A stretch of DNA of 64,000 nt from a virus (taxonomy: Duplodnaviria; Caudoviricetes). The stretch is from the IMG/VR virus record IMGVR_UViG_3300010338_000470, one strand, 5' to 3'. Under the pieces are notes generated by a model. It was not told the DNA's origin. It saw only the letters and a program-made list of their open reading frames with translations, and did no database searches. Positions 1-64,000 of the stretch are shown here, piece by piece. How positions within the stretch are numbered: position 1 is the first letter of the stretch; the number at the start of each line of letters is the position of its first letter. The translations under genes were made by a program, and so were the position numbers.

Positions 1-930
1 CTCATCCAAGAATCCAGCAGCATTCCTCTCGCCTTGACCCATCTTCTCCCCGTCCAAAGTGGCATACCACGACCCACTCTTCTGCACAAGCTCTCGACTT
101 AAGGCCTCTCGGAGAAGAGAAACCGATGGGAGGAATCCCTTACCGAACTCGACATCAACTTCAGCCTGCTTGAACGGTGGGGCCACCTTGTTCTTCACGA
201 CCTTCACACGCACCTTAGAGCCGAGGACCTCACTGCCATCCTTCACATTCTCGATCCTACGAATATCTATACGAACTGAAGAATAGAACTTTAGAGCCCT
301 ACCTCCTGGGGTTACCTCTGGGGATCCCCACATTACCCCCACCTTCTCGCGGAGCTGATTCACGAAGAGGACAGTCGTGTTCGTCTCGTGGACGTTGCCG
401 ACGATCTTCCTCATGGCTTGAGACATCATACGGGCCTGGGCACCGATATGAGAGTCCCCCATCTCCCCCTTCAGCTCGGCCCGCGGGGTGAGCGCTGCCA
501 CTGAATCGACAACGATCAGAGGAAAATCCCGAGTCGCAGCCAAGGAGTCCACAATCTCCAGACCCTCCTCCCCGGTTGTCGGCTGAGCTATAAAAATCGA
601 AGCAACGTCAACCCCCAGAGCCTCGGCATATCCGGGGTCCAAGGCGTGTTCAGCATCGATGTAGGCAACTTCCTTGCCCAACTTCTGAGCCTCCGCAACG
701 GTATGCAGCATCAGGGTGGACTTTCCTGAGGATTCAGGTCCGTACACTTCAGCTACCCGCCCACGCGGGAACCCACCGATCCCTAGAGCCAAATCAATAG
801 AAATGTTCCCCGTGGACAGGGACTCAATCTCTAGCTCTGGGCGGTCACCCATTCGCATCAAAGAAGTGGACCCAAACTGCTTATGGATCTTGTCAATGGC
901 ACTTTGACCTTCAGGACTTATCAACTTCAC
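1..930 (-). CDS. recA: RecA recombinase (3' end runs off the window)
   Basis: Manual translation from GTG at 930: ..IDKIHKQFGSTSLMRMG..EVYGPESSGKST (Walker A)..AYIDAEHALDP..IVVDSVAAL..GGRALKFYSSVRIDIR..KNKVAPPFK; absent from the ORF track because it is truncated. Confidence 0.97.
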   Translation of the reverse strand, partial: MKLISPEGQSAIDKIHKQFGSTSLMRMGDRPELEIESLSTGNISIDLALGIGGFPRGRVAEVYGPESSGKSTLMLHTVAEAQKLGKEVAYIDAEHALDPGYAEALGVDVASIFIAQPTTGEEGLEIVDSLAATRDFPLIVVDSVAALTPRAELKGEMGDSHIGAQARMMSQAMRKIVGNVHETNTTVLFVNQLREKVGVMWGSPEVTPGGRALKFYSSVRIDIRRIENVKDGSEVLGSKVRVKVVKNKVAPPFKQAEVDVEFGKGFLPSVSLLREALSRELVQKSGSWYATLDGEKMGQGERNAAGFLDE

Positions 931-1093
931 TCTCTTTCAGGTTAGAAAACAACTCCACGAGAAGTGGAGCACAGGAACCACACCCGCGACATGCGGGCAG
1001 CTCCCTCAACAAGGCAACAAGAGAGTCACCACTGGAAGCAGCGGCCTCTTCTACCTCTGATGAGGTGATACCTTGACACGAGCAAACAATCAC
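911..1093 (-). CDS. Bfd-like [2Fe-2S] ferredoxin
   Basis: MIVCSCQGIT...CRGCGSC: the CxC...CxxC pattern of bacterioferritin-associated ferredoxins. Confidence 0.8.
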   Translation of the reverse strand: MIVCSCQGITSSEVEEAAASSGDSLVALLRELPACRGCGSCAPLLVELFSNLKESEVDKS

Positions 1094-1575
1094 TAGAGCT
1101 TGTGGGCAGTCACCCTACATCCTTCCAGTTCCTCCTGGACGATACGCCTGTAAATCTCCCAGTCGCCCCCGCCCAACCCGCAACCCATCAGGAAAGGGAT
1201 ATGAATATCCCTACCCGCAAGAGGAAAGCTATTGGAGTTTTCGATAACAGAGTTTAGCTTGGAAAAGCCCGATCGAACAGCCCCATACTCCGTCATTCGA
1301 CCATTGCGGCTATACCGATTCTGTCCAAACAGATTGACAACCACGAGTTCAGGGTTATCCTCAATCTGAACAATGTCGATCTTCCCAAGCAGCAAAGAGT
1401 TGCAGTCCTTGCTTCGCTCAACCATGTTCGCATAGCTCTGGAAAACCTCGGGGTAACGGTTCCTCAGTGCCAGAGCGACTCCCCCGCCCATCACTCCCTT
1501 GCAGTTCACCTGATGGACAAGAATTCCAGATTCCACATCCAACAAGTCTCCAAGTCTTACCGTGATATTACTCAA
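1093..1575 (-). CDS. Macrodomain protein (Poa1p/DarG-like ADP-ribose processing)
   Basis: GDLL..ILVHQVNCKGVMGGGVA..IPFLMGCGLGGGDW macrodomain motifs. Confidence 0.88.
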   Translation of the reverse strand: MSNITVRLGDLLDVESGILVHQVNCKGVMGGGVALALRNRYPEVFQSYANMVERSKDCNSLLLGKIDIVQIEDNPELVVVNLFGQNRYSRNGRMTEYGAVRSGFSKLNSVIENSNSFPLAGRDIHIPFLMGCGLGGGDWEIYRRIVQEELEGCRVTAHKL

Positions 1576-1640
1576 GGGTGTCCAATCTCTAGTCGAAGAA
1601 AGTTCCGATACCGAATCCTACTTCCGAGATCTTCGCGAAG

Positions 1641-4600
1641 TCAGCCAGACAGGTCGATCTCGCATGCCTCAGTATCGCAGAAGCGGCTATCTGAAGCATC
1701 TGCGGTCTTGCCAGAGTCATAGACGGCCTTCAGGTTCACCTTACGGAGTCCCTTGCGTATACGCTCCGCTTCCTCCGCTGACAACACCTCAAACGGAGCC
1801 TGAGCGTACCCACCTTCGTCCTGTGGCGGCAAGAAGGAGATCGTCTTGAACTGTCCAGCCTTTGAACGGAGAAGAGGGTAGATCTGATCTGCCTCATCCT
1901 TACTGAAGGTCACGGTCACGGATACAGCATTGTCTGCCCACCACATCTGCACAAAGGCAGCCAACTCGGCCTTCTCCCAAATCGAAACTTCATGCTCCGA
2001 CCTCATGTCCAAGCCATCCACGGGAAACTCCGCAACGACCGTCCAATTTGGATCATTCAAGTCTGGTTCAACAAGAAACTTGGACTTCTCCAGAATGGAC
2101 ACCAACGGATCATTCCTATGGAACCTCATCCTACGCAAGAAGACTCCTGCATTCGTAGGCCAGTGGACCCCCGGAGAAGTGCCAGCAAGCAAGGATGTGG
2201 AACCAGCAGGCTTAGAGGTTGTCAAGCGAATGGACTGACGCACTCCAAGCCACTCCGAGTACTGAGTGTCCTTTTCCTTCAGGTACTCGTACCCCTCGGA
2301 CAAGTAATTCTTGAGTGTGTCCCAACCTTGCTTCTCAACAAACTCAGCAGTGCCGGTAGTCGAGACGCCAATGCGTCGATTCCTGACAATGACTTCATTC
2401 GTTTCGGCCCAAGGGGTGGGGAGTAGGGTTACCGTCTTGGCGTACAACATGGCCACCTTACATGTAGCCAACCAGTCATCCATGCCTTCAGCATTATTGA
2501 TGTACGTCTCGGCAAGGCACTGATAGGTCAGGGCATTGCCAAAAACGCCCATGTGCTTCACGGGCTCCGTAAAGCAGAATGTGTCTCTCCCCACATCGAC
2601 CAACTCAACGGAAACGACCTTCTGCTTTCGAATCAATGAGATAGGCCTGCCATCAGGGTGAGCGTTGTTTTCCATGGACCCCACGTCGGGACGGTTCTCG
2701 ACAACCTTCAACTTTGTCGGAATCATCGCGCACTCGTGAGCTGGAATACGCAAGGCGTACAGGTCCCTCGTGCGTCTCCCCTTGTTGGTAATGGCTCCCG
2801 CTGGAGCCTCCAAATGTACTGAGGCAGCGTTCACACCGCAACGCCTCAGCAGAATCTGGGCGTCTCGCAACTTCTTCTCGGAACCATGCAAGATGAGGTG
2901 TTGGGACCGTGGGTTCCTGCGAACGGACCCGTCAGCGTCGATCCATCCAGCCATGAAGTCAGCCACAGAGTCAGCATCCCATTGGAACACTTCATCTGGG
3001 AGGCCCTCGCTGGAGTTCCTAAGCCGTCTGCCCTCTTCACTGGAAATGTACTCGGAGACGTTCACCCTCGTGAAGGGATGCGAATAACCCTCTGGGTGCT
3101 GCCACGCTCTCTCTACTCCCGCTAGTGCTGGGAGTAGGACCTCAGACTCTGGCTCCTGCACGAGGGCTAGCGCCTGGTCTCCATCCATGAACCCGTCTCC
3201 AGCGAAGAACCCCCACTGGTAGGCATGCTCGAAATGCTCCCCAATTGACTTGAACTCCAATGCAAAGTTTGGCAGGTCCATTCCCGGCTCAAGTTCAAGT
3301 GTGGACAGTTTCTTGAATGAGCGCTCGGTGGGGCGCTTAGCTGACCACTCATGATTATCGGTCACATCGAGCTGGCTGCCGTCACTGAGCGTGACCCTGT
3401 AGAGAGCCTTGTTGTGGGCTGCCAGGAAGGGCCTCACCTTCGACCAGGATTCACCATTCCAGACCTCGACCTCCTGATCCACAACATCCTCAATGCGGGG
3501 GGCTCCAGTCTTCGTCTGGATTCGAGTCTCGCCCGAGACACAGCACAATTCATGAGATTCCAGGGGGATCTCAGCGCAATTATGCGCCCAGAGACCATTA
3601 GCATCAAAGGCATGGACGCCTTCAACTGTAGCATCGTAAACCTCTTCGGTTCCATCTGGGTCAATAGCAGCGATAACCGATTCAAATGAATCCCTGTGCA
3701 GTGGACGATTGTAGGCAGCGAGCCTATCCCTAAGCTTGGCTGCCTTCACTGGGTTCCTCATTGGGATACGATCAGCGAAAACGGAGAGGTTCTCCCTTGA
3801 TACAATCAGTTCCCAAAGGGGTTGCCTCTGGTAAAGGGCGCTGCCCCCCCGACCATCAGGCAAGAGGACCTCAGAAGTCTCCCTGCGGAAATAGATCGTG
3901 CTGTTGATTCCAAGGCGTCCAAGCATCCTTTGAGCTGCCCCGAGCATATCCCTGTCAATTGATGTCAGGCGAACGGAAACACCCTTAGTTTGCGTCCCCT
4001 GAATTGATCCATCCGTGTCGAACAGGCCAGCCAGCACGCCAGCCGTGAAATCACTGGACCCCTCTTCGATCTTGTCTGTAATCGTCTTGTTGCCCCTGAA
4101 AACTCCGAACTTGTCGGCCAGGTTAGTCAGTCCAGCAGTACCCAAGCGATACTGGTTAGAAGTCTTGACCCAGCCCTTGAAGGTCGGTCCAACCCCAAGA
4201 GCCTCAACGTCCTCAAGGAGAGTGGCCATAACTGCACCAGACCCATTGTCATGATCTGGCCAGCATGCCAGGTACGCTCTGGCGTCATCGAAAGTGCCGT
4301 CACCAATAAGGTGGCCAAGCATGTAGCCCTCCGATTCTGACCCAGGGCCATCCCAAGAATAAGACCCGTGACGATGCACCTTGATGGCATCGCCAGCCTC
4401 CAAGTCCGCCAGCTCAACCCACTGGCCATCCGCTCGGAGCAGCTGATGATTGTCCGTCAGCCTGAGTTCGCGACCGTCCGTGAACACGACCTTGAACACA
4501 TCCTTTTCACCAGTTTTCCAGAACCCGGTTGGAGAAGCGTACTCTTGACCATCAACTACCGCTGTAAACGGGGAATCCAGAAGGTCTACTACCTTCCTCG

Positions 4601-6209
4601 CCCCATTACTGGTCAGGACCCATGTATCGCCAGTCACGCAAGGGTTAACCCCAGTGACCCTATAGTCCTTGTTGTCGGGAGGATCAGCCAGCCGCCCACG
4701 GCTCCTGGCAACGTCAAGCCAGACAATTCCAGGCTCACCGTTCACGATGTTGGACTCGATGATGTGGGAAAGATCAGTAGAAACTTCGGCCGCAACAGAG
4801 TTGTTGGAATTCCAGCTCCAACCGTCCGGGCCAGTGCGTTCAGCGTTCTCTGGAAGATTCCAGTTCTTCAGGTTGATGTAATCCTCGTCGTCGGGTGACC
4901 CGAGTGCGAGTTCAGCACTGCGACGCGCTCCTCCTGCAACGACTGCCTTTCCAATCAGGTTCTGAATGTCGACAATGTCACGCGAGGTTAGAGGTTCCCC
5001 CTCGCGATCAGAGAGAAGCCTTCTCACTGATTCGTGCAAGCTCTGGAGAGGGCCTGGTCCTGAGGCCGTACCTCCGAAGGTCTTGAGGGGGGCTCCAGCG
5101 GGCCTCACCAAGGAGTAGTCGAACTCGACTGGCTTCTGCCCTGCCAAGAAAAATGTCACCAGTAGGTGTCCCACGGAGTCGGCCCACCCCTCCCTCGTAT
5201 CTGGGACAACAAAAACTTCAGGCTCGCCACTCGGCTCATGAAGGGTGATGTTGCCAGCGCCCTTCGTATCGAACCCAACCCCAATGCCATTCATGCTCAT
5301 GTCCATGAGCCTCACAAATGGAAGGGTTGCTTCGTACTTGGAGTGCGAAGTGATTTTCTCTGTCGAAATCCAGGCGCAGTTTCCTGTGAGAATGTTGCCC
5401 TCGATTACAAATGCAGCTTCATCCGGGACGGTAGCACAGAAAACTTCCGCCCTCCTGCCCGTGCACTCAACATTGACAACGGTCCAGGATTCCTCCGAAG
5501 TCGAGTTAACTCCTTGCTCGTACACCTCCTGAAGTACATGTGCTGGCCTCAGGTCGCGAGTCGAAACCTCTCTGTAGTCAGCGCTGGAACCACCTGATTC
5601 CTGCTTGCCCTTGACGAACCAACGGTGGTTTTCTGTAGTCAGGAATGAGAGGGTCTCTCCCGCCCCCTTGACCGTAACTTCCCATAGCTCCTCCTCTCCA
5701 AAAGAGGAAACTGGGGCTTCAATCCACTTACCCCCCCTACTCAACAGAGTGGGCGTGGTGCCAGAGAGGCTTCTTAGGGTCTTCCAGCCTCTAGTGGTCA
5801 AAGCCAGGGTTTCCCCATCGAAGCAGTTGTACAGGGGGGCTGAGTTGGAATTTCCAACAGTCATCTCTGTGCCCATGGCCCACATGCCTCGACCGGGAGG
5901 GGTCCACTTGAAGTTGAACATCCGGTCGTAAGCGTCCTGGGCAGCCTTCTGGGCCTTGTGGTCATTCCAGGGTGTCCGCTGACCCCTGCACCAATCCTTT
6001 TGGATTGAGAACATGCCCTCGACTACCCTACGGCAAGTTTCGTGCCAGCGCTCCTTGGTCCCGTCATCCTTGATCCTTGAGTACTTGCTGATGTAGGTCA
6101 GTTCCCCTAGGCTCAGGCCTTCGTGGATGTTAAACCCCCACGGAATGGACTTGTTAGCGTACTGCTCAACAAAGGAATCTGAAAGACGAAAGGAAAGGAA
6201 CTCTGACAC
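1641..6209 (-). CDS. nrdJ: Class II (B12-dependent) ribonucleotide reductase with three inteins; ~678 aa after splicing
   Basis: PPGRGMW, VVAGGARRSA, GVNP|CAEIPLESHELC|CLAE, KPAGSTSLL, C-terminal CDTEAC. Confidence 0.95.
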   Translation of the reverse strand: MSEFLSFRLSDSFVEQYANKSIPWGFNIHEGLSLGELTYISKYSRIKDDGTKERWHETCRRVVEGMFSIQKDWCRGQRTPWNDHKAQKAAQDAYDRMFNFKWTPPGRGMWAMGTEMTVGNSNSAPLYNCFDGETLALTTRGWKTLRSLSGTTPTLLSRGGKWIEAPVSSFGEEELWEVTVKGAGETLSFLTTENHRWFVKGKQESGGSSADYREVSTRDLRPAHVLQEVYEQGVNSTSEESWTVVNVECTGRRAEVFCATVPDEAAFVIEGNILTGNCAWISTEKITSHSKYEATLPFVRLMDMSMNGIGVGFDTKGAGNITLHEPSGEPEVFVVPDTREGWADSVGHLLVTFFLAGQKPVEFDYSLVRPAGAPLKTFGGTASGPGPLQSLHESVRRLLSDREGEPLTSRDIVDIQNLIGKAVVAGGARRSAELALGSPDDEDYINLKNWNLPENAERTGPDGWSWNSNNSVAAEVSTDLSHIIESNIVNGEPGIVWLDVARSRGRLADPPDNKDYRVTGVNPCVTGDTWVLTSNGARKVVDLLDSPFTAVVDGQEYASPTGFWKTGEKDVFKVVFTDGRELRLTDNHQLLRADGQWVELADLEAGDAIKVHRHGSYSWDGPGSESEGYMLGHLIGDGTFDDARAYLACWPDHDNGSGAVMATLLEDVEALGVGPTFKGWVKTSNQYRLGTAGLTNLADKFGVFRGNKTITDKIEEGSSDFTAGVLAGLFDTDGSIQGTQTKGVSVRLTSIDRDMLGAAQRMLGRLGINSTIYFRRETSEVLLPDGRGGSALYQRQPLWELIVSRENLSVFADRIPMRNPVKAAKLRDRLAAYNRPLHRDSFESVIAAIDPDGTEEVYDATVEGVHAFDANGLWAHNCAEIPLESHELCCVSGETRIQTKTGAPRIEDVVDQEVEVWNGESWSKVRPFLAAHNKALYRVTLSDGSQLDVTDNHEWSAKRPTERSFKKLSTLELEPGMDLPNFALEFKSIGEHFEHAYQWGFFAGDGFMDGDQALALVQEPESEVLLPALAGVERAWQHPEGYSHPFTRVNVSEYISSEEGRRLRNSSEGLPDEVFQWDADSVADFMAGWIDADGSVRRNPRSQHLILHGSEKKLRDAQILLRRCGVNAASVHLEAPAGAITNKGRRTRDLYALRIPAHECAMIPTKLKVVENRPDVGSMENNAHPDGRPISLIRKQKVVSVELVDVGRDTFCFTEPVKHMGVFGNALTYQCLAETYINNAEGMDDWLATCKVAMLYAKTVTLLPTPWAETNEVIVRNRRIGVSTTGTAEFVEKQGWDTLKNYLSEGYEYLKEKDTQYSEWLGVRQSIRLTTSKPAGSTSLLAGTSPGVHWPTNAGVFLRRMRFHRNDPLVSILEKSKFLVEPDLNDPNWTVVAEFPVDGLDMRSEHEVSIWEKAELAAFVQMWWADNAVSVTVTFSKDEADQIYPLLRSKAGQFKTISFLPPQDEGGYAQAPFEVLSAEEAERIRKGLRKVNLKAVYDSGKTADASDSRFCDTEACEIDLSG
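2520..3542 (-). mobile_element. RNR intein 3 with LAGLIDADG endonuclease, C-terminal Gln (341 aa)
   Basis: ELC|CVSGETRI...WGFFAGDG...MAGWIDADG...FGNALTYQ|CLAE. Confidence 0.9.
3579..4640 (-). mobile_element. RNR intein 2 with LAGLIDADG endonuclease (354 aa)
   Basis: NP|CVTGDTWV...LGHLIGDG...LAGLFDTDG...ANGLWAHN|CAE. Confidence 0.93.
5379..5825 (-). mobile_element. RNR intein 1, mini-intein (149 aa, no endonuclease)
   Basis: LYN|CFDGETLALT...TTENHRW...EVFCATV..GNILTGN|CAW. Confidence 0.9.
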
Positions 6210-6318
6210 TGAAACCTCAATCTGGTAGGGGGGGGTGGACAGGAATTGACTATAGCATGGAGAGTTCCAGGAATCTGGCTAACCCTCCAATTTCAAGTGG
6301 AGAGATGTTGGCTCTGAG

Positions 6319-6495
6319 CTATCTCTCAGGATGAACACGATCGCTGAGATCGGGAAGGTTCCTCAAAGCGTCGTATTCGTCACGCTTCACAAGTGCTTCT
6401 TCTAGAGTCGAAGCGACAGCGAAGGTCTCGCCATTCTCGTCCTTTACTAGGACATCGCCCTTCGTGGCGGAAAGAATGTAGGCATACCTTGGCAT
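6319..6495 (-). CDS. Small hypothetical protein (58 aa)
   Basis: MPRYAYILSATKGDVLVKDENGETF..; ATG overlaps the orn stop (TGATG). Confidence 0.6.
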   Translation of the reverse strand: MPRYAYILSATKGDVLVKDENGETFAVASTLEEALVKRDEYDALRNLPDLSDRVHPER

Positions 6496-7070
6496 CACTG
6501 ACCCTCGCTGTATCCGTTGAAGAACTTCTCATAATAGAAGGAGGCTTCTTCAATGGTGGAGGAAACATCATCCAAGGCCCTATGCCTCTTCTCTTTGGAG
6601 CCCACCCATCCATCGTTTGGGTGCCAGACCTTGGAAATCTCCTTGATGGAGGAGACATCAATGTTCCTATAGTGGAAAAAGGACTCCAGGTCAGGCATGT
6701 GGACCTTCAAAAAGGCTCTGTCAAAATGAACAGTGCTTCCCATGAGCGGGAACTTCCCCGGAGGGAGTCCAAAAGACTTGAGCCAATCCAGGGCTCTCGA
6801 TTCCACAACATCAGCTGTTGGGACCTCTTTTCCGCCCTCAAGTAGTTCTGACAGGAGTCCACTCTCCTGATGCATGTATCGAACAACCCTGTCCAGGTTG
6901 TCCAGTGGGCCAGCATCACCCGGCCACACCAAGGATTCAAACGATGCAAGTTCATGTAGTTCCTTGTCGGCCACAGTAATGCCCACCTCTAGAATCCATT
7001 CCGTGTCGGGAGACAGGCCCGTAGTTTCTAGATCCAGGCAAATGAAGGCAACGTCATCAGGGTCTACCAC
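6495..7070 (-). CDS. orn: Oligoribonuclease (DEDDh)
   Basis: LDLETTGL, GSTVHFDRAFL, HYRNIDVSSIKE, HRALDD; start estimated at GTG 7070. Confidence 0.93.
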   Translation of the reverse strand: MVDPDDVAFICLDLETTGLSPDTEWILEVGITVADKELHELASFESLVWPGDAGPLDNLDRVVRYMHQESGLLSELLEGGKEVPTADVVESRALDWLKSFGLPPGKFPLMGSTVHFDRAFLKVHMPDLESFFHYRNIDVSSIKEISKVWHPNDGWVGSKEKRHRALDDVSSTIEEASFYYEKFFNGYSEGQ

Positions 7071-8134
7071 TTTTCCTTCTTTCGGTCCATAGTGAGGATG
7101 GGGGCATTGCATACAATGGCATTCGTCGGGGTCGTTACCCAGAAGGCCTGCTGTGGGGGCTCAAACTCGAAGCCATTCAAGTAAGCGTACTCATCGTACC
7201 CCTTGTTCGCTCCGTTGACAATGATCGACTTGTAATGGGTAAGCTGATGGAAGTGCCCCATAACAAGCACATCGTAATGTCGTCCGGTGTCCATTGAAAG
7301 CTTGCGCTTGCGGGCATCTCCCCTCACCATCGCTGTTGCGATACCGGCAATCCCGTTCCCGCCCCTGAACTGATCACCATGAGTCAACCTGTAGGTTGTG
7401 TTGTAGATCGGAACCATGCAGTCTGCTGACTCAGGGATCTGGAAGGTCACTCGATCATCGGAGCGGAACTCACGTTCGAGGAGCTTGTAGATGAGCCAAT
7501 CTACGTTGTCCCTAACTCGCCCCTTGGTTCTTGGCTTCAAGGTCAGGCGACCATGATTGCCCACCACGCCAGAAACATGAACCTTCCCGAATCTTTCAAC
7601 CATCATCTCAATTCCAGCAGACAGCTCCTCTGACCAGAACAGTACAGTTTCAGGAAGGTGAGCTTCATTGGTTTCTGCTAGGTCGTGAAGGGTTCCGGTG
7701 ACCATGTCTCCGCCCAGGAACAGGTTTAGCCCTTCGTAATCGAATCCGGTGAAGTACCGATCCGTCATCATGATCGTCTTCTCGAATGACCTCTTGAGGC
7801 GCTGCTGGGCAATCTCACGATTGTAAGCATTGAGCCCTTCGATCTCGTCAGGGTTGACCACCTCGTCAAAGTGACAGTCGGAAATCATCAAAGTGGCAAT
7901 AGCTTTGGAGTGATTCTTGTTTGCCTTCGGCAGGGTCCACTTCGGAACTTCCAGCTCAGCCTCATCTATAGTGACCAGCTGGTCAACAAATTCCTCTAGG
8001 TCGGCAATCTGCTTCTCCAGGCGACCCGTTCGGGTCTTCAAGTTCCTGTTTTCCAGTTTGACCTTTTCAAATTTCTCGACTGGCACTTCGCCAAGGCCAG
8101 CTGTGGCCTGGTCTAGGTCTTCACTGAGACTCAT
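7064..8134 (-). CDS. Calcineurin-like metallophosphoesterase with N-terminal coiled coil
   Basis: SDCH, GGDMV, VGNHG, THGD, MGHFH motifs. Confidence 0.88.
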   Translation of the reverse strand: MSLSEDLDQATAGLGEVPVEKFEKVKLENRNLKTRTGRLEKQIADLEEFVDQLVTIDEAELEVPKWTLPKANKNHSKAIATLMISDCHFDEVVNPDEIEGLNAYNREIAQQRLKRSFEKTIMMTDRYFTGFDYEGLNLFLGGDMVTGTLHDLAETNEAHLPETVLFWSEELSAGIEMMVERFGKVHVSGVVGNHGRLTLKPRTKGRVRDNVDWLIYKLLEREFRSDDRVTFQIPESADCMVPIYNTTYRLTHGDQFRGGNGIAGIATAMVRGDARKRKLSMDTGRHYDVLVMGHFHQLTHYKSIIVNGANKGYDEYAYLNGFEFEPPQQAFWVTTPTNAIVCNAPILTMDRKKEKW

Positions 8135-8405
8135 GACTCTCCTCGAATCGTAGTTCTGGTGGTATCCAGGCCTCTGCATTGACGAAGCGCCTGACTTGAT
8201 CGTAAGAAACGCTATACCCGTTCTTCTGAAGGACTCGGAAAATGACCTTGGCTGGAATCTTCGGATCGTACAGCGCCCGGAGCAGGGAGGACCGTTCAGG
8301 TTCATCCATCTCCAGCAGGAGGGCCACCAAGCCGTTCACGTTGTGTGTCCCAGAGCGGCCTGCTTCAAGGCTGGACTCTTTGTAGAAGTCTATGCTTTCA
8401 GGCAT
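8121..8405 (-). CDS. Hypothetical protein
   Basis: ORF with RBS, overlapping the downstream phosphoesterase gene. Confidence 0.6.
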   Translation of the reverse strand: MPESIDFYKESSLEAGRSGTHNVNGLVALLLEMDEPERSSLLRALYDPKIPAKVIFRVLQKNGYSVSYDQVRRFVNAEAWIPPELRFEESHESQ

Positions 8406-8450
8406 GCTTACCTCTCGTCTAGTCGATGCTATCACGAACGCCTAGTGTAG

Positions 8451-9785
8451 CTACTCGCCACGCGCCAGTGTTGCGAATCTCATCTGATTTGGGAGCCAAC
8501 CAAGCTTGAGGGTTCCCATGGAGCCCTGCCTATGCTTGCTGATAATCAGCTCAGCAAAACCCTTGTCTTCCGAATCTTCGTTGTAGTAATCGTCACGATA
8601 CAGGAAGGAAACTACGTCAGCATCCTGTTCGATGGCCCCAGACTCTCTCAGGTCTGAGAGCATGGGGCGTTTGTTCTGCCTGCCTTCAAGACCTCTAGAA
8701 AGCTGAGAAAGAGCCAGCACTGGGCAATTCAGGTCTTTGGCTACCGTCTTCAGCTTTCTGGAAATCTCGGAAACCTCAAGCTGCCTCGATTCGCGTTGAC
8801 CCGAGGATCGCATGAGCTGCAAGTAGTCCACCACAATCAATCCTAGCTGTCCATACTTCGCCTGAACCTTCTTCGCCCTAGACATGACATCAAGAACAGT
8901 TGGTTCAGACGAATCATCAAACAGCAATGGGGCCGCTGCTACCTTCTGGGCAGCCTCATTCAAGTCAATCCAATCCTTTGAGGAAAGAACGAGTTTCCGT
9001 CCATCCCTGGAAGAAAAATTGACGTGAGAGATGCTGGTCAAAAGCCTACTGAGGATTTCTTCGTTCTGCATCTCGATACTGAAATACAGAACGGGAAGGT
9101 TCAAGTCTATGGCAACGTGAGAAGCAATGTTCAAAGCTAGGGCAGATTTACCCATGCCTGGCCTGGCACCAAGAACAACCAAGGCCCCCCTTCTGAGGCC
9201 ACTCAATTTATAGTCAATGTCCTTGTAGCCCGTAGGAACACCTACAACTCCACCGGGAGACAACCAGGAATCAGCGACGTTATCGAAAGTGGAGGCTAGA
9301 ACATCCCCGGCTTCCTCCAGCGAGGAGGTCTGCACTCTGGCTGAAGCCTCGAAAACTAGACTCTCGGCATCCTGCACGAGGTCATCAATGAGGGAGGGAC
9401 TCAAGAGGCACCGTTCCTGAATCTCCCGACTCGCCTCCAGTAGCCTCCTAAGGACGGCCTTGTTGCGGACGATCTTGGCATAGGATGAAGCCTGAGAAAG
9501 GACAGGAGCGGCCGTCTGGAGGCCCACAAGCTCCTTTGGCCAGTCTGGCCCACCACCACCATCCGAAGCGTCAGCGAACTTCAAAGCGTCGTGAACTGTA
9601 ATGGGATTGACGTCCCCGCTGGCCTTGTAGATATCCAGCATGCACGAATAGAGCTTCTTGTTGGAAGGGATGTAGAAGTCATCGACTTCCACCAAATCCG
9701 CTACCTCCGGTAGGGTGCTATCAGAAACGAGGATAGCTCCCAGGACAGCCCTCTCCGCATCCTTATCGTGGGGGGCTGAGGCCAT
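8451..9785 (-). CDS. dnaB: Replicative DNA helicase
   Basis: GARPGMGKS, FSIEM, IVVDYLQLM, LSQLSR, DLRESGAIEQDAD. Confidence 0.97.
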   Translation of the reverse strand: MASAPHDKDAERAVLGAILVSDSTLPEVADLVEVDDFYIPSNKKLYSCMLDIYKASGDVNPITVHDALKFADASDGGGGPDWPKELVGLQTAAPVLSQASSYAKIVRNKAVLRRLLEASREIQERCLLSPSLIDDLVQDAESLVFEASARVQTSSLEEAGDVLASTFDNVADSWLSPGGVVGVPTGYKDIDYKLSGLRRGALVVLGARPGMGKSALALNIASHVAIDLNLPVLYFSIEMQNEEILSRLLTSISHVNFSSRDGRKLVLSSKDWIDLNEAAQKVAAAPLLFDDSSEPTVLDVMSRAKKVQAKYGQLGLIVVDYLQLMRSSGQRESRQLEVSEISRKLKTVAKDLNCPVLALSQLSRGLEGRQNKRPMLSDLRESGAIEQDADVVSFLYRDDYYNEDSEDKGFAELIISKHRQGSMGTLKLGWLPNQMRFATLARGE

Positions 9786-10336
9786 CAGAGCAACCCGAGA
9801 TAGTAGTCGACTTGCTCAAACAGAACCTCTATGGTGCTGTCGTTAAGGAGGACAGCGTCAAATGTAGCAGCATCCAAGGCAACCTCACTTGGATGCTGGT
9901 TAGCTGCCTCTATGCCTGGGCGGACAACCCTCCAAACGGAGCCACCAGCAGCCTTAACTGCCTCAAACTCGTTCGGAAATCTGCAATCAGTAAGCACCCA
10001 GGACGTTCCACTTGGTGCCTCCTGAATTCTCTTCATGGTTGCCTCCACCCAAATGTTCTGACCCAACAGGTTGCGCCCCACTTCGGTCCCCATTCGCTGC
10101 AAAAGCTCACGGAACTCAGGGTAGATCTCCTTGCCTGCCTCATATCCAACAAGTCCAAGGATGTCCCTGTACCTAAGAAACCCCTCGTCGCTTGAAGTGA
10201 TAATCGGGTTTAGTGCCTCCAGAGAAGCCCTCAAGGTCTGAGCAAAGGCTGCCCGATGCCACCCTAGGGACTCAAGATGGTCAGCGATAGTATCCTTACC
10301 GCTGCGGGCGTAGCCTGAAAGAGCGATGATTGCCAT
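9785..10336 (-). CDS. Deoxynucleoside monophosphate kinase
   Basis: GYARSGKDT, RELLQRMGTE, TDCRFPNE, HPSE. Confidence 0.9.
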   Translation of the reverse strand: MAIIALSGYARSGKDTIADHLESLGWHRAAFAQTLRASLEALNPIITSSDEGFLRYRDILGLVGYEAGKEIYPEFRELLQRMGTEVGRNLLGQNIWVEATMKRIQEAPSGTSWVLTDCRFPNEFEAVKAAGGSVWRVVRPGIEAANQHPSEVALDAATFDAVLLNDSTIEVLFEQVDYYLGLL

Positions 10337-10378
10337 GAGGGAAAGAGTACAAGCTCATTCTTCAAGAAGCGGCCTGGT

Positions 10379-10687
10379 TCAGTTCAAGGAATGCCAAACC
10401 CGTTGTAGCTCAAGCTTCCTCAAATGGTCAGCGTACCTTCTCTGAAACTCAGGAAAGTTGGACTCTACTGTATCCTTGATAGCCCTAGCTCTAGCTAGCT
10501 TCATCAGGTCACCCCTGTCCATTGGAGGTGGTTCAACAGGGGGGAGAACGGCCCTCTCTGGCCGTGCGTTCTTCTGTGACCGACAATCTTTGCAGGCGCT
10601 CCTGCGCCCATCGGGACGATTAGAATCCCTGTGAAAGCTGAGCAGGTCCTTCTCTATCCCGCAAGCTGAACACTGCTTCGTTTCCAT
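10379..10687 (-). CDS. Zn-finger protein (HNH-associated CxxC...CxxC module)
   Basis: KQCSACG..FHRD..DGRRSACKDC. Confidence 0.65.
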   Translation of the reverse strand: METKQCSACGIEKDLLSFHRDSNRPDGRRSACKDCRSQKNARPERAVLPPVEPPPMDRGDLMKLARARAIKDTVESNFPEFQRRYADHLRKLELQRVWHSLN

Positions 10688-10726
10688 TTGAACATTTTAC
10701 AAGAATACGCTCAGAAATGGAATAAT

Positions 10727-11068
10727 TCACACTCTGAAGGCTGCCACTTCAACGCCATAGGTTTCGTCATACGAAATGTCAGCAAACCCGAGCTGATTCA
10801 TGAACCTTTCAGCATTAATGGGTCCGATGAATCGACCTCCACCCGGCTCAATGACAACCTGAAGATCGGGATCGAAACTAGCAGCCCCCGCAGGCTCTGC
10901 CGTCATCGTATCCGTCACGGTAACCGTAACTGAAGCTGAAGCGCCAGCACAAGCCACATGGAGGAAAGTGCGTGCATCGGGAGCAACCTTATCTCCAGAT
11001 GCGGAAGCTGCCAGGTAAATGGGACTCAGTCCGGTTCCAGAAATCTGTTGAGTGACAAGTGTGGCCAT
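10727..11068 (-). CDS. Hypothetical, possibly virion structural protein
   Basis: Ala/Ser/Thr-rich beta-type 113 aa ORF with a leaderless -10 upstream. Confidence 0.6.
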   Translation of the reverse strand: MATLVTQQISGTGLSPIYLAASASGDKVAPDARTFLHVACAGASASVTVTVTDTMTAEPAGAASFDPDLQVVIEPGGGRFIGPINAERFMNQLGFADISYDETYGVEVAAFRV

Positions 11069-11075
11069 GTAAATA

Positions 11076-11116
11076 GTTTAGGGGATGGGCCACCCAAGTG
11101 AACCCACCCCCTAAAC
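11076..11116 (-). terminator. Hairpin downstream of ssb
   Basis: GTTTAGGGG...CCCCTAAAC inverted repeat. Confidence 0.55.
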
Positions 11117-11143
11117 TCGCACCCCGCCACCACTAACTTCTAC

Positions 11144-11602
11144 TCAGAAGGGTTCCTCGTCGTCGTACTCCTCCTGGCGACGAGAGCCACGCTTGGTTCC
11201 CCTGCTGCCACTGTCGCTCTTGGACCGCTTGGGGGCAGGGGAGCCCTCCTGCTCGATCTTGGTGACCTCGGCAACAGCGAATCGGAGATCAGGACCGATC
11301 GAATCGATCTCGACGGCAAGCTTGGATCGACGCTCGCCCCCCTCTGTCTCCCAGTTCTGCTGCTCGACGCGACCGCAAGCGATGACTCGCGCACCCTGGG
11401 TCAGAGACTCAGCGATGTTCTCAGCGATATCGCCCCAGGCAGTGCAGTCGAAGAAGGATGTCTTCTTCTCCCAGTCGTCGCCCTTCTTGTACGAGAAGTT
11501 GTCAGCAATGGAGAACTTGGCGTAAGCCTTCCCCGCTGACGTGAACCTGACGTCAGGATCCCCCGTAAGGTTTCCAACTAGGGTGATGAGATTCCCGTTC
11601 AT
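11144..11602 (-). CDS. ssb: Single-stranded DNA-binding protein
   Basis: ITLVGNLTGDP..FFDCTAWG..acidic C-terminus DDEEPF; GGAGG RBS. Confidence 0.96.
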   Translation of the reverse strand: MNGNLITLVGNLTGDPDVRFTSAGKAYAKFSIADNFSYKKGDDWEKKTSFFDCTAWGDIAENIAESLTQGARVIACGRVEQQNWETEGGERRSKLAVEIDSIGPDLRFAVAEVTKIEQEGSPAPKRSKSDSGSRGTKRGSRRQEEYDDEEPF

Positions 11603-11659
11603 ATCTACCTCCGCAATAGTCATGTGTAAGTTGGGAAGACCACAGTGTAGCACCCCGAT

Positions 11660-11959
11660 CTACGAGATTGAATCAGGGGATGGGATGCCCCACCTCCCCA
11701 CCTTCTCTGCCAGCATGATCTGGAAACAGTTGGCGCAGGTAACATCGTACTTCTGAATTTCCCTGTTGACCTGCACCCAGGGTTCTTGAGCCGCTATCAT
11801 TTCGTAGACTTTGGAACCCCCAGCAAAGACTAGAAGCCTGACGTCCGTCTCTCCACACAGACTACACGGGGAAGCCTCAAAGATGCTTGTCAGCTTCCGG
11901 TGGATCATGGACAGGTAGGCCCTATCCTTAAGTTGGGCGCACGTCAAACAGGCTTGCAC
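11660..11959 (-). CDS. Degenerate HNH-like Zn-binding protein
   Basis: PCSLCGETDVRLL..EIQKYDVTCANCF; catalytic His residues absent. Confidence 0.55.
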   Translation of the reverse strand: MQACLTCAQLKDRAYLSMIHRKLTSIFEASPCSLCGETDVRLLVFAGGSKVYEMIAAQEPWVQVNREIQKYDVTCANCFQIMLAEKVGRWGIPSPDSIS

Positions 11960-12239
11960 GAAGAAATTCCCTAACGCTTGCGGGTGGTTCTGAGTCTAGC
12001 TTAAGGAGAACAGATTCTGAAACGGCAGAGGGACTGCCTTCTCCTTCGTCCCGGCAAATGGGCCTCCCGTTCTCATCTACCACAAACAGATTCAACTCAA
12101 GCTCACGATTACTCTTGAGAATTAGGCTGAAACACCTAGAGCTTGCATCACTAACCACATCAAGCCATTCAACGAACTCTGCCCTCCCAGCGATGGGAGC
12201 CAGGGGGGCTGTCAATTCATACCCCCAAATCGACGGCAT
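11928..12239 (-). CDS. Hypothetical protein
   Basis: ORF overlapping both neighbours in the operon. Confidence 0.5.
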   Translation of the reverse strand: MPSIWGYELTAPLAPIAGRAEFVEWLDVVSDASSRCFSLILKSNRELELNLFVVDENGRPICRDEGEGSPSAVSESVLLKLDSEPPASVREFLRASLFDVRPT

Positions 12240-12585
12240 CCACTTCCTCCCACTTCCCACTGTCGTTCCTCGTCTCAATCTTGAGGTTCTCGGGCCTCAA
12301 GGACTTTTCCACCATCTCTTCAGGTGTGGGAATCCCCGTCAGCTTCTGTGCAGTTATCTTCAACCACAACTTAAAGGTAGGGTCCGACGTGATGCGCTGG
12401 AAGGCTTTTCGCTGATTGAGGAACTGTGATCTTTCCTCCGTGGCCTCAGCCTTAGCTCCAGACGGTCGATGGAAAACCCTGATGCCTGTAGCGACCTTGT
12501 TTCGATGCTGTCCGCCAGGCCCTCCGGACCTGATGGCTTTCCACTCGAAATCGTCCTTCGTTAATGACAGGATCTTTTCCTTCAT
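12217..12585 (-). CDS. RF-1-domain peptidyl-tRNA hydrolase (ArfB/PrfH-like)
   Basis: RSGGPGGQHRNK...H.PSG...ERSQFLN. Confidence 0.9.
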   Translation of the reverse strand: MKEKILSLTKDDFEWKAIRSGGPGGQHRNKVATGIRVFHRPSGAKAEATEERSQFLNQRKAFQRITSDPTFKLWLKITAQKLTGIPTPEEMVEKSLRPENLKIETRNDSGKWEEVDAVDLGV

Positions 12586-12600
12586 TGGTAGGCTCTCCTT

Positions 12601-12792
12601 ATGTCAAAGAAAATGCGAGTAGCTCAACTGTTGGTGTTGCCAATCGTGTACCTTGACGACGGAGAAAACCTCATCCCTGTCGACGTAGATCAGATGGCTG
12701 TCCCTGGCGACATGGTAGCCGAGTTTGTCAACGGGGGACTAGCGAAGGCTCTAGAGTCGCTCAGGGAGCAGTTCGAGAACCTAGAAGACTAG
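12601..12792 (+). CDS. Hypothetical protein
   Basis: 63 aa ORF filling the gap between minus-strand genes. Confidence 0.55.
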   Translation: MSKKMRVAQLLVLPIVYLDDGENLIPVDVDQMAVPGDMVAEFVNGGLAKALESLREQFENLED

Positions 12793-13069
12793 TGTCCACA
12801 GTAGAACCCTTGAAGGGGTTGCCCACCGGATAGAAACCATTGTTTAGGGCCGAAAGAATGGACTCGAAGCATTCCGGGTATCCAGCAAAGTAAACCAGGG
12901 CTCCATTCAGGTTCCTCAACCTGTCAATATCCACTGTCCTGGCCACCACCACAGCCTTCTTTATCCTTTGCGGAGTCCACTGCCAATCATCCTTCATGAT
13001 GATCCGAGCTACATGATAATCATCGGAGATGACTACCTCAAGAGTGTCTTTTTCTACCACGACGGCCAT
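12761..13069 (-). CDS. Hypothetical protein
   Basis: ATG overlaps the upstream stop. Confidence 0.6.
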   Translation of the reverse strand: MAVVVEKDTLEVVISDDYHVARIIMKDDWQWTPQRIKKAVVVARTVDIDRLRNLNGALVYFAGYPECFESILSALNNGFYPVGNPFKGSTVDTSLLGSRTAP

Positions 13070-13542
13070 TATACAGTGGGGGGAACGTAGTCGAGATTGT
13101 AGGCAGGCGAACTCCTCCGAGAAGCCACAGAATCAATCTTGATGCGTGCCTCCGTGGCCTTCCTGTCTCGGGGGGAAGGGGCAGCCGGAAGTCCAACGCA
13201 ACGACGTAGGAAATTCTCTGCCAGATCCTTCGTTACCCGACGCTTCCTCTTATCGTAGAGCAGCGAGGACAGGTGGTCCAAGGAAAGCCCCCCTCTGTCT
13301 GCCAAGGTAGCGAGACTCCAACCCTTCTTGGATTTAAGCTCAAACAAAGCCCTCCTGAAGGTCTGAATGTCGATCGTGTCAAGGTCATCCCATCTACTTA
13401 CCCTGTGCCCGCGAATGAACTTGGCCGGTCTGTAGTCGCTCTTGAGGTTCACAAACTCCAGACACCCGCAGGCACAAAGAGGTAGCTCTCCGGACTCAAG
13501 CATCTGGACCCTGCGCGCTTCAACAAACTTGCTAGCTGGCAT
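13069..13542 (-). CDS. CxCGC motif + Xre-like HTH protein
   Basis: LCACGC..FIRGH; KKGWSLATLADRGGLSLDHLSSL HTH. Confidence 0.65.
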   Translation of the reverse strand: MPASKFVEARRVQMLESGELPLCACGCLEFVNLKSDYRPAKFIRGHRVSRWDDLDTIDIQTFRRALFELKSKKGWSLATLADRGGLSLDHLSSLLYDKRKRRVTKDLAENFLRRCVGLPAAPSPRDRKATEARIKIDSVASRRSSPAYNLDYVPPTV

Positions 13543-14944
13543 ACTCCCTCTCCTGAATCCTCTGCCTTCTTCTCTCTGCAACATCCGAGACCCCGTAGAG
13601 AACGTCGATCTCGCTGTAAGCCTTGTTTCGGTGTAGCTCCTTACGAGCGGCCCATTCCTTTAGAGGGGTTATCATCTTGTCGTAGGAGGACTTCCTGATT
13701 GTCGACCCACGACGGGTCAAATGTCCCCTGAGCGTGGCATCATTGATACCCATGATGTCAGCCACCTCCTTGGTCGTCCCGATTGAGAAGTTGCGTTTGA
13801 ACGTTTCGACAAACCGAATGAAATCTTCTCGGGGAATGTTGTCCAAGGTGCTCGGCTTGTTGAATTCCGAGGAGAACAGCTCTCTCTTTCGTTCAGTGGA
13901 AAGGGACTGGATGAGCCCAATTTGCTTAGTGAAGAAGTTGTATCGCTCAATGGAAACCATCTTCTTCCGCTCATCGAAGAAATCTTGCAGGATCCTTCTA
14001 TCCATGTTCATGAACTTGGCAAGCTTCGGCCAAGAGGTGTCCAGTTCTTCCTTCAGGTCGAAGATTCTTTGGCGTAGTGGAGCTAGCTCCACATACTCAT
14101 CCCCCTTGTGTCTTGTCCAATGTCCATCCCCCGCATTGGCTCCTGTGCTCTTTGGGGGGAAGGTTGCCCCACTCAGGCCCTCTAGGAACAAGAAGGGTCG
14201 AAGTAAGTCAAGAATCATCTCCTCGCTTGACTGGGAATGATCCTTGTATTGGAACACCAGAGAGGAGAAGCGGTTGTCGCTAATTCCCATGATCTCCGCC
14301 ATCTGCCCCCACGTCAACCCTAGGTGAGAACGCAAGTTATGGACAACCTCAACGAAATCCTTTCTGAAGATCATGCCTGGATCAGGAACGGGCTTGCGGT
14401 GCCCCTTAAGGGTACTGGAGACCCTCAGCCCGGTGTGGACTCTAACCTCTTGGCCGCAGCCACACTCACACAAGGGCACGGGTCCTATCGTCTTGATGTA
14501 CCTCGCCCTTTGGGCCGAGTATTGAGCTTCCCTCTCTGCTTGACTTCTGCCTCCGGGCTCCTTCTTCTTCTCGGGCTCCTTTGGGGCGGGAGAGCTGTTC
14601 TTTCCTTCAGTCAAGCAATCCAAGCAAATTCGACTTATCCTGCGTCCAGTTTTCTGGTAGTGTTTGGCGTCGTCAGGCTTCTCGATTCCACACAGGGTGC
14701 ACTTCTTGGGGTCTGCCGGGAGAGCAGCTACCCTTCCGGACCTCAGGGGCTTTGAAGGCTCAGACACTGAAGCCTTCTTGTGCTTATACGTGTGGGACCG
14801 CCTGCGCTCATTGGCGCAAAGCCTACACTCCCCCTTCAGCCCATCATGACTGTCCTTCTGGAAGTGGAAGAATTCTCCAGTGCGAGGGAGAAACTCTCCG
14901 CACCGAGAACAAGACTTGTAGTTGTTGATATCCATCAACATCAA
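13532..14944 (-). CDS. Multi-domain DNA-binding protein (2 Zn fingers, CECGC, ~3 HTH)
   Basis: CSRC..CRLC, CTLC..CLDC, LCECGCG, LGLTWGQMAEIMGIS, TSWPKLAKFMNM, TTKEVADIMGIN. Confidence 0.7.
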   Translation of the reverse strand: MMLMDINNYKSCSRCGEFLPRTGEFFHFQKDSHDGLKGECRLCANERRRSHTYKHKKASVSEPSKPLRSGRVAALPADPKKCTLCGIEKPDDAKHYQKTGRRISRICLDCLTEGKNSSPAPKEPEKKKEPGGRSQAEREAQYSAQRARYIKTIGPVPLCECGCGQEVRVHTGLRVSSTLKGHRKPVPDPGMIFRKDFVEVVHNLRSHLGLTWGQMAEIMGISDNRFSSLVFQYKDHSQSSEEMILDLLRPFLFLEGLSGATFPPKSTGANAGDGHWTRHKGDEYVELAPLRQRIFDLKEELDTSWPKLAKFMNMDRRILQDFFDERKKMVSIERYNFFTKQIGLIQSLSTERKRELFSSEFNKPSTLDNIPREDFIRFVETFKRNFSIGTTKEVADIMGINDATLRGHLTRRGSTIRKSSYDKMITPLKEWAARKELHRNKAYSEIDVLYGVSDVAERRRQRIQEREYAS

Positions 14945-14974
14945 GGGTAGACCTTCAATCTACAAGACTTGGAG

Positions 14975-15045
14975 TGGTTCCGGAAGGAATCGAACCTTCG
15001 TGCCTGGCTTATGAAACCAGTGTTCTCCCATTGAACTACGGAACC
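14975..15045 (-). tRNA. tRNA-Met/Ile2 (CAT)
   Basis: Cloverleaf, CTGGT-TT CAT AA-GCCAG. Confidence 0.9.
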
Positions 15046-15049
15046 CCGT

Positions 15050-15625
15050 TCAGAATAGATCGTACACCAATTCTACGATTTGGCCAAACTGAACCCACCC
15101 GTCAACACGCGTGGCCGCAGTGACATGCTCGTTGTATGAGTGGGACATCAAGACGCACTCTATTCCTTGATCCTGGGCAGCTTTCCAGTTCTTCTCGTAG
15201 TCATCGAGAAGAAGGTCGACCCCCACGAGAGTCTTGTCTTCGGAAAAGGTTATGGAATCGAACTCTAGGCCAGACTTCTGGAGCCAGTCCATCGTGTTAT
15301 GCACACCCCTGCCCTCAAAGGTACGGTGGGTGATGATGTGGATGGTGTGACCCTTCAGGCGAAGGCCTCGGATGACTTCAATAGCCTCAGGGTAAGGTTG
15401 GCCATTGCGGTAAAGCTGACGTTTGCTGATTCCGAAGTTGAGCCACCTCCCAAACTCCTCAGGCTTCATCTTCAACTCTCTGAAGAACCCATAGACTGGG
15501 GGGTCCCACCCGTTTCCAGGATCATCTACATCCTTCGCCTCAAAGTAGGACTCTGATCGAAGGACCCCAAGAAAATCGTCCACGAAGTTGTAGATGCATC
15601 CGTCCAGATCGAGCCCTAGTCTCAT
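15050..15625 (-). CDS. 5'(3')-deoxyribonucleotidase (HAD, NT5C-like)
   Basis: LDLDGC, IITHR, K..VGVDLLLDD. Confidence 0.88.
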   Translation of the reverse strand: MRLGLDLDGCIYNFVDDFLGVLRSESYFEAKDVDDPGNGWDPPVYGFFRELKMKPEEFGRWLNFGISKRQLYRNGQPYPEAIEVIRGLRLKGHTIHIITHRTFEGRGVHNTMDWLQKSGLEFDSITFSEDKTLVGVDLLLDDYEKNWKAAQDQGIECVLMSHSYNEHVTAATRVDGWVQFGQIVELVYDLF

Positions 15626-15660
15626 GAGACTAGCTTACCTTCAGAATCTACAGGAAGTAG

Positions 15661-16086
15661 TTAGAGATTCCACGGACTAGTGCCAGCCTCCCGGTAGAGG
15701 TCAAGGGCAACTAAAGTGTTCACGTCGGGATTAGCCCACTGGGTGGGGCTGAATCCCAGCTTATGGAACCTCCCTGAATGTGTCCCCAGTAGAAGCTGCC
15801 AGCAGCCGCGTGCCGAGCTTCCCTTGTTGGCGGCACTGGGGCTGTTGCGCGACTCGCGCCAGACGATCCCCCTAGCCCAAGAACGAGAGGCAGCAGGCCA
15901 GTGCCTGTCAATGGCCTCATAGCAATCCCGGCTTGAGCCTGGACGCGACTGGATGTGCGTCACCACCGCATCTTGCTGGTGGGGCGCTAGCGTTTGGAAA
16001 AGCTGGACCTCGTGAGGCGTGCAGGCCGACCCAAGTGCGACAGTTAGGAAGATGAACAACGTCAAAATGGCTGTTTTGATACTCAT
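15661..16086 (-). CDS. Secreted/lipoprotein lytic transglycosylase (SLT-like)
   Basis: Signal peptide ending LGSAC; RESR..P.A.N..SSARGCWQ; PW C-terminus. Confidence 0.8.
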   Translation of the reverse strand: MSIKTAILTLFIFLTVALGSACTPHEVQLFQTLAPHQQDAVVTHIQSRPGSSRDCYEAIDRHWPAASRSWARGIVWRESRNSPSAANKGSSARGCWQLLLGTHSGRFHKLGFSPTQWANPDVNTLVALDLYREAGTSPWNL

Positions 16087-16133
16087 GAAGAGTATTGTAA
16101 CAGCTCTGTCTTCGTTTTGAAACGAAACTGTAA

Positions 16134-17219
16134 CTATCTAGCGGATCTCTTGAGGGCGTCAGCCAAAAGGGCGAGCCAAGTGTTGTACCCGGCCACCCCA
16201 TCCGCCCCCAGATTCCTGGACCTCTGGTAGTTCTTGAGGGTTGCTTCAGTCCCCCTACCGAAAACCCCATCAACCCCTGTCCTGAACCCGTTATCGGTCA
16301 AATGTTGCTGCAAATCAGCAACAGCAGGACCACGGTCGCCACGTCGCAGAGTCTGCTTGCCTCTAGCGGAGGCCGCTAGACTCTCTAGAAGAGCTTTGAA
16401 GCCAGCTTGGGGGTCTGCTGGGGGGGCTGGGGTCTGCTTGTCGTAGAGGAGGCTCCAGACAGCACTATCGGCCACCCCGGTGACAGGTAGTCCAACGAAC
16501 TTTTGAAGATCTCTCACGGCTTGAGCTGTAGCGGGACCGAAATCACCGTCCACAACGAGCCCCCTGCCAGAAAGATTGTTGATTCCGGCTTGCAGCCACT
16601 TCACTGCATCGCCCTTGTCGCCCTCCCTTAGGGTGTGGGTACGTGCTTCCTTGATGGCATTGGCAATAGCTACAAGGTCCACAGGGGGGGCCACTGGTCC
16701 ACCGCCCCCAAGGTACTTCTTCATGCGCTCCCGCTCAACGTTGCCATCGACAGCGAAACGATCAGGCTTCCTTCTAGGTGCCCACTCCTTATGTTCGCAG
16801 TTCATCTCAATGTTAGGCATCAACGCGGCGCAAACTCTAGCGGTTGTTTCAAGTTGATCCTCTCGCCAGGGTTCACTTCCGGTCCCGGTGTTTTCCACCT
16901 CAATGCCGTAGACACTGGAGTTCCCGCTGAGACCCCTCCAGGAGCCCGCTCCTGCGTGGTTCGCCCGCCCCGCTGCTACAACATAGATGGTGTTGTCTCT
17001 GGCCTGGAAAACGTTACAGAGCGGCCCTGGAAGCCCGGAGCGGCCATAGATGCAGATGTTCAAAGAAGGGGCATTTCCTGCGGCAGGTCCAGCAGTATGG
17101 TGCCTGACAAACCCTCTAGGGTTGAAGGAAGCTGAACCTCTGGTCTGCCACCCAGCCACTTCTACGACGTTGAGGCCAGCTGCTCTCAGCTTGCTGGCTA
17201 TGCTCTGGTCCCACCCCAT
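16134..17219 (-). CDS. Endolysin: N-acetylmuramoyl-L-alanine amidase + two PG_binding_1 domains
   Basis: HHTAG, ANHAG, GIEVEN, HKEW; two L+.GD.G.AV..LQ..DG.FG..T repeats. Confidence 0.93.
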   Translation of the reverse strand: MGWDQSIASKLRAAGLNVVEVAGWQTRGSASFNPRGFVRHHTAGPAAGNAPSLNICIYGRSGLPGPLCNVFQARDNTIYVVAAGRANHAGAGSWRGLSGNSSVYGIEVENTGTGSEPWREDQLETTARVCAALMPNIEMNCEHKEWAPRRKPDRFAVDGNVERERMKKYLGGGGPVAPPVDLVAIANAIKEARTHTLREGDKGDAVKWLQAGINNLSGRGLVVDGDFGPATAQAVRDLQKFVGLPVTGVADSAVWSLLYDKQTPAPPADPQAGFKALLESLAASARGKQTLRRGDRGPAVADLQQHLTDNGFRTGVDGVFGRGTEATLKNYQRSRNLGADGVAGYNTWLALLADALKRSAR

Positions 17220-17395
17220 CAGAGTGCCCCTACAGCGCTCAGGGCTTCATATTCAGCTACCCTGGCCTGAACGGCTTCAGGGTCTAGGAAGTTGACATCA
17301 GCAAACAGGACCAAGGCTGTCAAGTCATCGTCGGAGGAAATCTGAGAAGGATCACAGAAATCCAGGTCGCATCCGCAAAGTTCATCATCATCCAT
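17219..17395 (-). CDS. Small acidic protein (58 aa) coupled to the endolysin
   Basis: MDDDELCGCDLDFCDP..; stop overlaps the amidase ATG; leaderless -10 upstream. Confidence 0.6.
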   Translation of the reverse strand: MDDDELCGCDLDFCDPSQISSDDDLTALVLFADVNFLDPEAVQARVAEYEALSAVGAL

Positions 17396-17415
17396 GAGTC
17401 AAGGATACCACTAGG

Positions 17416-17949
17416 TCACGGGGAAACATTCACAACCAAGGGCTCAATCTCCCAATACTTGATGGCTCCCCTGTTCCCACTACCATCAATGGGAGTGTCC
17501 GAACCCTTGATCTGCCAAACCACAGTCCGCCCCGTTTCCTTCTCCAGCTCCTTGGTTCTCTCAACCACCTCGTCTGGCACGTCAAGGGAATAAGACAAGT
17601 CGTGGCATCCGGGTTCCCTCGTCAAGGGAGAATCCAGGGCCGTCACAATATTCGTGCCGCGAGGAGTGACGGTCCCCCAGTGGGCGTTAATCAAAACCTG
17701 GACAGGCTCATCTGAATTCAGACAACGCGTCCAGGACATTCTGACATCCTCGTCCGCATTCACTTCAGGGAAACCAGAGACCCCCACGGCATTGTGGATC
17801 TCTCCGTTCGTGTATTTCCCCAAAGGATTGAAAGTCTCGCTGCGGATCTCCCAAAACAACAGAAGGCTTTGGCTTACGAAGACGAAAAGGGCACCCAGGA
17901 TAAGGACCCAAGAAATGAGCGAACCCTTGCATCTGTTCCGAACTCGCAT
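17416..17949 (-). CDS. Membrane-anchored hypothetical protein
   Basis: N-terminal hydrophobic helix. Confidence 0.65.
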   Translation of the reverse strand: MRVRNRCKGSLISWVLILGALFVFVSQSLLLFWEIRSETFNPLGKYTNGEIHNAVGVSGFPEVNADEDVRMSWTRCLNSDEPVQVLINAHWGTVTPRGTNIVTALDSPLTREPGCHDLSYSLDVPDEVVERTKELEKETGRTVVWQIKGSDTPIDGSGNRGAIKYWEIEPLVVNVSP

Positions 17950-17961
17950 ACTAAAAGTATG

Positions 17962-17997
17962 CGACTCAGCCCACCCGAAACTGGGTGGGCTGAGTCG
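17962..17997 (-). terminator. Intrinsic terminator-like hairpin
   Basis: Perfect 15-bp stem CGACTCAGCCCACCC/GGGTGGGCTGAGTCG followed by TTTT on the minus strand. Confidence 0.7.
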
Positions 17998-18018
17998 AAC
18001 GACTGGACGCTATGGGAG

Positions 18019-18348
18019 TCAGAAGCACTTGCCATTGAGCATGGTGTAAGCCTCGTCCGAAGAAATGCTGTAGTCAACGGCCTTGCTCAGCTCCCTCGAC
18101 GTCAGTTCGGGATAGCTGTTGAAGGTCGAGCAAACAGCGACCTGCTCATCAATGCTCAGCTCATCCCAGGTGATATCAAAGGCCACCCTGGCGATATCAG
18201 CATCAGAAACGGAAGTCTCTGGCTCCAAAACTTCCGTCCTTGTCCCCCTGTCCTCGGAGGTTCGCTCAGCCTCGTCAGCACAAGAGGCTGCAAGCAGAAG
18301 GAGAGTGACGGAAAGGATTACAGTGAATGACTTCTTGAGGTTCATCAT
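18019..18348 (-). CDS. Lipoprotein, hypothetical
   Basis: Signal peptide with LAASC lipobox. Confidence 0.7.
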   Translation of the reverse strand: MMNLKKSFTVILSVTLLLLAASCADEAERTSEDRGTRTEVLEPETSVSDADIARVAFDITWDELSIDEQVAVCSTFNSYPELTSRELSKAVDYSISSDEAYTMLNGKCF

Positions 18349-18376
18349 GCCTGTAAGGTAACACCTGCTTCTTCAA

Positions 18377-19030
18377 CTAGCCAACACGTGGAACGGAGGC
18401 ATAGCGGTCGAGAATGGCTTGCGCCCACTCAACCAGATCTTCGACCCGCTGGCCCCGCTGGTGCGACGTGCACCACAGCTCCAGATTCTCAAGTCGATTG
18501 TCATCTCGAAGTCCATTCTTGTGATGGACGTCTTCTTCAGGCAAAAGGCACCGACCAAGGTGGCGGGCCATCACGTAGCGGTGCTCGAATACCAAGTTGT
18601 GAGGCCCTGTTGCCATGTCGATGAATGGGTCGTCCGGAATCAACCTGCGTCGGATGTACCCTTGACTGGTCTTATGGGTGCCACCCTTCCAGTTCCAGCT
18701 CTTTTCACCTTGGTACTTGCCCGCCTCGTATCCGCCTCGTCGTCGCTGGACGCCATGATTCTCCAGGACGTACCAAATTGACTTCGGGTTGGCGTCTAGG
18801 CGCTCACCGATTGAAGCTAGGGTTTCGCCAGCCTCGTAGGCATCGCAAATGTCGAGCTGCTGCGCCAGCGAGGGCTTAAAGGGTGGTCGTGTCACTCTGT
18901 GAGGCGACAGGCCAGGGATTCTCTTGCACGCCTTACAGTAGAACTGAAGCCCATCCTTGGATGCCGCCCTGCGGTGGAACTCTGAACGGGGCTTCGTCTC
19001 CCCACACTTCCTACAGCTCTTGGACTCCAT
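18377..19030 (-). CDS. HNH endonuclease (Zn finger + HTH + HNH_3)
   Basis: EHRYVMARHLGR.L...EDVHHKNGLRDDNRLENL. Confidence 0.9.
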   Translation of the reverse strand: MESKSCRKCGETKPRSEFHRRAASKDGLQFYCKACKRIPGLSPHRVTRPPFKPSLAQQLDICDAYEAGETLASIGERLDANPKSIWYVLENHGVQRRRGGYEAGKYQGEKSWNWKGGTHKTSQGYIRRRLIPDDPFIDMATGPHNLVFEHRYVMARHLGRCLLPEEDVHHKNGLRDDNRLENLELWCTSHQRGQRVEDLVEWAQAILDRYASVPRVG

Positions 19031-19478
19031 TCTTGGAGTCTAGCACAAGATCGGGCAAGCAGATCCCGCGCAGGTGATCCATCTCGTGCTGGATGATCCT
19101 TGCCTTCCAGCCCGTGGCCCCCTCCTGGTGTCTAACGCCTTCAACGTCAGTATAGGTCCACGCTATCTCCGTAGACCTCTCCACTGAGAACTCCTTGCCT
19201 GGAACAGAAAGACATCCCTCCCCCGCCCTAACAGTCGAGTTGGCAGAATAAAGGATCTCGGGATTCAAGGCAAGAAAGGACTCCCCGGAATCGTGAAGAT
19301 AGAAGGCCCTAATGGGCATCCCAACCTGTGGAGCGGCCACAGCAACGCCACCGAGGACGAGACAGGCAAACCGAAGGTCAAAGGCAAGCTTTTCTACATC
19401 GACAGCCTCAACATCTACTGGACTGGACTTCTCGCTCAGTATCCGATTCGGATACTTGACCACCCTCAGGACCTTCAC
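19011..19478 (-). CDS. def: Peptide deformylase
   Basis: GVAVAAPQVG, EGCLSVP, QHEMDHLRG. Confidence 0.93.
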   Translation of the reverse strand: MKVLRVVKYPNRILSEKSSPVDVEAVDVEKLAFDLRFACLVLGGVAVAAPQVGMPIRAFYLHDSGESFLALNPEILYSANSTVRAGEGCLSVPGKEFSVERSTEIAWTYTDVEGVRHQEGATGWKARIIQHEMDHLRGICLPDLVLDSKNGVQEL

Positions 19479-19726
19479 GCTTCAGCCATTTCCGGGTGAC
19501 GTTCAATGAACTCGTCGTATCCGTCACGGTACTGTTCCACCGTGTTGGACACAACCCACCCCTTCTTGGTGTTAGAAAGAGACTGCATTCGAATGAAGTA
19601 AACCCTGGGCTTCCCAGGCTTTTCTTCTGTATCATCTTGGAATCGCATAGAGTGCCAGGCCCGACTCGAACGGGCATATCTTGGGTTGCAACCAAGCGCA
19701 TTGAGCCATCTCTGCCACTGGCACAA
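19475..19726 (-). CDS. Hypothetical protein
   Basis: Stop overlaps the def start; start uncertain. Confidence 0.4.
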   Translation of the reverse strand: MCQWQRWLNALGCNPRYARSSRAWHSMRFQDDTEEKPGKPRVYFIRMQSLSNTKKGWVVSNTVEQYRDGYDEFIERHPEMAEA

Positions 19727-19807
19727 GTTGAGCCAGTTTTGCCACTTGGCTTAGGTGGCCCCACGGTCAACGACCAGAAAACCGTGAGGACTGGGCTTAT
19801 TCCCAGC

Positions 19808-19882
19808 TGGAGCGACATGGGAGAGTCGAACTCCCTTACCCGACTTGGAAGGACGGTGCATCACCAAAAATGCTTATGTCGC
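19808..19882 (-). tRNA. tRNA-Gly (TCC)
   Basis: Cloverleaf with CCA. Confidence 0.92.
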
Positions 19883-19900
19883 ATGTGTCTAGCTTCTAGG

Positions 19901-20215
19901 TTAGCTTAGTTGAATGGCTACTGAGAAGTTGTGAAGGACAACGCAAAGGTAGACAAGAGAAATGACGAGTAGGCCGAAACCTATGAAGTCCGAATCCAGC
20001 TTGTACCCCGCCCAGACGATCAACCCGACTGCCAGCATCTTGATGCAGATGGCAAGCATCGGGGAGTGAATGAACAGGTCTGCAACGGGGTTGGCCTCAG
20101 ATCCACCGAAGGTAAAGACGAGGTGAGTGCTGAAAACATCCAAGATGTTCAACACTGCCAAAGTGAACCCTCTGGCCAGGATGGATTCCTGTGTTCTAGA
20201 CCTCAAGGCTTCCAA
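19901..20215 (-). CDS. DUF5658-like membrane protein
   Basis: LNILDVFST..GGSEANP..K..N pattern, three TM segments; TTG start after AGGAG. Confidence 0.7.
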   Translation of the reverse strand: MEALRSRTQESILARGFTLAVLNILDVFSTHLVFTFGGSEANPVADLFIHSPMLAICIKMLAVGLIVWAGYKLDSDFIGFGLLVISLVYLCVVLHNFSVAIQLS

Positions 20216-20233
20216 CTCTACTCCTTTGATGAG

Positions 20234-20315
20234 TGCGAGTGGTGGGACTCGAACCCACACATTTTTCAATAGCGGGGTTTAAATCCGCCGCGTCTGCCTA
20301 TTCCGCCACACTCGC
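20234..20315 (-). tRNA. tRNA-Leu (TAA)
   Basis: Cloverleaf with variable arm. Confidence 0.9.
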
Positions 20316-20316
20316 T

Positions 20317-20395
20317 TGGCCCCCCCGGTAGGACTCGAACCTACAACGGACGCTGGGTAGAAGCCAGCCGCTCTAATCCATTGAGCTACGGAGGG
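20317..20395 (-). tRNA. tRNA-Arg (TCT)
   Basis: Cloverleaf with CCA. Confidence 0.92.
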
Positions 20396-20590
20396 AAGAT
20401 TCAGATTCTTCGACTAACGGCCCATCAGTAATCCCAGGTAACCTGGGGCTATGGACGACGCAACGAAAATCCAGTTCGACCACAAAATCCACTTCAGCTG
20501 CAAGTGGTCGAATGTCTGACGCCATCAAGCATCCACACTCTGGATGTCGCGATTGTTTCCTGAGCACGCAGTGAACCATACCAGCGACAC

Positions 20591-20890
20591 CTACGACTGT
20601 AGAAGATCCAAAACTTCTCCCAGGGGGGCTGCACCCACAATGCGAGCGACCTCTTGCCCTTCCTTGAGAAACAGGAGAGAGGGAACCTTCTGCACCTTGA
20701 ACCTCTTGCAAAGACCTATCTCCATCTCCGCGTTTACCTTGAACAAGGGCGTCCCAGACGTGGCCTCAGCCTCTTCCAGGACAGGATTCATGGCCTTGCA
20801 GGGCGAGCACCACTCGGCCCAGAAGTCAACCAGGACAGCGTCCTGGGTCTTGATGCTTTCATCAAATGAGTCAGAAGTAAGTTCAACCAT
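20591..20890 (-). CDS. trxA: Thioredoxin
   Basis: VLVDFWAEWCSPCK..VPSLLF. Confidence 0.92.
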   Translation of the reverse strand: MVELTSDSFDESIKTQDAVLVDFWAEWCSPCKAMNPVLEEAEATSGTPLFKVNAEMEIGLCKRFKVQKVPSLLFLKEGQEVARIVGAAPLGEVLDLLQS

Positions 20891-20966
20891 GGTGCTTGAT
20901 GCAGGAATCGAACCTGCGGCCTCTTCCGTGTCGAGGAAGCGCTCTAACCGTCTGAGCTAACCAAGC
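20890..20966 (-). tRNA. tRNA-Val (GAC)
   Basis: Cloverleaf with CCA. Confidence 0.93.
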
Positions 20967-20971
20967 ATTAG

Positions 20972-21031
20972 TGGAGGAGCAAGGGAATCGAACCCTCGTA
21001 GATCGTCATCATACGTTGCCAAACGCTCCCC
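20972..21031 (-). ncRNA. Miniature tRNA-like RNA (acceptor + T arm, no anticodon arm)
   Basis: GGGGAGC..GAGGG-TTCGATT-CCCTT-GCTCCTCCA, 60 nt. Confidence 0.55.
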
Positions 21032-21033
21032 AA

Positions 21034-21397
21034 GGTGGAGGCGGAGGGAATCGAACCCTCGTCTTCCAGAGTGTACCACACGATTGTACAACCATTCCAG
21101 ATAAAGCGTTGGTCGCTTCGCAGCAAGCTGCTACCCGGACTTTCCCGAAAGTCGACGGTCTTTCCCGTTGTCAGCAGTCTTTCCAGCTGTCCTCCCCTAC
21201 TTCTGTTGCCAGGCTGTAGGAAACAGGCCCCGTGCGACCTCGCGGCTCACGTTGACTCTAGCCACTCAACCGTTAGGTCAGGCGGCTAGAGCGAACTGCT
21301 CGTTGGCGGTTCTTGTTGGTTCCCCGTTTAACGAGTCTGAGAAACTCGGGTTGAATCTAAGTGCTACAGATTCCGAAATCGAAACCTTGTCGCCCCC
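21034..21397 (-). ncRNA. ssrA: tmRNA; tag (A)ANEQFALAA at 21278-21307
   Basis: 5' GGGGGCGACAAGGTTTCGA, G3-U70, 3' TTCGATTCCCTCCGCCTCCACC; tag ORF ending LAA*. Confidence 0.96.
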
Positions 21398-21419
21398 TAG
21401 CTTCCGACAAGCGGAATAG

Positions 21420-21501
21420 TCCCCCAAGAGGGAGTCGAACCCTCACGCCCGAAGGCACCCGGTCCTAAGCCGGGCGCGTCTACCAGTTCCGCCATCGGGG
21501 G
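21420..21501 (-). tRNA. tRNA-Leu (TAG)
   Basis: Cloverleaf with variable arm. Confidence 0.92.
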
Positions 21502-21502
21502 A

Positions 21503-22077
21503 AATGAGTGTAGGGGAGCTAGGTTCAGGCTCCCCTGTCGCCACACTTTACCGGCCTGCTTAGACCTCGTGGCTTTGATCACACATCCAGGAACTACCCT
21601 TGGTTGTTATGGGGTTTGTGCGTATCCCCTTAGCCCCTACAGACTTCTTGGCATCAGCCCTGGCCGGGGCCTCATACCAGGGGGAGCGGAAATCTCCCCC
21701 TTCCCTTTACCAACGAACCTTACTCAAGGGTCCGTCCTGGGATATAACCCTACGTCTGTAGGTTAGCTCAGCATTTCCGTTTCACAGTTCAAAATGTGAA
21801 ATTCCCTATGCGTAGCGCTGAGCAGGCAGGGAGCACACCTCCTTGCGAGAGATGAGCTTTGCCACTCCGCTTTACCACCCCGATCACCCTGGCAAGGCTT
21901 TTCGAGGCTCTCTTTTCACATGCAGTGCCAGCCACATGCTCCCCCGGATTCCAGAGATGCTATCCCCGCTAAGGGTCCCTGGCGTCCGGTTCGTGGAGAT
22001 TTGGACCTAACGGCCCCGCAGAATCCTGGGAAGGATCCCGCGTATCGCAGGTTGCCCTGCTATCCGGTACTCCTCAA
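21503..22077 (-). ncRNA. Large structured ncRNA, ROOL-like (~575 nt)
   Basis: No credible ORF; many long helices with 5'/3' closure; own promoter; motifs ATGTGGCTGGCA, GATACGC, GAGGTCTAA and TAAAGTGT resemble ROOL as I recall it. Confidence 0.65.
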
Positions 22078-22128
22078 CCGTCTAACTTTTCAAGTGTCGT
22101 CCGTGGCCCCGTGGGGGCAACGGAGATA

Positions 22129-22157
22129 ACTCTACCATGTCAGTCTTCAACTTTCAA
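22129..22157 (-). promoter_or_regulatory. Sigma70-type promoter for the ROOL-like RNA/tRNA/tmRNA transcript
   Basis: TTGAAA-17 bp-(TGG)TAGAGT. Confidence 0.7.
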
Positions 22158-22307
22158 GCGAAGGCTCCAATGTTAGCTGCATCACCAAGGCTTGCAGCCA
22201 AACGCTCAGGGCATCCAGCATGCCGCCATCAAGTGGCGTTCCGTGCAGAAGTGGATGCACTAGGCTCAGGAGGCCCAAGGCCACCAAAAACAACTTGTAG
22301 GTTCGCA

Positions 22308-22382
22308 TGGAGCCGGTTGCAGGACTCGAACCCGCCCACACTGCTTACAAGGCAGTTGCTCTTCCTGATGAGCTAAACCGGC
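22308..22382 (-). tRNA. tRNA-Thr (TGT)
   Basis: Cloverleaf with CCA. Confidence 0.92.
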
Positions 22383-22388
22383 AAAACT

Positions 22389-22480
22389 TCCCAAGATGGG
22401 GAGGACTCGAACCTCCTCCTCCCCCCACCAAAGCTGACATGCAAGGGGGGTGTGCTTCCAATACACCACATATCCTGGGA
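22389..22480 (-). ncRNA. tRNA-like element with an 18-nt anticodon loop
   Basis: Normal D arm and T arm; C6/G6 stem enclosing TTGCATGTCAGCTTTGGT; irregular acceptor stem. Confidence 0.55.
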
Positions 22481-22694
22481 GCAGGTAAAGGATTTCAGAG
22501 ATGGTTCCACTGGAACATCACAATCCTCCCCCTTCCCTTACATCACAGCTAGTCCTGATTGCCTGTTGGGCCTTTAACCCAACTGGTTTCTTGTGCCTGT
22601 CAGCGTGATACAACCAGTTTTCACTGAGGTTCTTGAAAGGGTTCAGACTGGTATTTGCTCCAGTCTCCCCACCTCCTACTACCCGATACCAAAG

Positions 22695-22766
22695 CACCCT
22701 CGGAAGGACTCGAACCTTCAACTTCCTCGTTCGTAGCGAGACACTCTTCCATTGAGTTACGAGGGT
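22695..22766 (-). tRNA. tRNA-Arg (ACG)
   Basis: Cloverleaf. Confidence 0.92.
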
Positions 22767-22771
22767 TTAAG

Positions 22772-22853
22772 CGGAGCGAGAGGGATTCGAACCCCCAACC
22801 CTTGACGGGCCACCGTTTTCAAGACGGATTGGCACCCCAATGCCGGTCGCTCC
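22772..22853 (-). tRNA. tRNA-Ser (TGA)
   Basis: Cloverleaf, long variable arm, G73. Confidence 0.9.
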
Positions 22854-22894
22854 AAACTGGCTGTCGCCAGTCTACCTTGGCGATCTACGGTTAG

Positions 22895-22979
22895 CGGAAC
22901 ACCGAGGACTCGAACCCCACCCCTTGCGGGGCGCATTCCTTAGCAGGGAAGCGCGGCAAGCCTTACCGCTTGATGTTCC
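22895..22979 (-). tRNA. tRNA-Ser (GCT)
   Basis: Cloverleaf, long variable arm, G73. Confidence 0.9.
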
Positions 22980-23062
22980 AGAATGAATGCGCTGCCAGCG
23001 CTTTCCGTTGTGCACCGAAGTGCATGCAGGCCGACGGGGCACCACCATAAAATCTAGGCTTC

Positions 23063-23294
23063 GATAGTCGGGGGCGATACCCATCACTGATGGGTCATCC
23101 CACACCAACTTGAAGAAATCTACACAATCATCAACAGAACGTCCCTGAAGGTACATCTCTATACACTTGTGGACGAGAGTCCCAAAGGATGCTGCTGCCG
23201 ATTGAAGTTCTACAACGTCAGGATGCTCTTGTGCCAGCTTGTACTGTAGATTGCACTCTTGAAACTTTTTGAGTAGCGACGGATTGAACTTCAC
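23063..23294 (-). pseudogene. N-terminal fragment of a PD-(D/E)XK (RecB/Cas4-like) exonuclease
   Basis: MKFNPSLLKKFQECNLQYKL..AASFGTLVHKCIE, then runs into non-coding/tRNA sequence before any catalytic motif. Confidence 0.65.
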
Positions 23295-23602
23295 CAAAAA
23301 TCCCTCGCTGTGATAACTGATTCCCATCCATCGTATTCAGAAATGAGATAAGGCCCGTCAACCTCTACCACCTCTAAATCATCAGCCCCACCCGTGTGAA
23401 AGTGTTTCAAACCCAAATCAACCATCATCTGGATGATCAGATCATGGTGAGGGCCACTCCTTTGGCATAAATCCTTTGGGTTGCCACCCGACTCAATGAA
23501 GTCAATGATAGGCCGGTACTCAGCGATCTCTTTCCGCTTATCATCTGGTGCCCAGGTCGACCATCCAGCACCATAGCCTGTACTTACTAAAATCTTCGTC
23601 AC
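23291..23602 (-). CDS. Hypothetical phage protein
   Basis: KILVSTGYGAGWSTW..ISEYDGWESV; overlapping start/stop with neighbours. Confidence 0.75.
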   Translation of the reverse strand: MTKILVSTGYGAGWSTWAPDDKRKEIAEYRPIIDFIESGGNPKDLCQRSGPHHDLIIQMMVDLGLKHFHTGGADDLEVVEVDGPYLISEYDGWESVITARDFW

Positions 23603-23901
23603 ATCTTCTCCAAAAGAATCAACAGAAACTGGATCTCAGCATCTGAACACTCCAACACATTCACGAGCCTAGCGAACACGTTCGCTGCCGGGAAGCGAGT
23701 CGGAGTGATCGTGATATCGAAATCACGCATGCTCCCATCCTCTAGAAGGAAGCTCAAGGAAACATCCGTTGGATACGGCTCCTCCGTTCCAGCCCATCTC
23801 TCGTTGATGTACGTCTCGCTGAATCCAAGGAAAGCCTTCTGAATCACCTCGGCAACATCACTACTGAACAGTTCCCCGTCGTGCGATAACTTGTTTCCCA
23901 T
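23599..23901 (-). CDS. Hypothetical protein
   Basis: Leaderless -10 upstream; overlaps the next gene. Confidence 0.65.
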   Translation of the reverse strand: MGNKLSHDGELFSSDVAEVIQKAFLGFSETYINERWAGTEEPYPTDVSLSFLLEDGSMRDFDITITPTRFPAANVFARLVNVLECSDAEIQFLLILLEKM

Positions 23902-23983
23902 GCCGCCAACGTAGCACCCACTTCTACGTATAGGGCAGCCCTCCCCATCCTTGAGGTCGAGAGTGGTGCTACAGAACGTTCAG

Positions 23984-24066
23984 CGGTAAGAGGAGTACTC
24001 GAAACCCATGCCTAGCGACACGATCCGTTTTCGAAACGGTCCCCAGGCCTCCTGGGTTCACTTACC
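23984..24066 (-). tRNA. tRNA-Ser (CGA)
   Basis: Cloverleaf, long variable arm. Confidence 0.85.
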
Positions 24067-24070
24067 GGAG

Positions 24071-24157
24071 CGGAACACCGAGGACTCGAACCCCATGCCA
24101 TTTTTCAGACACCAACTTCTTTCCAGGAAGTGCCGACGCCTAGTCGGTTGATGTTCC
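24071..24157 (-). tRNA. tRNA-Ser (GGA)
   Basis: Cloverleaf, long variable arm. Confidence 0.9.
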
Positions 24158-24231
24158 ATATGTTCGCTTCATCCTGCGCTGATACTCCCGTTGGTACTCA
24201 CGCTCTACTGCTGGATCTGAGAATGGTATGA

Positions 24232-24591
24232 TCAGGCAGCCACCCGACGACTCAAGCCGGTGGTGTCGCCACCTCGCTTGTGACGCTTGGCGTCAGCGAA
24301 GGTCCTGACCGGGTTCCTCTTACGGATAGGGCTACACCCACAGGAATCGAAAAGGCCACGTGTCGTGCCATTGTTGGTCATGACATACAGCTTCTTCCAT
24401 TGACCCTTCTGGCTCTGGCGTGGGGCTGTAAAGTCGCGGCCCATGTTGAGCCCCTGCTTCTGACACTTCAGACAACACATTGTGCCGGTCTGGGTATGCT
24501 CACCATACTGGGAGCGCGGACCTTTCCAGGCGATGCGACAATCGAAACAAGCGTAAACGCTTCGATAGTAGTTGTAACTGTAGCGGCACAT
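24232..24591 (-). CDS. Cys-rich hypothetical protein
   Basis: YACFDCR..CLKC..MGRDFTAP..FDSCGC. Confidence 0.7.
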   Translation of the reverse strand: MCRYSYNYYRSVYACFDCRIAWKGPRSQYGEHTQTGTMCCLKCQKQGLNMGRDFTAPRQSQKGQWKKLYVMTNNGTTRGLFDSCGCSPIRKRNPVRTFADAKRHKRGGDTTGLSRRVAA

Positions 24592-24615
24592 ACCACTACA
24601 GTATCACATTCGGTT

Positions 24616-24765
24616 TCAGGCGATAGCCTTAACCTCCAAGACCTCCACTTCTGCCAGCTCATAATCTTCAAGCTGGCAAAGAATCCCGTATCTGATGACG
24701 GCTTCGTCAGGAGTCGAAGCCCTGACGACTATCGGCCCATTCGGGCCATCCAAATGCCATTCCAT
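24616..24765 (-). CDS. Small hypothetical protein
   Basis: MEWHLDGP..; AAGGA RBS. Confidence 0.5.
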   Translation of the reverse strand: MEWHLDGPNGPIVVRASTPDEAVIRYGILCQLEDYELAEVEVLEVKAIA

Positions 24766-24783
24766 GGCTATTTCCTTTCCGGA

Positions 24784-24859
24784 TGGGGCGACTGAGGAGA
24801 TTCGAACTCCCACTAACAGGGACACAACCTATCGTGCTAGCCATTACACTACAGCCGCC
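24784..24859 (-). tRNA. tRNA-His (GTG)
   Basis: G-1:C73, CCA. Confidence 0.93.
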
Positions 24860-24900
24860 ATGACTGATTTTCAAAATTTGCACCTCGTACAGGTGCATCA

Positions 24901-24973
24901 TGGTCCCCTCGGAAAGAATTGAACTCTCGTAAGCAAGTTTCGAAGACTCGCCACCGGCTCCACCGGCAAGGGG
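24901..24973 (-). tRNA. tRNA-Arg (TCG), aberrant D arm
   Basis: CGAGT-CT TCG AA-ACTTG, CCA. Confidence 0.82.
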
Positions 24974-25103
24974 ATGGCCCACCTTACGCAAGGGTTTGGG
25001 CGGGTACTGGCCTGCGATCCTGAACCCACAACTCGGGTTTGGTCCTTGCGCCAGGATTCTTCAGACTTCACCAGTATCGCTGGCTGTTGAAATCTGAAGT
25101 TCG

Positions 25104-25177
25104 CTGGAGTGGCAGGTCTCGAACCTGCAAATCCCTGATTCAGAGTCAGGTGGGTCTACCAGTTCCCCTACACTCCA
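25104..25177 (-). tRNA. tRNA-Gln (CTG)
   Basis: U1-A72, G73 cloverleaf. Confidence 0.92.
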
Positions 25178-25323
25178 ATGGCCCCTGCTTGCCTCCGGGG
25201 CGGATGGCCGCAGAAGAAGGTCCTGGGGCCGGTCTCCTAAACCCCAGGACCCTCTCTGCACGATGAGCCTAAGTGGCGATGGCCACTTGGTGCATTTAGC
25301 GCCACAGGCCCAAGCCTGTAGGT

Positions 25324-25450
25324 CCAAGCCAAGTCATATCTAGCTTCCTTGGCCTATGGGGATACCGCTAGCCCCAAAGGAGCGACAAGCACTCCTCTTA
25401 GCGGAAACCAATCCTAGCTGGTTGGCCAGGGAGTTCCTGGACTTGCTTGG
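25324..25450 (-). ncRNA. Unnamed pseudoknotted RNA candidate
   Basis: Closing helices CCAAGC-AAGTC/GACTT-GCTTGG and CCTGGCC/GGCCAAGG; loop TAGCGG complementary to upstream CCGCTA. Confidence 0.5.
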
Positions 25451-25467
25451 ATTCGGTTCCCACGAAC

Positions 25468-26013
25468 TTAACCGGAGATCGCCTCAGCTTGAAGGTTGTC
25501 GACACCGAAGAGTGGCTTCAGCAAGACTCCACAGTCCGCCAGGTTGTCAAAACCTCCCACTTGACGATCGATCACACAAAGAGCGCAATCCACGGCAGCC
25601 CCCAAGTGACGAAGGTCGCCAACTGAGGTAATGATCTGACCGCCTGAAGTTACGACATCCTCGATAACTAGAGTCTGCCTTCCTTCTACATTAAACCCCT
25701 CCACCAAGCGTTCTGTTCCGTAGGCCTTGGCCTCCTTCCGCACGAACGCCACCGGAAGGTCGGTTTCCAAGGATAACCCAACAGCGATAGGAATCCCGCC
25801 CATCTCCAGTCCAGCTAAACACTCGGTCTCATCGGGGATGAGCGAGACTAGGGCAGAACAGATACGTCGCAATAGTTCCGGGTCCGATTCAAATTGATAC
25901 TTGTCGAAGTATCGATCAGACGTGGACCCAGAGCGAAGGGTGAAGGTACCCACCGTTTCGCACCTATTGCTTAGTTGCGATCCAAGATGCTGCAAACTGT
26001 TTGTCGCCATCAA
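25468..26013 (-). CDS. pyrE: Orotate phosphoribosyltransferase
   Basis: GTFTLRSG..YFDK, FVRKEAKAYG, LVIEDVVTSGG. Confidence 0.93.
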   Translation of the reverse strand: MMATNSLQHLGSQLSNRCETVGTFTLRSGSTSDRYFDKYQFESDPELLRRICSALVSLIPDETECLAGLEMGGIPIAVGLSLETDLPVAFVRKEAKAYGTERLVEGFNVEGRQTLVIEDVVTSGGQIITSVGDLRHLGAAVDCALCVIDRQVGGFDNLADCGVLLKPLFGVDNLQAEAISG

Positions 26014-26066
26014 TCTGCTTCTCTGGAGCGGTTACTTCGAGGGCTGATCCAGCGATCAGCCATTAG

Positions 26067-26142
26067 TGGCGGGAGAGGGATTTGAACCCTCGACCTCCTG
26101 CTTATGAGGCAGGCGAGCACATCCAGACTGCTCCACCCCGCT
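26067..26142 (-). tRNA. tRNA-fMet-like (CAT)
   Basis: 1:72 mismatch, GCGGGGTGGAGCAG, TTCAAAT T-loop. Confidence 0.88.
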
Positions 26143-26253
26143 ACGCAAACTATAGCACACTGGGGTCTTCACCCGATAATCTTGGCTCATAGACAACCAC
26201 GGAGAGAGGTATCCGCTAGGATTCAAGTGGAACCCATTCAGCGAAGGAAACCC

Positions 26254-27174
26254 ATGCCTTACTTGTCTCCCACCCAAGAAGAAATAGACCTAATGACCTC
26301 TCAGCTAAGCAGTCGTCTGGGAGATGCGGAAGCGAGGCTAGAGGCTCTTGAAATCCAAGTAGCAGATTTGCTGAACTCCAGTCAGCCATCCCCGATTACT
26401 CCAACCGAATGGGGTTACAACCTTACCAGCCCCACCAACCTTGAGTCGGTGGCACTCAACTTGGGTGACCCTCAGGTTGTCAGGCTCTTTTTCTCAGGTT
26501 CTCCCGGTTCAGGGGAACCAACCTGGGCTCTGGGTAAAACCGCTATCGTTAGCTTCAAGTTCAACCCGACTCAGGCCTTCCCGGCAGAGAAGCTGCGAGC
26601 CTTCCTGGCTTCCAAGCCAGCCAACGTGAAGGCCTACGTTTGCACCTATCATGAACCAGAAGGCAACATCAGAGCGTACCAATTCACGGCAGCGCAATAC
26701 CGTGACTTCGTCACAGCAACTACTTCCGTATGCCGGGAGTTCGAGAACTGTATCTCAACCCCCATCCTCATGCAATGGACCCTAGAGTCAGCCTCCGGAC
26801 GGAACGTAAACGACTATCTTGAAGGAGTCGAATACGATGTCCTCGGATGGGACGTTTACCCAAGACTAGGAACCATCAAGGACATCCAGGCTCAGCTAAA
26901 GTCCATTCACGACGAATCCGTCAAGAGGGGTAAGCCTTGGCTTATTGGTGAAGTGGGGGCCGTGAAGTACGTCGAAGGACGCCAGTACCCCCGCCCTTCC
27001 TACACTGAAGCAGATCGGGCTGTTTGGATGCTTAACACGGTAGCCCAGATCAAGGCTCTAGCTGTCCAACCTCTGGCGGTCTGCTGGTTCACTTACCCGA
27101 CCGATGGGCACCTCTACACTCTTGAATCAGCTGAGACGCAAAACGCCATGAAGCAAATTCTTGCCAACGGGTAA
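26254..27174 (+). CDS. Glycoside hydrolase, GH26/clan-A-like TIM barrel with N-terminal coiled coil
   Basis: YHEPE (acid/base), LGWDVY, WLIGEVG (nucleophile), VCWF. Confidence 0.72.
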   Translation: MPYLSPTQEEIDLMTSQLSSRLGDAEARLEALEIQVADLLNSSQPSPITPTEWGYNLTSPTNLESVALNLGDPQVVRLFFSGSPGSGEPTWALGKTAIVSFKFNPTQAFPAEKLRAFLASKPANVKAYVCTYHEPEGNIRAYQFTAAQYRDFVTATTSVCREFENCISTPILMQWTLESASGRNVNDYLEGVEYDVLGWDVYPRLGTIKDIQAQLKSIHDESVKRGKPWLIGEVGAVKYVEGRQYPRPSYTEADRAVWMLNTVAQIKALAVQPLAVCWFTYPTDGHLYTLESAETQNAMKQILANG

Positions 27175-27175
27175 G

Positions 27176-27526
27176 GTTGAGAAGCCCTGTAGCCGGAGTT
27201 TTGTCATTTAAGACCATCATCCATCTAGGAAGAAACCATCTCCCTCCCCCTCGCGGGGGTGCACCAACCCGGTCATAATGGGCCTGGCCGACCTAGACCT
27301 ATTTGGCTTACTACAGCTGAAGTTTACTCAGCCAGGAACATTACTGCCCTGCTGGGGGTCTCTTACACCCCCTCTTCCACCTACTGACCTGTGCCCTGAG
27401 GGCCATCGGCCGTCCGTTCGCTATGCACTTGTTGTCCTCTCGCGAGGCCCGGTTTAACCCGGCAGCTTTGCCATATGTAGCTCCGAACTTCCTCTACTTT
27501 CGCAGCGATGGTCCAGGCTTCTCAAC
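27176..27526 (-). ncRNA. rnpB: RNase P RNA (type A-like)
   Basis: P1 GTTGAGAAGCC/GGCTTCTCAAC; CR-I GAGGAAGTTCGGAGC; CR-V ACAAAACTCCGGCTA. Confidence 0.93.
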
Positions 27527-27531
27527 ACTAG

Positions 27532-27615
27532 TGTCGGTAGAGGGACTTGAACCCTCACGCCCCTAAGGGCACTAGCCCCTCAAGCTAGCGCGTATACCAA
27601 TTCCGCCATACCGAC
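27532..27615 (-). tRNA. tRNA-Leu (GAG)
   Basis: Cloverleaf with variable arm. Confidence 0.92.
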
Positions 27616-27620
27616 AAGTA

Positions 27621-27694
27621 TGGTCGAGATGGGGGGAATCGAACCCCCGTCATACGGTCCCAAACCGTAAGTTCTACCATTGAACTACATCTCG
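27621..27694 (-). tRNA. tRNA-Pro (TGG)
   Basis: Cloverleaf with CCA. Confidence 0.92.
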
Positions 27695-27751
27695 TAAGGA
27701 GGAGACCCCTCAGTCTCACCACTTTGACGTTGCGGGCAGGTGACGCCCGGA

Positions 27752-27827
27752 TGGTGCGGTATGCCGGATTCGAACCGACTGTCTTCTCGTTGGCAACGAG
27801 ACGCATCGCCAGCAATGCTTATACCGC
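27752..27827 (-). tRNA. tRNA-Gly (GCC)
   Basis: Cloverleaf with CCA. Confidence 0.9.
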
Positions 27828-27832
27828 CAAGG

Positions 27833-27908
27833 TGGAGCCCGCGAAGGGATTCGAACCCCTACTTTCTCGTTACGACGGAGACGTGCTAGCCATTAACACT
27901 ACGCAGGC
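27833..27908 (-). tRNA. tRNA-Thr (CGT)
   Basis: Cloverleaf, C31-C39 mismatch. Confidence 0.87.
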
Positions 27909-27909
27909 A

Positions 27910-27986
27910 TGGAGCCCCCAGGGAGAATCGAACTCACCTCTTGTAGCGTACCATGCTACCGTGCTATCCATTACCACTATGGAGGC
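27910..27986 (-). tRNA. tRNA-Thr (GGT)
   Basis: Cloverleaf with CCA. Confidence 0.9.
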
Positions 27987-27988
27987 CT

Positions 27989-28533
27989 GACAGTGATTGA
28001 GGCTCACTGTGGGCCTGAGAACTCTCCTACCCATGGCCTTGGGTCGCCTGATTTACCTAATATCCGACTTGACGGTACTTCCCCGCCCTTTTTCAGGCAA
28101 GCGCACGGATGGAACGAACACCCGCAGGGCCGAGCACATACGATACTACGTAGCTCCCCTCAATGTCGCTAGAGGTTTCTACCATTGTACCCCACCCGCT
28201 ACGCGATTGTGTAGCAAGCCTGGTAGCAACGCATGTGCCGGGTATCGCACATGTTACCCTAGCCGGTTTTTTGTTTTACCATGGATCAGCTGTATACATG
28301 CTCGGGTTAAGAGCCCTCGCCACTGTCCAAGTTCCGTGTGACCTTCACGTTCACGTAGTTGGCTAACGTTCCATGCCCGTTATTTAATATGCTCGTTCAA
28401 GCATAACCAACTACCGCTCTGAGCCTAAGATCTCTTTGAGGTCGGACTGTCCTCACCCTACAGATGTCTTAGCATCCCTGCACTGAACGGACTGGGAGCA
28501 CAACCCGTTCCTGATTGCCCCGAAGGGCTCTCA
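27989..28533 (-). ncRNA. Large structured ncRNA, GOLLD-like (~545 nt)
   Basis: Between tRNAs, no credible ORF; more than 12 helices plus loop-loop complementarity; A-rich linkers ATTAAATAAC and GGTAAAACAAAAAACCGG and a terminal TCTCAGGCC resemble GOLLD as I recall it. Confidence 0.6.
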
Positions 28534-28536
28534 TCG

Positions 28537-28607
28537 TTCTCCGCAGAGGAATCGAACCCCTAGCTTCTGGGCCAAAACCAGACGTGTTTCCGTTACACCA
28601 TCGGAGA
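28537..28607 (-). tRNA. tRNA-Gln (TTG)
   Basis: Cloverleaf. Confidence 0.88.
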
Positions 28608-28611
28608 ATAG

Positions 28612-28683
28612 TGGAGTCGCGGGGAATCGAACCCCGATCTTCTGGTTGCAAACCAGAGGTAATGGCCCTTATACGACGACCCC
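28612..28683 (-). tRNA. tRNA-Ala (TGC)
   Basis: G3-U70, A73. Confidence 0.92.
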
Positions 28684-28686
28684 AAT

Positions 28687-28760
28687 TGGTGCACCTACGA
28701 GGAATCGAACCTCGGTCAGTCGGATGTAAGCCGACCGCTCTCCCATTAAGCTATAGGTGC
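28687..28760 (-). tRNA. tRNA-Val (TAC)
   Basis: Cloverleaf with CCA. Confidence 0.92.
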
Positions 28761-28764
28761 TCGG

Positions 28765-28837
28765 TGCGGGCACCAGGGATTGAACCTGGGTCACGCAGAT
28801 ATAAGCTGCGTGGGGGCAACCAGCCCCCCCTACCCGC
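28765..28837 (-). tRNA. tRNA-Ile (TAT)
   Basis: CGCAG-CT TAT AT-CTGCG. Confidence 0.85.
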
Positions 28838-28852
28838 TAGATTCGACCACAG

Positions 28853-28936
28853 TGGGGGCGGTGGGATTCGAACCCACAACGGTCTTTCGACGCCGAGTTA
28901 AAAGCTCGGTCCCTTCAGCCATTCGGTCACACCCCC
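28853..28936 (-). tRNA. tRNA-Lys (TTT) with long variable arm
   Basis: CCGAG-CT TTT AA-CTCGG followed by a GTC-GAAA-GAC arm. Confidence 0.85.
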
Positions 28937-29385
28937 AGAAGGCCATAAGATCTGGCCCATTTGCGAACAGCATTATCGCTGACGCCGTACTTGCTAGCAA
29001 TAGCCACCCATGACATTGATGCAATCTCCTGCCTGAGAACTTCAGGAGAAGGTCTTTCAACCTTCCGGCTAGCTATCCTAGCACATCTATCTGAACAATA
29101 CAACTTGTTCTTCGTTGCCGTACCACACCGCATGCAATCAACAGTGGGTGCTGAGTGCTTCTCTTTGTGTTGATCGACACTAAGCACTTCTAAGTTGTCC
29201 AGAGCATTGTTTGTGCGATCTTCGTCAATGTGGTGGACATGTTCATCTTCAAGAAGTGGTCGACCGAGTGCTTGCTCCATCAGATATCGAGGATACGACT
29301 GGCTCGTATAAACCCCATCATCACTGATGAGCACGACGATTAGTCGTCCTTCTTTGCCGTTGGAATACGGACCGTAGACCCTCAT
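28927..29385 (-). CDS. HNH endonuclease with C-terminal HTH
   Basis: RYLMEQALGRPL..EHVHHIDEDRTNNALDNL; KYGVSDNAVRKW. Confidence 0.9.
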   Translation of the reverse strand: MRVYGPYSNGKEGRLIVVLISDDGVYTSQSYPRYLMEQALGRPLLEDEHVHHIDEDRTNNALDNLEVLSVDQHKEKHSAPTVDCMRCGTATKNKLYCSDRCARIASRKVERPSPEVLRQEIASMSWVAIASKYGVSDNAVRKWARSYGLLGV

Positions 29386-29627
29386 GGTGAAACCTTCTTG
29401 CTGACTGGACGAATCCAGAGCGGAAGAGGAATCCAGATCCTCTCGTGGCCCTTGCCCTTGCCGAAGTCATGTTCGATCTGCACCTTATGTCTGCCCATGC
29501 AGGCGAACTTAGAACGACGTACGTTCCAATAGTGTTTTGCATTCAGAACCTTCTTGTGTTGACCTACCTTCTTATTGGCGGAAGGTACGGCGATGACTGA
29601 GAGCCATCCGGTTCTTTGGATGCGCAT
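29382..29627 (-). CDS. Basic hypothetical protein
   Basis: Stop overlaps the HNH start (ATGA). Confidence 0.55.
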   Translation of the reverse strand: MRIQRTGWLSVIAVPSANKKVGQHKKVLNAKHYWNVRRSKFACMGRHKVQIEHDFGKGKGHERIWIPLPLWIRPVSKKVSP

Positions 29628-29642
29628 GGTACCTTTCTACGA

Positions 29643-29719
29643 TGGCACGGGGGGAAGGAATCGAACCCTCGCTACACTTGGGTCAGAACCAAGCTGGCAA
29701 ACCAGCATGCCACCCCCGT
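29643..29719 (-). tRNA. tRNA-Gln (CTG), second copy
   Basis: CTTGG-TT CTG AC-CCAAG, CCA. Confidence 0.85.
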
Positions 29720-29720
29720 A

Positions 29721-29834
29721 TGGTGGTTCCGGCCGGAATCGAACCGGCAACCCCCGTCGGGGCGACATCCATGTATCTGACTACAGAAATCGGGTGCTAG
29801 GGCGGGCTTTCCCCCGCAATCCTTTCGGACCACC
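29721..29834 (-). ncRNA. Oversized tRNA-like RNA (~114 nt)
   Basis: Perfect T arm GCCGG-TTCGATT-CCGGC, 3' ACCA, enlarged D, anticodon and variable arms. Confidence 0.6.
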
Positions 29835-29839
29835 CGTAG

Positions 29840-29913
29840 TGGGCATACTCGGATTCGAACCGAGAATCCTGGAAGTTTGAGTTCCGGTGCTTTGCCAGTT
29901 AGCACATATGCCC
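29840..29913 (-). tRNA. tRNA with CAA anticodon (Leu) but a short variable loop
   Basis: GGAA-CT CAA AC-TTCC, 74 nt. Confidence 0.82.
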
Positions 29914-29914
29914 T

Positions 29915-30008
29915 AAGTTTCTCTTGCTATTCTTCCAAGTAGGCGTTTGAGCGTGACATGCGCTGTCTGGGTGGAAGCCAGGTGCTCTGCCAATTGGGCT
30001 AGACAGAC
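29915..30008 (-). pseudogene. 5' half of tRNA-Gly(TCC) fused to an HNH C-terminal remnant
   Basis: GTCTGTC-TAGCCCAATTGGCAGAGCA-CTGG CT TCC AC CCAG, then a frame reading ACHAQTPTWKN; no T arm. Confidence 0.6.
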
Positions 30009-30009
30009 A

Positions 30010-30096
30010 TGGTGCCGGAGGAGGGATTCGAACCCCCTAAGCTCAAAAGCAACTGATTTACAGTCAGCCCCAACTCACCGTCGTTGGCGCTCCGGC
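30010..30096 (-). tRNA. tRNA-Tyr (GTA)
   Basis: Cloverleaf, variable arm, CCA. Confidence 0.9.
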
Positions 30097-30108
30097 GTGG
30101 AGCGATAG

Positions 30109-30409
30109 GTACGATGGTGTGCCACATCCATGGTTCGATGTAGCGGTTAGCCCACTGCTTGTGCAGACCCAAAGGCTTGCCCTTGTCGTCAAGCGGGCCG
30201 AGCTGTGATAGCTCTCGCACACCCTCAACGCAGGCATCCCTCATGCGCAGGATGATCTCCTCAGCCTTGGCACGATCCTCGTCGGTCATGGGCGTTACCG
30301 CCTGCATGCCCGGTTGGTTATACCTATAGTCCACCGGCAAGGCTGGATCATCTTCGATCCTGCTTAGCTGCTTCCACGTTGGGATGGCTCGACTAGATGC
30401 CGAGTTTCG
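30109..30409 (-). pseudogene. thyX: Internal fragment of ThyX (FAD-dependent thymidylate synthase)
   Basis: RNSASSRAIP...NQPGMQA...LHKQWANRYIEPWMWHTIV; no start, no C-terminus; preceded by a tRNA 5' half (30410-30442). Confidence 0.75.
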
Positions 30410-30442
30410 AAGCCACTCTGACCAGACTGAGTTACACCCCCG

Positions 30443-30517
30443 TGGCGCTCTATCCGGGACTCGAACCCGATTCTCAAGCTTGACAAGCTTGGGTGGTAAC
30501 CCATACACCAATAGAGC
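30443..30517 (-). tRNA. tRNA-Asp (GTC)
   Basis: Cloverleaf, G73, CCA. Confidence 0.92.
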
Positions 30518-30519
30518 AG

Positions 30520-30768
30520 GTGCCCCCTCTCCCCTTGCTAGCAGGAGATGACTTAGGAGGACTTTTAGGTCAGTCTGGTTTCCGGTACCCTGACGAGTAT
30601 CAGTCGACAAGGCTGCCTTGCAGCGCTACAGGGACAGGCGCGTTACCTGCCATCACCGGCACACCCCTGACTTTTGGGTGCTTCGCTCTTGTAGAAGTGG
30701 ACGGGTTGGACGTTGGCGTCTCAGCCACAAGAGTACGTCGCCCCATTACCGCTGAGTCGACCCGTCAT
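30520..30768 (-). ncRNA. Unnamed pseudoknotted RNA candidate (~250 nt)
   Basis: GACGGGT/ACCCGTC, CTCAGC/GCTGAG, crossing CTCTTGT/ACAAGAG, CCGGT/ACCGG, CCCTG/CAGGG. Confidence 0.5.
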
Positions 30769-30780
30769 AGATCTATCAAT

Positions 30781-31146
30781 CTAGCCTTTCCACAAGAAGT
30801 CGGGGAAGGGCTTGAAGGTCTTGTCTTCTAAGCTATCTAGACTCCAGATCCCTTGTGGTGGGGTTAGACCCGTTCGATTGAGGCGCTCATTGACTGCCTC
30901 ATTGAATGCCTCCTTGTTCCAGTAGACACCGCTGTCGCCAGAGTACGAAAACTCTGACAGACGTATGTGTTGACCGGGGTGAGGAACAGCTTCTTCAAGG
31001 GAAGCCCTCTGGTCGAACTTGAACTTGAGTTCAATTGTCCCGGAGAGATCCACGGCTGTCACAGCTTGAGTCCCATCCTCCAAAGTTTCAACCTTCGTCA
31101 CCCAGAGGGTGCCGGGAGCGTATACCATCGTAGACATGGGGGGCAT
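30781..31146 (-). CDS. Hypothetical protein
   Basis: 121 aa ORF after tRNA-Asn. Confidence 0.6.
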   Translation of the reverse strand: MPPMSTMVYAPGTLWVTKVETLEDGTQAVTAVDLSGTIELKFKFDQRASLEEAVPHPGQHIRLSEFSYSGDSGVYWNKEAFNEAVNERLNRTGLTPPQGIWSLDSLEDKTFKPFPDFLWKG

Positions 31147-31169
31147 CTTAACACCCCTAACTACAGAAG

Positions 31170-31242
31170 CTCTGGGACCAGGATTCGAACCCGGAACTTT
31201 CGGGTAACAACCGAACGCGTTCGCCATTTACGCCATCCCAGA
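31170..31242 (-). tRNA. tRNA-Asn (GTT)
   Basis: U1-A72, G73. Confidence 0.92.
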
Positions 31243-31293
31243 ATGGTTCCGGTCTCTCCCGGATGTCAAACCACTCACGCAGGTTTCGCCTCG

Positions 31294-31367
31294 TGGTTCC
31301 TCTCAGATTCGAACTGAAGCCTCTGGGTCTTCACGCCAGCGTGCCATTCCAACTACACCAAAGAACC
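31294..31367 (-). tRNA. tRNA-Phe (GAA)
   Basis: Cloverleaf, C31-C39 mismatch. Confidence 0.85.
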
Positions 31368-31368
31368 A

Positions 31369-31453
31369 TGGTACTCCTGGGGGGAGTCGAACCCCCACAC
31401 CCGAAGGCAACTGAGTTTGAATCAGCCGCGTCTGCCAATTCCGCCACAGGAGC
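31369..31453 (-). tRNA. tRNA-Leu (CAA), canonical
   Basis: Variable arm, CCA. Confidence 0.92.
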
Positions 31454-31463
31454 ATGACTGAAG

Positions 31464-31532
31464 CGCCCTTGCCCAGAGTCGAACTGGGTCAACTTGCTTA
31501 GGAGGCAAATGTCGGTATCCCACCGCAAGGGC
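31464..31532 (-). tRNA. tRNA-Arg (CCT), aberrant D arm
   Basis: TTTGC-CT CCT AA-GCAAG, 69 nt. Confidence 0.8.
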
Positions 31533-31542
31533 AGTTGTTTAG

Positions 31543-31614
31543 CACCCCCACGGGGATTCGAACCCCGTTCTCGGACTTGAAAGGACCACGTCTTAACCCA
31601 TAGACCATGGGGGC
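31543..31614 (-). tRNA. tRNA-Glu (TTC)
   Basis: Cloverleaf. Confidence 0.9.
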
Positions 31615-31649
31615 AAGTTTGTGTGGTCCGGTTTTCAGAGCCACACTAG

Positions 31650-31722
31650 TGGGTGTGAGAGGATTTGAACCTCCACCAATCGGGTAAGAGCCGATCATGC
31701 TAGCCGTTAACACCACACACCC
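31650..31722 (-). tRNA. tRNA-Lys (CTT)
   Basis: Cloverleaf. Confidence 0.92.
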
Positions 31723-31881
31723 ATGAGTTGACCGCATAAAGTGCACTTGCGGCCAACTTATCATCGCGTAGGGCATTTGAGCCCCCCACTCGGCTCCGGC
31801 TGTCTATTCGCTGTTCCTCGGCAGCTAGCCGCCCTAACCCCTAGGAGGATGAATCCTGTGGGAGGGGAGGATTTTCTTGCG

Positions 31882-31954
31882 TCGGCATGGAGAGAGTTGA
31901 ACTCCCATTTCGACCTTATCAGAGTCGCGTCTTAAACCGTTGGACCACATGCCG
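31882..31954 (-). tRNA. tRNA-Ile (GAT)
   Basis: Cloverleaf. Confidence 0.9.
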
Positions 31955-32004
31955 TAGTGTCGGATTGGGATGACTTTCCCTCAAGAAGTCCGACAGCTCC
32001 TTTG

Positions 32005-32091
32005 TGGGGGTGAGAGGATTCGAACCTCCTGAAGCCTTTCGGGCCAGCAGGGTTACAGCCTGCCCCAACTCTCCAACGTTGGCGCACCCTC
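32005..32091 (-). tRNA. tRNA-Tyr (GTA), second copy
   Basis: Cloverleaf, variable arm. Confidence 0.88.
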
Positions 32092-32094
32092 ATA

Positions 32095-32340
32095 GGTGCG
32101 CGGATTCTCTCTGGATACCGCGTAGGTCACACAACTTTGCCATGTGTCGGCTCCGATACTCTATCGGTAGTACCTGGCCAACTTGCGAAGAAGGTCAGGA
32201 TGGAGGTTCCGTGCCGGTGGGAAGGAGTGTACGTCCTGCCCATTCGCTCCGACTCTAGTTCCCCTTTTCGGGGCGCTACCCCGACATCGAGTCCAATTTC
32301 TGTCGACTTACTCCAGGCTTGGACTAGGCCTAGAACTGGA
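32095..32340 (-). ncRNA. Unnamed multi-hairpin RNA with a kissing loop
   Basis: Adjacent hairpin loops AGTCCAA and TTGGACT are complementary; at least 6 further hairpins. Confidence 0.5.
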
Positions 32341-32343
32341 TCA

Positions 32344-32418
32344 TGGCACCCGATGGGAGAGTCGAACTCCCGCTTCTTGACTGAGAATCAAGCGTCACTA
32401 CCGCTAGACCAATCGGGC
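32344..32418 (-). tRNA. tRNA-Glu (CTC)
   Basis: Cloverleaf with CCA. Confidence 0.92.
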
Positions 32419-32569
32419 ATGCGAGGGAGTGTCACCTCCCCCGTTGCAGAAGTTGTCTCTCTTCTCTTGCCTGATTGGATATGGTCCAGTCAGGAGGACC
32501 CTTCACCCACATCAAAGTCGGGTGTCAACGCTTTCGCGACCACTTACTATCTTTGGGCCAAAGCCCTAG

Positions 32570-32640
32570 CACGCCCTGGAGGAATCGAACCCCCGCCTTA
32601 ACTGGTTTGGAAGCAGTTTGGTCACCATGACCTAAGGCGT
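32570..32640 (-). tRNA. tRNA-Trp (CCA)
   Basis: Short D arm, C31-C39 mismatch, G73. Confidence 0.82.
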
Positions 32641-32649
32641 ATATGTTGT

Positions 32650-32723
32650 TGGCAGGAGTGCAGAGAATCGAACTCTATCGACAAGGGTTTTGGAGACCCT
32701 CCGGCTACCTCAGCCTCACTCCT
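32650..32723 (-). tRNA. tRNA-Trp (CCA), second copy
   Basis: A1-U72, G73, CCA. Confidence 0.9.
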
Positions 32724-33057
32724 AAGTTCTACTACCCCAAGTGCGTTCCCTGTGACAATTAGCGCAGACTACATCACACTTGTCTATCTCTTCGTTGAGC
32801 TTCTTCCACGAACCTCGTTTCATCAGCGTGTTGATTACGCCAGTCTTCTCAGCGGGATCACGATGATCGAAGTCCATTACATGTGGTGGGTAAGCTACCC
32901 CACAGTCCATGCATGGTTCCGACTTAAGCTGATTGACGTAATCTTTCATCTTCTGGTACTTGATGCGGTTTCGCTCGTAGTACTGTTCTCGATTTTCTCT
33001 GTAGTGATTCCTCCTAGAAGCTCTTGCCCGTTCATCTAACGGGTCCTTGTAGGCCAT
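32722..33057 (-). CDS. HNH endonuclease
   Basis: PCMDCG..MDFDH..KCDVVCANCHRERT. Confidence 0.88.
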   Translation of the reverse strand: MAYKDPLDERARASRRNHYRENREQYYERNRIKYQKMKDYVNQLKSEPCMDCGVAYPPHVMDFDHRDPAEKTGVINTLMKRGSWKKLNEEIDKCDVVCANCHRERTWGSRT

Positions 33058-33064
33058 GTTGCTG

Positions 33065-33093
33065 ACCTTACCACGCATTTCTTCATTTGTCAA
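33065..33093 (-). promoter_or_regulatory. Promoter at the head of the tRNA array (leaderless HNH)
   Basis: TTGACA-17 bp-TAAGGT, ATG 7 nt downstream. Confidence 0.75.
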
Positions 33094-33305
33094 GTCTGTG
33101 TTTGAAGTCACAGCGAGGGAGAGGTCCAGGTGGCCTGGAGTCCGCTTCTACCTACCTAGGTTCGCTGCTTCAAACGTTGATTCAGCTACCCTGGGCGGGA
33201 GCAAACTCTTGGGCAATCAACCAATTGCCTGGGAGTGAGCGCGACGTCGCCACCTGCTCGGAGCGCTTATAGGCTCTCAGTGTGGATTTCGTCGCCATGT
33301 CAAAA

Positions 33306-33334
33306 ACTATAGCACACCCATCTACGCAAGTCAA
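33306..33334 (-). promoter_or_regulatory. Promoter preceding a 38-codon leaderless ORF
   Basis: TTGACT-17 bp-(TGC)TATAGT. Confidence 0.65.
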
Positions 33335-33390
33335 AACGCTTGGCTACAGTCCGTGTTTTCCGGGCCACTTCGTCTACTAGAATTGAGATC

Positions 33391-33699
33391 ATGTTGAACT
33401 TTCTAGCCGCCGCGACAGATGGGATCACTCTGGATTCAGCCCTGACGGCTTTGAACTTAGGGCTGGCAGGCATCGGCCTGCTTGCTTTCACTAGAGGATG
33501 GATCGTTCCAGGAAAGACCTATGAGGAATCTCTCCGCAGGGAGGCTGAATCTCGGGCCGAGATAACTAAACTCAACAAAGCGATGAACGACAAGTTTCTG
33601 CCTGAACTCCAAAAGGCTAGAGCTGTCCAGATCGCTTTAGGCCAACTAGTGGACCGAGTGGCAGCCTTCGTGGAGAAGGAGGAATCCCGTGAGTCTTGA
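33391..33699 (+). CDS. Small membrane protein (holin-like)
   Basis: One TM segment, RGWIVPG, coiled-coil tail. Confidence 0.6.
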   Translation: MLNFLAAATDGITLDSALTALNLGLAGIGLLAFTRGWIVPGKTYEESLRREAESRAEITKLNKAMNDKFLPELQKARAVQIALGQLVDRVAAFVEKEESRES

Positions 33700-33764
33700 A
33701 GTTGAGAGACTAGATCGAGCTACGGCCCTGCATTCGGAAAGCAACGCCATGCTCATCGCCAAAA

Positions 33765-35714
33765 TCAAGACACTGCTGTCAAGACTCCAGGAGCCAGCTC
33801 AGGCATCTTCAACCCGGAGTCAGCGATAAACCTAGACGGATCAACCTTCACTCCCTTGTCGTTGACGGATGGCACTCCAATCTTCAACGTATCTTGGGCA
33901 CGAGTGAAGGCAACGTAGGCTGCTCTACGCTCCGAAAGGTAACTCCCCTCCTTCTTAGCCATGATGTGAGGGAGGGAATCGTCATGCATGTTCGACAGCC
34001 ACACCACGGGCCACTCGGATCCCTTGCTGGCGTGGATGGTGCAGATCTGGGTAGCATCCTTGGACTCAATCTGAAGACGTGAACACTCGTCAGTGAAATC
34101 AATCAGATCCTTGATGGATGAGAACCTTCCGGCAACCTCCAGCAAAGTTTCGATGTTCTCGATCCTGCTGGAGTCAGCGTCATCCTCGATCCCGTTCGTC
34201 TTTCGGAGCCAGTCAATGTACCCTGTGGAATTAAGGACCATACTGATGGCTGACCTGGGGCTGATAGGAGTTCCCCCTGCTTCCCTCAAGGAGATGAGCA
34301 GGTCGGAAAGGTCCACTGCTGCCTGGCGCTGCTTGGGGAACAGCTTCTTTCCAGGGTACGAATCAGTGAACCTGATGGCCTGAATGACATCATCGTTGTA
34401 CTTTTGGGCATTCCCTCGAACAGCGTCAACAAAGGCCCCACCGAGAAATCTGGTCGGACGATTGATGATCTTCGACAAGTAATCCCATCGCTCGTCACCG
34501 GCCCCGTTCGCCAGGCGGAGGTAAGCCATGATATCCCCAACCTCCATGCGGTCGAAGAACCCTCCACCCTTGCACCAGTAAGGCAACCCCGCTGCCACGA
34601 AGGCAGTCTCAAGGTCTGCTGACTGAGCATTGGTGCGAGTCAGGACGGCCACATCACCACCCCTGAGGCCAGACTCCCTCATGGAGAGAACGTCACTAGC
34701 GATGTAGTGGGCCTGGTCCAGCGAGTCAATAAACGAGTGTACTTCGATGGACCCCCCCTGACCTCTCACGGAAACCTGATCCTTCATGCCGAGGCCAGAG
34801 ATCAACTTGTTGACCACGTCAACGACGGGCTTCACGCTCCGATAGTTGTTGACGAGATCAACACGAAGCGCACCCTTGTACCTTCCCATGAAGTTCTCAA
34901 AAGCCTCAGGGGAAGCGCCCCTGAACTCGTAGAGCGACTGCCGAAGGTCTCCCACGACGGTCAAGTTGGGGCTCTCCGACGGGGGTGCGAGCATCTCAAG
35001 AAGCCCCCACTGCAAAGAGTTGGAATCCTGGCACTCGTCCACCAAGAAGGCTTTCCAGGTCCCCTTGGCGAGAGCCAGGGCCTCAGGGGAGGACTTCAGT
35101 AGATCGTAACCCTTCAGGAGCATATCATCGAAATCGATGAGGTTCTCAGTCCCCAGGGCCTTCTCGTACATCGGGTACACCTTCGCAGCAGCGTAGATGT
35201 CAGAATCCCGCGGGGCAGAGTCGACAGTCTCCTGGATCTCAGGGTCATAATGGTGGATGCCAGAATTCTTCCAACGCCCAATCCACCCCAAAACCTTGCC
35301 CACGTCAGCGTTCAAGTTGAGAGCATCCGGAGTCTTCCTGCTCGCAGGTCCAAGGAAATCCTGAACTACCTGCTTCCTCTTGTATTCCTTCGCCAATCCA
35401 GGGAGTTGCTGACCTCTGGCCTCCATCCATCGGTTCATGAATCGGAACATCAGCGAGTGAAAGGTCGAGATGACGAGATCATCTGAGTTCACAAGTGGCT
35501 GCACTCGCTCACTCATCTCCTTAGCGGCCTGTCGAGTGAAGGCAGCGACGAACATCTCAGAAGGGTTGACACCGTTCTCGACCTGATAGGCAATCCTGGA
35601 TACGATGATTCGGGTCTTCCCGGAGCCAGCCCCAGCCATGACAGCGAGCGGCTCGAAGGGAGCCGTCACGGCCTTCTTCTGTTCAGGGTCAAGTCCATCC
35701 AGGTAGTTCGTCAT
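33765..35714 (-). CDS. UvrD/PcrA-like SF1 helicase
   Basis: AGAGSGKT, LVDECQD, VGDLRQSLYEFRG, NYRS, TIHASKGSEW, YVAFTRA. Confidence 0.95.
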   Translation of the reverse strand: MTNYLDGLDPEQKKAVTAPFEPLAVMAGAGSGKTRIIVSRIAYQVENGVNPSEMFVAAFTRQAAKEMSERVQPLVNSDDLVISTFHSLMFRFMNRWMEARGQQLPGLAKEYKRKQVVQDFLGPASRKTPDALNLNADVGKVLGWIGRWKNSGIHHYDPEIQETVDSAPRDSDIYAAAKVYPMYEKALGTENLIDFDDMLLKGYDLLKSSPEALALAKGTWKAFLVDECQDSNSLQWGLLEMLAPPSESPNLTVVGDLRQSLYEFRGASPEAFENFMGRYKGALRVDLVNNYRSVKPVVDVVNKLISGLGMKDQVSVRGQGGSIEVHSFIDSLDQAHYIASDVLSMRESGLRGGDVAVLTRTNAQSADLETAFVAAGLPYWCKGGGFFDRMEVGDIMAYLRLANGAGDERWDYLSKIINRPTRFLGGAFVDAVRGNAQKYNDDVIQAIRFTDSYPGKKLFPKQRQAAVDLSDLLISLREAGGTPISPRSAISMVLNSTGYIDWLRKTNGIEDDADSSRIENIETLLEVAGRFSSIKDLIDFTDECSRLQIESKDATQICTIHASKGSEWPVVWLSNMHDDSLPHIMAKKEGSYLSERRAAYVAFTRAQDTLKIGVPSVNDKGVKVDPSRFIADSGLKMPELAPGVLTAVS

Positions 35715-35779
35715 GAGGACGACGATACAGCATCCATCTCCGCCTGTCAAGCGAAGACCCATAATATAGACTCGGGATC

Positions 35780-36262
35780 ATGCTCAGCGACAAGGACATC
35801 AAGTACATGAAGTGGTCACTCCAGGGGGCCGACCTCTTCTCCACCTGCTCGAAGGCCCAGTACCTCGCCATCATCCTTGACACCCACGGAAGGGTTGTCG
35901 GCACAGGGTACAACGGTGTGCCTTCAGGTATGAAACACTGCGTTGACGGTGGATGCCCCCGAGTCGTCAACAACGTCCCATCTGGAACCCCATACGACTA
36001 CGGCCCAGGGCTCTGCTACGCCATCCACGCTGAAGCTAACGCTATCCTTCACTCAGATCGAACAGCGAGACTGGACGGAACCATCTACGTTGGTGGGGTT
36101 CCGTGTTTCGGATGTGCCAAGCAGATCGCTAGCTCTGGGCTAGGTAGGCTCGTCTACCTCCAGAACGAGGCCTCAAGGACGGACGCTTCTCAATCCTTGG
36201 AGCTGATAGCTTCCGTGGGGATCGAAGTAGCTGGGGTGGACCCCACCCTCCTCAAAGAATAA
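35780..36262 (+). CDS. dCMP deaminase
   Basis: GTGYNG, HAEANA, PCFGC. Confidence 0.93.
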   Translation: MLSDKDIKYMKWSLQGADLFSTCSKAQYLAIILDTHGRVVGTGYNGVPSGMKHCVDGGCPRVVNNVPSGTPYDYGPGLCYAIHAEANAILHSDRTARLDGTIYVGGVPCFGCAKQIASSGLGRLVYLQNEASRTDASQSLELIASVGIEVAGVDPTLLKE

Positions 36263-39200
36263 GTTCGACCCGTTTGCGTTGCTTGCCCTTGATCCCAGTA
36301 AGGACCTCGAAGGCCCCCGATATGGCGTCACAGTTGTGTACGACTAACCCGTTGGCCGTGTATTCGTTCACGTCAGCGACTCTGAGATTGTAAACTGTTT
36401 GCGTTGGGGCGGCTTCAACTGAAATAACAGGCCATACAACTCCAGCTTCAACACGCTTGCCGTCCTCTTGTCCTCTCGCCTCGAATTCAACGCGTGGATG
36501 TAGCGGTTTAGACGGCCATCTCGAACTCAATTCTTCAACTAGATCTACAGCCTGAGAACGTGAAATCCTCACAGTCCATTGGGGTCTGCCTTGATATTCA
36601 ACCCTGCCCAAAGTGGGGTTGTATCCAAGATGGAAAAGGATCTCTCGAACCTGATAGATCAATTGCCTGTTGGCAAGACTCATCCCGAGGTCTCCACGCT
36701 CATCAATGTGCCCATCTTCGAGGAAAATTTCAAGAACAAGCTGTCTGAGTAGGTTGTCGCCCCAGTTGAACCATTCCGATGGGATGCTCTTGTTTTTGCC
36801 TACTCCAACTCTATTTTTCAAAGAAGATGGTGTGAATTCTCTGAGATCAGTAGTAGCCGCACCGCTTTCGGTTCGACTCGGCCAGGAATTACACAAGCCT
36901 CGCTGCTCGCCCGACTCGACCATCTCTTGAACTGTTTCCCATCCGACCTCTTCCCAATACCTTTGAAGCCTCGGACGCTCTGCATGCTTACGATATTCAC
37001 GCTTCTTTGCAAAAGTCAGTAGCGGATGATTTGGTGTTACAACGAGTGCCTCGTTTCCTCCGACTCGGAGCTTCACTGTTGGGGCTTCCCTTTCAAAAGT
37101 TTCGAGAACTTCCTTGAATCCAAACCTTGTCCACACCATATCACCAACGCTGACATCTTGAATTTCCACATACCCACGATCGGTACGCACTAGCGTCCCG
37201 GCACCAAAACACTGGTCATCGTGGATGGAGGACTTCTTAGAAGCTAGCGGATCGAAAGCCATCACCTCGTCCAAGAAGGCCGTCACCCAATCCCCTCTCA
37301 CCAAGAAGATTTCCTTGCGCTTGGCCTTGGCTGCCCAGTTGTTCACCCTCTTGCCCTTGTCGGCAGTGATGGAGTTGCCGTCAAAGTCGAAGCCGAGAAG
37401 AACGTTCCTAGCGTAGTGCGATATCTGAGAGAGGCCAGCCTGACCTGGGTCCTTTTCCATCCTAATCTTGACGTGGTTGCCGTCTTCCCATGCTGTTTGC
37501 AGGACTCGACGTTCGACATCAGCAGGCCCAGCCCTAAAACGCCTCATGTCCAAAATGAACATGTAGCCATCCACGATAGCCACCTTGGCTCCAGCGGTCC
37601 AGTCAGGGTCGGGGTTGGAATCGGATGGGGCTGAGCCTGCCAAATCCCAATACCTGACGCAGTTCATGAAAGCTTCAGCCGGGACATCCTCGGGGGCGAT
37701 AATCGGGAAGTCGTCACGGTCAAAGAGGTTGCCTGTCTCCTCCGCGTACCAGTCACCGAACTTCAGCCTGGCTCTATCCACGCTCGAAAGACGGTCAAGG
37801 GCCTCCCCGTATGACTCGATGTCAACGTAAGGATTCTCCTCGAACCCGCAAGGGATGAAAAGCCTCTTACTGTCTTTGTGCTTACCTTCTTCAATGAAGT
37901 AACGTCTCACCCAGTTTGGAGCAGGGTTGGTGGCAGACCTTGCCCTCAAGGGTACCTTAGCCAAGGGGGACCCAGAAGCAGCAGAGGGGCGACGGATACG
38001 AGAGATCAGATACCTGTAGTGGTTCTCTCTGATCTCGGTTAACTCATCGAACCCACAGTTTGCAGAAACAATCCCACCTTTGATGATATAGTGGGAACAT
38101 GAATCAACTGTCAGGTCCCGAGTATCCACCTCACCCACTGGGGCCATTTCACAAACAGCGGAATACACGTCCTGAAGTGACGAGGTACAAATTTCCGACG
38201 TATAGGGGTGGACATACGATATGCCGCCCATCGGGATACATAGCGGAATACTGCCCCGACCACCCTCATTGCAACAAAATTGGTCAGGTTGCCCAGCATC
38301 GCCTCGTGATGGAGGGAGGCCTCGGTCGTCTGCTCTTGCCGGGAGAAATTGTCCACCATCGAAACCGGGACAAGAAGGACAACCGTCTAAGCAATCTCTC
38401 CCTTGAGACGCCTCAGACTCACGCCAAGGAGCACTATCCTGAGTCCTTGATGGCGGGGGTGTATGGGAAGGCTGACCTGAATGAAGGGCAGGTCCGTACA
38501 GCGCTAGCGGGGCGAACGACACGAGAAGCCGCTGACTTGTTAGGAGTGCATCCTCAGACGTTGAGAAATAGGTTCGATCACTTGCTTCAGAAACGACGCA
38601 GCCCTGGTGAACCGCTGCCCCTTGAGTTGCAATGGAAGCTGCGGGAGATGGCCCTTGATCCCGGCATGAGCCAATCTCGTGCTTGCCGTGAACTTGGAGT
38701 GTCGCCTGGAACCCTGAAGACGTGGTACCGCTCTCTAGGTTTGTCTTGGCAGCGAGCGAAGTCGGGGCCACCCAGCACCCGTCGGTAGACAGCATGCGAT
38801 GCCCTTCACCGACCACTACTGAGGAACCGTTAGGAGTGGTGACCTTCCAAGCTGGCTTCATTCCGGGGCTATGGGTTCTCGTCACCTTCCTAGCCCCTTG
38901 AAGTGTCTGAACCTCGTCACCCACTTCAATATCTTCAATGGGACGCCACGACCCGTCCGCCATGAGGACAGGGGTCGACTTCTCGACGCAATACTGAACC
39001 TCCATGCCCTTGTACCTGAGGTGGTCATCAGGGCCATCCAGATATCCGAAAGAGAGCGTGGCTCCCGACGGGAACACAGCGGTATTCGACTGCTTCAACC
39101 AGCGAACTTCTGGGTACTCGGAAAGCCACTCCCTGGCCCTATCCATGATGGCTCCGGGGAGGGCCAGGTCAGCGAAGGTGTTACGGAAGATGATGGCAGC

Positions 39201-41675
39201 GTAACCTGGAACGTCGCAATTGTGCGTCGGAACCATATTCTCTCCAACAAGGAAGAGGTGGTCTTCTGAGCCAACAGTGAGGCACTGAACAAGCCTGGAT
39301 TCGTTCAGTCTTTCGACCTTGGAAACGATCCATCGCTTCTGCATTCGGGTGTTGGTCCGCTTTCGCTCCACGCTCTGCTTTTGCTTGGCCTTCTTTCTGG
39401 TCAGCCTGAACACATACTCGTCGGCCGGGAAGGAGACTAGCCATCCGAACTTTTGCTCTCCGGATGGAGTCGTGTGCCATTGCTTGGAACGAGTAGCATG
39501 CCACCCAAAGGAGCTGACTAGCTCTACTACGGCTTCCACCAGCAATCGGTTAGTGCTGAAGAATATTGGAGTACCCCAATGAGCATCCGTCGTCCCGTCG
39601 GCATCCATAAGGCCTTGCAGGAGAGCCAACCTCTGCCCCTTCGAGGCCCGAAAGTAGGCTTGAGGTACATGCTTGTCTATCAGTACGCCAGCCCTTTTCA
39701 GATTAGTTCTAAGCCCAAGGTCATGCCAGTGATGCTCTCCATCGCGTGCTATCTCGTACCCTACTCCCCTGAGGGCTTCCTCTACCTCTCTGTCAATGCC
39801 AACCGCACCCCCGTCACCCCATGACCTATCTCCAAGCCAGACCACAAGCCAGACCCCAAGCAAATATGGGTCCACTGGAAGTTCGATTTCAGGCAGATCA
39901 AGAGGCTTGGAGTCCAAGATGCTCCATTGTGCTGCGGGCTTACGCCCGCGGGACGTCCTCTGGGTACGGAACATTTCAGCAGTAGACACTGTTCTCGTGG
40001 GGAGGTGTTCTCCCCCGTCTGGCGACATCCTGTCGGCTAATGTCTCTGCTGCCCAAAGGTGCTTACCATCGGCAACTATAGAGTATCCTTCATTGAAGTA
40101 CATCTCGTAGAGATCAGAGGACCACTCAGGCTGCGTTTTGGCCAGGACGGGCACCGGAACACCGTTCTGGTCAAACACCATGTCACCTACTTCAAGCTTC
40201 CCTATGGTGGACCAGCCTTCCGGGGTAGGGACGGGGGTGTCCACGTCCAGCGGGTACTGCAACGCTGCCATTAAAAGGGCGTCCGAGTTGTGGGTTACGA
40301 TGAAGGAGCGTCCGATGCGGAAAAGGCCGCGAGGGTTGGCGACCTGGATGCACTGTGTTAGCTGGGGCTCAGCTTCCTCGATGGATTCGATAGGGCGATA
40401 CTCGGTGCGATTCATCTTTGAGTCGAAGTCGCATGCCAACCAGCGATCCCTCTTGAACGGCAGCCTGAAGAAGCACTCGGGACACTGTGAGACTTGAAAG
40501 CGCCAGGCCTTACCTTCAAACTCGGGGTCTTGATTCTTCGTCTTCTTGAACTGGAAGACGGAGGGCTTGAATCCCATGGACCAGAACAAGGACCAAAGCT
40601 GCTCGCACATGTCTTCGGTGGCGAGACATATCTCCATGCGCCCTCTTTCAGCGTCGATGTAGCCGTCCGTATCGAAGAATCCCGAGATGAACGACTTCTT
40701 GTCGTCGTGCGAGGTGAGGAAGATCCAGTCTGGGATTCGTTTGCCAGCGAGGAAGTTTTCGGCCCTCAAGTGCCTCTTCAAGCTGACGCCATTGCTGTCG
40801 GTGAGGGCCAGTCCGAACATGTCCTGCCTGCCTTCCCGCTCCATGACGGTAGCGACTCTGACATCCCATCCATCTTTCTGGAGTTCAGGGATTAGGTCGT
40901 CAGCATAGGACTCACTTGTCCAAACATACCCGTTATCGATTCCCCCATCTCCCAACCAAACTCCGAGTGTGTAAGGGGGAATCTCTGACTTCCACTCTCC
41001 GGCCCCATTTAGGGGTCCACCATTCGGAATGGAGAGGCGCTTACGTTCAGACTCTTGAAGCTCGATGACTTCTTCAGTTGTAAGCGTTGTTGTGTAGTCC
41101 CAAATAGAGGGGCGCACATAGGTCTCACGAGCTTCCTGAGCGCGCTTGGAGTTATGGAGGGCAGCCGCCTCGGCAGTGCCCTTAGCTCGCCCGTCTGTAG
41201 CCTCTAGACGCTCCTTCTCGGACCTACCCCTCAGCGCTCTCTTGGCGCGCCTAGCGGCCTTCCAGTGAGGGTCCGTGCGCTGGTAGGCCCCCCTCTGGTT
41301 CTCGTTGGCGACATTCCAGCGGTGGGTTCTCCCTGCGATCACATCCTCCCCGCCACTAGAGACGTTGTAACACTTATCAGCGAATACTTCGGACTTGGCC
41401 AGGACTTGGGTCGGCTCTCCGTCCTGGTCGAAGACATAATCTCCCACCTTCAGTGAGCCGATAGTCTTCCATCCCTCTGTCGTCAGAATAGCTGTGGAAA
41501 CTCTCAGATTTTTGCCACCACTTGCCGCTCCACCGAATAGAACTTCTAGTGCGTCGGTGCGCAAGAAGGCTTTCTGCTTAGGGTGTGGCTCGTGGGGTGA
41601 GTAAAGGGGTGGCTTGGGTTCCAGGAAGTCGCGGACTTTCTGCCAGTCAACATCCTTGGGGGTCTCGTCAGGCAT
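36252..41675 (-). CDS. terL: Terminase large subunit with four inteins; ~450 aa after splicing
   Basis: GGAASGGK|S Walker A, Y|CGFDE Walker B, SATNP, RYWDLA, DWTAG, HDDQ|CDA. Confidence 0.95.
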   Translation of the reverse strand: MPDETPKDVDWQKVRDFLEPKPPLYSPHEPHPKQKAFLRTDALEVLFGGAASGGKNLRVSTAILTTEGWKTIGSLKVGDYVFDQDGEPTQVLAKSEVFADKCYNVSSGGEDVIAGRTHRWNVANENQRGAYQRTDPHWKAARRAKRALRGRSEKERLEATDGRAKGTAEAAALHNSKRAQEARETYVRPSIWDYTTTLTTEEVIELQESERKRLSIPNGGPLNGAGEWKSEIPPYTLGVWLGDGGIDNGYVWTSESYADDLIPELQKDGWDVRVATVMEREGRQDMFGLALTDSNGVSLKRHLRAENFLAGKRIPDWIFLTSHDDKKSFISGFFDTDGYIDAERGRMEICLATEDMCEQLWSLFWSMGFKPSVFQFKKTKNQDPEFEGKAWRFQVSQCPECFFRLPFKRDRWLACDFDSKMNRTEYRPIESIEEAEPQLTQCIQVANPRGLFRIGRSFIVTHNSDALLMAALQYPLDVDTPVPTPEGWSTIGKLEVGDMVFDQNGVPVPVLAKTQPEWSSDLYEMYFNEGYSIVADGKHLWAAETLADRMSPDGGEHLPTRTVSTAEMFRTQRTSRGRKPAAQWSILDSKPLDLPEIELPVDPYLLGVWLVVWLGDRSWGDGGAVGIDREVEEALRGVGYEIARDGEHHWHDLGLRTNLKRAGVLIDKHVPQAYFRASKGQRLALLQGLMDADGTTDAHWGTPIFFSTNRLLVEAVVELVSSFGWHATRSKQWHTTPSGEQKFGWLVSFPADEYVFRLTRKKAKQKQSVERKRTNTRMQKRWIVSKVERLNESRLVQCLTVGSEDHLFLVGENMVPTHNCDVPGYAAIIFRNTFADLALPGAIMDRAREWLSEYPEVRWLKQSNTAVFPSGATLSFGYLDGPDDHLRYKGMEVQYCVEKSTPVLMADGSWRPIEDIEVGDEVQTLQGARKVTRTHSPGMKPAWKVTTPNGSSVVVGEGHRMLSTDGCWVAPTSLAAKTNLESGTTSSGFQATLQVHGKHEIGSCRDQGPSPAASIATQGAAVHQGCVVSEASDRTYFSTSEDALLTSQRLLVSFAPLALYGPALHSGQPSHTPPPSRTQDSAPWRESEASQGRDCLDGCPSCPGFDGGQFLPARADDRGLPPSRGDAGQPDQFCCNEGGRGSIPLCIPMGGISYVHPYTSEICTSSLQDVYSAVCEMAPVGEVDTRDLTVDSCSHYIIKGGIVSANCGFDELTEIRENHYRYLISRIRRPSAASGSPLAKVPLRARSATNPAPNWVRRYFIEEGKHKDSKRLFIPCGFEENPYVDIESYGEALDRLSSVDRARLKFGDWYAEETGNLFDRDDFPIIAPEDVPAEAFMNCVRYWDLAGSAPSDSNPDPDWTAGAKVAIVDGYMFILDMRRFRAGPADVERRVLQTAWEDGNHVKIRMEKDPGQAGLSQISHYARNVLLGFDFDGNSITADKGKRVNNWAAKAKRKEIFLVRGDWVTAFLDEVMAFDPLASKKSSIHDDQCFGAGTLVRTDRGYVEIQDVSVGDMVWTRFGFKEVLETFEREAPTVKLRVGGNEALVVTPNHPLLTFAKKREYRKHAERPRLQRYWEEVGWETVQEMVESGEQRGLCNSWPSRTESGAATTDLREFTPSSLKNRVGVGKNKSIPSEWFNWGDNLLRQLVLEIFLEDGHIDERGDLGMSLANRQLIYQVREILFHLGYNPTLGRVEYQGRPQWTVRISRSQAVDLVEELSSRWPSKPLHPRVEFEARGQEDGKRVEAGVVWPVISVEAAPTQTVYNLRVADVNEYTANGLVVHNCDAISGAFEVLTGIKGKQRKRVELIL
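36333..37211 (-). mobile_element. TerL intein 4 (293 aa), partial LAGLIDADG
   Basis: DDQ|CFGAGTLV..VTPNHP..LEIFLEDG..VYNLRV..ANGLVVHN|C. Confidence 0.9.
38084..38092 (+). promoter_or_regulatory. Extended -10 for the leaderless antisense HNH
   Basis: TGa-TATAGT-6 nt-ATG, the same architecture as other genes in this window. Confidence 0.65.
38099..38788 (+). CDS. HNH endonuclease (HNH_3 + two HTH) nested antisense inside TerL intein 3
   Basis: GYIAEYCPDHP..QHRLVMEGGLGRLLLPGEIVHHRNRDKKDNRLSNL; TTREAADLLGVHPQTL; SQSRACRELGVSPGTL. Confidence 0.9.
   Translation: MNQLSGPEYPPHPLGPFHKQRNTRPEVTRYKFPTYRGGHTICRPSGYIAEYCPDHPHCNKIGQVAQHRLVMEGGLGRLLLPGEIVHHRNRDKKDNRLSNLSLETPQTHAKEHYPESLMAGVYGKADLNEGQVRTALAGRTTREAADLLGVHPQTLRNRFDHLLQKRRSPGEPLPLELQWKLREMALDPGMSQSRACRELGVSPGTLKTWYRSLGLSWQRAKSGPPSTRR
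39219..40253 (-). mobile_element. TerL intein 2: class 3-like, Pro1, LAGLIDADG (345 aa)
   Basis: QY|PLDVDTP..KHLW..LQGLMDADG..VQCLTV..PTHN|C. Confidence 0.9.
40287..41510 (-). mobile_element. TerL intein 1: class 3-like, Asn1, LAGLIDADG (408 aa)
   Basis: GGK|NLRVST..THRW..LGVWLGDG..ISGFFDTDG..TQCIQV..VTHN|S. Confidence 0.9.
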
Positions 41676-41690
41676 GGTGTCTACATTGTA

Positions 41691-42206
41691 TCAGATCAAT
41701 GTTAGTTGATCTGAAGGGATCTCGTAAGCACGCTCATTGTTCATGATGCGGTCCATCTTCTCCCCCCACGCGCTTCTTGGTCCAGGGTGAAGCAATCCGT
41801 CGTGAATGTCATCCAAAACGGTCCTACCCTTGGGTGGGCCTTGAACCCTTCCGTCACCAAGCATCGGAAGACGATCCCTACAATGAGCATCTACTACCGT
41901 CCACTTGTTCCTGGCTAGCGGCCAGTGAGCCCCGCTGGACACGGCTGCCCTGTAGTCGTTCCACGCTGACAGGTACGAGAACCGAAGGTGCACCATACTG
42001 TGGCACCTTACACAAAGGAAGATTGCTCCAGTGATGGGTTCGCTGTAGTCTTCCAGGTGGGCGATGATCTCCCCTGGAACGTCCCCATACACCCCGCAGG
42101 CCGTGCAGTTGAGTGGGCGAACAAGGAACCCCCGCTTATACGCCCAGGTTTGGATGCGTCCACCCTTGTTGCGTTCTTCTCCGGTAAACCCGTTGTAGTC
42201 AGACAT
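41691..42206 (-). CDS. HNH-like Zn-binding protein
   Basis: CTACG..HLEDYS..LCVRCH..H. Confidence 0.65.
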   Translation of the reverse strand: MSDYNGFTGEERNKGGRIQTWAYKRGFLVRPLNCTACGVYGDVPGEIIAHLEDYSEPITGAIFLCVRCHSMVHLRFSYLSAWNDYRAAVSSGAHWPLARNKWTVVDAHCRDRLPMLGDGRVQGPPKGRTVLDDIHDGLLHPGPRSAWGEKMDRIMNNERAYEIPSDQLTLI

Positions 42207-42780
42207 CCTTCACTCTCAAGTAAGCACAACCCTTTAGGGTCTCATCTACATAGTATCGCGACTCTAGGCAACGAATCTCGGTGGCCGTATCAGGTACGGG
42301 ATGCACAGACCTGCCTTGGTCTGCCCGACCCTCGATCCAGATCTCCTTGATTCCCGCCTCGGCCACGGCAGCAGACCAAATCCTTGACCACTCCCAGTCC
42401 ACTGTCTGATCTGGCGTATTGCCAAACAACTCACTGATGCATCTGCGGGCCACGATACCCGTAGCCTTACGCTCCTTGATGAGGTTGACGAAAGCCGGTA
42501 GGGTTCTACGTTCAATGAACATCTGGAAAAACTCCATCTCCACCCCAAACTTCTTGGCCCGGACGATGTTCTTCTCTAGAAGTTCGACCCCCACAACGTC
42601 GATTCCAGTTTTCTCTGAAATTCGAGTACCCAGCAGTCCGGTGGCGCAACACATATCGATCACGCTGTCGGCCTCAAAGGTCTGCATGAACAACGTGAAG
42701 ATGTTGTCATGGATGCGCGGAAACTTTCCTTCATCTCTCCATGCAGCAAGGTATGATTCATCGTTGTATCTAATGCCCAT
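42199..42780 (-). CDS. Class I SAM-dependent methyltransferase-like protein
   Basis: VIDMCCATGLLG motif I, VVGVE motif II. Confidence 0.7.
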   Translation of the reverse strand: MGIRYNDESYLAAWRDEGKFPRIHDNIFTLFMQTFEADSVIDMCCATGLLGTRISEKTGIDVVGVELLEKNIVRAKKFGVEMEFFQMFIERRTLPAFVNLIKERKATGIVARRCISELFGNTPDQTVDWEWSRIWSAAVAEAGIKEIWIEGRADQGRSVHPVPDTATEIRCLESRYYVDETLKGCAYLRVKDV

Positions 42781-43763
42781 CAGTTGATCCCTTCCACTCC
42801 GCGAGACAGCAAGAAGTCCTTGAACACTTCATTCTGAAGGAGCGGTCTATGCACCTGAATGAGCTGCACCCCTGGCCAAGGATTCGCTTCGATGATCTTG
42901 GGTCCAGAGTCAGTTATCATGACGTCCCACCCGCAATACAAAAGCCCTGGACGCAACAAGTCGTGGGCGGTCGCCAGCATGCCGAGCGTCTCCTGCCAAT
43001 ACGGCAGCTCTACACCTTCTATCTTGGTCCCTCTTTCAGGGTGGACGAGCCAGTCCTTCTTATCGAAGAGAACTGGGATGCGCTTGGAACCACCACCTTC
43101 GCGGCCGTCCATAGGGGAGAAGTCCTCCCTGGTCCCCTTGAGGACTCCATCCTCAACCCACGTGGTGATGCCACCCAGGGACCAGTTGTCCTTGAATCCC
43201 GAGAAAAAGGTGCCCCACTTGTGTACAGCGGCAGCTGCATGCATCTCTCCTTCGTGCCAGAAAGTCAAGATCCGAAGTCCGTTGGCAGAATGGGGCCAAA
43301 TTGCTCTAGCGTACTCTCCCTGCTCACACATTTCCGTGACGATGTAGTCGACTGACTCCTCTTCGGAGTCCCTCATGTAAGTGAGGAATGAGCCTCGATC
43401 TAGGCCAGAAGAGAATCCCGCCACCCCCATTCCTTGAGACCCGCTAGCGGGCTTGACTACAACCGGGTTAGTTAGCCCCTCCAAGTCTCCCTCGTAGGCC
43501 CCATCCGTGAAGACCCCCAAAGTCCTGATACAGAAGCCTTCAGGGAGCACGGATGGAAGTCCTCGCTTGTCATTGAAGAACTCAGCGTTGGAGTTGACGC
43601 AATCGTCAGCGCTTTGGGTAGAGAAGTCCGAAAGGTAGTCCTCCAGGGGTGCATCCTTGTAGAGGTGGTGGCTCCACTGGTAGAAGTGGTCCAGGTTAAC
43701 TGTTGTCCTCTTGGCTACGCTCAAACTCAAGTCGCTCCTCCTTTGAGAGATTCCTGGTCTCAA
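42780..43763 (-). CDS. ATP-grasp ligase (ATPgrasp_ST-like)
   Basis: VVVKPASGSQGMG, LRILT, GWDVMITDSGPKIIEAN..P; start uncertain. Confidence 0.85.
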   Translation of the reverse strand: MRPGISQRRSDLSLSVAKRTTVNLDHFYQWSHHLYKDAPLEDYLSDFSTQSADDCVNSNAEFFNDKRGLPSVLPEGFCIRTLGVFTDGAYEGDLEGLTNPVVVKPASGSQGMGVAGFSSGLDRGSFLTYMRDSEEESVDYIVTEMCEQGEYARAIWPHSANGLRILTFWHEGEMHAAAAVHKWGTFFSGFKDNWSLGGITTWVEDGVLKGTREDFSPMDGREGGGSKRIPVLFDKKDWLVHPERGTKIEGVELPYWQETLGMLATAHDLLRPGLLYCGWDVMITDSGPKIIEANPWPGVQLIQVHRPLLQNEVFKDFLLSRGVEGIN

Positions 43764-44262
43764 TGGGCTTCCAGGCCTTGGAATAATTCCAGTTCTGGAG
43801 GTCCCTACTCTTCAGTAGGGAGCGATCATACAGCAGTTGAACTTCACCTGGCGTCATCCCCATCTTCTGGATCAGTTCATCTGGAGTGGCGTCATGAACG
43901 TCAATCAACTCTTGCACAAGGTCACTCATCCTCAAAGCGGCATGGGTGCCCTTGGCTCGATTGATCCTAACGGTCATCATCATGGCCTCCCTGTCGGGGA
44001 GGTCCAAGGCCACAAAGGGAACCTCACCCTCATAGCGATCCAGGAGCCCTGGATGGGTCTTGGCCAGGTGAGTTCGGTGAAATCCATCAATGATCAGCAT
44101 GTCCTTGTTTCCGATGATGGGGTGGACCCATCCGGTGGACAGTATCGACTCCGCCAGGAGATCAAGTTCCTTGTTGAAAACCACGTTAGGGTTCCAGTGG
44201 TTCGAACGAAGCTTGAAGGCATCCACGGACTGGACGTGGAAAATCGGATCATTCTGTAGCAT
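43696..44262 (-). CDS. IbrB/YbdM-like ParB-domain protein
   Basis: WNPN, HPII, IIDGFHR, TVRINRAKG.H. Confidence 0.88.
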   Translation of the reverse strand: MLQNDPIFHVQSVDAFKLRSNHWNPNVVFNKELDLLAESILSTGWVHPIIGNKDMLIIDGFHRTHLAKTHPGLLDRYEGEVPFVALDLPDREAMMMTVRINRAKGTHAALRMSDLVQELIDVHDATPDELIQKMGMTPGEVQLLYDRSLLKSRDLQNWNYSKAWKPIETRNLSKEERLEFERSQEDNS

Positions 44263-45349
44263 TCTTGGTTCCTTTGTGAGCCTTGCTGTCAACGTACACG
44301 CCCGCCATCCTCTGTTTTATGGTGCCGAAAGCAATATTTCTCAACAGTAGGTCGATTGGATAGTTCTCTGGATCCTTCTGGTGCCTCATCTTCCACAGCT
44401 TGACGCTCTCAAAGGCTAGCTGTTGGTTAGCTTCCGGTACATTCTCCTTGATGTACCTCATGACCCCGTTGAACCCCTTGCCCTTGTAATCCCTGATGAT
44501 GGCGTCCTGATCGAAGTCATCCCAGTATCGGGACTGGTCGAGCATGTCAGGGAAGACCTCTACGATGGACTGATAGAACTCTGGCTCAATGCTTGCTAAG
44601 GCCTTGAACTTCTTGGCTGCCACAACATGCAGGGCTGTGGAGACTCTAAGTCCTATTCCCGCTATGTCCTGTGCTTCGTAGACCGGGCACCAGTCTTCCC
44701 CGCAGTCGTATATGTACTTGAGTACATCATTCTGCTCCCAGTCATACAGGGGCTTGCAAAGCTTCACCCTGGAGCGAGTGTTGTGCTCAATCGAAGAGAT
44801 GTAGTTCTCGTTCAACTTTTGAGTGACGGAGCGAAACCTGACAAGACTTTCGGAGGCTCTCACCCCTGTCATGAAGGCGACCTTGCCCGCTGGGAACAGG
44901 TAGTTGGCGATCAAGTCATCAACAGAGTTCTGGTCAGAGGCAACATCAAGGCCCACCATCTCTCCGGTGATCGCCCACTCTGGCATTTCCCCCACCCATT
45001 CCCGGTCTGGGTCCCATTCCGTGTACCGTTGCTTTTCCCCCAGGACGAACTTGGAGTTAGCCATGGGAAGACAAAACCAGTGAAGGTCACACCAGTCTTC
45101 CTCGGTCCTGAACTTGTTCACGAACTCAAGGACGGAAGGATTGATGACTTCCTCGTGGCGGAAGGCCACCTTGACTGGCCCAAGGTCATTCTTCTCGTGA
45201 AACTCCTTGACCATCAAGAGCAGAGCAAGAGAGTCCTTGCCCCCGGAGAACATGACAGCACAATGGTCGAACACATCGTAGATGTGTGCCACTCTCTCCT
45301 TGGCTGCCTCGACAACATCTATGTCTAGGTACTTCTTCGCTCTAGGCAC
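44249..45349 (-). CDS. IbrA/YbdN-like PAPS-reductase-fold (PP-loop) protein
   Basis: FSGGKDS, GVRASES..R, PLYDW. Confidence 0.9.
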   Translation of the reverse strand: MPRAKKYLDIDVVEAAKERVAHIYDVFDHCAVMFSGGKDSLALLLMVKEFHEKNDLGPVKVAFRHEEVINPSVLEFVNKFRTEEDWCDLHWFCLPMANSKFVLGEKQRYTEWDPDREWVGEMPEWAITGEMVGLDVASDQNSVDDLIANYLFPAGKVAFMTGVRASESLVRFRSVTQKLNENYISSIEHNTRSRVKLCKPLYDWEQNDVLKYIYDCGEDWCPVYEAQDIAGIGLRVSTALHVVAAKKFKALASIEPEFYQSIVEVFPDMLDQSRYWDDFDQDAIIRDYKGKGFNGVMRYIKENVPEANQQLAFESVKLWKMRHQKDPENYPIDLLLRNIAFGTIKQRMAGVYVDSKAHKGTKNATE

Positions 45350-45992
45350 CGCTGTAGTCCGTGTTTTCGTAGAGCCCCTTGTCGATCCAGTGCGGGCGGA
45401 ACGTGTCCCCTCGCTCGTAAACGTTCATAGGGACAGACACCCTGAAATCCCCCGGAGCCCCATCGGGCACCCTGTGTAGCATCTTATGGCCCTCAAAGAC
45501 CGCCAAGTGTCCAGGTATCGGATCGACATCAACGTAAGTCCCGTTGATTTCGATTTGAAGAGGGCTGCCATTCGAGACAAACACCAGCATGCTCATGGGG
45601 TTTGTGTCGTAGTGGAGGCCCTCACATCCGCCCTCTTCGTAAACTCTGACGTTCACTCCAGAAATCTGGTGGGGAGAGGGGACAAGGTCTCTTCCCGAGA
45701 TGGCCGATGTCACCCTGGCAAGCTCACGGTACTGGTTGATCAGCTCTGGGACTATCTCACAAGAAACAAACCCGTCATACAGCCCATAGTTAGCGTACTC
45801 GCCTTGAGACCCAAAAGTATTCCTCTTGATTTCACAATCAGGACGGTTCACTCTCAGGTCCTTGATCCTGTCGATGACGAGCTGACATTCAGCTTCAGTC
45901 AATACCGGAGTCTCAAGAATTGCAAACCTGTAGCGATCATACAGGCGCATGCACTCAATAATCGAACCCGTCAACTTCTCTGAGGAAAGCAT
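45342..45992 (-). CDS. 2OG-Fe(II) oxygenase
   Basis: N..Y..G..LHYD...LHRV...RVS. Confidence 0.85.
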   Translation of the reverse strand: MLSSEKLTGSIIECMRLYDRYRFAILETPVLTEAECQLVIDRIKDLRVNRPDCEIKRNTFGSQGEYANYGLYDGFVSCEIVPELINQYRELARVTSAISGRDLVPSPHQISGVNVRVYEEGGCEGLHYDTNPMSMLVFVSNGSPLQIEINGTYVDVDPIPGHLAVFEGHKMLHRVPDGAPGDFRVSVPMNVYERGDTFRPHWIDKGLYENTDYSGA

Positions 45993-46656
45993 CTAGTCTC
46001 CCTGAAATAGTGTCTTCGTCGGGGAACTGCTTCTTGAGCCAACGTAGAAAGCCGAACCAGCGAGCCTGCTGATCTTCGTTCTCGAAGACCAGCGGGTACT
46101 GAATAACCGGAAACTGCTTCCGCTCTTGAGGCTCTTCGGCCGAGTCTTCCTCAACTTCGACCTCTGCCTCCTCTTTGGAGGAGAGATCTGATAGGTCCAA
46201 CTCAGCTTCCTCAAGCTGAATCCCGTCGATGATCTCTTGGATGTCTACGAGATCATAGCCTGTTGCATCTACAAGCTCCAGGTCGTCTTCGAAGACTGCC
46301 ACCATCTCAGCTAGAGCTTTATCATCATACTCACCCATGTCGTGAGTGTGGTTGTCCGCTACAGCGAAGGCTGCCGCTGTCTTCTCGTCATCCTTGGACC
46401 AAGTGACAGCAATGTGCGTGAACCCCAGCTTTCTCATGGCCTGGAGAGTCGTATTGCCAGCGATGACAATGCCGGTTTCTTCGTCCTCTTCGCGGACGGC
46501 CACAACAGGCTTGCGTTGACCGAACTGCTTTACGGACGCCACCACGGCATCCACATTGCCCTTGCGGGGGTTGCCTGGAAGTAGAGAAAGCTTCTCGATG
46601 GGGTAAGCCAGGGGGCGAAGATCCTCCTGGATGTAGGATAGATCAGGAGTTTTCAT
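45955..46656 (-). CDS. ParB/Srx N-terminal domain protein
   Basis: PGNPRK, FGQRKPVV, VIAGN, AVADN. Confidence 0.88.
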   Translation of the reverse strand: MKTPDLSYIQEDLRPLAYPIEKLSLLPGNPRKGNVDAVVASVKQFGQRKPVVAVREEDEETGIVIAGNTTLQAMRKLGFTHIAVTWSKDDEKTAAAFAVADNHTHDMGEYDDKALAEMVAVFEDDLELVDATGYDLVDIQEIIDGIQLEEAELDLSDLSSKEEAEVEVEEDSAEEPQERKQFPVIQYPLVFENEDQQARWFGFLRWLKKQFPDEDTISGRLDAFLREVDGFDY

Positions 46657-46737
46657 GACTGGATTATACAAAACCCCAGAAAGGGCGAGGTTTGACCCCC
46701 GCCCTCCCTGGTCCTTGTGAAAAGTGAATGAAAGGCG

Positions 46738-47019
46738 TCACTTCACAAGTGTCTGCTGTGCCTTGGCAGCCACTCCAGTAGGCTTCCAGATACCGTAGTA
46801 CGTCGCCACAGCGATGACAAAATACTCAACGGCTCCTTGTAGCGCCTCTGTTGAGAGCACTCCATTGGAGTTGACGTAGGCTGTCCCTAGTCCTGCCAGG
46901 GCTGAAAGAGCCGCCAAAAGGACTGCCTTGACTCCAGAGGAGGTGACTTCCTTGGTGACCAAGCCAACCAGGACGGGAAGGACGACAGCAACAACTAGTT
47001 CTACCCATGAAAGATCCAT
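46738..47019 (-). CDS. Holin-like membrane protein
   Basis: Three TM segments, YYGIWKPTG C-terminus. Confidence 0.75.
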   Translation of the reverse strand: MDLSWVELVVAVVLPVLVGLVTKEVTSSGVKAVLLAALSALAGLGTAYVNSNGVLSTEALQGAVEYFVIAVATYYGIWKPTGVAAKAQQTLVK

Positions 47020-47024
47020 GCGAT

Positions 47025-47339
47025 TCACCTCCCCTCAAGCGGAAACTGAACGGATTCAAGTCCATTCAGGTTTACTGAACCATCTTCAGAGAAGCCGAGA
47101 GCCTTCCAGAAAAACTTCATAGCCTTGCCGCGGGAACCATACACCCCCACCTTCAGGCCTCTGTCTCTCAGTTCGGTTGCGGCCTCCCTAGCATAATCAT
47201 CGTATGTCTCGTACAGGACCCCCACGGACGGAGACTGCTCGAAATTGAGGCCTATCTCCCTCTCCTTCATCAAGTCTCTCTCCACGTCGAAAACCTCGGT
47301 CTCGTCGTCCCCTAGCACCAGGATGAATTTGCTCTTCAA
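47025..47339 (-). CDS. Hypothetical protein
   Basis: Overlaps the upstream gene stop. Confidence 0.55.
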   Translation of the reverse strand: MKSKFILVLGDDETEVFDVERDLMKEREIGLNFEQSPSVGVLYETYDDYAREAATELRDRGLKVGVYGSRGKAMKFFWKALGFSEDGSVNLNGLESVQFPLEGR

Positions 47340-47659
47340 GAGAGTGCGTAGGGGGTCAGGTTCAGAACTTCATGAAGGGAGGAGTCGGAGTTGCGCCAGC
47401 CCATAGCAACGTGCCTGACTACTTCCCTAGCGTCTAGGACAGCTTCATCCTTGGTAGTGAAGCCACTGGAGGGGTCGACAATCCACCCAGTTATGACGTT
47501 ACCCTCGATGACATGCTTCATTCGCGGAACATCCAAGAGGAAGACCCTTCCATCCCGCAGTTCTACCTTGTCCACCCCACAGGGAAGGATTGGGTCGCTT
47601 GGCGTGTCATCAACCATCGGACTTGAACCTGACCTCTTTAGGAATCTCATTTCCTGCAT
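47336..47659 (-). CDS. Hypothetical protein
   Basis: ORF with GGAG RBS. Confidence 0.55.
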   Translation of the reverse strand: MQEMRFLKRSGSSPMVDDTPSDPILPCGVDKVELRDGRVFLLDVPRMKHVIEGNVITGWIVDPSSGFTTKDEAVLDAREVVRHVAMGWRNSDSSLHEVLNLTPYALS

Positions 47660-47680
47660 CTTAGCACTCCGCCCTACGCG

Positions 47681-47709
47681 TTGACACCTGAAGATTCGCC
47701 TGATACAGT
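47681..47709 (+). promoter_or_regulatory. Promoter of the leaderless DUF932 gene
   Basis: TTGACA-17 bp-TACAGT-7 nt-ATG. Confidence 0.8.
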
Positions 47710-47716
47710 GTACGTC

Positions 47717-48709
47717 ATGTCACATGACCTGCAAATCCAAAACGGTAAGGCTAGCTTCGCATACAACCAGCGCGTCGGGGATCCCTGGCACCGGCTGGGA
47801 GTCCCGGTGGATGGCAACATGACCATCCCTCAGGCCCTCCAGGCCTCCAGGGCTGACTTCACTGTCGAGAAGCTGCCCCTCTTGGCCAGGGAACCCTCTG
47901 GGCTCGTGTATGTTCCTCAGCGGGTCGCCACGGTGGCCACCTACACGGACGGAACAAAGGCTTCCCTCGGTGTAGTCGGAGAGGGCTATCAGGTAGTCCA
48001 GAACGAGGCAGCTCTAGAGGTTGCCTACTCGATCGTCGGGGCATCCAACGGGGATGCTCAGGTCGACACGATTGGGGTTCTCAGCGGTGGGGCTCAGCTC
48101 TTCTCCTACCTCGCTCTTGATGGTCTCGTCATCGACCCCACCGGGATCAACGATGAGATCGACCGAGGGCTGGTCATCTACTGGAGTCACGATGGGTCAG
48201 TTGCCATGACCTACTTGTTCTCCGCCATCCGTGTGGTCTGCCGCAACACCCTCTCCTTGGCTCTAAGCGGAGCGAAGAATGTCTTCAGGGCCAAGCACAC
48301 GGCTTCCGTGGAGAAGCGGCTAGAGGGCGCTCAGGCCGTCCTGGGGGTATCCACACAGTGGGCCTCGGCCTTCTCCAAGAAGGCTGAGGAGCTTCTCAGG
48401 GTCTCCTACACGGAAGACAAGTTCCAGAAACTGCTCACCCAGGTCTTCCCTGAGCCTCACGGTGCGACAGATCGCCAAAAGAGCAACGTCAAGGCAGTCA
48501 GGACCCAGGTGCGTGGAATCTTCGCCAACGAGAGGAACTCCAAGAACTACGGTTCGAACGGGTGGAGCATGTACAACTCCATTGTCGAATACCTCGACCA
48601 CGAACGGGACTCCTCGCAGGAAGACCTGTGGAAGGCAACCATGACCCCCGGTAGCTGGGTGGACAAGAAGAAGATCGAGGCCGCTTCCAGGATTCTGGAA
48701 CTCGCTTAG
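47717..48709 (+). CDS. DUF932 (LGT_TIGR03299-like) protein
   Basis: PWHRLG, YQVVQN, SHDGS, RVVCRNTL, KHT, WSMYNSIVEYLDH. Confidence 0.88.
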   Translation: MSHDLQIQNGKASFAYNQRVGDPWHRLGVPVDGNMTIPQALQASRADFTVEKLPLLAREPSGLVYVPQRVATVATYTDGTKASLGVVGEGYQVVQNEAALEVAYSIVGASNGDAQVDTIGVLSGGAQLFSYLALDGLVIDPTGINDEIDRGLVIYWSHDGSVAMTYLFSAIRVVCRNTLSLALSGAKNVFRAKHTASVEKRLEGAQAVLGVSTQWASAFSKKAEELLRVSYTEDKFQKLLTQVFPEPHGATDRQKSNVKAVRTQVRGIFANERNSKNYGSNGWSMYNSIVEYLDHERDSSQEDLWKATMTPGSWVDKKKIEAASRILELA

Positions 48710-49161
48710 ACAAATCCAGAGGCGACGGGCTTGTGGGGGACGTTGAAGCTCATCAACTGAGTGTTCGACCTCAACCACAAGTCCTCGACCTGTCCACCGT
48801 CACCAACAGCATAATCTGAGGCATCGCACTCGTACTGGTACAACACCCCGTTGATCCAGAACTTCATAGTGAAGCTGAACTGTTCCATTGCTGCTGCCAA
48901 CTCTTCCATTCTTGATAGCAACTGCCCCTGAGAAGATCCGACAACCCTCACCTTGAAGGTTAGGGTTTGCTGATCCTTCACAGCGTGCGTCAAGGTCTGC
49001 CCAGAAACGTATGGGGAGGTGGCGCTGGTCTTCCTGAAGGACACCTCACCTGGCCCAAAGCCATCCCTCTGAATGTAATAACCTGAAGAAGGGGCTACGG
49101 CCAAGTCGGCCAAGGAAAGCCAAGACCTCGTGATGGTGCCCTCTGACTGGAAGTCACTCAT
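48706..49161 (-). CDS. Minor/distal tail protein
   Basis: Position directly after the tape measure gene. Confidence 0.6.
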   Translation of the reverse strand: MSDFQSEGTITRSWLSLADLAVAPSSGYYIQRDGFGPGEVSFRKTSATSPYVSGQTLTHAVKDQQTLTFKVRVVGSSQGQLLSRMEELAAAMEQFSFTMKFWINGVLYQYECDASDYAVGDGGQVEDLWLRSNTQLMSFNVPHKPVASGFV

Positions 49162-52100
49162 CTCGTCAGCCTCCTTTGACGCTTCTTGCGCTCAGCGAAC
49201 CTCAAAGCGTCCTCCATGTTTACACCCTGGATCGGTCCGTTGAAGTTAGTCTGATTCGTTGTGGAGACAGGAACAACCACAGTCTGGGCTGCCTGAGCGT
49301 GGGAGGTCCCGAAAGCCCCGCCCCCGACCATGCTAGCCCCAGCGGTCCCGTAGAGGCCACCATTGGCAAACTTTGTCAAAGAGTAACCAAACTGGTTAGC
49401 CACCTCAGCGAGGATCGAAGTCGAGCGTGATCTCTTAGAGGAGGCCAGTGGGATGTAGGCTTCCCCTCCAGTCTCTGGCTCGCTCCAAACTCTGATTCCA
49501 CCCTTGTTAATCTGAGCCGAGTGCTGCTCTATGCCACCGTTAGCGTAAAGGCCAGCAGCCCTCCACATTCTGCGCTCAGTGTCGTACCACTCGGTCCCGA
49601 GAGTGAGCCCACGCGGGTGGTAGGCATACTGGAAAACGCCAGGAATCCGAAGAACAGGTTTCCCGTTCTTTACGAACCCAGTGTACCCCTGTACATTATT
49701 GTACTTATTGGATCGCTGCATTCCTCCAGGAGTACTAGACTTCGACCCTGAACGCGGGTTGGAAGTTCGAGGTTTGGCTGGCACTCCTCCCCCGCCAGCG
49801 CCACCCTGGGGGGCTGTGGCTATCCCGAGAATGTTAGCAACGTCACCCAGACCCAAAGAATCCAAAAGGGCCTTAACTTCTGGGACCTTGGCAGCGATTC
49901 CGCTAGTGATAGCCTCCATAATGCCAGCCGTACCCCCAACTGCATTGCCATGAGCCAGGACCATGGCCTCATTGATAGCTTCTGGAATCTTGCCCTGACC
50001 AAAGTCCTTGGCGTCCAAAATGGACTTGATTCCGTCTGCGATCTCCTGACCACCAACCTCGCCAGCATTCAGCTCCCTGAACATTGTCACGAGCATGGAT
50101 TGAAACTCTGGCCCAAGAGATGCAAACTTCTTCAATTGGTCGGTCGTGATACCAGCGTTCGCTACTCCTGCATTTCCAGACAGTCCAACGAGGGCGACCC
50201 CGATCTCCGAAACCTGAGTCTTAGCTTCAGCAATGCGTGTCTTTACCTCCTGCCACGTTGGCGACAGGTTAGGGTTCATCTTCTTGACGCTTTCCGTAAG
50301 CGCCTCGCTCATCTTATGGAACTGGGATTCGCTGGCTGAAACAAAGGACTCGATAATTGGGAGTCCCTCAGCCCCCAAGGAGGCGAGCTGGGTGATAATT
50401 TCGTCAGAAAGAGCCGACCCAACACCATTCTTGGCAAGCCGCTCACGTATGGTCAAAAGTCCATCAGTGAACTTCTTGGCATTGTCTGCTTCAGCTGTCA
50501 AACGCTTGAGGAAAGCCCCCGTGGAAGCAGTTACATTGTCATCTGATAGGAAGTCTTCCTTGGCCTTCTTTGCCTTCTCAAGAGAGTCAATCTGGGCATC
50601 CAGGCCGTCGATCGTAGCATCAGAGGCACCCTTCTTGATCTTGTCTCTCGTGTCTTTCAAGGAGCTGATGCGCTTCTCAAGGTTATCGTTGTAACTCTTG
50701 ACTTCAGCCTCGGCAGTCTTGGACGCAGCTTCCTTAGCTTCCTCTTGAACTTTACCGAAGGCGCTGGAGAAGCTAGCGCCATACCCTGAAGCCGCAGCTT
50801 CGAAGACGGCATTGATGCTGGACACGATCTTAGTTGGATCTACGATCTCCTGGAGCGCCCCCTTGAACGCATCGTTGATCTTGTTGGCGGATTCGACCAT
50901 CTCATTAGAGGCGTCCTCGGTCATGCCCGCTGCCTCTTCCATGCTGAAACCAGCACCAAGGGCAGCCTCTCCGACTTCCTTCATGTCTGTCTTGAAGTCC
51001 TTGCGGGCGTCCTTGGACTTCTGGTTGTTCACGCTCTCGAAGAAGTCCATGCCCTTGGACTCCGCCATTTTCTGAACCTCAGCAACCCCAAGGCCCGTTT
51101 CCTTGGCCAGAATCTTGTAGTTTTCTTGAGCGTTCTTGATGGCCTTGCGCTCTGCTGCCTGCGACTCCTCCAGAGCCTTCTTCTGTTGAGTGGCAGCGTC
51201 ATTTGTGAAGACGTCAAAGAAAGGATTTGCCTTCTCCCAAAAGCTCTTGTTCTTTGCACTCGTAGCAGACTTTCGTGTGGCCTCGACGGCCTTGATGGCA
51301 TCCTGGTATCCCTTGATGGCATCCTCGCGGCCCTTGATGGTGCTCTTGTCCACCTTTTCATCAATAAGCTCAGCCCACTGTTGACCCATGGACTTGGCCT
51401 CGCTCTGGAACTGCTTGTAGGCCGTGACGACCCCCGCAATGGCGGTAATAGCCATCATGGCACTAGAGGCCATGCCTCCCATGCCTCCACTGAAGGTGGA
51501 AACGAATTGCCTAGTGGATGTTCCAGCAGCCTTCATACCGGCAACGGTACTCTTCGTGAATCCCAGTCCTGCCGCCCTGGCATTCTTGTAACCAGCTACC
51601 GTCTGCGCTCCGATACCAAGCTTCTTGGGGTCAAAGTCCCCAATGATTCCGCCAGCACCTTCTAGCATGGACCGGGAGATTCTCTGGCTCCCTAGTCCTG
51701 ATAGACCAGCCTTGAGGTGGGTGACTTCCTTAGACACCAGTCCAAATCCCTTGGCGAAGCCGTTGACGGCCATGTTGCCAAGCTTCATGGCGGTGATGAG
51801 AGCGATAAGGGGTCCAGCCAACGGGCCTAGGGCCTTCAAGGCGAAGGTGATAGCACCGAAGGCTGCGCCCACGGCCTTAAGGGTGACCAAGAAGGCTCCA
51901 CCAAGAAAGCCAACGAAGGGCTTCAAGGCCGGGATAGCAAACTCTTTCACGAATTCCTGGATGTTCTTCACTGTGGATGAGAAGGCTGGGCCGATAGTGT
52001 CAATAAGGGTAGCGGCAATGGACTTCCCCATTTTGGTAAAGGTCGTGAAGAAACCTGAAACAACATTCTGAGCCTTACTCATGGCGTTGGCGATGGACTC

Positions 52101-53333
52101 CATCTGCTTCTGCGCCACCTTCTCAGTCATCCCGTAGGACTTCTTCGCTCCATCATAGAAGGCTCTCACGTCCTTGGAGGAGCTGGCGATCCAGGGCAAA
52201 AGGGCCGCTACGGACCTGTCCGGGAGCCCGATCTCCTTCAAGGCCTCACGCTGCTGCCTTCCAGACATTCCCTTGAAAGCCTTGTTGAGCTGCTCCTGGA
52301 TGTCAACGAGGTTGCGGACGTTGCCCTGGGCGTCATAAACTTCAATCCCGTACTTTCTCATGGCTACAGCATTTTCTGTAGCTCCCCTCTGGAGATCCCT
52401 GAGGGCAATGTAGGCCTGCTGTCCAGCTACCTTGCCCTTGATGCCGATGGCGGCATACATCTCGATGATGGCCGCTCCTTCTTCAACGGAACGCTTTGAA
52501 AGGCTGAGCATCGTAGCGAACCTGTTAGTGAAGGACTCGGAAACCTGTTCCACCGTGGCGTTAGAGTCAATAGCAGCCTTAGTGATGACGTCAGCAACGT
52601 GCTTCATTTCACGGGCAAACTTCTCAGGGTCCTCCCTGAACCTCAACCCTAGAGCTGTCTGGGTATCAAGAAGAATCTCAGTAGCTTCCTCTAGGTCCAT
52701 AACGCCAGCCTGGGCGAACTCGGCTGCTGTACCGATACTCTTGATGCTCTCCGAGGTGTCGAGACCTGCGGACAAGAGGAAGTAGTAACCCTCTGCCACT
52801 TCAGCGGGGCTGAACTTTGTCTGACTTGAGATGAGTCTCGCCTGATCCGCCAAAGCTTTTTCTGTGGCAGCTGAAACCTTAGGTATGATAGCGAGGGACT
52901 CAACCATCGCCTTGTCGAATCCGACGACAGCATCTGTGGCGAACTTGAAGGCCTTGGTAACCGAAGTGATCACAGCGTGAATAGCTGAGAATCCAATCAA
53001 GGCCCCCACTGCTTCCATCGAAACAGCTTTGATGGTAGCCATGCCCTTGCCTAAGAGGGAAGTCTGGCCAGACATGGCTGCCGTGGCTCTCTCCCCAATC
53101 CTCAGGGCTCCCGTGTATCGCTGCTTGGCGTTCAAAGCAGCACTCATGCCTCGTTCTACGTTGCGAATAGACCCAGCGTACTGATCCTGAGCTTGAGCTG
53201 CCTGGCGTGCCCCTGGAGCCGTGGATTGGACCGTCTGGTTGAACTGCTTGGTAGCAGATTGAGCGCGCTTCAACCCAGCGATATACTGGCTCGTATTAGC
53301 CGAGATGACGACCGAGATATTTCTAACGGCCAT
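49158..53333 (-). CDS. Tape measure protein
   Basis: 1391 aa, Ala-rich helical, TP901-type core (TKFSPAEVAEG..), TM region, EPETGGEAYIPL. Confidence 0.95.
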   Translation of the reverse strand: MAVRNISVVISANTSQYIAGLKRAQSATKQFNQTVQSTAPGARQAAQAQDQYAGSIRNVERGMSAALNAKQRYTGALRIGERATAAMSGQTSLLGKGMATIKAVSMEAVGALIGFSAIHAVITSVTKAFKFATDAVVGFDKAMVESLAIIPKVSAATEKALADQARLISSQTKFSPAEVAEGYYFLLSAGLDTSESIKSIGTAAEFAQAGVMDLEEATEILLDTQTALGLRFREDPEKFAREMKHVADVITKAAIDSNATVEQVSESFTNRFATMLSLSKRSVEEGAAIIEMYAAIGIKGKVAGQQAYIALRDLQRGATENAVAMRKYGIEVYDAQGNVRNLVDIQEQLNKAFKGMSGRQQREALKEIGLPDRSVAALLPWIASSSKDVRAFYDGAKKSYGMTEKVAQKQMESIANAMSKAQNVVSGFFTTFTKMGKSIAATLIDTIGPAFSSTVKNIQEFVKEFAIPALKPFVGFLGGAFLVTLKAVGAAFGAITFALKALGPLAGPLIALITAMKLGNMAVNGFAKGFGLVSKEVTHLKAGLSGLGSQRISRSMLEGAGGIIGDFDPKKLGIGAQTVAGYKNARAAGLGFTKSTVAGMKAAGTSTRQFVSTFSGGMGGMASSAMMAITAIAGVVTAYKQFQSEAKSMGQQWAELIDEKVDKSTIKGREDAIKGYQDAIKAVEATRKSATSAKNKSFWEKANPFFDVFTNDAATQQKKALEESQAAERKAIKNAQENYKILAKETGLGVAEVQKMAESKGMDFFESVNNQKSKDARKDFKTDMKEVGEAALGAGFSMEEAAGMTEDASNEMVESANKINDAFKGALQEIVDPTKIVSSINAVFEAAASGYGASFSSAFGKVQEEAKEAASKTAEAEVKSYNDNLEKRISSLKDTRDKIKKGASDATIDGLDAQIDSLEKAKKAKEDFLSDDNVTASTGAFLKRLTAEADNAKKFTDGLLTIRERLAKNGVGSALSDEIITQLASLGAEGLPIIESFVSASESQFHKMSEALTESVKKMNPNLSPTWQEVKTRIAEAKTQVSEIGVALVGLSGNAGVANAGITTDQLKKFASLGPEFQSMLVTMFRELNAGEVGGQEIADGIKSILDAKDFGQGKIPEAINEAMVLAHGNAVGGTAGIMEAITSGIAAKVPEVKALLDSLGLGDVANILGIATAPQGGAGGGGVPAKPRTSNPRSGSKSSTPGGMQRSNKYNNVQGYTGFVKNGKPVLRIPGVFQYAYHPRGLTLGTEWYDTERRMWRAAGLYANGGIEQHSAQINKGGIRVWSEPETGGEAYIPLASSKRSRSTSILAEVANQFGYSLTKFANGGLYGTAGASMVGGGAFGTSHAQAAQTVVVPVSTTNQTNFNGPIQGVNMEDALRFAERKKRQRRLTR

Positions 53334-53359
53334 AGGGCTTCCCGTTGGTTGAGTTCAAG

Positions 53360-54252
53360 TTACCTCTTGAGGATTTTACCATCCTGGTCAACCAAGCTAT
53401 CAGGGAACAAGATGACCCGAACTCCGGGGGGAATGCCGTCTTCTCCGAAGGTGGAAGTGCGATAGGACTCGATTTCAGCACATCCGTGGCACTTGATGCC
53501 AACTGGCGTGTATGGTGGATGGTCCATCAGCCTCCCCGTTTCGGGGTCTATCCAGTCGACTTCTCTGGACCCGCACATTTCGCAAACTTCAGCCTTGGCT
53601 CTGGTGTAGGCCAGGGCCTTATCCTGGTCGTCTGGATCCCAAGAAAGGAACTCACTGTGAGGTATTCCGAGCGGAGTGCAAAAAGCTAGCTCCTCCCGAA
53701 GTTGATCATCTACCCAAATCCTTTTCCCAGGTCGAGGACCTTACGCTCAGCGTTCGCTTGAATGGCTGCCAGGAAAAGGGAGGCAAGCTCAGCTTGGTTC
53801 CAGTCCTCGGAATCCCAAATGTCATAGATGTCCTCAGCGGTCATGTCCTCAGGCTCGACAATGGAAGCTGCCATCAGGGCGGGAGGGAAGGTGTCGTCGT
53901 TCCACGCTGGCTCAGCTAGACCCTGAGTCAGGGCATCGTCCTTCTGCTTCTGGGTAGGCTTGCATTCCTCAAGAAGCTCCTCATACTTCAACCTTCCAAC
54001 GGACCTGAAAGCGAAGACCACTACATCGTCCTCGATCTCTGCCCTAAGCTTCTCTACCTGGGCTTCAAGTTCAAGCTTCTCAGCCTTCAGAGCCCTGCTG
54101 CCGGGGGAGTCCTTCAGGGCTTCCGTTACCCGCTCCAAGGATGAGCGAGCTTCATTGAACTCGTCAGCCCTGTCGCCATCCAGGGCTATCTCAACCTTCT
54201 TGACGACAGGCTTCTTGCGCTTCTTGATATCAGCAAAGCTCTTCTTTGCCAT
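53360..54252 (-). CDS. Tail assembly chaperone, -1 frameshift product (gpGT-like)
   Basis: Slippery GGGAAAA at 53722-53728; the -1 frame stays open (RIWVDDQLREELAFC..GIPHSEF..CEMCG..CHGC) to 53360. Confidence 0.85.
53710..54252 (-). CDS. Tail assembly chaperone (gpG-like)
   Basis: Between the tail tube and TMP genes; ends LGKGFG at a slippery site. Confidence 0.85.
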   Translation of the reverse strand: MAKKSFADIKKRKKPVVKKVEIALDGDRADEFNEARSSLERVTEALKDSPGSRALKAEKLELEAQVEKLRAEIEDDVVVFAFRSVGRLKYEELLEECKPTQKQKDDALTQGLAEPAWNDDTFPPALMAASIVEPEDMTAEDIYDIWDSEDWNQAELASLFLAAIQANAERKVLDLGKGFG

Positions 54253-54343
54253 TCCACTTGTCCTTTTGTTGAGTTTGTCTTAGGTAGGAGTATAGCACTA
54301 CCCCCCGAGGAGCGAAGCTGGGTCAGCTAGACTGAAGGCTGCT

Positions 54344-56221
54344 ATGCCTACCCCTTCGACATTTGAAGCCTTTGGGGAGCGGAAGACGCTCAAGGAATGG
54401 GCCTCAGATCCACGATGCCAGGTGCATCTTGAGACCCTAAGACGGAGGGTTCGCTCCGGGAAAACCGTAGAGGAGTCCCTTCAGGGCTCTAATCCTATTC
54501 TCCTGACAGCCTTCGGGGAAGAACGAACGGCCTACGAATGGGCTCGGGACTCACGTTGTGCTGTAAGTGAAGCCGTGCTGTATCGACGCCTTCAAGAAGG
54601 TTGGGATTCGGAAGAGGCACTCACGACTCGACCCAGACAGGCAAAAACCTTCGAGGCTTTAGGGGAGGTCAAACCTCTTTCCGAATGGATCAAGGACAGC
54701 AGGTGTGCGGTTTCTAGGGACGTCCTCTATTCTCGATTAAGGAAGGGCTGGGAATTCCAGGAGGCACTCACTATCCCCACCGCTGAAACCGTTTCAATCT
54801 TTGGAGAATTCAAAACTGTAGCTGAGTGGGCGAAGGATCAACGGAGCAACGTGGATGCCGACACGCTTAGGGGGAGGCTGTCCCGTGGATGGGATGCTGA
54901 GGAGGCTCTTACGGAGGCTAAAAAACAACTCCTTGAATTTGAGGCCTTCGGAGAAACTAAGACGTTGAAAGAGTGGATCAAGGACCCTCGGTCCATAGTC
55001 AAGGAGTCCGTCGTTAGAGACAGGCTCGGCAGGCACTGGGACTTCGAGAGGGCCATAACAGCCCCACTGGAAGTCGAAGCACGGTTCGAAGCATTCGGAG
55101 AGACAAAGACCCTCAGGGAGTGGTCTGCTGACCCGCGCTGCATCCCAAGCCTGAAAACCCTGTCCCTTCGAATCTACAATGGTCTACCTTTCGAGGAGGC
55201 GCTCACGAAGGAGCTAGGGCGACGAAGGGGGTCCTTTGAGGCTTTTGGGGAAAAAAGAACCCTGGCGGGCTGGGCAGAGGACTCCAGATGTGTCGTCTCT
55301 CTCACTACTTTGGCTTCCAGGGTCCATGAATACGGTTGGAATCTAGAGGCCGCTATCACCACCCCGATCGGTGGGGGGAGTTCCGTTCGCGAACAGGAGC
55401 TGGCAGAATACGTTTCCTCTCTTGTTGAAACAGTAGTAAACGACAGGACAGCTATTGGACCCATGGAACTAGACATCCTGGTCCCATCTAAAGGCATCGC
55501 TATCGAGTTCAACGGAATCTACTGGCATTCAGAGAGGTTCGTAGGGAAGACCTACCATGCTGAGAAGTTGAAGGCCTGCACGGAGGCCGACTTGAGGCTC
55601 ATTCAGATCTGGGAAGACGAGTGGCTCCACCGACGCCCCCAAGTTGAGTCTATGTTGGTCCACAAGCTAGGGCTGTCCAAAGCTTCCGTGGGGGCACGAA
55701 AGTGCTCCGTGGTAGGGGTACAGCCAATGGAAGCCACAGAGTTTCTACGACAGAACCACATCCAGGGAGCCCCCCCGTCTATTGGACGCGCCTGGGGGCT
55801 GAAGCACCGAGACTCCCTCGTTGCAGTGATGCTCTTCGCTCGCAACCCATCAAAGCCCGGAGACTTCTTGCTGACACGCTACGCCACCAGCGTGACCATC
55901 CCCGGAGGGTTCAGTAAGCTTCTAAGGGCAGCAGAACGAGAGCTAGAGGCTACTTCCATAACGTCCTTTGCTGACCTGTGTGTATCAGATGGGGGCCTCT
56001 ACGAGGCTAACGGATTCGAACTAGAAGCTACTCTGGACCCAGACTACAAGTATGTCGTCGGGGATCAGAGGGTTCACAAGTTTAACTACCGTCTCAAGAG
56101 ATTCAAGGAAGACCCCGATCTCCTGTTTGAAGAGGGCCTCACCGAGAGGGAACTGGCTAACCTTAACGGGCTGCATCGCATCTATGATGCTGGCAAGCTA
56201 CGCTATCGCAAATCCCTGTAA
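54344..56221 (+). CDS. Free-standing endonuclease-like protein: 7 HTH-like repeats + Vsr/DUF559-like nuclease + GNAT-like C-domain
   Basis: 7x FEAFGE.KTL.EW..D.R..V....L..R...GW..EEALT; ELDI..IAIEFNGIYWHS..IQIWEDEW; NHIQG..GGFSKLL..SFAD..GGLY..RIYDAG. Confidence 0.82.
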   Translation: MPTPSTFEAFGERKTLKEWASDPRCQVHLETLRRRVRSGKTVEESLQGSNPILLTAFGEERTAYEWARDSRCAVSEAVLYRRLQEGWDSEEALTTRPRQAKTFEALGEVKPLSEWIKDSRCAVSRDVLYSRLRKGWEFQEALTIPTAETVSIFGEFKTVAEWAKDQRSNVDADTLRGRLSRGWDAEEALTEAKKQLLEFEAFGETKTLKEWIKDPRSIVKESVVRDRLGRHWDFERAITAPLEVEARFEAFGETKTLREWSADPRCIPSLKTLSLRIYNGLPFEEALTKELGRRRGSFEAFGEKRTLAGWAEDSRCVVSLTTLASRVHEYGWNLEAAITTPIGGGSSVREQELAEYVSSLVETVVNDRTAIGPMELDILVPSKGIAIEFNGIYWHSERFVGKTYHAEKLKACTEADLRLIQIWEDEWLHRRPQVESMLVHKLGLSKASVGARKCSVVGVQPMEATEFLRQNHIQGAPPSIGRAWGLKHRDSLVAVMLFARNPSKPGDFLLTRYATSVTIPGGFSKLLRAAERELEATSITSFADLCVSDGGLYEANGFELEATLDPDYKYVVGDQRVHKFNYRLKRFKEDPDLLFEEGLTERELANLNGLHRIYDAGKLRYRKSL

Positions 56222-56226
56222 ACGCG

Positions 56227-56273
56227 GCTCCGCCCCGAAGACTCCCAACCTAAGGAAGCCTCGGGGCGGAGGA
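56227..56273. terminator. Hairpin between convergent genes
   Basis: CTCCGCCCCGA...TCGGGGCGGAG. Confidence 0.65.
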
Positions 56274-56284
56274 GCGGGCTAAGC

Positions 56285-56761
56285 TCAAGGCTTGACTTCA
56301 GCAGCCAAACCAGGAACGTTAGTGATCGTGAAGGTCGTCATGAAACGAGCCGGGTCGTTACCAGCGCTCCACTCTCTGGTGGTCTTAGCGACAGAAACTG
56401 GCCACACCTCGCAGTCGTCGCCGGCCACGGGGGCGACTCCACCGATCCCGTATGGGAAGAAGACCACGAAGCCTTCTGCTCCCTTAGCTAGGGTGGTGAG
56501 CAGCGGGTTGGAGGTGTTGTCCTCGTAGAACGTCATCTCCGAGTCGTCTGCTGTGTCTTCGCCCGGAATCTTCTTGACGAACTCAGCACACATGTCTGGA
56601 ACGTCGATAGGGTTGTTCTGGAAGGCGAATCCACTGATCTCCGCAATGCTGCACGTCAGCTCTGTTGCACCCGAAAGCTCAGCGACAGTCGGTGAAGCAG
56701 CGGAGCTGATGGAGGAAACGAAGTAGATCTTGGTGGTTCCCCTTCGGAAGTACCTTGCCAT
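56285..56761 (-). CDS. Major tail (tube) protein
   Basis: PTVAEL..G.ELT..I.GF..IPGE..; position upstream of the chaperones. Confidence 0.85.
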   Translation of the reverse strand: MARYFRRGTTKIYFVSSISSAASPTVAELSGATELTCSIAEISGFAFQNNPIDVPDMCAEFVKKIPGEDTADDSEMTFYEDNTSNPLLTTLAKGAEGFVVFFPYGIGGVAPVAGDDCEVWPVSVAKTTREWSAGNDPARFMTTFTITNVPGLAAEVKP

Positions 56762-56842
56762 GTTGTATGGTCTCCTGTGATCGTGAAAGAACTTCTTCCT
56801 AGAGTTTACATCTCAGCCAAGGTCCAAACCCCACCCAGGGGC

Positions 56843-57286
56843 TTACGTTGACGTGACAGCAAACCCGAAGGAGTCGCTCCTGGTCCAGATTTGGCCCACG
56901 TTGTCTAGTCCTCCAGTACCACCTATGGCAAACTGGTTGACTACGACCCCGCCCTCGAACTCGACTTTATTCAAGAGTGTCCCGTGGGCATCCTTACCTA
57001 CTAGAACCTTGAATCCTTTGTCGCCAAGAAACTCGGCCTGATCGTCCCTTAGTCCATGGTAGTCGACCTGGATTTCAAAGGTGGCGCTGGATTCAGGGTT
57101 GCAAAGTGGGGGGCCTTCGAAATTGAACGTAGAAACAGGGTGCAGGCAAGCGTATGGAGGATCGAAAAATTCCCCATTCCCGTCCCTTGGAGCGCGACTG
57201 ATCCCAACTGGTATCCCTAGCTCTACTTCCAGAAGGGATTTAAGTCCCTTCAGGAAGAGTCTCCGTTGCACTACTGATTCTGTCAA
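56843..57286 (-). CDS. Tail terminator-like protein
   Basis: Synteny; PPY..L motif. Confidence 0.6.
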   Translation of the reverse strand: MTESVVQRRLFLKGLKSLLEVELGIPVGISRAPRDGNGEFFDPPYACLHPVSTFNFEGPPLCNPESSATFEIQVDYHGLRDDQAEFLGDKGFKVLVGKDAHGTLLNKVEFEGGVVVNQFAIGGTGGLDNVGQIWTRSDSFGFAVTST

Positions 57287-57660
57287 GTTAGTACGTTCCT
57301 GAGGCTGGCCACGAAGGCTGGTTCAAACTCGTTGATGGCTGGGCGGAAGTGGGGTCGAGGGGATCGCCTCACCTTCTTTCCGTTCGGAAGCGTCTGCACG
57401 CCACCGAATTCAAGCATCCTCCCATAGTCTAGATCACTGCCTATTTCCGCTTGGAAGTAGAAGCTCCCCACCCAGTCCTTCTCGATGCGAATGCTGGCCT
57501 TATAGCGCCCGGTTCTGACCGGAGCGTTAGCTTGGATCATTGATTTGAGTAGGACGGCCCCCCTGTAAGTGACTACAGCAACCCGCGACGGTACTTCAAC
57601 CTGAAGCCTGTTGAACTCCGCTGCCATCAAGTGAGCATCGTTTGTGACTGTGATTTTCAT
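57283..57660 (-). CDS. HK97 gp10-like neck protein
   Basis: APVRTGRYKASI, YGRMLEFG, PRPHFRPA. Confidence 0.85.
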   Translation of the reverse strand: MKITVTNDAHLMAAEFNRLQVEVPSRVAVVTYRGAVLLKSMIQANAPVRTGRYKASIRIEKDWVGSFYFQAEIGSDLDYGRMLEFGGVQTLPNGKKVRRSPRPHFRPAINEFEPAFVASLRNVLT

Positions 57661-58100
57661 CAGACTGCCGGATTGTGGGTTCCTATGGAGTCGCTCACAA
57701 ACTCCAAGAGTAGGTTTCGATACACGGAATGCGTGGTGGTATCCATCCTAGTCACACGGAAGGCTCTGCCAACTAAACCCTCGCTGTAAGGTGATGTAAG
57801 AACAGTCAAAACGTCACCTTCTCGAATCTTGCCCGTATCTGAATCGACAGGCAAAATGCATTGATAGTAGTTCAGGTCCTTTTGGGCGTCAGCAACCCTA
57901 AGTTCCTTGTCTCCCGTTTTAACCGAAGAGATCAAGCACTTGCCGGAATAGACAGTGGTGTCATAGTCATCAGCTGGCCTAACTAGCATTCCTGTAGTTT
58001 CATCCAAGATATCGTCCTGGATGCCCCTCGTGTCGCGCTTAACCACACAAGTATCAACCATCTTGGATCCAATGAACAGAATCCCAGGGGTCCGCGGCAT
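57660..58100 (-). CDS. Head-tail joining (stopper, DUF6093-like) protein
   Basis: MVDTCVVKR..LDETTG..VYSGKC..LPV..GD..V. Confidence 0.7.
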   Translation of the reverse strand: MPRTPGILFIGSKMVDTCVVKRDTRGIQDDILDETTGMLVRPADDYDTTVYSGKCLISSVKTGDKELRVADAQKDLNYYQCILPVDSDTGKIREGDVLTVLTSPYSEGLVGRAFRVTRMDTTTHSVYRNLLLEFVSDSIGTHNPAV

Positions 58101-58102
58101 GG

Positions 58103-58291
58103 TCACCATAGCTCAGCCAACTCCTTGAGCCTCTTGATCGTCAGAGAAATCGGGTCCCCATCGCCCCACCCCATAGAGTCAAGAATATCGCTACTTAGCT
58201 GGCCTGGGTCTACGCTGTTCAAAAACCTTAAAAGAACATCGCTCTCGCTGTACGTTTCCTGCTCCTGAGCCTTGAAGAATAGGTCCGTCAC
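58103..58291 (-). CDS. Hypothetical protein
   Basis: Overlapping start/stop in the operon. Confidence 0.55.
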   Translation of the reverse strand: MTDLFFKAQEQETYSESDVLLRFLNSVDPGQLSSDILDSMGWGDGDPISLTIKRLKELAELW

Positions 58292-58932
58292 GCTGAAACC
58301 CTCTTCTTGTACCTCTTGATCGAGTTGAAATCCTTATCTGATCTGAAAACCGTCAAGGGGTTCGCTCCAGACCCATAGGACGAAGACTGAAAGGTGTCGC
58401 CATCGTAGAACTTGAGGGAATAATCCTCAACCCTCATCTCCTTAATGCCTGTCACTTCGTTTGCCTGAGTGGCTGCTCGTGCCTCGGCTTCACCCCAAAG
58501 CCTCATAACACCGAAAGCTATGACAGAATTCACCCCGTTGGGTTCATCTAGCCCAGCTGTATACTCGACAGTTATCTCTGGGTCGTCAAAGTCGTCATAG
58601 TCATCCAATCCGTAGTCGATAACCCCATACTGATTGCGGGGCCACATACCCTCTAGCCCCCACGGAGTGACCGTATACGAGTCGGGATCGAGGGTCGTGC
58701 CGTCCACCTCAACGGAAGAAATGGATACAACGGGGGTGTTGGACAGGAAAACGCGCCCGTCAGCGTCAGCTATCACAACTTCAGTAAAGGATTCTACCTG
58801 GATAGGCCTACCCAACCAGGCTTCGAGTTCACCAATAGCCAGATCTATCCAGAGATTGACCCTGTCCTCGTCATCTCCGCTATAAGTAACCCCTAGCAGG
58901 AGGGCAATGTCATCAGATGTTATAAGGGCCAT
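58288..58932 (-). CDS. Head-tail adaptor
   Basis: LSNTPVVSISSV..ITVEYTAG; synteny. Confidence 0.75.
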   Translation of the reverse strand: MALITSDDIALLLGVTYSGDDEDRVNLWIDLAIGELEAWLGRPIQVESFTEVVIADADGRVFLSNTPVVSISSVEVDGTTLDPDSYTVTPWGLEGMWPRNQYGVIDYGLDDYDDFDDPEITVEYTAGLDEPNGVNSVIAFGVMRLWGEAEARAATQANEVTGIKEMRVEDYSLKFYDGDTFQSSSYGSGANPLTVFRSDKDFNSIKRYKKRVSA

Positions 58933-58961
58933 GCCTAAATGGTAGCACCGAGTCGCGTCCC

Positions 58962-59972
58962 TTAGCCGGGGTAGAAGGCTATTCCATCCAACGAATTCCA
59001 AGTTGTCGACCCGTTATTAGTGGCTGCCACACCGCCAGTTGATGTTACGTCAACCCTGCAAACCCCAGTGCCTGAAGTGGTTGGCCTTGGGAACAAAAGA
59101 GTCGCAGCTGGCCTATATCCGGACGGGAGAGTGAAGATGTTTGCGGCAGCTGAAGATCCAGATAAGACAAGTCCACGAAGGTGGACTATCCCGTACTTGT
59201 CCTTCCTATACTGAGCTGGTGGCCACCTGTCGGTGGCACCAGTGCTTCCCCCAGCCCAAGAGTTCTCAAGGGTGGCTGTTACCCATTGGTCCTCGGTGCT
59301 CAGAGTTCCGTACTCTCCCTGAATGATTGACCAACTAGTTGTAGTAGTGTAATTATACCCGGCCTCAGAGGGCCTCACGTCAAATCTCTTAGCGTCAGCA
59401 CTAGAGTCCGTGACAACATTCATGGAGGAACACATAAACTCTGGAGGAACCCAGATCTTCGAGACACCACCGACGGAGGCGCTCGCTGTGCCTAAAACTT
59501 CAACAAACCCGTTGTCTCTCTTGAAGGTCCCAAAAGGGAACTCTGTGTAGCCTGGCCTGAGTCCCATTCCGTGCAGAACTGAATACCTGCCCTCGTATTC
59601 CCCCAAAGGAACAACAGGAAACCTTACGTTCATCGAACAAAAGGAGCTAGAGCCAGTAGGGATTCCAATAGTGACGTTTCCGTTCGGGTTGATGTTGACA
59701 TACCCTGGAGCGTTGGCGTTGATCTGAGGAAGGTACACATCCAGGGCTGGCCTGTACCCCTCTGGGAGCGTGAAAAGGGTGCCGCTCCCGCTCTTAACAA
59801 GTCCTTTCATGTAGACCCACCCGTCGGCCGTCATCCTGAAAGCAGCCGTATCGAACCCGCCCCCGTAGTTGGTCCATGAGCCGATAAAGGCTGGTTCTCC
59901 AGAACCCCCAACTTCGTGCCAGTACGTGTCTGGCAGATACTCTGTCTTTGGCTTCAAGCTATGAAAAGTCAT
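58962..59972 (-). CDS. Tail fibre/receptor-binding-like protein with duplicated beta module
   Basis: Two copies of G.V.L.GLV.SG...FTLP.GYRPA. Confidence 0.7.
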   Translation of the reverse strand: MTFHSLKPKTEYLPDTYWHEVGGSGEPAFIGSWTNYGGGFDTAAFRMTADGWVYMKGLVKSGSGTLFTLPEGYRPALDVYLPQINANAPGYVNINPNGNVTIGIPTGSSSFCSMNVRFPVVPLGEYEGRYSVLHGMGLRPGYTEFPFGTFKRDNGFVEVLGTASASVGGVSKIWVPPEFMCSSMNVVTDSSADAKRFDVRPSEAGYNYTTTTSWSIIQGEYGTLSTEDQWVTATLENSWAGGSTGATDRWPPAQYRKDKYGIVHLRGLVLSGSSAAANIFTLPSGYRPAATLLFPRPTTSGTGVCRVDVTSTGGVAATNNGSTTWNSLDGIAFYPG

Positions 59973-60279
59973 ATGCCCCCACCACCGCTCTAAGGTAGTT
60001 CGTTTGTGTGTTGTTCGACACTCTCAATTTGTTGCCTGCTTGCAGGGTGAGGTCCAGTTCCACGAGGACTAGTTCTTTCGGTGGGACCACTATGCCTTGA
60101 TGGATTGCGAACGTGTAGGTGTCGGTAATATAGACGGAGGCATTCAGGTGCGTGGTGGAGGTCGTGGAGTTGCCTAGAACTAGGGACTTTACGTGGTACG
60201 TGTGTCCAGATGGGACAGTAAGTAGGTCGGAACTGGAGGGTCCGGAAAGCTCCGCGTACCCCCTAACTAAGGACCTCAT
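59959..60279 (-). CDS. Putative structural protein
   Basis: TVPSG..VKSLVLGN..L.L.AG.KL. Confidence 0.6.
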   Translation of the reverse strand: MRSLVRGYAELSGPSSSDLLTVPSGHTYHVKSLVLGNSTTSTTHLNASVYITDTYTFAIHQGIVVPPKELVLVELDLTLQAGNKLRVSNNTQTNYLRAVVGAYDFS

Positions 60280-60746
60280 GAGAACACAACCCCCTGAAAC
60301 TCGACATCAATGTAGGTCGTTAGGGCTGAGGATGCAGACTCTACCTGACCGCAAGCAATGTACTCATTGTCATTCAGTGGCACAAAGCAGTCCACTACAA
60401 GTCGAGATCGTGCTGGTATGAGAAGTTCGCTACCTATGGTTGCCCTAAAGGTATTAGGTGACTCAACTATGGCTGAATAGAAATTGTAGCTGGTGGTTAT
60501 GGTGGTGTTGCTGACTATCAGCTTAGTAATGGCAACTTGAACACCGGCTGGCTTAGCATACCTGGAGACATAAGAGCTAGTTGTGCTGTTGATCATCCTG
60601 TAAGGGCGACCATTGTAGAGTTGGATAGGTTTCCCCACCTCGTCCACGTACTTCTTCGTGGCGGCATCCTGATCAGCTGTAGGGTTGAGGACATTGGAGA
60701 CCTTCTGGCTCCCCATATCCAGTTCAACTAGATTTTTACGCGCCAT
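60276..60746 (-). CDS. Putative structural protein
   Basis: PTADQDAATKKYVD fibre motif. Confidence 0.65.
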   Translation of the reverse strand: MARKNLVELDMGSQKVSNVLNPTADQDAATKKYVDEVGKPIQLYNGRPYRMINSTTSSYVSRYAKPAGVQVAITKLIVSNTTITTSYNFYSAIVESPNTFRATIGSELLIPARSRLVVDCFVPLNDNEYIACGQVESASSALTTYIDVEFQGVVFS

Positions 60747-60758
60747 GGCTACATTCTA

Positions 60759-61886
60759 TCAGCCAACCACGACACACCTGTATTTACTGCTAGCCGGGGC
60801 GGTAGCGAAGACAAGGGACACCTGGGTAGTGCTCGTCTTCTGAATTTCAGGATACACTTCAGCGTAGGGAGAAGAGTTATCGTGAACGGACACGGTAACG
60901 TCCCTTGAGCCAAGCCCGTGAGTCACGGTGATGGTAGTAGAGGTGCCGTCCCCAACATTGGTTGCGTACTTCTTAGTGAACGTCGAGGCGAGCTTGGCAT
61001 CGGAAATTCCCCCGTCCTTGACTCTCAAGGCATCAGCGTTGATCTCGATGGTCGAGTTGTCGACGTTGACACTGAAGGTGTTTCCAGTGAGATCAAGGCC
61101 GTTGCCAGCAACATAGGACCCAGCCCCAGCGAACTGAGCGTAAGTCAAGGAGGTCGAACCAACGGTAATCGGGGCGTTAGTGGTCAACACCCAAGCTGTA
61201 TCAGCATTGACCGTACCCTCCTCGATGAAAACAGCCATGTTGGGTAGTTCGGCTGCCGTGTCAGCATCGGAAGCTCTAGTGGGTGCCCCGGAAGCGTTGA
61301 CAACATAAAGACCGTTCTCGGAGGCTGTACCCTGGTTCTTGATGAGGATACGGTCGCCCGTAGCTAGGGTCACACCGTCAACGGAATCCCCATTCTCGAA
61401 ACTTGAAGCCAAAGTCCCTGCTGCGGTCGTGGCTACCCTGGCAGCGTTCTTCCAAGACGTGCCATTTATGGCTGAATCCACATACCCCTTGGTGGCTCCG
61501 TCGGTGGAAGCTGTAGGGGTGGCGAGGTTTGTGATCTTCTGAGAGTTGAGGTTCAGGCTTCCAGTGGGGGCTGGGAGGGTATGCAAGGCCCCCACAACAA
61601 AGTCAACGGAAGGAACTCCGTCGTTGTACGTTAAGGTGATGCCGGTTTGTGTACCGGCCGTCAGCATTGTTGCTATGAAGTCTTCGATTTGCTCCTGGGT
61701 GAACCCAGAACTGCCCGAAGCAGCGACCCATGATGTCCCGTCCCAAAAGTAGAGCTTGCTAGTGGATGTATCGTAGTAGATCTGACCAGTAGCAGGGCTG
61801 CTAGGGGCAGAGGCAAGGTTCTGAACTCTGGCATTCAGAATCTCGTTCTTGTTTAGGTCAATGCCTGTGAGGTATTGGCGTGCCAT
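60759..61886 (-). CDS. Virion fibre/decoration protein
   Basis: PTASTDGATKGYVD, GDRILIKNQ..ENGLY, TVTHGLG. Confidence 0.75.
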   Translation of the reverse strand: MARQYLTGIDLNKNEILNARVQNLASAPSSPATGQIYYDTSTSKLYFWDGTSWVAASGSSGFTQEQIEDFIATMLTAGTQTGITLTYNDGVPSVDFVVGALHTLPAPTGSLNLNSQKITNLATPTASTDGATKGYVDSAINGTSWKNAARVATTAAGTLASSFENGDSVDGVTLATGDRILIKNQGTASENGLYVVNASGAPTRASDADTAAELPNMAVFIEEGTVNADTAWVLTTNAPITVGSTSLTYAQFAGAGSYVAGNGLDLTGNTFSVNVDNSTIEINADALRVKDGGISDAKLASTFTKKYATNVGDGTSTTITVTHGLGSRDVTVSVHDNSSPYAEVYPEIQKTSTTQVSLVFATAPASSKYRCVVVG

Positions 61887-61908
61887 GGGTCAATTCTACC
61901 TCTCAGCC

Positions 61909-62181
61909 CTAGGACAAAACAGCATATCCACTGAAAGCAGATGAGAATGTGATAGTCAAGGAGTTCACCGAACTATGCAGAATCTCTCCGACCACAACCT
62001 CATTGGCTGAATTGAAGGCCGTGACATTCGGCTTGTAATCCATGTTGTGGGTTATGGTCCACACGGAGGCTACGGAGGCTTGGGTGTGGAAATAGGAGAG
62101 CTTCCCGTCACCAGGGTCGCCTGGGTCGCCCTTGGGGCCGGGAGGTCCTTGAATGCCGTCAACTATAACTACAGTGCCCAC
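61909..62181 (-). CDS. Small structural protein with a short collagen repeat
   Basis: GPPGPKGDPGDPG; WTITHNM. Confidence 0.7.
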   Translation of the reverse strand: MGTVVIVDGIQGPPGPKGDPGDPGDGKLSYFHTQASVASVWTITHNMDYKPNVTAFNSANEVVVGEILHSSVNSLTITFSSAFSGYAVLS

Positions 62182-62190
62182 GCTGTCACC

Positions 62191-62376
62191 TCAACTAGTC
62201 CAAACTAGGATATCACCAAGATAGGCTTTAGTGGCGGGGTTCGAACCAAAGAAAAGGGCAGCAACCTGGCTTGAACCAAAGAAGATCTGCTTCAACACCT
62301 CAAGTGCCTCCAAGGGCACGGCTCCAAGCTCCGCCCCAGCGGGACTCCACATAATGTCAAATTCATCAGAAGGCAT
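62191..62376 (-). CDS. Small hypothetical protein
   Basis: ..AYLGDILVW C-terminus. Confidence 0.55.
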   Translation of the reverse strand: MPSDEFDIMWSPAGAELGAVPLEALEVLKQIFFGSSQVAALFFGSNPATKAYLGDILVWTS

Positions 62377-62377
62377 T

Positions 62378-63193
62378 TCAGGCCTCACGCATGTAAAAGG
62401 TTGAAGCAAAGAAGGGAGATCCCGTGGAGCTGCCCGGATAGATGATCCACTCAAGGCAGCTTTCAGCAGGTATCACAACTGGAAGGTCGGAGTTCAAGAT
62501 ATCAAACATTCTGGGTTGTGACTGATTACCTAGAGGCAGGGCCAGAAGAGGCTTGAAGAGGGTGACCCCAAAGTTGCCTGCGGTGCCGGTGGAGGTCGCC
62601 AAGGTTACAGACTCAACGGACCTGAACCCCGTATCACCAACATTCAGGGGGATTTCGGCCATGTGTCCAACTTCTCTATCCCCGGTGGCCCCCAACCCAC
62701 CGTAAGCCATCACCGGAGAGGTCGAGCTAACGCCATCCTGGTTTGTGTAGGAAACAGTAAAGGTCGACCGAAGGGTCCCAAGCGTGGCATAAATCTCTAG
62801 TGCGGCCCTGACGCCCTCCCCTGAAGTGTATCTAGTCAATGTGGCCGTGGGGAGATTCAAGGTTTGAGGAGTGGTGGTGGCGGCACTGAGCTGCCCCTGG
62901 TGGCATAACCTGTCGACAAGAAGGGCCATCCCTCCGTTTAGGTTCGTGCTGAGGTTAACTCCCACCAGAATAGAGTCCACGGCAGGGGACCCGTAGAGGG
63001 CCCCTGCTGTTGTGTTCGTGCACGCCAAAGGCCCTATCGGGGTGGCCCCTTGGGTTTTTCCATTACTTAGAGCGTGGGAAGACTTCGACTTGTTTACGGT
63101 TGTCGAAGTCGCATGAACTTTCAAGTCCTGATAGATTCCGGACCCATCGAAACTCACAAGTTGCTTATACTCTGTCAGTCCAGCAAGAGCCAT
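62378..63193 (-). CDS. Putative structural protein (paralogue of the adjacent gene)
   Basis: DRL..GLS..T.Q..LP..LTR.TSG.GV..LEI..G.FGV.L.KPL shared with the neighbour. Confidence 0.7.
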   Translation of the reverse strand: MALAGLTEYKQLVSFDGSGIYQDLKVHATSTTVNKSKSSHALSNGKTQGATPIGPLACTNTTAGALYGSPAVDSILVGVNLSTNLNGGMALLVDRLCHQGQLSAATTTPQTLNLPTATLTRYTSGEGVRAALEIYATLGTLRSTFTVSYTNQDGVSSTSPVMAYGGLGATGDREVGHMAEIPLNVGDTGFRSVESVTLATSTGTAGNFGVTLFKPLLALPLGNQSQPRMFDILNSDLPVVIPAESCLEWIIYPGSSTGSPFFASTFYMREA

Positions 63194-64000
63194 CAGGCCT
63201 CCACGAAGGACAGGGTCCCAACTGGCGCTGGAATCGTAGAGGAGCTACCAAAAAAGGCCATAGAAAGGGCTGCGTTTTCAGGAATTTCGATAGGGCCAAA
63301 CCCTGACAGGAGATTGCGATTTTCCCCAACTCCAGCTATCTGTAGTGGTAGGTAGAGAAGGGGCTTAGCTAAGACGACACCAAAACTACCGGCTGTCCCG
63401 GTTGAAATGGAAAGCTTCACTGCTTCAACAGAGGTAACCCCGAGGTCTCCTGCGCTCAAGGCCACTGGGATCAGGCGACCCTGTTCCCTCTGGGTTCCAG
63501 CTCCAAGGGCGACAACTGGCGATGTTTTCGAAACGCCATCTTCATTCTTGTAATCAACTGTTACGTTAGCCCCAGATGCACCTATGGTCGTGTGGATCTC
63601 AAGGAAAATCTGGACCCCCAGCCCCGAAGTGCTCCTAGTGAGGGGACTGGTGGGCAGATTGGTGGTTTGTGTGGTCGCCAGGGCTCCGCTCAGTCCCCCT
63701 TGCTCACCCAGGCGATCGTAAATCAAAAGCGTTCCAGGCGTAATGCAGCTAGCCGTGACGCCTGTCAACCACTTCGTTCTCCCCCCTGAGGCGTTCGCAT
63801 GCCTCAAGGTTCCATCACTTACGTTAGTTGGCACAGAGGCGGCACCGAGGGCTGTCCCGCCAGTTCCAGACGGACATCCATCCATCATGTTGAGGGAGAT
63901 CCACCGCCCCGCTCCCCCAGTAACGCCAGCCCCATTTATACGGTCAGTCTTAGAGAAGTGAAGGACTTCAGGTGTGCCACTGGCTCCGCCAGTTGCCCTG
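63193..64000 (-). CDS. Putative structural protein (5' end beyond the window)
   Basis: Frame open to the window edge; paralogous to 62378-63193. Confidence 0.7.
   Translation of the reverse strand, partial: RATGGASGTPEVLHFSKTDRINGAGVTGGAGRWISLNMMDGCPSGTGGTALGAASVPTNVSDGTLRHANASGGRTKWLTGVTASCITPGTLLIYDRLGEQGGLSGALATTQTTNLPTSPLTRSTSGLGVQIFLEIHTTIGASGANVTVDYKNEDGVSKTSPVVALGAGTQREQGRLIPVALSAGDLGVTSVEAVKLSISTGTAGSFGVVLAKPLLYLPLQIAGVGENRNLLSGFGPIEIPENAALSMAFFGSSSTIPAPVGTLSFVEA

Follow-up and report, generated by a model that had tools for sequence, protein, structure and literature searches.

An uncultured tailed phage of ~150 kb carries on board a 14-kb block of RNA genes in which 40 tRNA genes, a tmRNA, a bacterial class A RNase P RNA and a conserved, structured RNA of ~600 nt all lie on the minus strand. 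With moderate confidence, we read this island as a translation-support RNA module, expressed as tRNA-punctuated precursors, supplied with its own RNase P RNA and contributing a new 600-nt RNA. The window, that is, the whole stretch of DNA analysed here, is 64 kb long, and the identity of the phage is marked by genes for a tail tube, tape measure protein, intein-containing ribonucleotide reductase (RNR), DnaB, SSB and endolysin.

Since cells carry both RNase P RNA and tmRNA as housekeeping genes, the island might be bacterial DNA misassembled into a phage contig, or the flank of a prophage. This explanation is hardly credible, because 17 independent contigs from several samples share the arrangement of the window with phage genes flanking both sides, diverged relatives carry syntenic islands, and the motifs of this clade are absent from GTDB genomes. 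Among GenBank phages there was no near match to the island, and a UvrD-based scan of IMG/VR gave no match.

A dense array of tRNA genes with a tmRNA

ARAGORN identified 38 tRNA genes on the minus strand between 19808 and 32723, and Rfam added two (22393-22475 and 30013-30096), giving 40 genes that span all 20 amino acids; two further tRNAs lie just beyond, at 19650 and 14974. The blocks are as follows.

32569..32723, minus strand: two tRNA-Trp genes (ARAGORN, Rfam)
31169..32418, minus strand: tRNA block Glu, Tyr, Ile, Lys, Glu, Leu, Phe, Asn, containing small RNA B
29643..30517, minus strand: tRNA-Asp, tRNA-like gene (30013-30096), tRNA-Leu, tRNA-Gln, with a 346-nt spacer
28536..28936, minus strand: tRNA block Lys, Ile, Val, Ala, Gln, spacers of 2-14 nt
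27531..27986, minus strand: tRNA block Thr, Thr, Gly, Pro, Leu, ending 6 nt before the RNase P RNA
26066-26142, minus strand: tRNA-Met, with promoter P2 directly before it
24070..25177, minus strand: tRNA-Gln, Ser, His, Ser, with a 49-aa gene and a 119-aa ORF in between
22308..22979, minus strand: tRNA-Ser, Ser, Arg, tRNA-like gene (22393-22475), tRNA-Thr
21419..21501, minus strand: tRNA-Leu(tag), directly 3' of the large RNA (ARAGORN)
21033-21397, minus strand: one-piece tmRNA, tag ANEQFALAA (ARAGORN, Rfam)
19650..20966, minus strand: tRNA-Val, Arg, Leu, Gly, Cys, with two spacers of 350-494 nt

A sequence-only reading of this DNA had reported ~40 tRNAs, a tmRNA and an RNase P RNA in one orientation, often 1-10 nt apart and with many tRNAs lacking an encoded CCA. 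This inventory holds: tRNAs, tmRNA and RNase P RNA share the minus strand, the latter two score above their Rfam gathering scores, and spacers of 1-14 nt are common. CCA was looked for in 41 tRNA and tRNA-like genes and is encoded in only 17 of them. The tmRNA reaches 99.8 bits against RF00023 (gathering score 47), has a tRNA-like domain and, according to ARAGORN, a tag frame that closes with ALAA and a stop codon; the tags found in relatives are ANEQFALAA, ADEQFAVAA and ANTQFALAA.

Putative transcription units and punctuated processing

Minus-strand copies of the extended -10 motif TGNTAKAGT lie at 33306, 26149 and 22129; the motif count is only modestly above chance (5 against 2.1 expected, with 4 of 100 shuffles reaching 5).

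33306..33334, minus strand: predicted promoter P1, TTGACT-17-TATAGT with upstream TG, at the upstream edge of the island
26149..26157, minus strand: predicted promoter P2, extended -10 TGCTATAGT, directly before tRNA-Met
22129..22157, minus strand: predicted promoter P3, TTGAAA-17-TAGAGT with upstream TG; extended -10 conserved in 5 lineages

Four promoters had been proposed from the letters; those at 33.3, 26.15 and 22.14 kb coincide with these sites, whereas the one at 33.07 kb is plausible only, corresponding to a TTGACA-17-TAAGGT sequence at ~33.09 kb that precedes an HNH gene. Overall, the tRNAs of the island are co-oriented and very closely spaced, terminator-like sites are few, promoters mark the starts of units and tRNAs bound the non-tRNA RNAs, an architecture for which punctuated processing of polycistronic precursors is a plausible reading.

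From this layout we infer at least three minus-strand transcription units, which would start from the extended -10 promoters at 33.3, 26.15 and 22.13 kb and yield long precursors with tRNAs 1-14 nt apart. RNase P would cleave at the 5' ends of the tRNAs and of the tmRNA, dissecting the precursors, and where a spacer is very short the same cut would also fix the 3' trailer of the upstream gene; ~60% of the tRNAs would then need CCA from a host enzyme. Motif scans within the 64-kb window found neither a CCA-adding enzyme nor smpB. The phage would provide its own class A RNase P RNA from within one precursor, most likely to be assembled with the host RnpA protein, and this ribozyme would uphold processing capacity at a time when ~40 phage tRNA genes have become active and the host makes less RNA. 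The same cuts would free the non-tRNA RNAs, namely the 600-nt RNA and two RNAs of ~150 nt. The former would be transcribed from its own promoter, in every case as one unit with tRNA-Leu and tmRNA, and cleavage at tRNA-Leu would generate its 3' end.

A precedent is the tRNA cluster of phage T4, in which 8 tRNAs and two co-transcribed small stable RNAs derive from one precursor and homing endonuclease genes lie within the cluster; RNase P and further nucleases of the host set the RNAs free, and T4 relies wholly on the RNase P of its host. The island likewise contains homing endonuclease genes and would likewise release tRNAs and non-tRNA RNAs from shared precursors. It differs in its ~40 tRNAs and in having a tmRNA, a ribozyme gene of its own and a 600-nt RNA. 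The host rnpB RNA and SsrA belong to the small set of host RNAs that remain stable during T4 infection (PMC9697503), which fits a dependence of the phage on them.

A phage-encoded RNase P RNA

The RNA of RNase P counts as a housekeeping ribozyme of cells, and we found no paper in the literature on a phage-encoded one.

27174-27524, minus strand: RNase P RNA, bacterial class A (145.4 bits, full model)

The gene starts 6 nt behind a tRNA and scores 145.4 bits against RNaseP_bact_a (RF00010; gathering score 100) over model positions 1-367, so that, like the bacterial class A RNA (rnpB, or M1 RNA), it fits the full model above the gathering score. It contains elements P1, P4, P13, P14, P15-P17 (including the L15 GGU) and P18; the P4 strands AGUUCGGAG and CUCCGGCU form a helix with a single bulged U, and CGGGUU, with the L15 GGU, is invariant in 5 lineages. 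A bulged U in P4 and an L15 GGU that pairs with the CCA of the tRNA are features of this class. Unlike its bacterial counterparts, the RNA is encoded by a phage within a tRNA operon, has a short P3 and a short P12, carries a P4 variant (GAGGAAGUUCGGRG with CUCCGGCU), and is altered in J11/12 and J12/13 in a way that is conserved within the clade. Because P4 and J11/12-J12/13 are off-consensus, its activity is uncertain.

These departures, together with a score of 145 bits that is low for a bacterial-type RNase P RNA and lies below most IMG/VR examples (208-328 bits) and the lack of any rnpA gene in motif scans and partial Pfam scans of the 64-kb window, would suit an RNA that is no working ribozyme and is instead a decaying host-derived copy or a decoy titrating RnpA. 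We consider this unlikely. The RNA is found in 5 related phage lineages (L007, L008, L010, L011 and L017), four of which have a full-length copy like that of the window, the L017 copy being cut by the end of its locus; 29 of 103 pairs are compensated in an alignment of five. Moreover, the variant positions are invariant across the lineages, with both strands of P4 changed together, and a search of 185,579 bacterial and archaeal genomes in GTDB did not find the clade-specific motif; the gene is therefore not a recent pickup from a host. In related phages, the RNase P RNA evolves under purifying selection. The clade's motif was not found in an IMG/VR motif scan, and no distant match to the RNA was detected among GenBank phages.

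Also speaking against a dead copy or decoy, other viral contigs in IMG/VR, 30-463 kb long and including huge ones, bear RNase P RNA genes that sit within densely packed tRNA genes. Contigs L023, L027, L029, L031, L037 and L038 resemble the island in that the gene lies inside a dense co-oriented array; unlike the window, they have a canonical P4 and score 208-300 bits, and the stretches examined contained no large RNA, no small RNA A or B and no tmRNA. Conservation across a phage clade and recurrence in tRNA arrays elsewhere point to a general viral strategy, whereby a phage would bring along the enzyme that matures its own tRNAs.

A conserved ~600-nt RNA linked to the tmRNA

21502..22122, minus strand: large RNA of ~600 nt, conserved core 21534-22105 (nhmmer, covariation)

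Two giant RNAs had been proposed for the island, and one of them stands: the stretch at 21502-22122 is conserved in 5 lineages at 61-69% identity to the window (nhmmer E-values of 5e-71, 2e-52, 2e-151 and 9e-168), with promoter, large RNA, tRNA-Leu and tmRNA in fixed order. It has no ORF and no codon periodicity, and its fold z-score is -3.4. In an alignment of 4 sequences, 44 of 133 pairs are compensated and 94.9% of cells are paired, compared to 20.9 compensated pairs in shuffles (none of 500 reaching 44) and 3-9 in slid controls, the structure being derived from the same alignment as that used for counting covariation. Across alignments, the predicted pairs number 133-162 and the compensated ones 44-48, and unpaired blocks as long as 37 nt are invariant. 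The RNA matched no Rfam family (E ≤ 1 over 14-35 kb; E ≤ 10 on 21480-22320) and had no distant match in GenBank phages; two of its motifs were absent from the IMG/VR scan, and its motif was not found in GTDB genomes. The sole motif match in JGI metagenomes, L014, showed no similarity to the window and was taken as chance.

Longer than 500 nt, highly structured with covariation, devoid of an ORF, phage-encoded and adjoining tRNAs, this RNA has the characteristics of large ornate phage RNAs, which are a functional kind and not a homology family, and shares them with ROOL (RF03087) and GOLLD (RF01998). Unlike those two, it is tied to an operon of tRNA-Leu and tmRNA, and neither model matched it; its host range probably also differs from theirs, because the DNA has 54% G+C and the tmRNA tag is proteobacteria-like. 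We read it as a new family of this kind, which would add to the few large ornate phage RNAs known, and its fixed link to tmRNA offers a concrete experimental handle. With low confidence only, one might go further and see in it a third, independently evolved class that would act with the phage tmRNA, tRNAs or RNase P during infection, for instance by scaffolding or caging them in the rescue of ribosomes or the handling of tRNAs; if so, the large RNA with its tmRNA, tRNA or ribozyme partners would form a phage-borne, largely RNA-only system of translation maintenance.

The 549-nt orphan spacer and the smaller RNAs

27987..28535, minus strand: orphan spacer of 549 nt, fold z-score -3.3

The second proposed giant RNA, described as GOLLD-like, fared differently, being an orphan that varies between strains. 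It had no Rfam match (E ≤ 10 on 27980-28540) and no homologue in relatives or GenBank phages, a strain variant (L005) lacks 299 nt of it (28139-28437), and with no relatives available for covariation it does not qualify as a large ornate RNA.

It is very unlikely that the two large spacers are members of ROOL and GOLLD, i.e. RNA cages storing or protecting tRNAs. Their sizes (~600 and 549 nt), phage origin and tRNA-island setting agree with the usual context of these families (bioRxiv 10.1101/2024.12.08.627333), and their fold z-scores are -3.4 and -3.3. However, neither model matched 21480-22320 or 27980-28540 even at E ≤ 10 with lax filters, or the 21 kb from 14 to 35 kb at E ≤ 1, where Rfam matched only tRNA, tmRNA and RNase P; ROOL likewise had no match in relatives at its gathering score, and the 549-nt stretch is both without homologues in relatives and shorter by 299 nt in the strain variant. 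The labels 'ROOL-like plus GOLLD-like' given in the sequence-only reading are accordingly dropped. Taken as a whole, the observation made there is partly confirmed and its interpretation partly supported, the coordinated role in tRNA storage or protection being speculation.

Between the tRNAs, two smaller RNAs are conserved.

32419..32568, minus strand: small RNA A, ~150 nt, between tRNA-Trp and tRNA-Glu (nhmmer E-values of 1e-11 to 1e-39)
31723-31880, minus strand: small RNA B, ~150 nt, inter-tRNA, conserved in L013

Small RNA A, which has no Rfam match, is conserved in 4 lineages with 8 of 35 pairs compensated, and small RNA B has 9 compensated pairs in 2 sequences. Several of the unnamed RNAs initially noted are protein genes.

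All of these non-tRNA stretches, the 600-nt RNA included, might be functionless transcribed spacers or leaders that are degraded after processing. The 549-nt orphan and the unconserved spacers of 350-650 nt probably do meet this fate. As an account of them all it is improbable, since the large RNA has retained its predicted and compensated pairs at such divergence, together with invariant unpaired blocks and its own conserved promoter, and small RNA A persists in 4 lineages.

Protein genes within the island

The island is not made of RNA genes only, as at least 10 plausible protein genes lie inside it, including the following.

32722..33111, minus strand: HNH homing endonuclease, likely ATG start at 33057 (PHROG HNH endonuclease, E 7e-30)
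28927..29627, minus strand: 81-aa ORF and HNH_3 endonuclease gene (Pfam HNH_3, E 1e-7)
26254..27174, plus strand: 306-aa GH26-like protein gene (Shine-Dalgarno and ATG)
25468..26013, minus strand: phosphoribosyltransferase gene (Pfam E 5e-7, PHROG E 2e-16)
24619-24765, minus strand: conserved 49-aa protein gene (tblastn, 65% identity)
within 24070..25177, minus strand: 119-aa ORF
22872..23901, minus strand: three small overlapping ORFs, the last a PD-(D/E)XK nuclease fragment

Strain variant L005 is missing the 81-aa ORF and the HNH_3 gene. The 1-kb gap beside rnpB, considered as the site of a giant RNA, is filled by the plus-strand GH26-like gene, whose product has homologues at 55-68% identity and structure matches to GH26 (TM 0.70-0.77). 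Similarly, a conserved block at 24611-24780, found by nhmmer in all relatives, was rejected as an RNA because it codes for the conserved 49-aa protein.

RNA and protein genes of the island

The window derives from a tailed phage, as judged from the genes on either side of the island, which code for tail tube and tape measure proteins, a ribonucleotide reductase that carries an intein, DnaB, SSB, UvrD, dCMP deaminase, peptide deformylase, endolysin and a protein with an ArfB-like RF-1 domain. At 99.8–100% identity, 17 metagenome contigs carry the same sequence; the longest of them, ERZ4201044 NODE_2, measures 149 kb. The 50,697 GenBank phages included no near relative.

ARAGORN called 40 RNA genes in the window, every one on the minus strand, and 38 tRNAs plus the tmRNA of this set fall within 19808-32723. 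Rfam confirmed most of these tRNAs and added two tRNA-like genes. The features considered below are:

21033-21397 (-), tmRNA (Rfam, 99.8 bits)
21502-22122 (-), large RNA of about 600 nt
22393-22475 (-), tRNA-like gene (Rfam only)
26254-27174 (+), GH26-like protein gene
27174-27524 (-), full-length class A RNase P RNA (Rfam, 145.4 bits against a gathering score of 100)
27987-28535 (-), second proposed giant RNA
30013-30096 (-), tRNA-like gene (Rfam)
31723-31880 (-), small RNA B
32419-32568 (-), small RNA A

Between them, the tRNAs serve all 20 amino acids. The core of what the sequence-only reading had described holds: co-oriented tRNAs, tmRNA and RNase P RNA with short spacers (1–14 nt between many neighbouring RNA genes) and many tRNAs devoid of CCA (of 41 tRNA and tRNA-like genes checked, only 17 encode it). 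That reading stood in part as an observation and is supported in part as an interpretation. The island is not made of RNA genes only, since its gaps carry protein genes. The 1,031-nt gap adjoining the RNase P RNA was discarded as a candidate giant RNA, being occupied by a plus-strand gene for a 306-aa protein, preceded by a Shine-Dalgarno sequence, that has homologues at 55–68% identity and a GH26-like fold (TM 0.70–0.77). Elsewhere in the island, gaps are taken up by two HNH endonuclease genes, a phosphoribosyltransferase gene, a PD-(D/E)XK fragment, the gene of a conserved protein of 49 aa and additional small ORFs. For a 203-aa ORF that overlaps 30097-30442, Pfam gave no match at E ≤ 0.1.

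Several tRNA calls are unusual: a Lys(ttt) whose variable arm is long (28852-28936), the tRNA-like gene at 22393-22475, and a 93-nt Ser(gga) call (24901-24993) overlapping a possible compact Arg(tcg), as at 14870-15014 of the related locus L008. The RF-1 domain protein (12208-12585, minus strand; 50% identity to the relatives' versions), the tmRNA and the peptide deformylase (19011-19478) point to a wider ribosome-rescue and translation toolkit. LAGLIDADG-domain inteins occur in the ribonucleotide reductase (1641-6209) and in a 1807-aa protein (36252-41675), which, with three HNH genes, makes this a phage rich in selfish elements. The island is an indel hotspot; strain variants of this phage differ by a 155-nt duplication at tRNA-Asn (L003 14597-14698 against window 31166-31220), by loss of the HNH region, and by an insertion of 858 nt that contains an ORF of 184 aa (L005 16470-17327).

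A conserved phage RNase P RNA gene

Using the 306-aa protein and UvrD as anchors, we retrieved related phage contigs and found the same kind of island, with 19–44 tRNAs, in five diverged lineages (L007/L015, L008/L013, L010, L011 and L017). All five encode an RNase P RNA, which scores 142–160 bits in the four scanned with Rfam (L007, L008, L010 and L011) and is incomplete in L017, where the locus end cuts through the gene; each also has a tmRNA wherever the stretch extends far enough. In three further relatives (L016, L018 and L019), all three special RNAs were missing from the stretch within 10 kb of UvrD. Inside the island of some relatives, RtcB with or without an RNA ligase adjoins the GH26-like gene (L007 11371-12540, L008 11404-13529, L011 11251-13068); tblastn found neither in the window, and the presence of tRNA repair genes therefore varies from one member of the clade to another.

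In an alignment of the window with four related lineages, 29 of the 103 predicted RNase P RNA pairs are compensated. P4 of the clade departs from the bacterial consensus, reading GAGGAAGUUCGGRG on one strand and CUCCGGCU on the other, so that both strands are altered together, with the bulged U kept. The L15 GGU is invariant, P13, P14, P15–P17 and P18 are present, and P3 and P12 are short. A clade-specific 19-mer had no match in IMG/VR or in 185,579 prokaryotic genomes. As judged from sequence comparison, this pattern of compensated pairs, joint P4 change and 19-mer absence indicates a functional gene long resident in phages rather than a recent pickup from a host. Motif scans detected no rnpA in the window, and we therefore infer use of the host protein.

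Searches of the literature turned up no report of an RNase P RNA encoded by a phage. A canonical-P4 scan of IMG/VR returned 20 loci, 16 with RNase P RNA genes, at least 8 of which lie among densely arrayed tRNA genes on viral contigs 30–463 kb in length; none of these carries the large RNA. Few host RNAs stay stable during T4 infection, and rnpB RNA and SsrA are two of them (PMC9697503), which is consistent with the idea that tRNA-rich phages depend on both. Of the two results of value here, the first is this phage RNase P ribozyme gene, which is conserved and lies inside the operon of its own substrates.

A new structured RNA linked to tmRNA

The second is a new, ornate 600-nt RNA tied to tmRNA. 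Two giant RNAs had been proposed, ROOL-like and GOLLD-like, and only the one at 21502-22122 proved conserved and covarying. It has homologues in L011 (E = 5e-71), L013 (2e-52), L015 (2e-151) and L017 (9e-168), to which the window copy is 61–67% identical. In all five copies a conserved extended -10 element, TGnTA(G/T)AGT, precedes the RNA, and one to three tRNA-Leu genes and then the tmRNA follow it. RNAalifold on four sequences gave 133 pairs, 44 of them compensated, with 94.9% of cells paired; none of 500 shuffles reached any of these measures, and shifting the partners left merely 3–9 compensated pairs. The five-sequence alignment gave 162 pairs, 48 compensated. Substitutions show no codon periodicity, sense ORFs are all ≤55 aa, and gene callers place no gene at this site in the relatives. 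No Rfam family matches at E ≤ 10, including the ROOL and GOLLD models, so that those labels fall away. On this comparative evidence (conservation, compensated pairs, no coding signal and no Rfam match), the large RNA is a genuine structured RNA that represents a new family. It resembles ROOL and GOLLD, described as phage RNAs often found close to tRNA islands (10.1101/2024.12.08.627333), in size and context. IMG/VR, the GTDB genomes and GenBank phages lack its most conserved motifs; a single JGI metagenome match was taken as chance.

The second proposed giant RNA (27987-28535) is more stably folded than its shuffled versions (z = -3.3), but searches of the relatives and of the databases gave no homologue, and 299 nt of it are missing from L005, which is another strain of this phage. 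We set it aside as an unverified and probably dispensable spacer.

L015 (6207-6318) and L017 (about 16321-16431) carry some 100 extra nt between the large RNA and the first tRNA-Leu, with hairpins ending in CCACCA or CACCA that may be tRNA-like minihelices.

Probable transcription units and small RNAs

The window has four minus-strand copies of the motif TGNTAKAGT:

33306 (-), upstream edge of the island
26149 (-), directly 5' of tRNA-Met
22129 (-), ahead of the large RNA
6249 (-), ahead of the reductase gene, outside the island

The first putative unit ends with the RNase P RNA, and the opposite-strand GH26-like gene divides it from the second. Because the motifs stand at unit starts and minus-strand terminator-like sites are weak, the arrangement would be consistent with the long precursors that had been proposed.

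Two inter-tRNA segments of about 150 nt also recur: small RNA A in four lineages (8 of 35 pairs compensated) and small RNA B in L013 (9 of 29). The ~190 nt at 33112-33305 (minus strand), between promoter P1 (33306-33334) and the HNH gene, show DNA-level conservation in both L013 and L015, and could be a leader or another small RNA.

Follow-up and report, generated by a model that had tools for sequence, protein, structure and literature searches.

Between a phage-type promoter and a tRNA-Leu gene lies a stretch of about 620 nt, and the question that it raises is whether it is made into an RNA with a role of its own or is simply the long front end of a tRNA operon. A first-pass annotation had described it as a ROOL-like giant structured RNA with its own promoter, in a high-GC, probably actinobacterial phage. 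The window, by which we mean the whole stretch of DNA analyzed (64 kb), comes from a large tailed phage that has not been cultured. It has a G+C content of ~54%, and its minus strand carries nearly all of the genes, among them those for a tape-measure protein, an intein-bearing ribonucleotide reductase, DnaB- and UvrD-type helicases, an endolysin, and a peptide deformylase. The same ~150-kb phage is present in JGI, ENA, and Logan assemblies, with contigs of up to 151 kb and 154 index blocks.

An RNA island at ~19.6-32.7 kb holds 39 of the window's 40 tRNA genes together with genes for a tmRNA and a class A RNase P RNA, the last of these 5 kb upstream of the 620-nt stretch. The tRNA-Leu and tmRNA genes that the first-pass annotation had placed directly downstream of the stretch are indeed there. 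The main features of the locus are as follows.

21033-21397, minus strand: tmRNA with the tag ANEQFALAA (Rfam 99.8 bits, ARAGORN), in the same putative transcription unit as the 620-nt stretch
21419-21501, minus strand: tRNA-Leu(TAG) (ARAGORN; Rfam 52.7 bits), whose 5′ maturation would set the 3′ end of the stretch
21502-22121, minus strand: putative 620-nt non-coding transcript segment, from the proposed start G22121 to the base before tRNA-Leu
22129-22157, minus strand: promoter, with TTGAAA as the -35 element, a 17-nt spacer containing GAAGA, and a TG-extended -10 element, TAGAGT
27174-27524, minus strand: class A RNase P RNA (Rfam 145 bits, full model 1-367)

The reading that we prefer, with slightly less than even confidence, is that the stretch yields a free-standing structured phage RNA, made together with a translation-rescue and tRNA set, and that this RNA would be released as the 5′ part of an ncRNA-tRNALeu-tmRNA-tRNAVal-thioredoxin transcript.

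Coding content, promoter, and proposed transcription unit

The stretch is non-coding. The longest ORF in the proposed RNA (21503-22130) has at most 69 aa, and that in a wider slice (21400-22320) at most 79 aa. Using a codon-usage score trained on 13 long genes of the phage, with 11 real small genes held out, we obtained log-odds of -0.10 to -0.35 for the minus-strand candidate ORFs versus 0.00 to 0.44 for the real small genes, and a PHROG search with ten ORF fragments of the stretch gave no match at E<=0.1. The earlier statement that no credible ORF is present is thus borne out by ORF content, codon usage, and the PHROG search. When ORFs of at least 90 aa and RNA genes were masked, an 806-nt gap remained at 21502-22307, one of three large gaps in the island.

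These results bear on the suggestion that the stretch is a decayed gene remnant or a small protein gene, for example the 48-codon GTG ORF at 21935-21789, and that its hairpins are incidental, which we consider improbable. A GGGGGAG run does stand 3-4 nt before the GTG of the 48-aa ORF, and neighboring cassettes come and go among variants of the phage, but every candidate ORF had a negative codon-usage score, below all real small genes tested, none of the fragments matched a PHROG, and the 48-aa ORF spans only a quarter of the stretch. That the sequence acts at the DNA level, as a replication origin, packaging site, or recombination hotspot rather than an RNA gene, is extremely improbable in our judgment. 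A long ORF-free stretch with many inverted repeats could be read that way, but its G+C content (0.57) is above the genome mean of 0.54, it is without iterons or meaningful direct repeats, the cumulative GC skew does not turn here, and the stretch abuts RNA genes in the same orientation, behind a promoter.

The TTGAAA-17-TAGAGT promoter reported upstream of the stretch is present at 22157-22129 and is the only sigma-70-like site in 20800-22800; the island as a whole shows no excess of them (7 found versus 9.1 expected). Alignment of the TG-extended sites gave a shared spacer motif, and the pattern GAAGA-N6-TGKTA-N3-T occurs at 4 sites in 64 kb versus 0.04 expected by chance, a comparison whose P value is optimistic because three of the four members were already in view when the pattern was drawn up. 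Independent support for the family comes from strand, intergenic position, and register with start codons: all four sites are intergenic and in minus-strand orientation, with starting positions of 16113, 18374, 22148, and 33084, and in the three sister promoters 6-7 nt separate the end of the -10 element from an ORF's ATG, at 16086, 18348, and 33057. The members of the family are listed here, each conforming to TTGnnn, 2-3 nt, GAAGA, N6, TGKTAnnnT.

16094-16113, minus strand: sister promoter, before the ATG at 16086
18355-18374, minus strand: sister promoter, before the ATG at 18348
22129-22148, minus strand: the member upstream of the 620-nt stretch
33065-33084, minus strand: sister promoter, before the ATG at 33057

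At the last of these sites, translation probably begins at the ATG at 33057, and the annotation of the GTG at 33111 as the start is probably an error.

This spacing suggests that the mRNAs made from the three sister promoters are leaderless, and leaderless mRNAs are common in Actinobacteria. Register with these three leaderless-type promoters places the transcription start of the stretch at about G22121, where neither a usable start codon nor an ORF follows. The evidence for a promoter is therefore stronger than could have been known when the locus was first described, and the stretch is probably made as RNA.

Between 22129 and the tRNA-Leu, tmRNA, and tRNA-Val genes we found no terminator-like site on the minus strand; the next one, at 20507-20489, comes after the thioredoxin gene. 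The stretch would therefore form the first 620 nt of a polycistronic RNA. We propose that transcription from the phage-typical promoter at 22157-22129 would start at ~22121 and continue through tRNA-Leu(UAG), the tmRNA, tRNA-Val, and the thioredoxin gene, and that RNase P cleavage at the 5′ end of tRNA-Leu would free a discrete RNA of ~620 nt, 22121-21502. We infer the start site, the release by RNase P, the fold, and the stability of this RNA from the arrangement described here and from predicted structure. The transcript that it would share with the tmRNA offers a concrete handle for experiments.

The same evidence can be read in a second way. The stretch may be a passive leader or spacer at the 5′ end of the transcript, copied into RNA for no other reason than that the promoter of the tRNA-Leu, tmRNA, tRNA-Val, and thioredoxin genes lies 620 nt upstream, degraded after the RNase P cut, and at most tuning processing. 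A passive long leader of the tRNA-Leu/tmRNA operon is a serious rival to the free-standing RNA, and the evidence for promoter and co-transcription applies to it equally, although on balance we judge it unlikely. A 620-nt idle leader would be out of character for this phage, since phages keep their genomes compact and the other three promoters of the family stand directly at start codons. The predicted fold and the conservation of the stretch, taken up below, bear on this rival as well.

Relation to ROOL, GOLLD, and tRNA leaders

Large ORF-free RNAs beside tRNA genes are known in phages, and ROOL, with a mean length of 581 nt, is found in phages and prophages near tRNA genes (PMC5737381; doi 10.1101/2024.12.08.627333). 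In these respects, the resemblance claimed for our locus holds: at ~620 nt the stretch is similar in length, and it is phage-borne, directly upstream of tRNA-Leu in a 40-tRNA phage island. Like ROOL, it is also without an associated protein gene or known function.

The resemblance does not extend to sequence or structure models. The ROOL model of Rfam 15 (RF03087, 574 positions, gathering score 99.1 bits; 4227 families in the release) gave no match at any threshold tried. At the gathering thresholds, cmscan placed neither ROOL nor any other large-RNA family in the stretch. With lax filters and E<=10 on a 941-nt slice (21380-22320), the leftover matches were noise, with E above 0.4, and those falling inside the stretch were to FinP and MIMT1. 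At E<=5 across the whole island (19000-33500), only tRNA and tmRNA families appeared in the neighborhood of the stretch. We also searched a published ROOL alignment for three motifs that the first-pass annotation had given as typical of ROOL. In the part of the alignment from the cryo-EM paper that was covered, GAGGUCUAA and GUGGCUGGCA are absent and UAAAGUGU has one incidental occurrence. ROOL, GOLLD, and the other known families are accordingly rejected by cmscan. Decayed tRNAs were likewise excluded at the level of models, with no weak tRNA match inside the stretch at E<=10.

It is very unlikely that a strongly divergent ROOL, GOLLD, or other known large RNA lies here below the detection of covariance models. 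Size and the phage and tRNA context do match the published description of such RNAs, but no match emerged among the 4227 Rfam 15 families, ROOL included, even at E<=10, and two of the three motifs searched for are absent from the part of the ROOL alignment covered. ROOL is known mainly from Firmicutes and Fusobacteria, whereas the host lineage of the present phage is probably Actinomycetota. ROOL self-assembles into an RNA-only octameric cage, and its six junctions and three pseudoknots are not traceable in the one sequence of our stretch.

GOLLD offers a second comparison, as it too is a large RNA of phage and bacterial tRNA arrays and has actinobacterial representatives. Work citing Morgado et al. 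(2020) reports GOLLD from Mycobacterium tRNA arrays; the RNA is in some cases joined covalently to tRNAs, and it is expressed in the course of lysis. Unlike our stretch, GOLLD is usually longer than 800 nt and has a universally conserved 3′ domain; in the scan of all 4227 Rfam 15 families, no match to this domain was found in the stretch.

The stretch also resembles the long leaders that RNase P removes from tRNA and tmRNA transcripts, in that it lies between a promoter and the first tRNA and would owe its 3′ end to RNase P. The 5′ leaders of tRNA and tmRNA operons are usually tens of nucleotides long, whereas the stretch has 620 nt, is enriched in stems, and is predicted to carry hairpins at both ends.

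Our best guess is that the 620-nt RNA would be analogous to GOLLD and ROOL of phage tRNA islands in context and not in sequence. It is an orphan and would form a class by itself. A bolder version of this idea, which we regard as doubtful, would make it the first known example of a new class of large phage RNA with no sequence relationship to ROOL or GOLLD: a hairpin-capped RNase P product that, like those two, would act as an RNA-only assembly, tied to the 40 tRNAs, tmRNA, and RNase P RNA of a ~150-kb actinobacterial phage that probably infects Acidimicrobiia. We treat the stretch as a single-sequence candidate, drop the ROOL label, and keep the claim modest.

Predicted fold of the 620-nt stretch

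All motifs quoted in the first-pass annotation were found on the minus strand where it had placed them, including TACCGG (22069-22064), CCGGTA (21554-21549), and GCAGG-GCAA-CCTGC (22060-22047), as well as the helices GCTCAGC/GCTGAGC, CCTACAGAC/GTCTGTAGG, GGGGGAG/CTCCCCC, and AGGGGAGC/GCTCCCCT. Perfect stems of at least 7 bp number 12, versus 5.3±2.3 in 1000 dinucleotide shuffles (P=0.01), a count that ranks it among the top 4% of the genome's windows. This enrichment argues against a passive leader.

Folding energy is less telling. The minimum free energy (MFE) of the 628-nt sequence 21503-22130 is -259.8 kcal/mol, with z = -3.5 against 20 shuffles, and the slightly shorter 21502-22124 has z = -3.0 against 40 shuffles. 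The RNase P RNA and the tmRNA encoded by the phage are on the same level (-3.0 and -3.1, respectively). Coding controls, however, ranged from +0.7 to -4.8, with two of the four reaching -4.6 and -4.8, and in a GC-corrected scan of all 600-nt windows of the genome, the stretch stood at only -1.6 sd. Given these controls and this genome-wide rank, stability alone proves nothing, and the MFE z-score was set aside as a sign of function, coding controls having scored equal or better. A stability that is unexceptional against coding controls and genome background is what a passive leader would show.

The best-supported elements of the predicted fold are listed below.

22106-22118, minus strand: 5′-proximal hairpin GCCCC-CAC-GGGGC, pair probability 1.00, 3 nt after the proposed start
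22097-22092 with 21548-21543, minus strand: long-range closing helix, ACACUU with AAGUGU, pair probability 0.92
21636-21762, minus strand: best-defined internal domain, 127 nt, closed by the 9-bp helix CCUACAGAC/GUCUGUAGG, helix probabilities 0.81-0.98
21512-21536, minus strand: 3′-terminal hairpin AGGGGAGC-CUGAACCUA-GCUCCCCU, pair probability 0.96, separated by 10 nt from the start of tRNA-Leu

In the internal domain, the 9-bp helix is predicted to enclose hairpins at 21736-21712, 21701-21679, and 21678-21650. Further high-probability helices are an 11-bp hairpin at 22042-22017 and a three-tier stem at 21998-21939, while the central 250 nt of the stretch are poorly defined, with a positional entropy of ~1 or above. 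The letters of the TACCGG/CCGGTA pair, which had been proposed to close the ends of the molecule, are present, but the pair appears in neither the MFE structure nor the ensemble, where ACACUU/AAGUGU is predicted instead. From the sequence, AAGUGU at 21548-21543 also has an alternative local partner, ACACU at 21511-21507. The MFE fold has several multistem junctions, as any 600-nt sequence would.

According to our proposal, the freed RNA would be capped by a stable hairpin at each end, 3 nt in from the 5′ terminus and 10 nt in from the 3′ terminus. Such hairpins would shield it from end-dependent decay, as one would expect for a long-lived RNA. In suggesting a protected product, they speak against a passive leader. 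Taken together, the predictions give weak evidence for an ornate fold, and the 'giant structured RNA' of the first-pass annotation is best regarded as a hypothesis. If the RNA is real and folded, it would extend large ORF-free RNAs of tRNA islands to a freshwater-type actinobacterial phage lineage, with a sequence that has no relationship to ROOL or GOLLD, and this would support the view that phages have repeatedly invented big RNAs alongside their tRNA sets.

The heptamer GGUAAAG has three copies inside the stretch among five minus-strand copies in 64 kb. It precedes both the 3′-terminal hairpin and the hairpin at 21701-21679, and at two of its sites in the stretch an AGGGG(G)AG hairpin comes next. 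We considered whether it marks three tandem modules of ~160 nt, and this was rejected; because the marked segments do not align, GGUAAAG is a curiosity and not a repeat architecture. A scan of IMG/VR for the triple motif gave at least 114 chance matches and no similarity.

Homologues, host, and other elements of the island

Searches for homologues returned only the phage itself. A blastn search of the stretch against 50,697 phage records (INPHARED/GenBank) gave no homologue, and there is no internal paralogue within the window. Exact 20-mers matched JGI metagenomes three times by chance, in high-GC bacterial coding DNA, exact 22-mers found nothing in GTDB genomes, and the matches obtained by BLAST against 401 Acidimicrobiia genomes, 20-46 nt in length, were all due to chance. 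Approaching the problem through neighboring genes was no more productive: IMG/VR relatives of the adjacent PDDEXK gene have only that gene in common with the phage and no RNA island, the UvrD and 177-aa proteins have no IMG/VR relatives, and relatives of the head protein in IMG/VR have neither the stretch nor tRNA arrays. Five IMG/VR records that share one homologous gene each with the phage have no copy of the stretch, and a search of IMG/VR for the tmRNA-tag pattern gave 0 matches. Among 5.8 billion proteins, the PDDEXK and 470-aa proteins matched only the query phage itself, and the thioredoxin matched the phage itself and then proteins of <=50% identity (next-best 49%), the named ones being bacterial.

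Within the phage population, the stretch was 100% identical in 8 of the 8 other assemblies compared. These identical copies include variants without the 1.7-kb PDDEXK cassette and variants with mosaic patches of 88-99% identity nearby; in one variant, a 1%-divergent mosaic patch lies at 16.9-17.8 kb, and the stretch is still identical. This identity carries little weight as a sign of constraint, because most of the flanking DNA is identical too, and since the variants are identical across the stretch, they give no covariation. A conservation that is demonstrable within one near-clonal phage population, and not beyond it, is compatible with a passive leader.

The population also shows an indel polymorphism at 22930-24608 (loci L258, L259, and L262), where some variants are without the cassette; it holds the PDDEXK nuclease and two small ORFs, with a junction near tRNA-Ser genes. 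Outside this region, the variants diverge only in mosaic patches (22816-22926, and 16875-17784 in L260), a pattern suggestive of recombination rather than drift.

The host is probably actinobacterial, judging from the tmRNA. Its tag, ANEQFALAA, is common to many Actinomycetota (Ilumatobacteraceae, Microthrixaceae, Acidimicrobiaceae, and Bifidobacterium) and also occurs in some Pelagibacterales and Victivallales; of the 120 loci compared (L127-L246), 97 have an identical 20-mer coding for the tag. The full-length phage tmRNA aligns with Acidimicrobiia tmRNAs at E ~1e-43 (nhmmer). As both the tag and the full-length molecule match Actinomycetota, chiefly Acidimicrobiia such as Ilumatobacteraceae, an actinobacterial host is plausible. 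The first-pass description of a high-GC, probably actinobacterial phage therefore stands as to the host and fails as to base composition, at 54% G+C.

The phage RNase P RNA (27174-27524) is complete and has a variant P4 strand, GAGGAAGUUCGGAGC. A blastn search with it against the 50,697 GenBank phage records gave no match, and a literature search on phage-encoded RNase P RNA found nothing relevant.

The island contains other elements of note. Between tRNA-Thr and tRNA-Gln, at 27987-28535 (minus strand), there is another ORF-free spacer, 549 nt long; its MFE has z = -4.3 against shuffles, and it matches no Rfam family and is not similar to the 21.5-22.1-kb stretch. On the plus strand, a 356-codon ORF (26104-27174) exactly fills the 1-kb gap between tRNA-Met and the RNase P RNA, with all of its neighbors in the opposite orientation. 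It has no Pfam match, gene callers give a 306-aa protein, and it could be an antisense gene, or the region could be a third large RNA with a chance open antisense frame. Among the tRNAs, ARAGORN calls a tRNA-Lys(TTT) at 28852-28936 (minus strand) that is unusually long for a Lys tRNA, at 85 nt, and a weak tRNA-like element at 22393-22475 (minus strand) scores 32.6 bits and is not called by ARAGORN.

LAGLIDADG homing-endonuclease inteins interrupt the class II ribonucleotide reductase and an 1807-aa protein (1641-6209 and 36252-41675, minus strand), the latter with at least two Hint/intein segments, and free-standing HNH endonucleases are encoded at 18377-19030, 28927-29385, and 54344-56221. 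In and around the RNA island, minus-strand auxiliary genes at 19011-19478, 20591-20890, 25468-26013, and 44249-45349 encode a peptide deformylase, a thioredoxin, a phosphoribosyltransferase-like protein, and a PAPS-reductase/DndC-like protein adjoining ParB.

Follow-up and report, generated by a model that had tools for sequence, protein, structure and literature searches.

A conserved structured RNA, probably a new non-coding gene, carried between tRNA genes in the arrays of uncultured phages

Here we report a structured non-coding RNA gene that we read, with a probability of roughly 75%, as previously undescribed and as carried in the form of a cassette in phage tRNA arrays. The gene was found in a 64,000-nucleotide (nt) stretch of viral DNA (IMG/VR record IMGVR_UViG_3300010338_000470; hereafter referred to as the window), in which a 549-nt non-coding stretch on the minus strand is flanked by tRNA-Gln(UUG) on one side and tRNA-Thr(GGU) on the other. 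A shorter copy occurs between two other tRNA genes of a related phage. Comparison of the two copies reveals that the RNA is conserved and non-coding, that its structure is kept by compensatory change, and that its boundaries run exactly from tRNA to tRNA. A first-pass annotation made from the sequence alone had proposed a structured RNA of about 545 nt between these two tRNAs, and this proposal is confirmed by the non-coding nature of positions 27987–28535 and by a homologue with compensatory changes.

A few enigmatic large RNAs, namely GOLLD, ROOL and the T4 stable RNAs, are known from phage tRNA arrays, and none of these has a known function. The T4 stable RNAs C and D ('species 1 and 2') are about 120–140 nt long, lie in the T4 tRNA gene cluster, are of unknown function and are matured from the tRNA precursor by tRNA-processing enzymes. 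GOLLD and ROOL genes occur in phages and prophages, in many cases close to tRNA islands (bioRxiv 10.1101/2024.12.08.627333; PMC6582537). [quoted passage not shown]

Genomic context of the RNA

The source of the window is an uncultured tailed siphophage with a genome of about 150 kb. Its gene set includes a tape-measure protein, DnaB, a UvrD-type helicase and an intein-bearing class II ribonucleotide reductase, and the terminase adjoins the helicase in relatives of this phage. Helicases 99.7–99.8% identical to that of the window are encoded on 148–151-kb contigs (JGI, ENA and Logan), with one variant present on 54 contigs, and the genome size of about 150 kb and the recurrence of this phage in many samples follow from these near-identical helicases. 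No close cultured phage was found, and a megablast search with the whole tRNA array returned a 40-nt tRNA-Asn as its sole match.

The array comprises 40 tRNAs between 14.9 and 32.7 kb of the window, all on the minus strand (ARAGORN and Rfam), together with a tmRNA and a bacterial type A RNase P RNA. The RNA starts with GAUGA, one base past tRNA-Gln(ttg), and ends directly adjoining tRNA-Thr(ggt), the gaps between the RNA and its flanking tRNAs being 0–2 nt. The coordinates of the RNA, of its elements and of the neighbouring features are given in Table 1.

Table 1. Coordinates of the RNA gene, its structural elements and associated array features (window coordinates unless a contig is named).
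Feature	Position	Strand	RNA position	Remarks
Whole RNA gene	27987..28535	−		549 nt; RNA position i = window 28536 − i
Upstream tRNA-Gln(UUG)	28536..28607	−		Anticodon ttg; CCA not encoded
Downstream tRNA-Thr(GGU)	27910..27986	−		Anticodon ggt
P1 hairpin	28512..28533	−	3–24	UGA/UCA plus GCCC-UUCG-GGGC; identical in both copies
GCCC-UUCG-GGGC		−	8–19	First-pass motif
P2 hairpin	28485..28510	−	26–51	10 bp; 1 both-sided and 2 one-sided changes, all pairs kept
GAACGG/CCGUUC		−	within 26–51	First-pass motif
P3 5′ strand	28473..28484	−	52–63	Pairs with RNA 425–436; long-range, closes central domain
CUAAGA/UCUUAG		−	64–69 / 106–111	First-pass complementarity
P6 and P7 5′ strands	28456..28468	−	68–72, 76–80	Partners RNA 415–419, 407–411
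P8 mini-hairpin	28438..28454	−	82–98	9-nt loop ACAGUCCGA invariant
Expansion domain	28130..28437	−	99–406	308 nt; helices known from window copy alone
GUAGUUGGUUA/UAGCCAACUAC		−	122–132 / 171–181	11-bp stem
AUGUGC/GCACAU		−	284–289 / 298–303	First-pass motif
CAAUG/CAUUG		−	349–353 / 371–375	First-pass motif
P7 and P6 3′ strands	28117..28129	−	407–411, 415–419
P3 3′ strand	28100..28111	−	425–436
P4 domain	28046..28098	−	438–490	GCCUGA/UCAGGC encloses P4a and invariant single-stranded GUCGGAUAUU
GCCUGA/UCAGGC		−	438–443 / 485–490	First-pass motif
P5 hairpin	28029..28044	−	492–507	ACCCA/UGGGU; 1 both-sided change
AGGAGA tail	28023..28028	−	508–513	Invariant, unpaired; Shine-Dalgarno-like
Window-specific 3′ hairpin	27990..28010	−	526–546	ACAGUGA/UCACUGU; absent in L090
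ACAGUGA/UCACUGU		−	526–532 / 540–546	First-pass motif
tmRNA	21033–21397	−		Within tRNA array (ARAGORN, Rfam)
Bacterial type A RNase P RNA	27174..27524	−		Rfam, 145 bits, E 9e-45; five tRNAs downstream of the RNA
RNase P RNAs of related phages	L089 21241–21596; L090 20962–21356; L088 21604–21953			At tRNA array end
YrlA (RF02553) sub-threshold matches	L088 15166–15233; L089 14752–14816; L090 14453–14518, 14792–14859, 15374–15441
rnaB	21502–22140	−		Upstream of tRNA-Leu and tmRNA
rnaB homologues	L087 15660–16320; L088 15700–16310; L089 16290–16950; L090 15850–16475

A compact homologue in a related phage

An nhmmer search of the fetched relatives with the 549-nt RNA as the query identified a single homologous locus, a 223-nt copy at positions 19341–19563 of L090, a 185-kb contig whose helicase is 54% identical to that of the window. 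Both ends of the window RNA are represented in this locus: RNA 1–101 aligns with L090 19341–19442 (E 1e-7), and RNA 405–515 aligns with L090 19448–19562 (E 7e-10). Conversely, a covariance model built from the L090 copy alone finds both halves of the window RNA, with scores of 62.9 and 46.4 bits (E 1e-15 and 5e-11). The core shared by the two copies is about 72% identical, and the corresponding values for the same pair of genomes are 76% for the RNase P RNA, 60% for the tmRNA and 62% for the second large RNA described below. As judged from these identities, the value for the core is consistent with ancient common descent followed by loss from some lineages, or with an ancient transfer, the structure having been preserved either way.

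In L090, the copy precisely fills the space from tRNA-Gln(ctg) to tRNA-Asn(gtt). The sister genomes L308, L088 and L089 have the same two tRNAs side by side, separated by a single base, and the L090 element is thus an exact cassette bounded by tRNA ends. The GAUGA start, one base past the discriminator of a CCA-less tRNA-Gln, is common to both copies.

The structure is maintained by compensatory changes

We compared the two copies across nine shared helices (P1a, P1b, P2, P3, P6, P7, P4, P4a and P5), which comprise 54 base pairs. Pairs identical in both copies number 34, nine differ on one side, ten differ on both sides with pairing kept, and one is non-canonical, being G·G in the window copy and U–A in L090; these counts come from two independent members, too few for a phylogeny-aware significance, and from helices that were partly selected for pairing in both copies. 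Examples are P4, where GCCUGA/UCAGGC in the window corresponds to GCUCAG/CUGAGC in L090 with both-sided changes in four of the six pairs, and the inner part of P3, where GGAUG/CAUCC corresponds to AGGCG/CGCCU with both-sided changes in three of the five pairs. In a register control, 53 of the 54 pairs are canonical in both copies, a number that falls to 9–18 of 54 when the 3′ partner is slid by 1–3 positions. Each copy contains 7–8 G·U pairs, which would be A·C mismatches on the opposite strand, and the minus strand is therefore the RNA strand.

Independent MFE folds of the L090 and window RNAs concur on most of these helices at homologous positions, and constraining the full window RNA to form the shared helices raises its folding energy by just 5 of 207 kcal/mol. 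In L090, the MFE fold also contains two short helices, GUG/UAC and GUCG/UGGC, that are not kept in the window copy; these were not counted as family structure. The covariation among homologues that the first-pass annotation had named as a check was thus found between the window and L090, and a homologue with compensatory changes is decisive evidence that the window structure exceeds chance.

The folding energy is less discriminating. The window RNA has an MFE of −207 kcal/mol, corresponding to z-scores of −3.3 or −4.1 with two shuffle sets. Fourteen coding windows of 549 nt from the same phage, used as controls, have a mean z of −0.9, but three of them reach z ≤ −2.7, and the folding energy by itself is therefore no more than suggestive. 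The L090 copy, taken alone, folds no better than its shuffled counterparts (z −1.3 to −1.4).

Architecture of the RNA

Judging from the alignment of the two copies, the conserved core is about 220 nt long and is formed by both ends of the window copy. It begins with the P1 hairpin and continues into P2, the loop of which carries a CUCC segment that is invariant in both copies. The long-range helix P3 has three both-sided changes, one one-sided change and the single G·G pair of the window copy. Inside P3, the helices P6 and P7 keep all of their pairs through one both-sided and four one-sided changes, and the junction following their 3′ strands, within GUUCGUUCC (RNA 417–425), is invariant. The 3′ half of the core contains the P4 domain, in which the P4a hairpin (RNA 449–465) has an invariant GGAAGUA loop and two one-sided changes, followed by P5 and the AGGAGA tail.

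Two pairs of invariant segments have complementary sequences. The GUCCGAC of P8 is complementary over 7 bp to GUCGGAU at RNA 468–474, both segments being invariant in the two copies, and this complementarity could reflect a pseudoknot. Likewise, the GGAG of the tail is complementary to the CUCC of the P2 loop, again with both segments invariant in the two copies, and these could form a further pseudoknot.

The size difference between the two copies is concentrated between P8 and the 3′ strand of P7, where the window RNA has its 308-nt expansion domain and L090 has a 12-nt linker. All of the helices listed in the first-pass annotation, the CUAAGA/UCUUAG complementarity and both A-rich stretches are present in the window copy, each at a single place on the minus strand. 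The homologue comparison covers three of these helices and bears them out, namely the UUCG hairpin, which is invariant, GAACGG/CCGUUC and GCCUGA/UCAGGC. The others lie in parts found only in the window copy: the 3′ hairpin, or the insert, which holds the 11-bp stem, AUGUGC/GCACAU, CAAUG/CAUUG, the UCUUAG partner of CUAAGA and both A-rich stretches.

Distribution among related phages

To place the RNA within its phage group, we used the UvrD helicase (window 33765–35762), which belongs to a clade of relatives at 43–59% identity. The DNA around twelve helicase relatives was examined, and six have a comparable tRNA array just downstream of the helicase, five of them full (L087, L088, L089, L090 and L308) and one partial (L309). 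A tmRNA is present in L087–L090 and L308, and an RNase P RNA in L088, L089 and L090. Run with default filters on all of the relatives, the covariance model detected no further copy of the RNA, neither in L087, L088, L089 and L308, for which the 10 kb on the downstream side of the helicase was also searched with filters off, nor in the relatives with a gene-rich version of the region (L081–L086 and L211). With the window included, the RNA is present in two of six array-bearing genomes examined, and its absence from the sequenced 10 kb in four related arrays indicates that it is dispensable for the phage group. No protein is common only to the two RNA-bearing genomes, as assessed by tblastn searches of the window and of the remaining relatives with the ORFs of the L090 array.

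Searches beyond these relatives yielded no additional copies. A helicase search of IMG/VR returned one close contig, which is too short downstream, and a metagenome search returned only distant helicases (≤34% identity). Exact patterns of conserved blocks, five on IMG/VR contigs and one on metagenome contigs, gave chance matches only, all of which were rejected by nhmmer or the covariance model. Two conserved-block patterns searched in one genome for each of 185,579 prokaryote species gave nothing or one chance match, the latter on a Bulleidia MAG contig in which neither a model match nor a tRNA was found. Neither the 549-nt nor the 223-nt copy has a blastn match in 50,697 GenBank phage records.

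Other elements of the arrays

The same arrays contain a second conserved RNA, which we refer to as rnaB, a large non-coding element located upstream of tRNA-Leu and the tmRNA (Table 1). All four relatives compared have a conserved copy (nhmmer E 1e-43 to 1e-70), and RNAalifold predicts 155 pairs for the element, 51 of which have both-sided changes. Like the 549-nt RNA, rnaB lies on the minus strand of the array, has no Rfam match and shows covariation; the two sequences are unrelated, and rnaB is the better sampled, being present in five of the five genomes compared, whereas the 549-nt RNA is present in two.

This phage group also has its own type A RNase P RNA at the end of the tRNA array, with Rfam scores of 145, 143, 137 and, for a truncated one, 88 bits. 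The window RNase P RNA has no blastn match in the 50,697 GenBank phage records. Further RNA-like elements include sub-threshold matches to YrlA (Y RNA-like) between tRNAs of related arrays, at 31–39 bits against a gathering score of 69, which may be tRNA-like modules or Y RNA relatives; no YrlA match was listed for the whole window array at E ≤ 1 (Rfam). ARAGORN also called tRNA-SeC(tca)-like genes at L090 14752–14825 and L308 15550–15626, which could be UGA-reading suppressor-type tRNAs or miscalled tRNA-like elements.

The window also carries mobile elements. On the minus strand of the window, the class II ribonucleotide reductase has an intein with a LAGLIDADG domain (1641–6209), and an 1807-aa ORF has at least two Hint/intein modules (36252–41675). 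An HNH endonuclease gene (PF13392, E 1e-7; window 28927–29385, minus strand) lies inside the tRNA array, five tRNAs upstream of the RNA, and HNH genes also occur within the L081 and L088 arrays. One relative has an intein-bearing terminase (L085 6517–9087).

Comparison with known RNA families

The first-pass annotation had likened the RNA to GOLLD, suggesting a compact variant lacking part of the 5′ domain. Neither part of this proposal is borne out, and the lack of covariance-model similarity that the annotation had itself named as speaking against its reading was observed. Using cmscan with Rfam 15 and permissive filters, we found no match of either copy to GOLLD, ROOL or any other large RNA at E ≤ 10; a search of window 27900–28620 at this threshold returned only the two flanking tRNAs and three noise matches, and the compact copy (L090 19330–19575) returned no Rfam match. 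Across the whole array (window 19000–33500) at E ≤ 1, there was no match to GOLLD, ROOL, HEARO, introns or other large RNAs. Rfam searches in gathering and E-value modes, run on the window, the array, seven related loci and the compact copy, detected only tRNA, tmRNA, RNase P and sub-threshold noise. The smaller size is likewise explained otherwise than by a missing 5′ domain, in that the size gap between copies corresponds to a 308-nt insertion of the window lineage in the middle of the RNA, with the core formed by both ends.

GOLLD (RF01998) and the RNA described here are both phage-encoded structured non-coding RNAs located among tRNA genes, with domains that are unequally conserved. In GOLLD, however, the 5′ region is variable and the 3′ region conserved, whereas in the present RNA both ends are conserved and the middle is variable, with lengths of 549 and 223 nt. 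ROOL (RF03087) also shares the phage or prophage origin and the frequent location near tRNA islands, but differs in size and helix layout, besides giving no model match. That the RNA is a compact or divergent GOLLD, a ROOL or another named large phage RNA is thus highly improbable, despite the shared niche inside a phage tRNA array: neither the 549-nt nor the 223-nt copy matches the Rfam 15 models at E ≤ 10, and the core of about 220 nt contrasts with the >800 nt often seen in GOLLD, whose universal 3′ region, if present, should have been detectable.

The T4 RNAs C and D provide the best functional analogy for how the RNA would be made, being encoded inside a phage tRNA cluster and matured from its precursor. 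Like RNAs of this type, the present RNA lies in such a cluster, bounded by tRNAs and with no promoter or terminator signal of its own above chance. The T4 RNAs are smaller, however, and blastn shows no likeness of either copy to GenBank phage records. We regard the RNA as a candidate for a new family in the already known class of phage tRNA-array RNAs; no relation to GOLLD, ROOL or the T4 RNAs could be detected.

Alternative explanations

We considered whether the region might be spacer DNA with no function, for instance the remains of tRNAs or of a decayed gene, the likeness between the copies reflecting a shared or transferred piece of the array with no selection on an RNA. The patchy distribution and the very different sizes of the copies would suit such a history, which is nevertheless quite unlikely, because at 72% identity 19 of the 20 varying pairs still pair in both copies, ten of them after changes on both sides. 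Neutral decay would break most pairs, as illustrated by the slid-register control; moreover, several loop and junction segments of 7–15 nt are invariant, and the cassette boundaries are exact at tRNA ends. Exceedingly improbable is a small protein encoded on one of the two strands. In favour of a protein, a sense frame beginning at the ATG in GAUGA stays open to the end of the 223-nt L090 copy, and antisense ORFs of 114, 87 and 67 aa occur in the window copy. The same sense frame, however, stops after 21 codons in the window copy, which has stops in all sense frames and no ORF longer than 30 aa on the RNA-sense strand; in block 1, this frame shows one synonymous against eight non-synonymous differences. 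In most blocks, substitutions between the window and L090 show no preference for any of the three codon phases, and nearly all frames and blocks contain more non-synonymous than synonymous differences. Indels between the copies are not multiples of three, and the antisense ORFs have no Pfam match. A conserved coding ORF, which the first-pass annotation had given as an observation against its own reading, was found on neither strand.

The array gathers host-type RNAs, and the RNA might in principle be a strongly diverged housekeeping RNA captured from a host, for example an RNase P-like, SRP or 6S-type RNA, in the way that the array acquired its tmRNA and RNase P RNA. In favour of an RNase P-like origin, GAGGACAGUCCGACCUC resembles what we take to be the CR-I segment of RNase P RNA, GAGGAAAGUCCGGGCUC (E. 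coli M1 RNA), and its possible partner GUCGGAU would parallel the P4 pseudoknot; this likeness covers a single short segment. Such a capture is very unlikely, given that the models for RNase P, SRP, 6S, tmRNA and Y RNA all fail to give a match at E ≤ 10, that the two RNase P models (RF00010 and RF00011) fail at this threshold for either copy beside a genuine RNase P RNA scoring 145 bits nearby, and that the motif patterns over one genome for each of the 185,579 species gave one chance match only. A further alternative concerns the 308-nt middle, which could be a mobile insertion, for example an ORF-less self-splicing intron, whose removal would leave a mature RNA of about 240 nt, similar to that of L090. 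The insert replaces the 12-nt linker while leaving every core helix intact and folds well on its own (z −3.2), and other mobile elements, among them inteins, LAGLIDADG and HNH genes, abound in this phage. We nonetheless regard excision as unlikely: group I and group II intron models give no match to the insert at E ≤ 10, nothing similar is present in the rest of the window or in any of the fetched loci, and expansion domains of variable size, being common in large structured RNAs, explain the insert more simply.

Proposed production and role

We found no promoter or terminator signal above chance at the RNA. This, together with the position of the tRNAs within 0–2 nt, suggests co-transcription with the tRNAs and release by tRNA end-processing. 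The first-pass annotation had proposed such a release without an own promoter; the lack of a promoter signal above chance and the exact cassette in L090 agree with it, and release is the natural reading of this arrangement. In the mechanism that we propose, the RNA would be transcribed on the minus strand within a polycistronic tRNA precursor. Its 5′ end would be made by 3′ processing of the CCA-less tRNA-Gln by a 3′ endonuclease, and its 3′ end by the RNase P cut at the 5′ end of tRNA-Thr, a cut for which the phage's own RNase P RNA, encoded 0.5 kb downstream, is the likely catalyst. Protection from degradation may come from the UUCG hairpin at the 5′ end of the released RNA and, for the window copy, from the 3′ hairpin as well.

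Since phages already carry GOLLD, ROOL and the T4 RNAs C and D, we infer by analogy that the released RNA would be a stable trans-acting molecule. Its invariant loops may lock the fold through the two putative pseudoknots, or may contact a partner, for which translation or tRNA metabolism would be the likeliest setting and for which the Shine-Dalgarno-like tail makes the 30S subunit one candidate. A more far-reaching proposal, which we offer as speculative and consider unlikely, is that the core of about 220 nt represents a new functional RNA class working with the translation and RNA toolkit of the phage, either as a ribozyme or RNA-only assembly acting on CCA-less tRNAs, or as a ribosome-binding RNA that captures the 30S subunit through AGGAGA, with the 308-nt domain as an add-on module or a spliced intron.

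Implications

The minimal 223-nt and expanded 549-nt natural forms define the core of this RNA and constitute a ready-made deletion experiment. The phage lineage represented by the window is common, its 99.7% identical helicases being encoded on dozens of metagenome contigs, and material for expression studies should therefore exist. The array of this lineage also encodes an RNase P RNA of the phage's own, a tmRNA and another conserved RNA, about 600 nt long, which makes the lineage a compact system for asking why phages keep stable RNAs beside their tRNAs.
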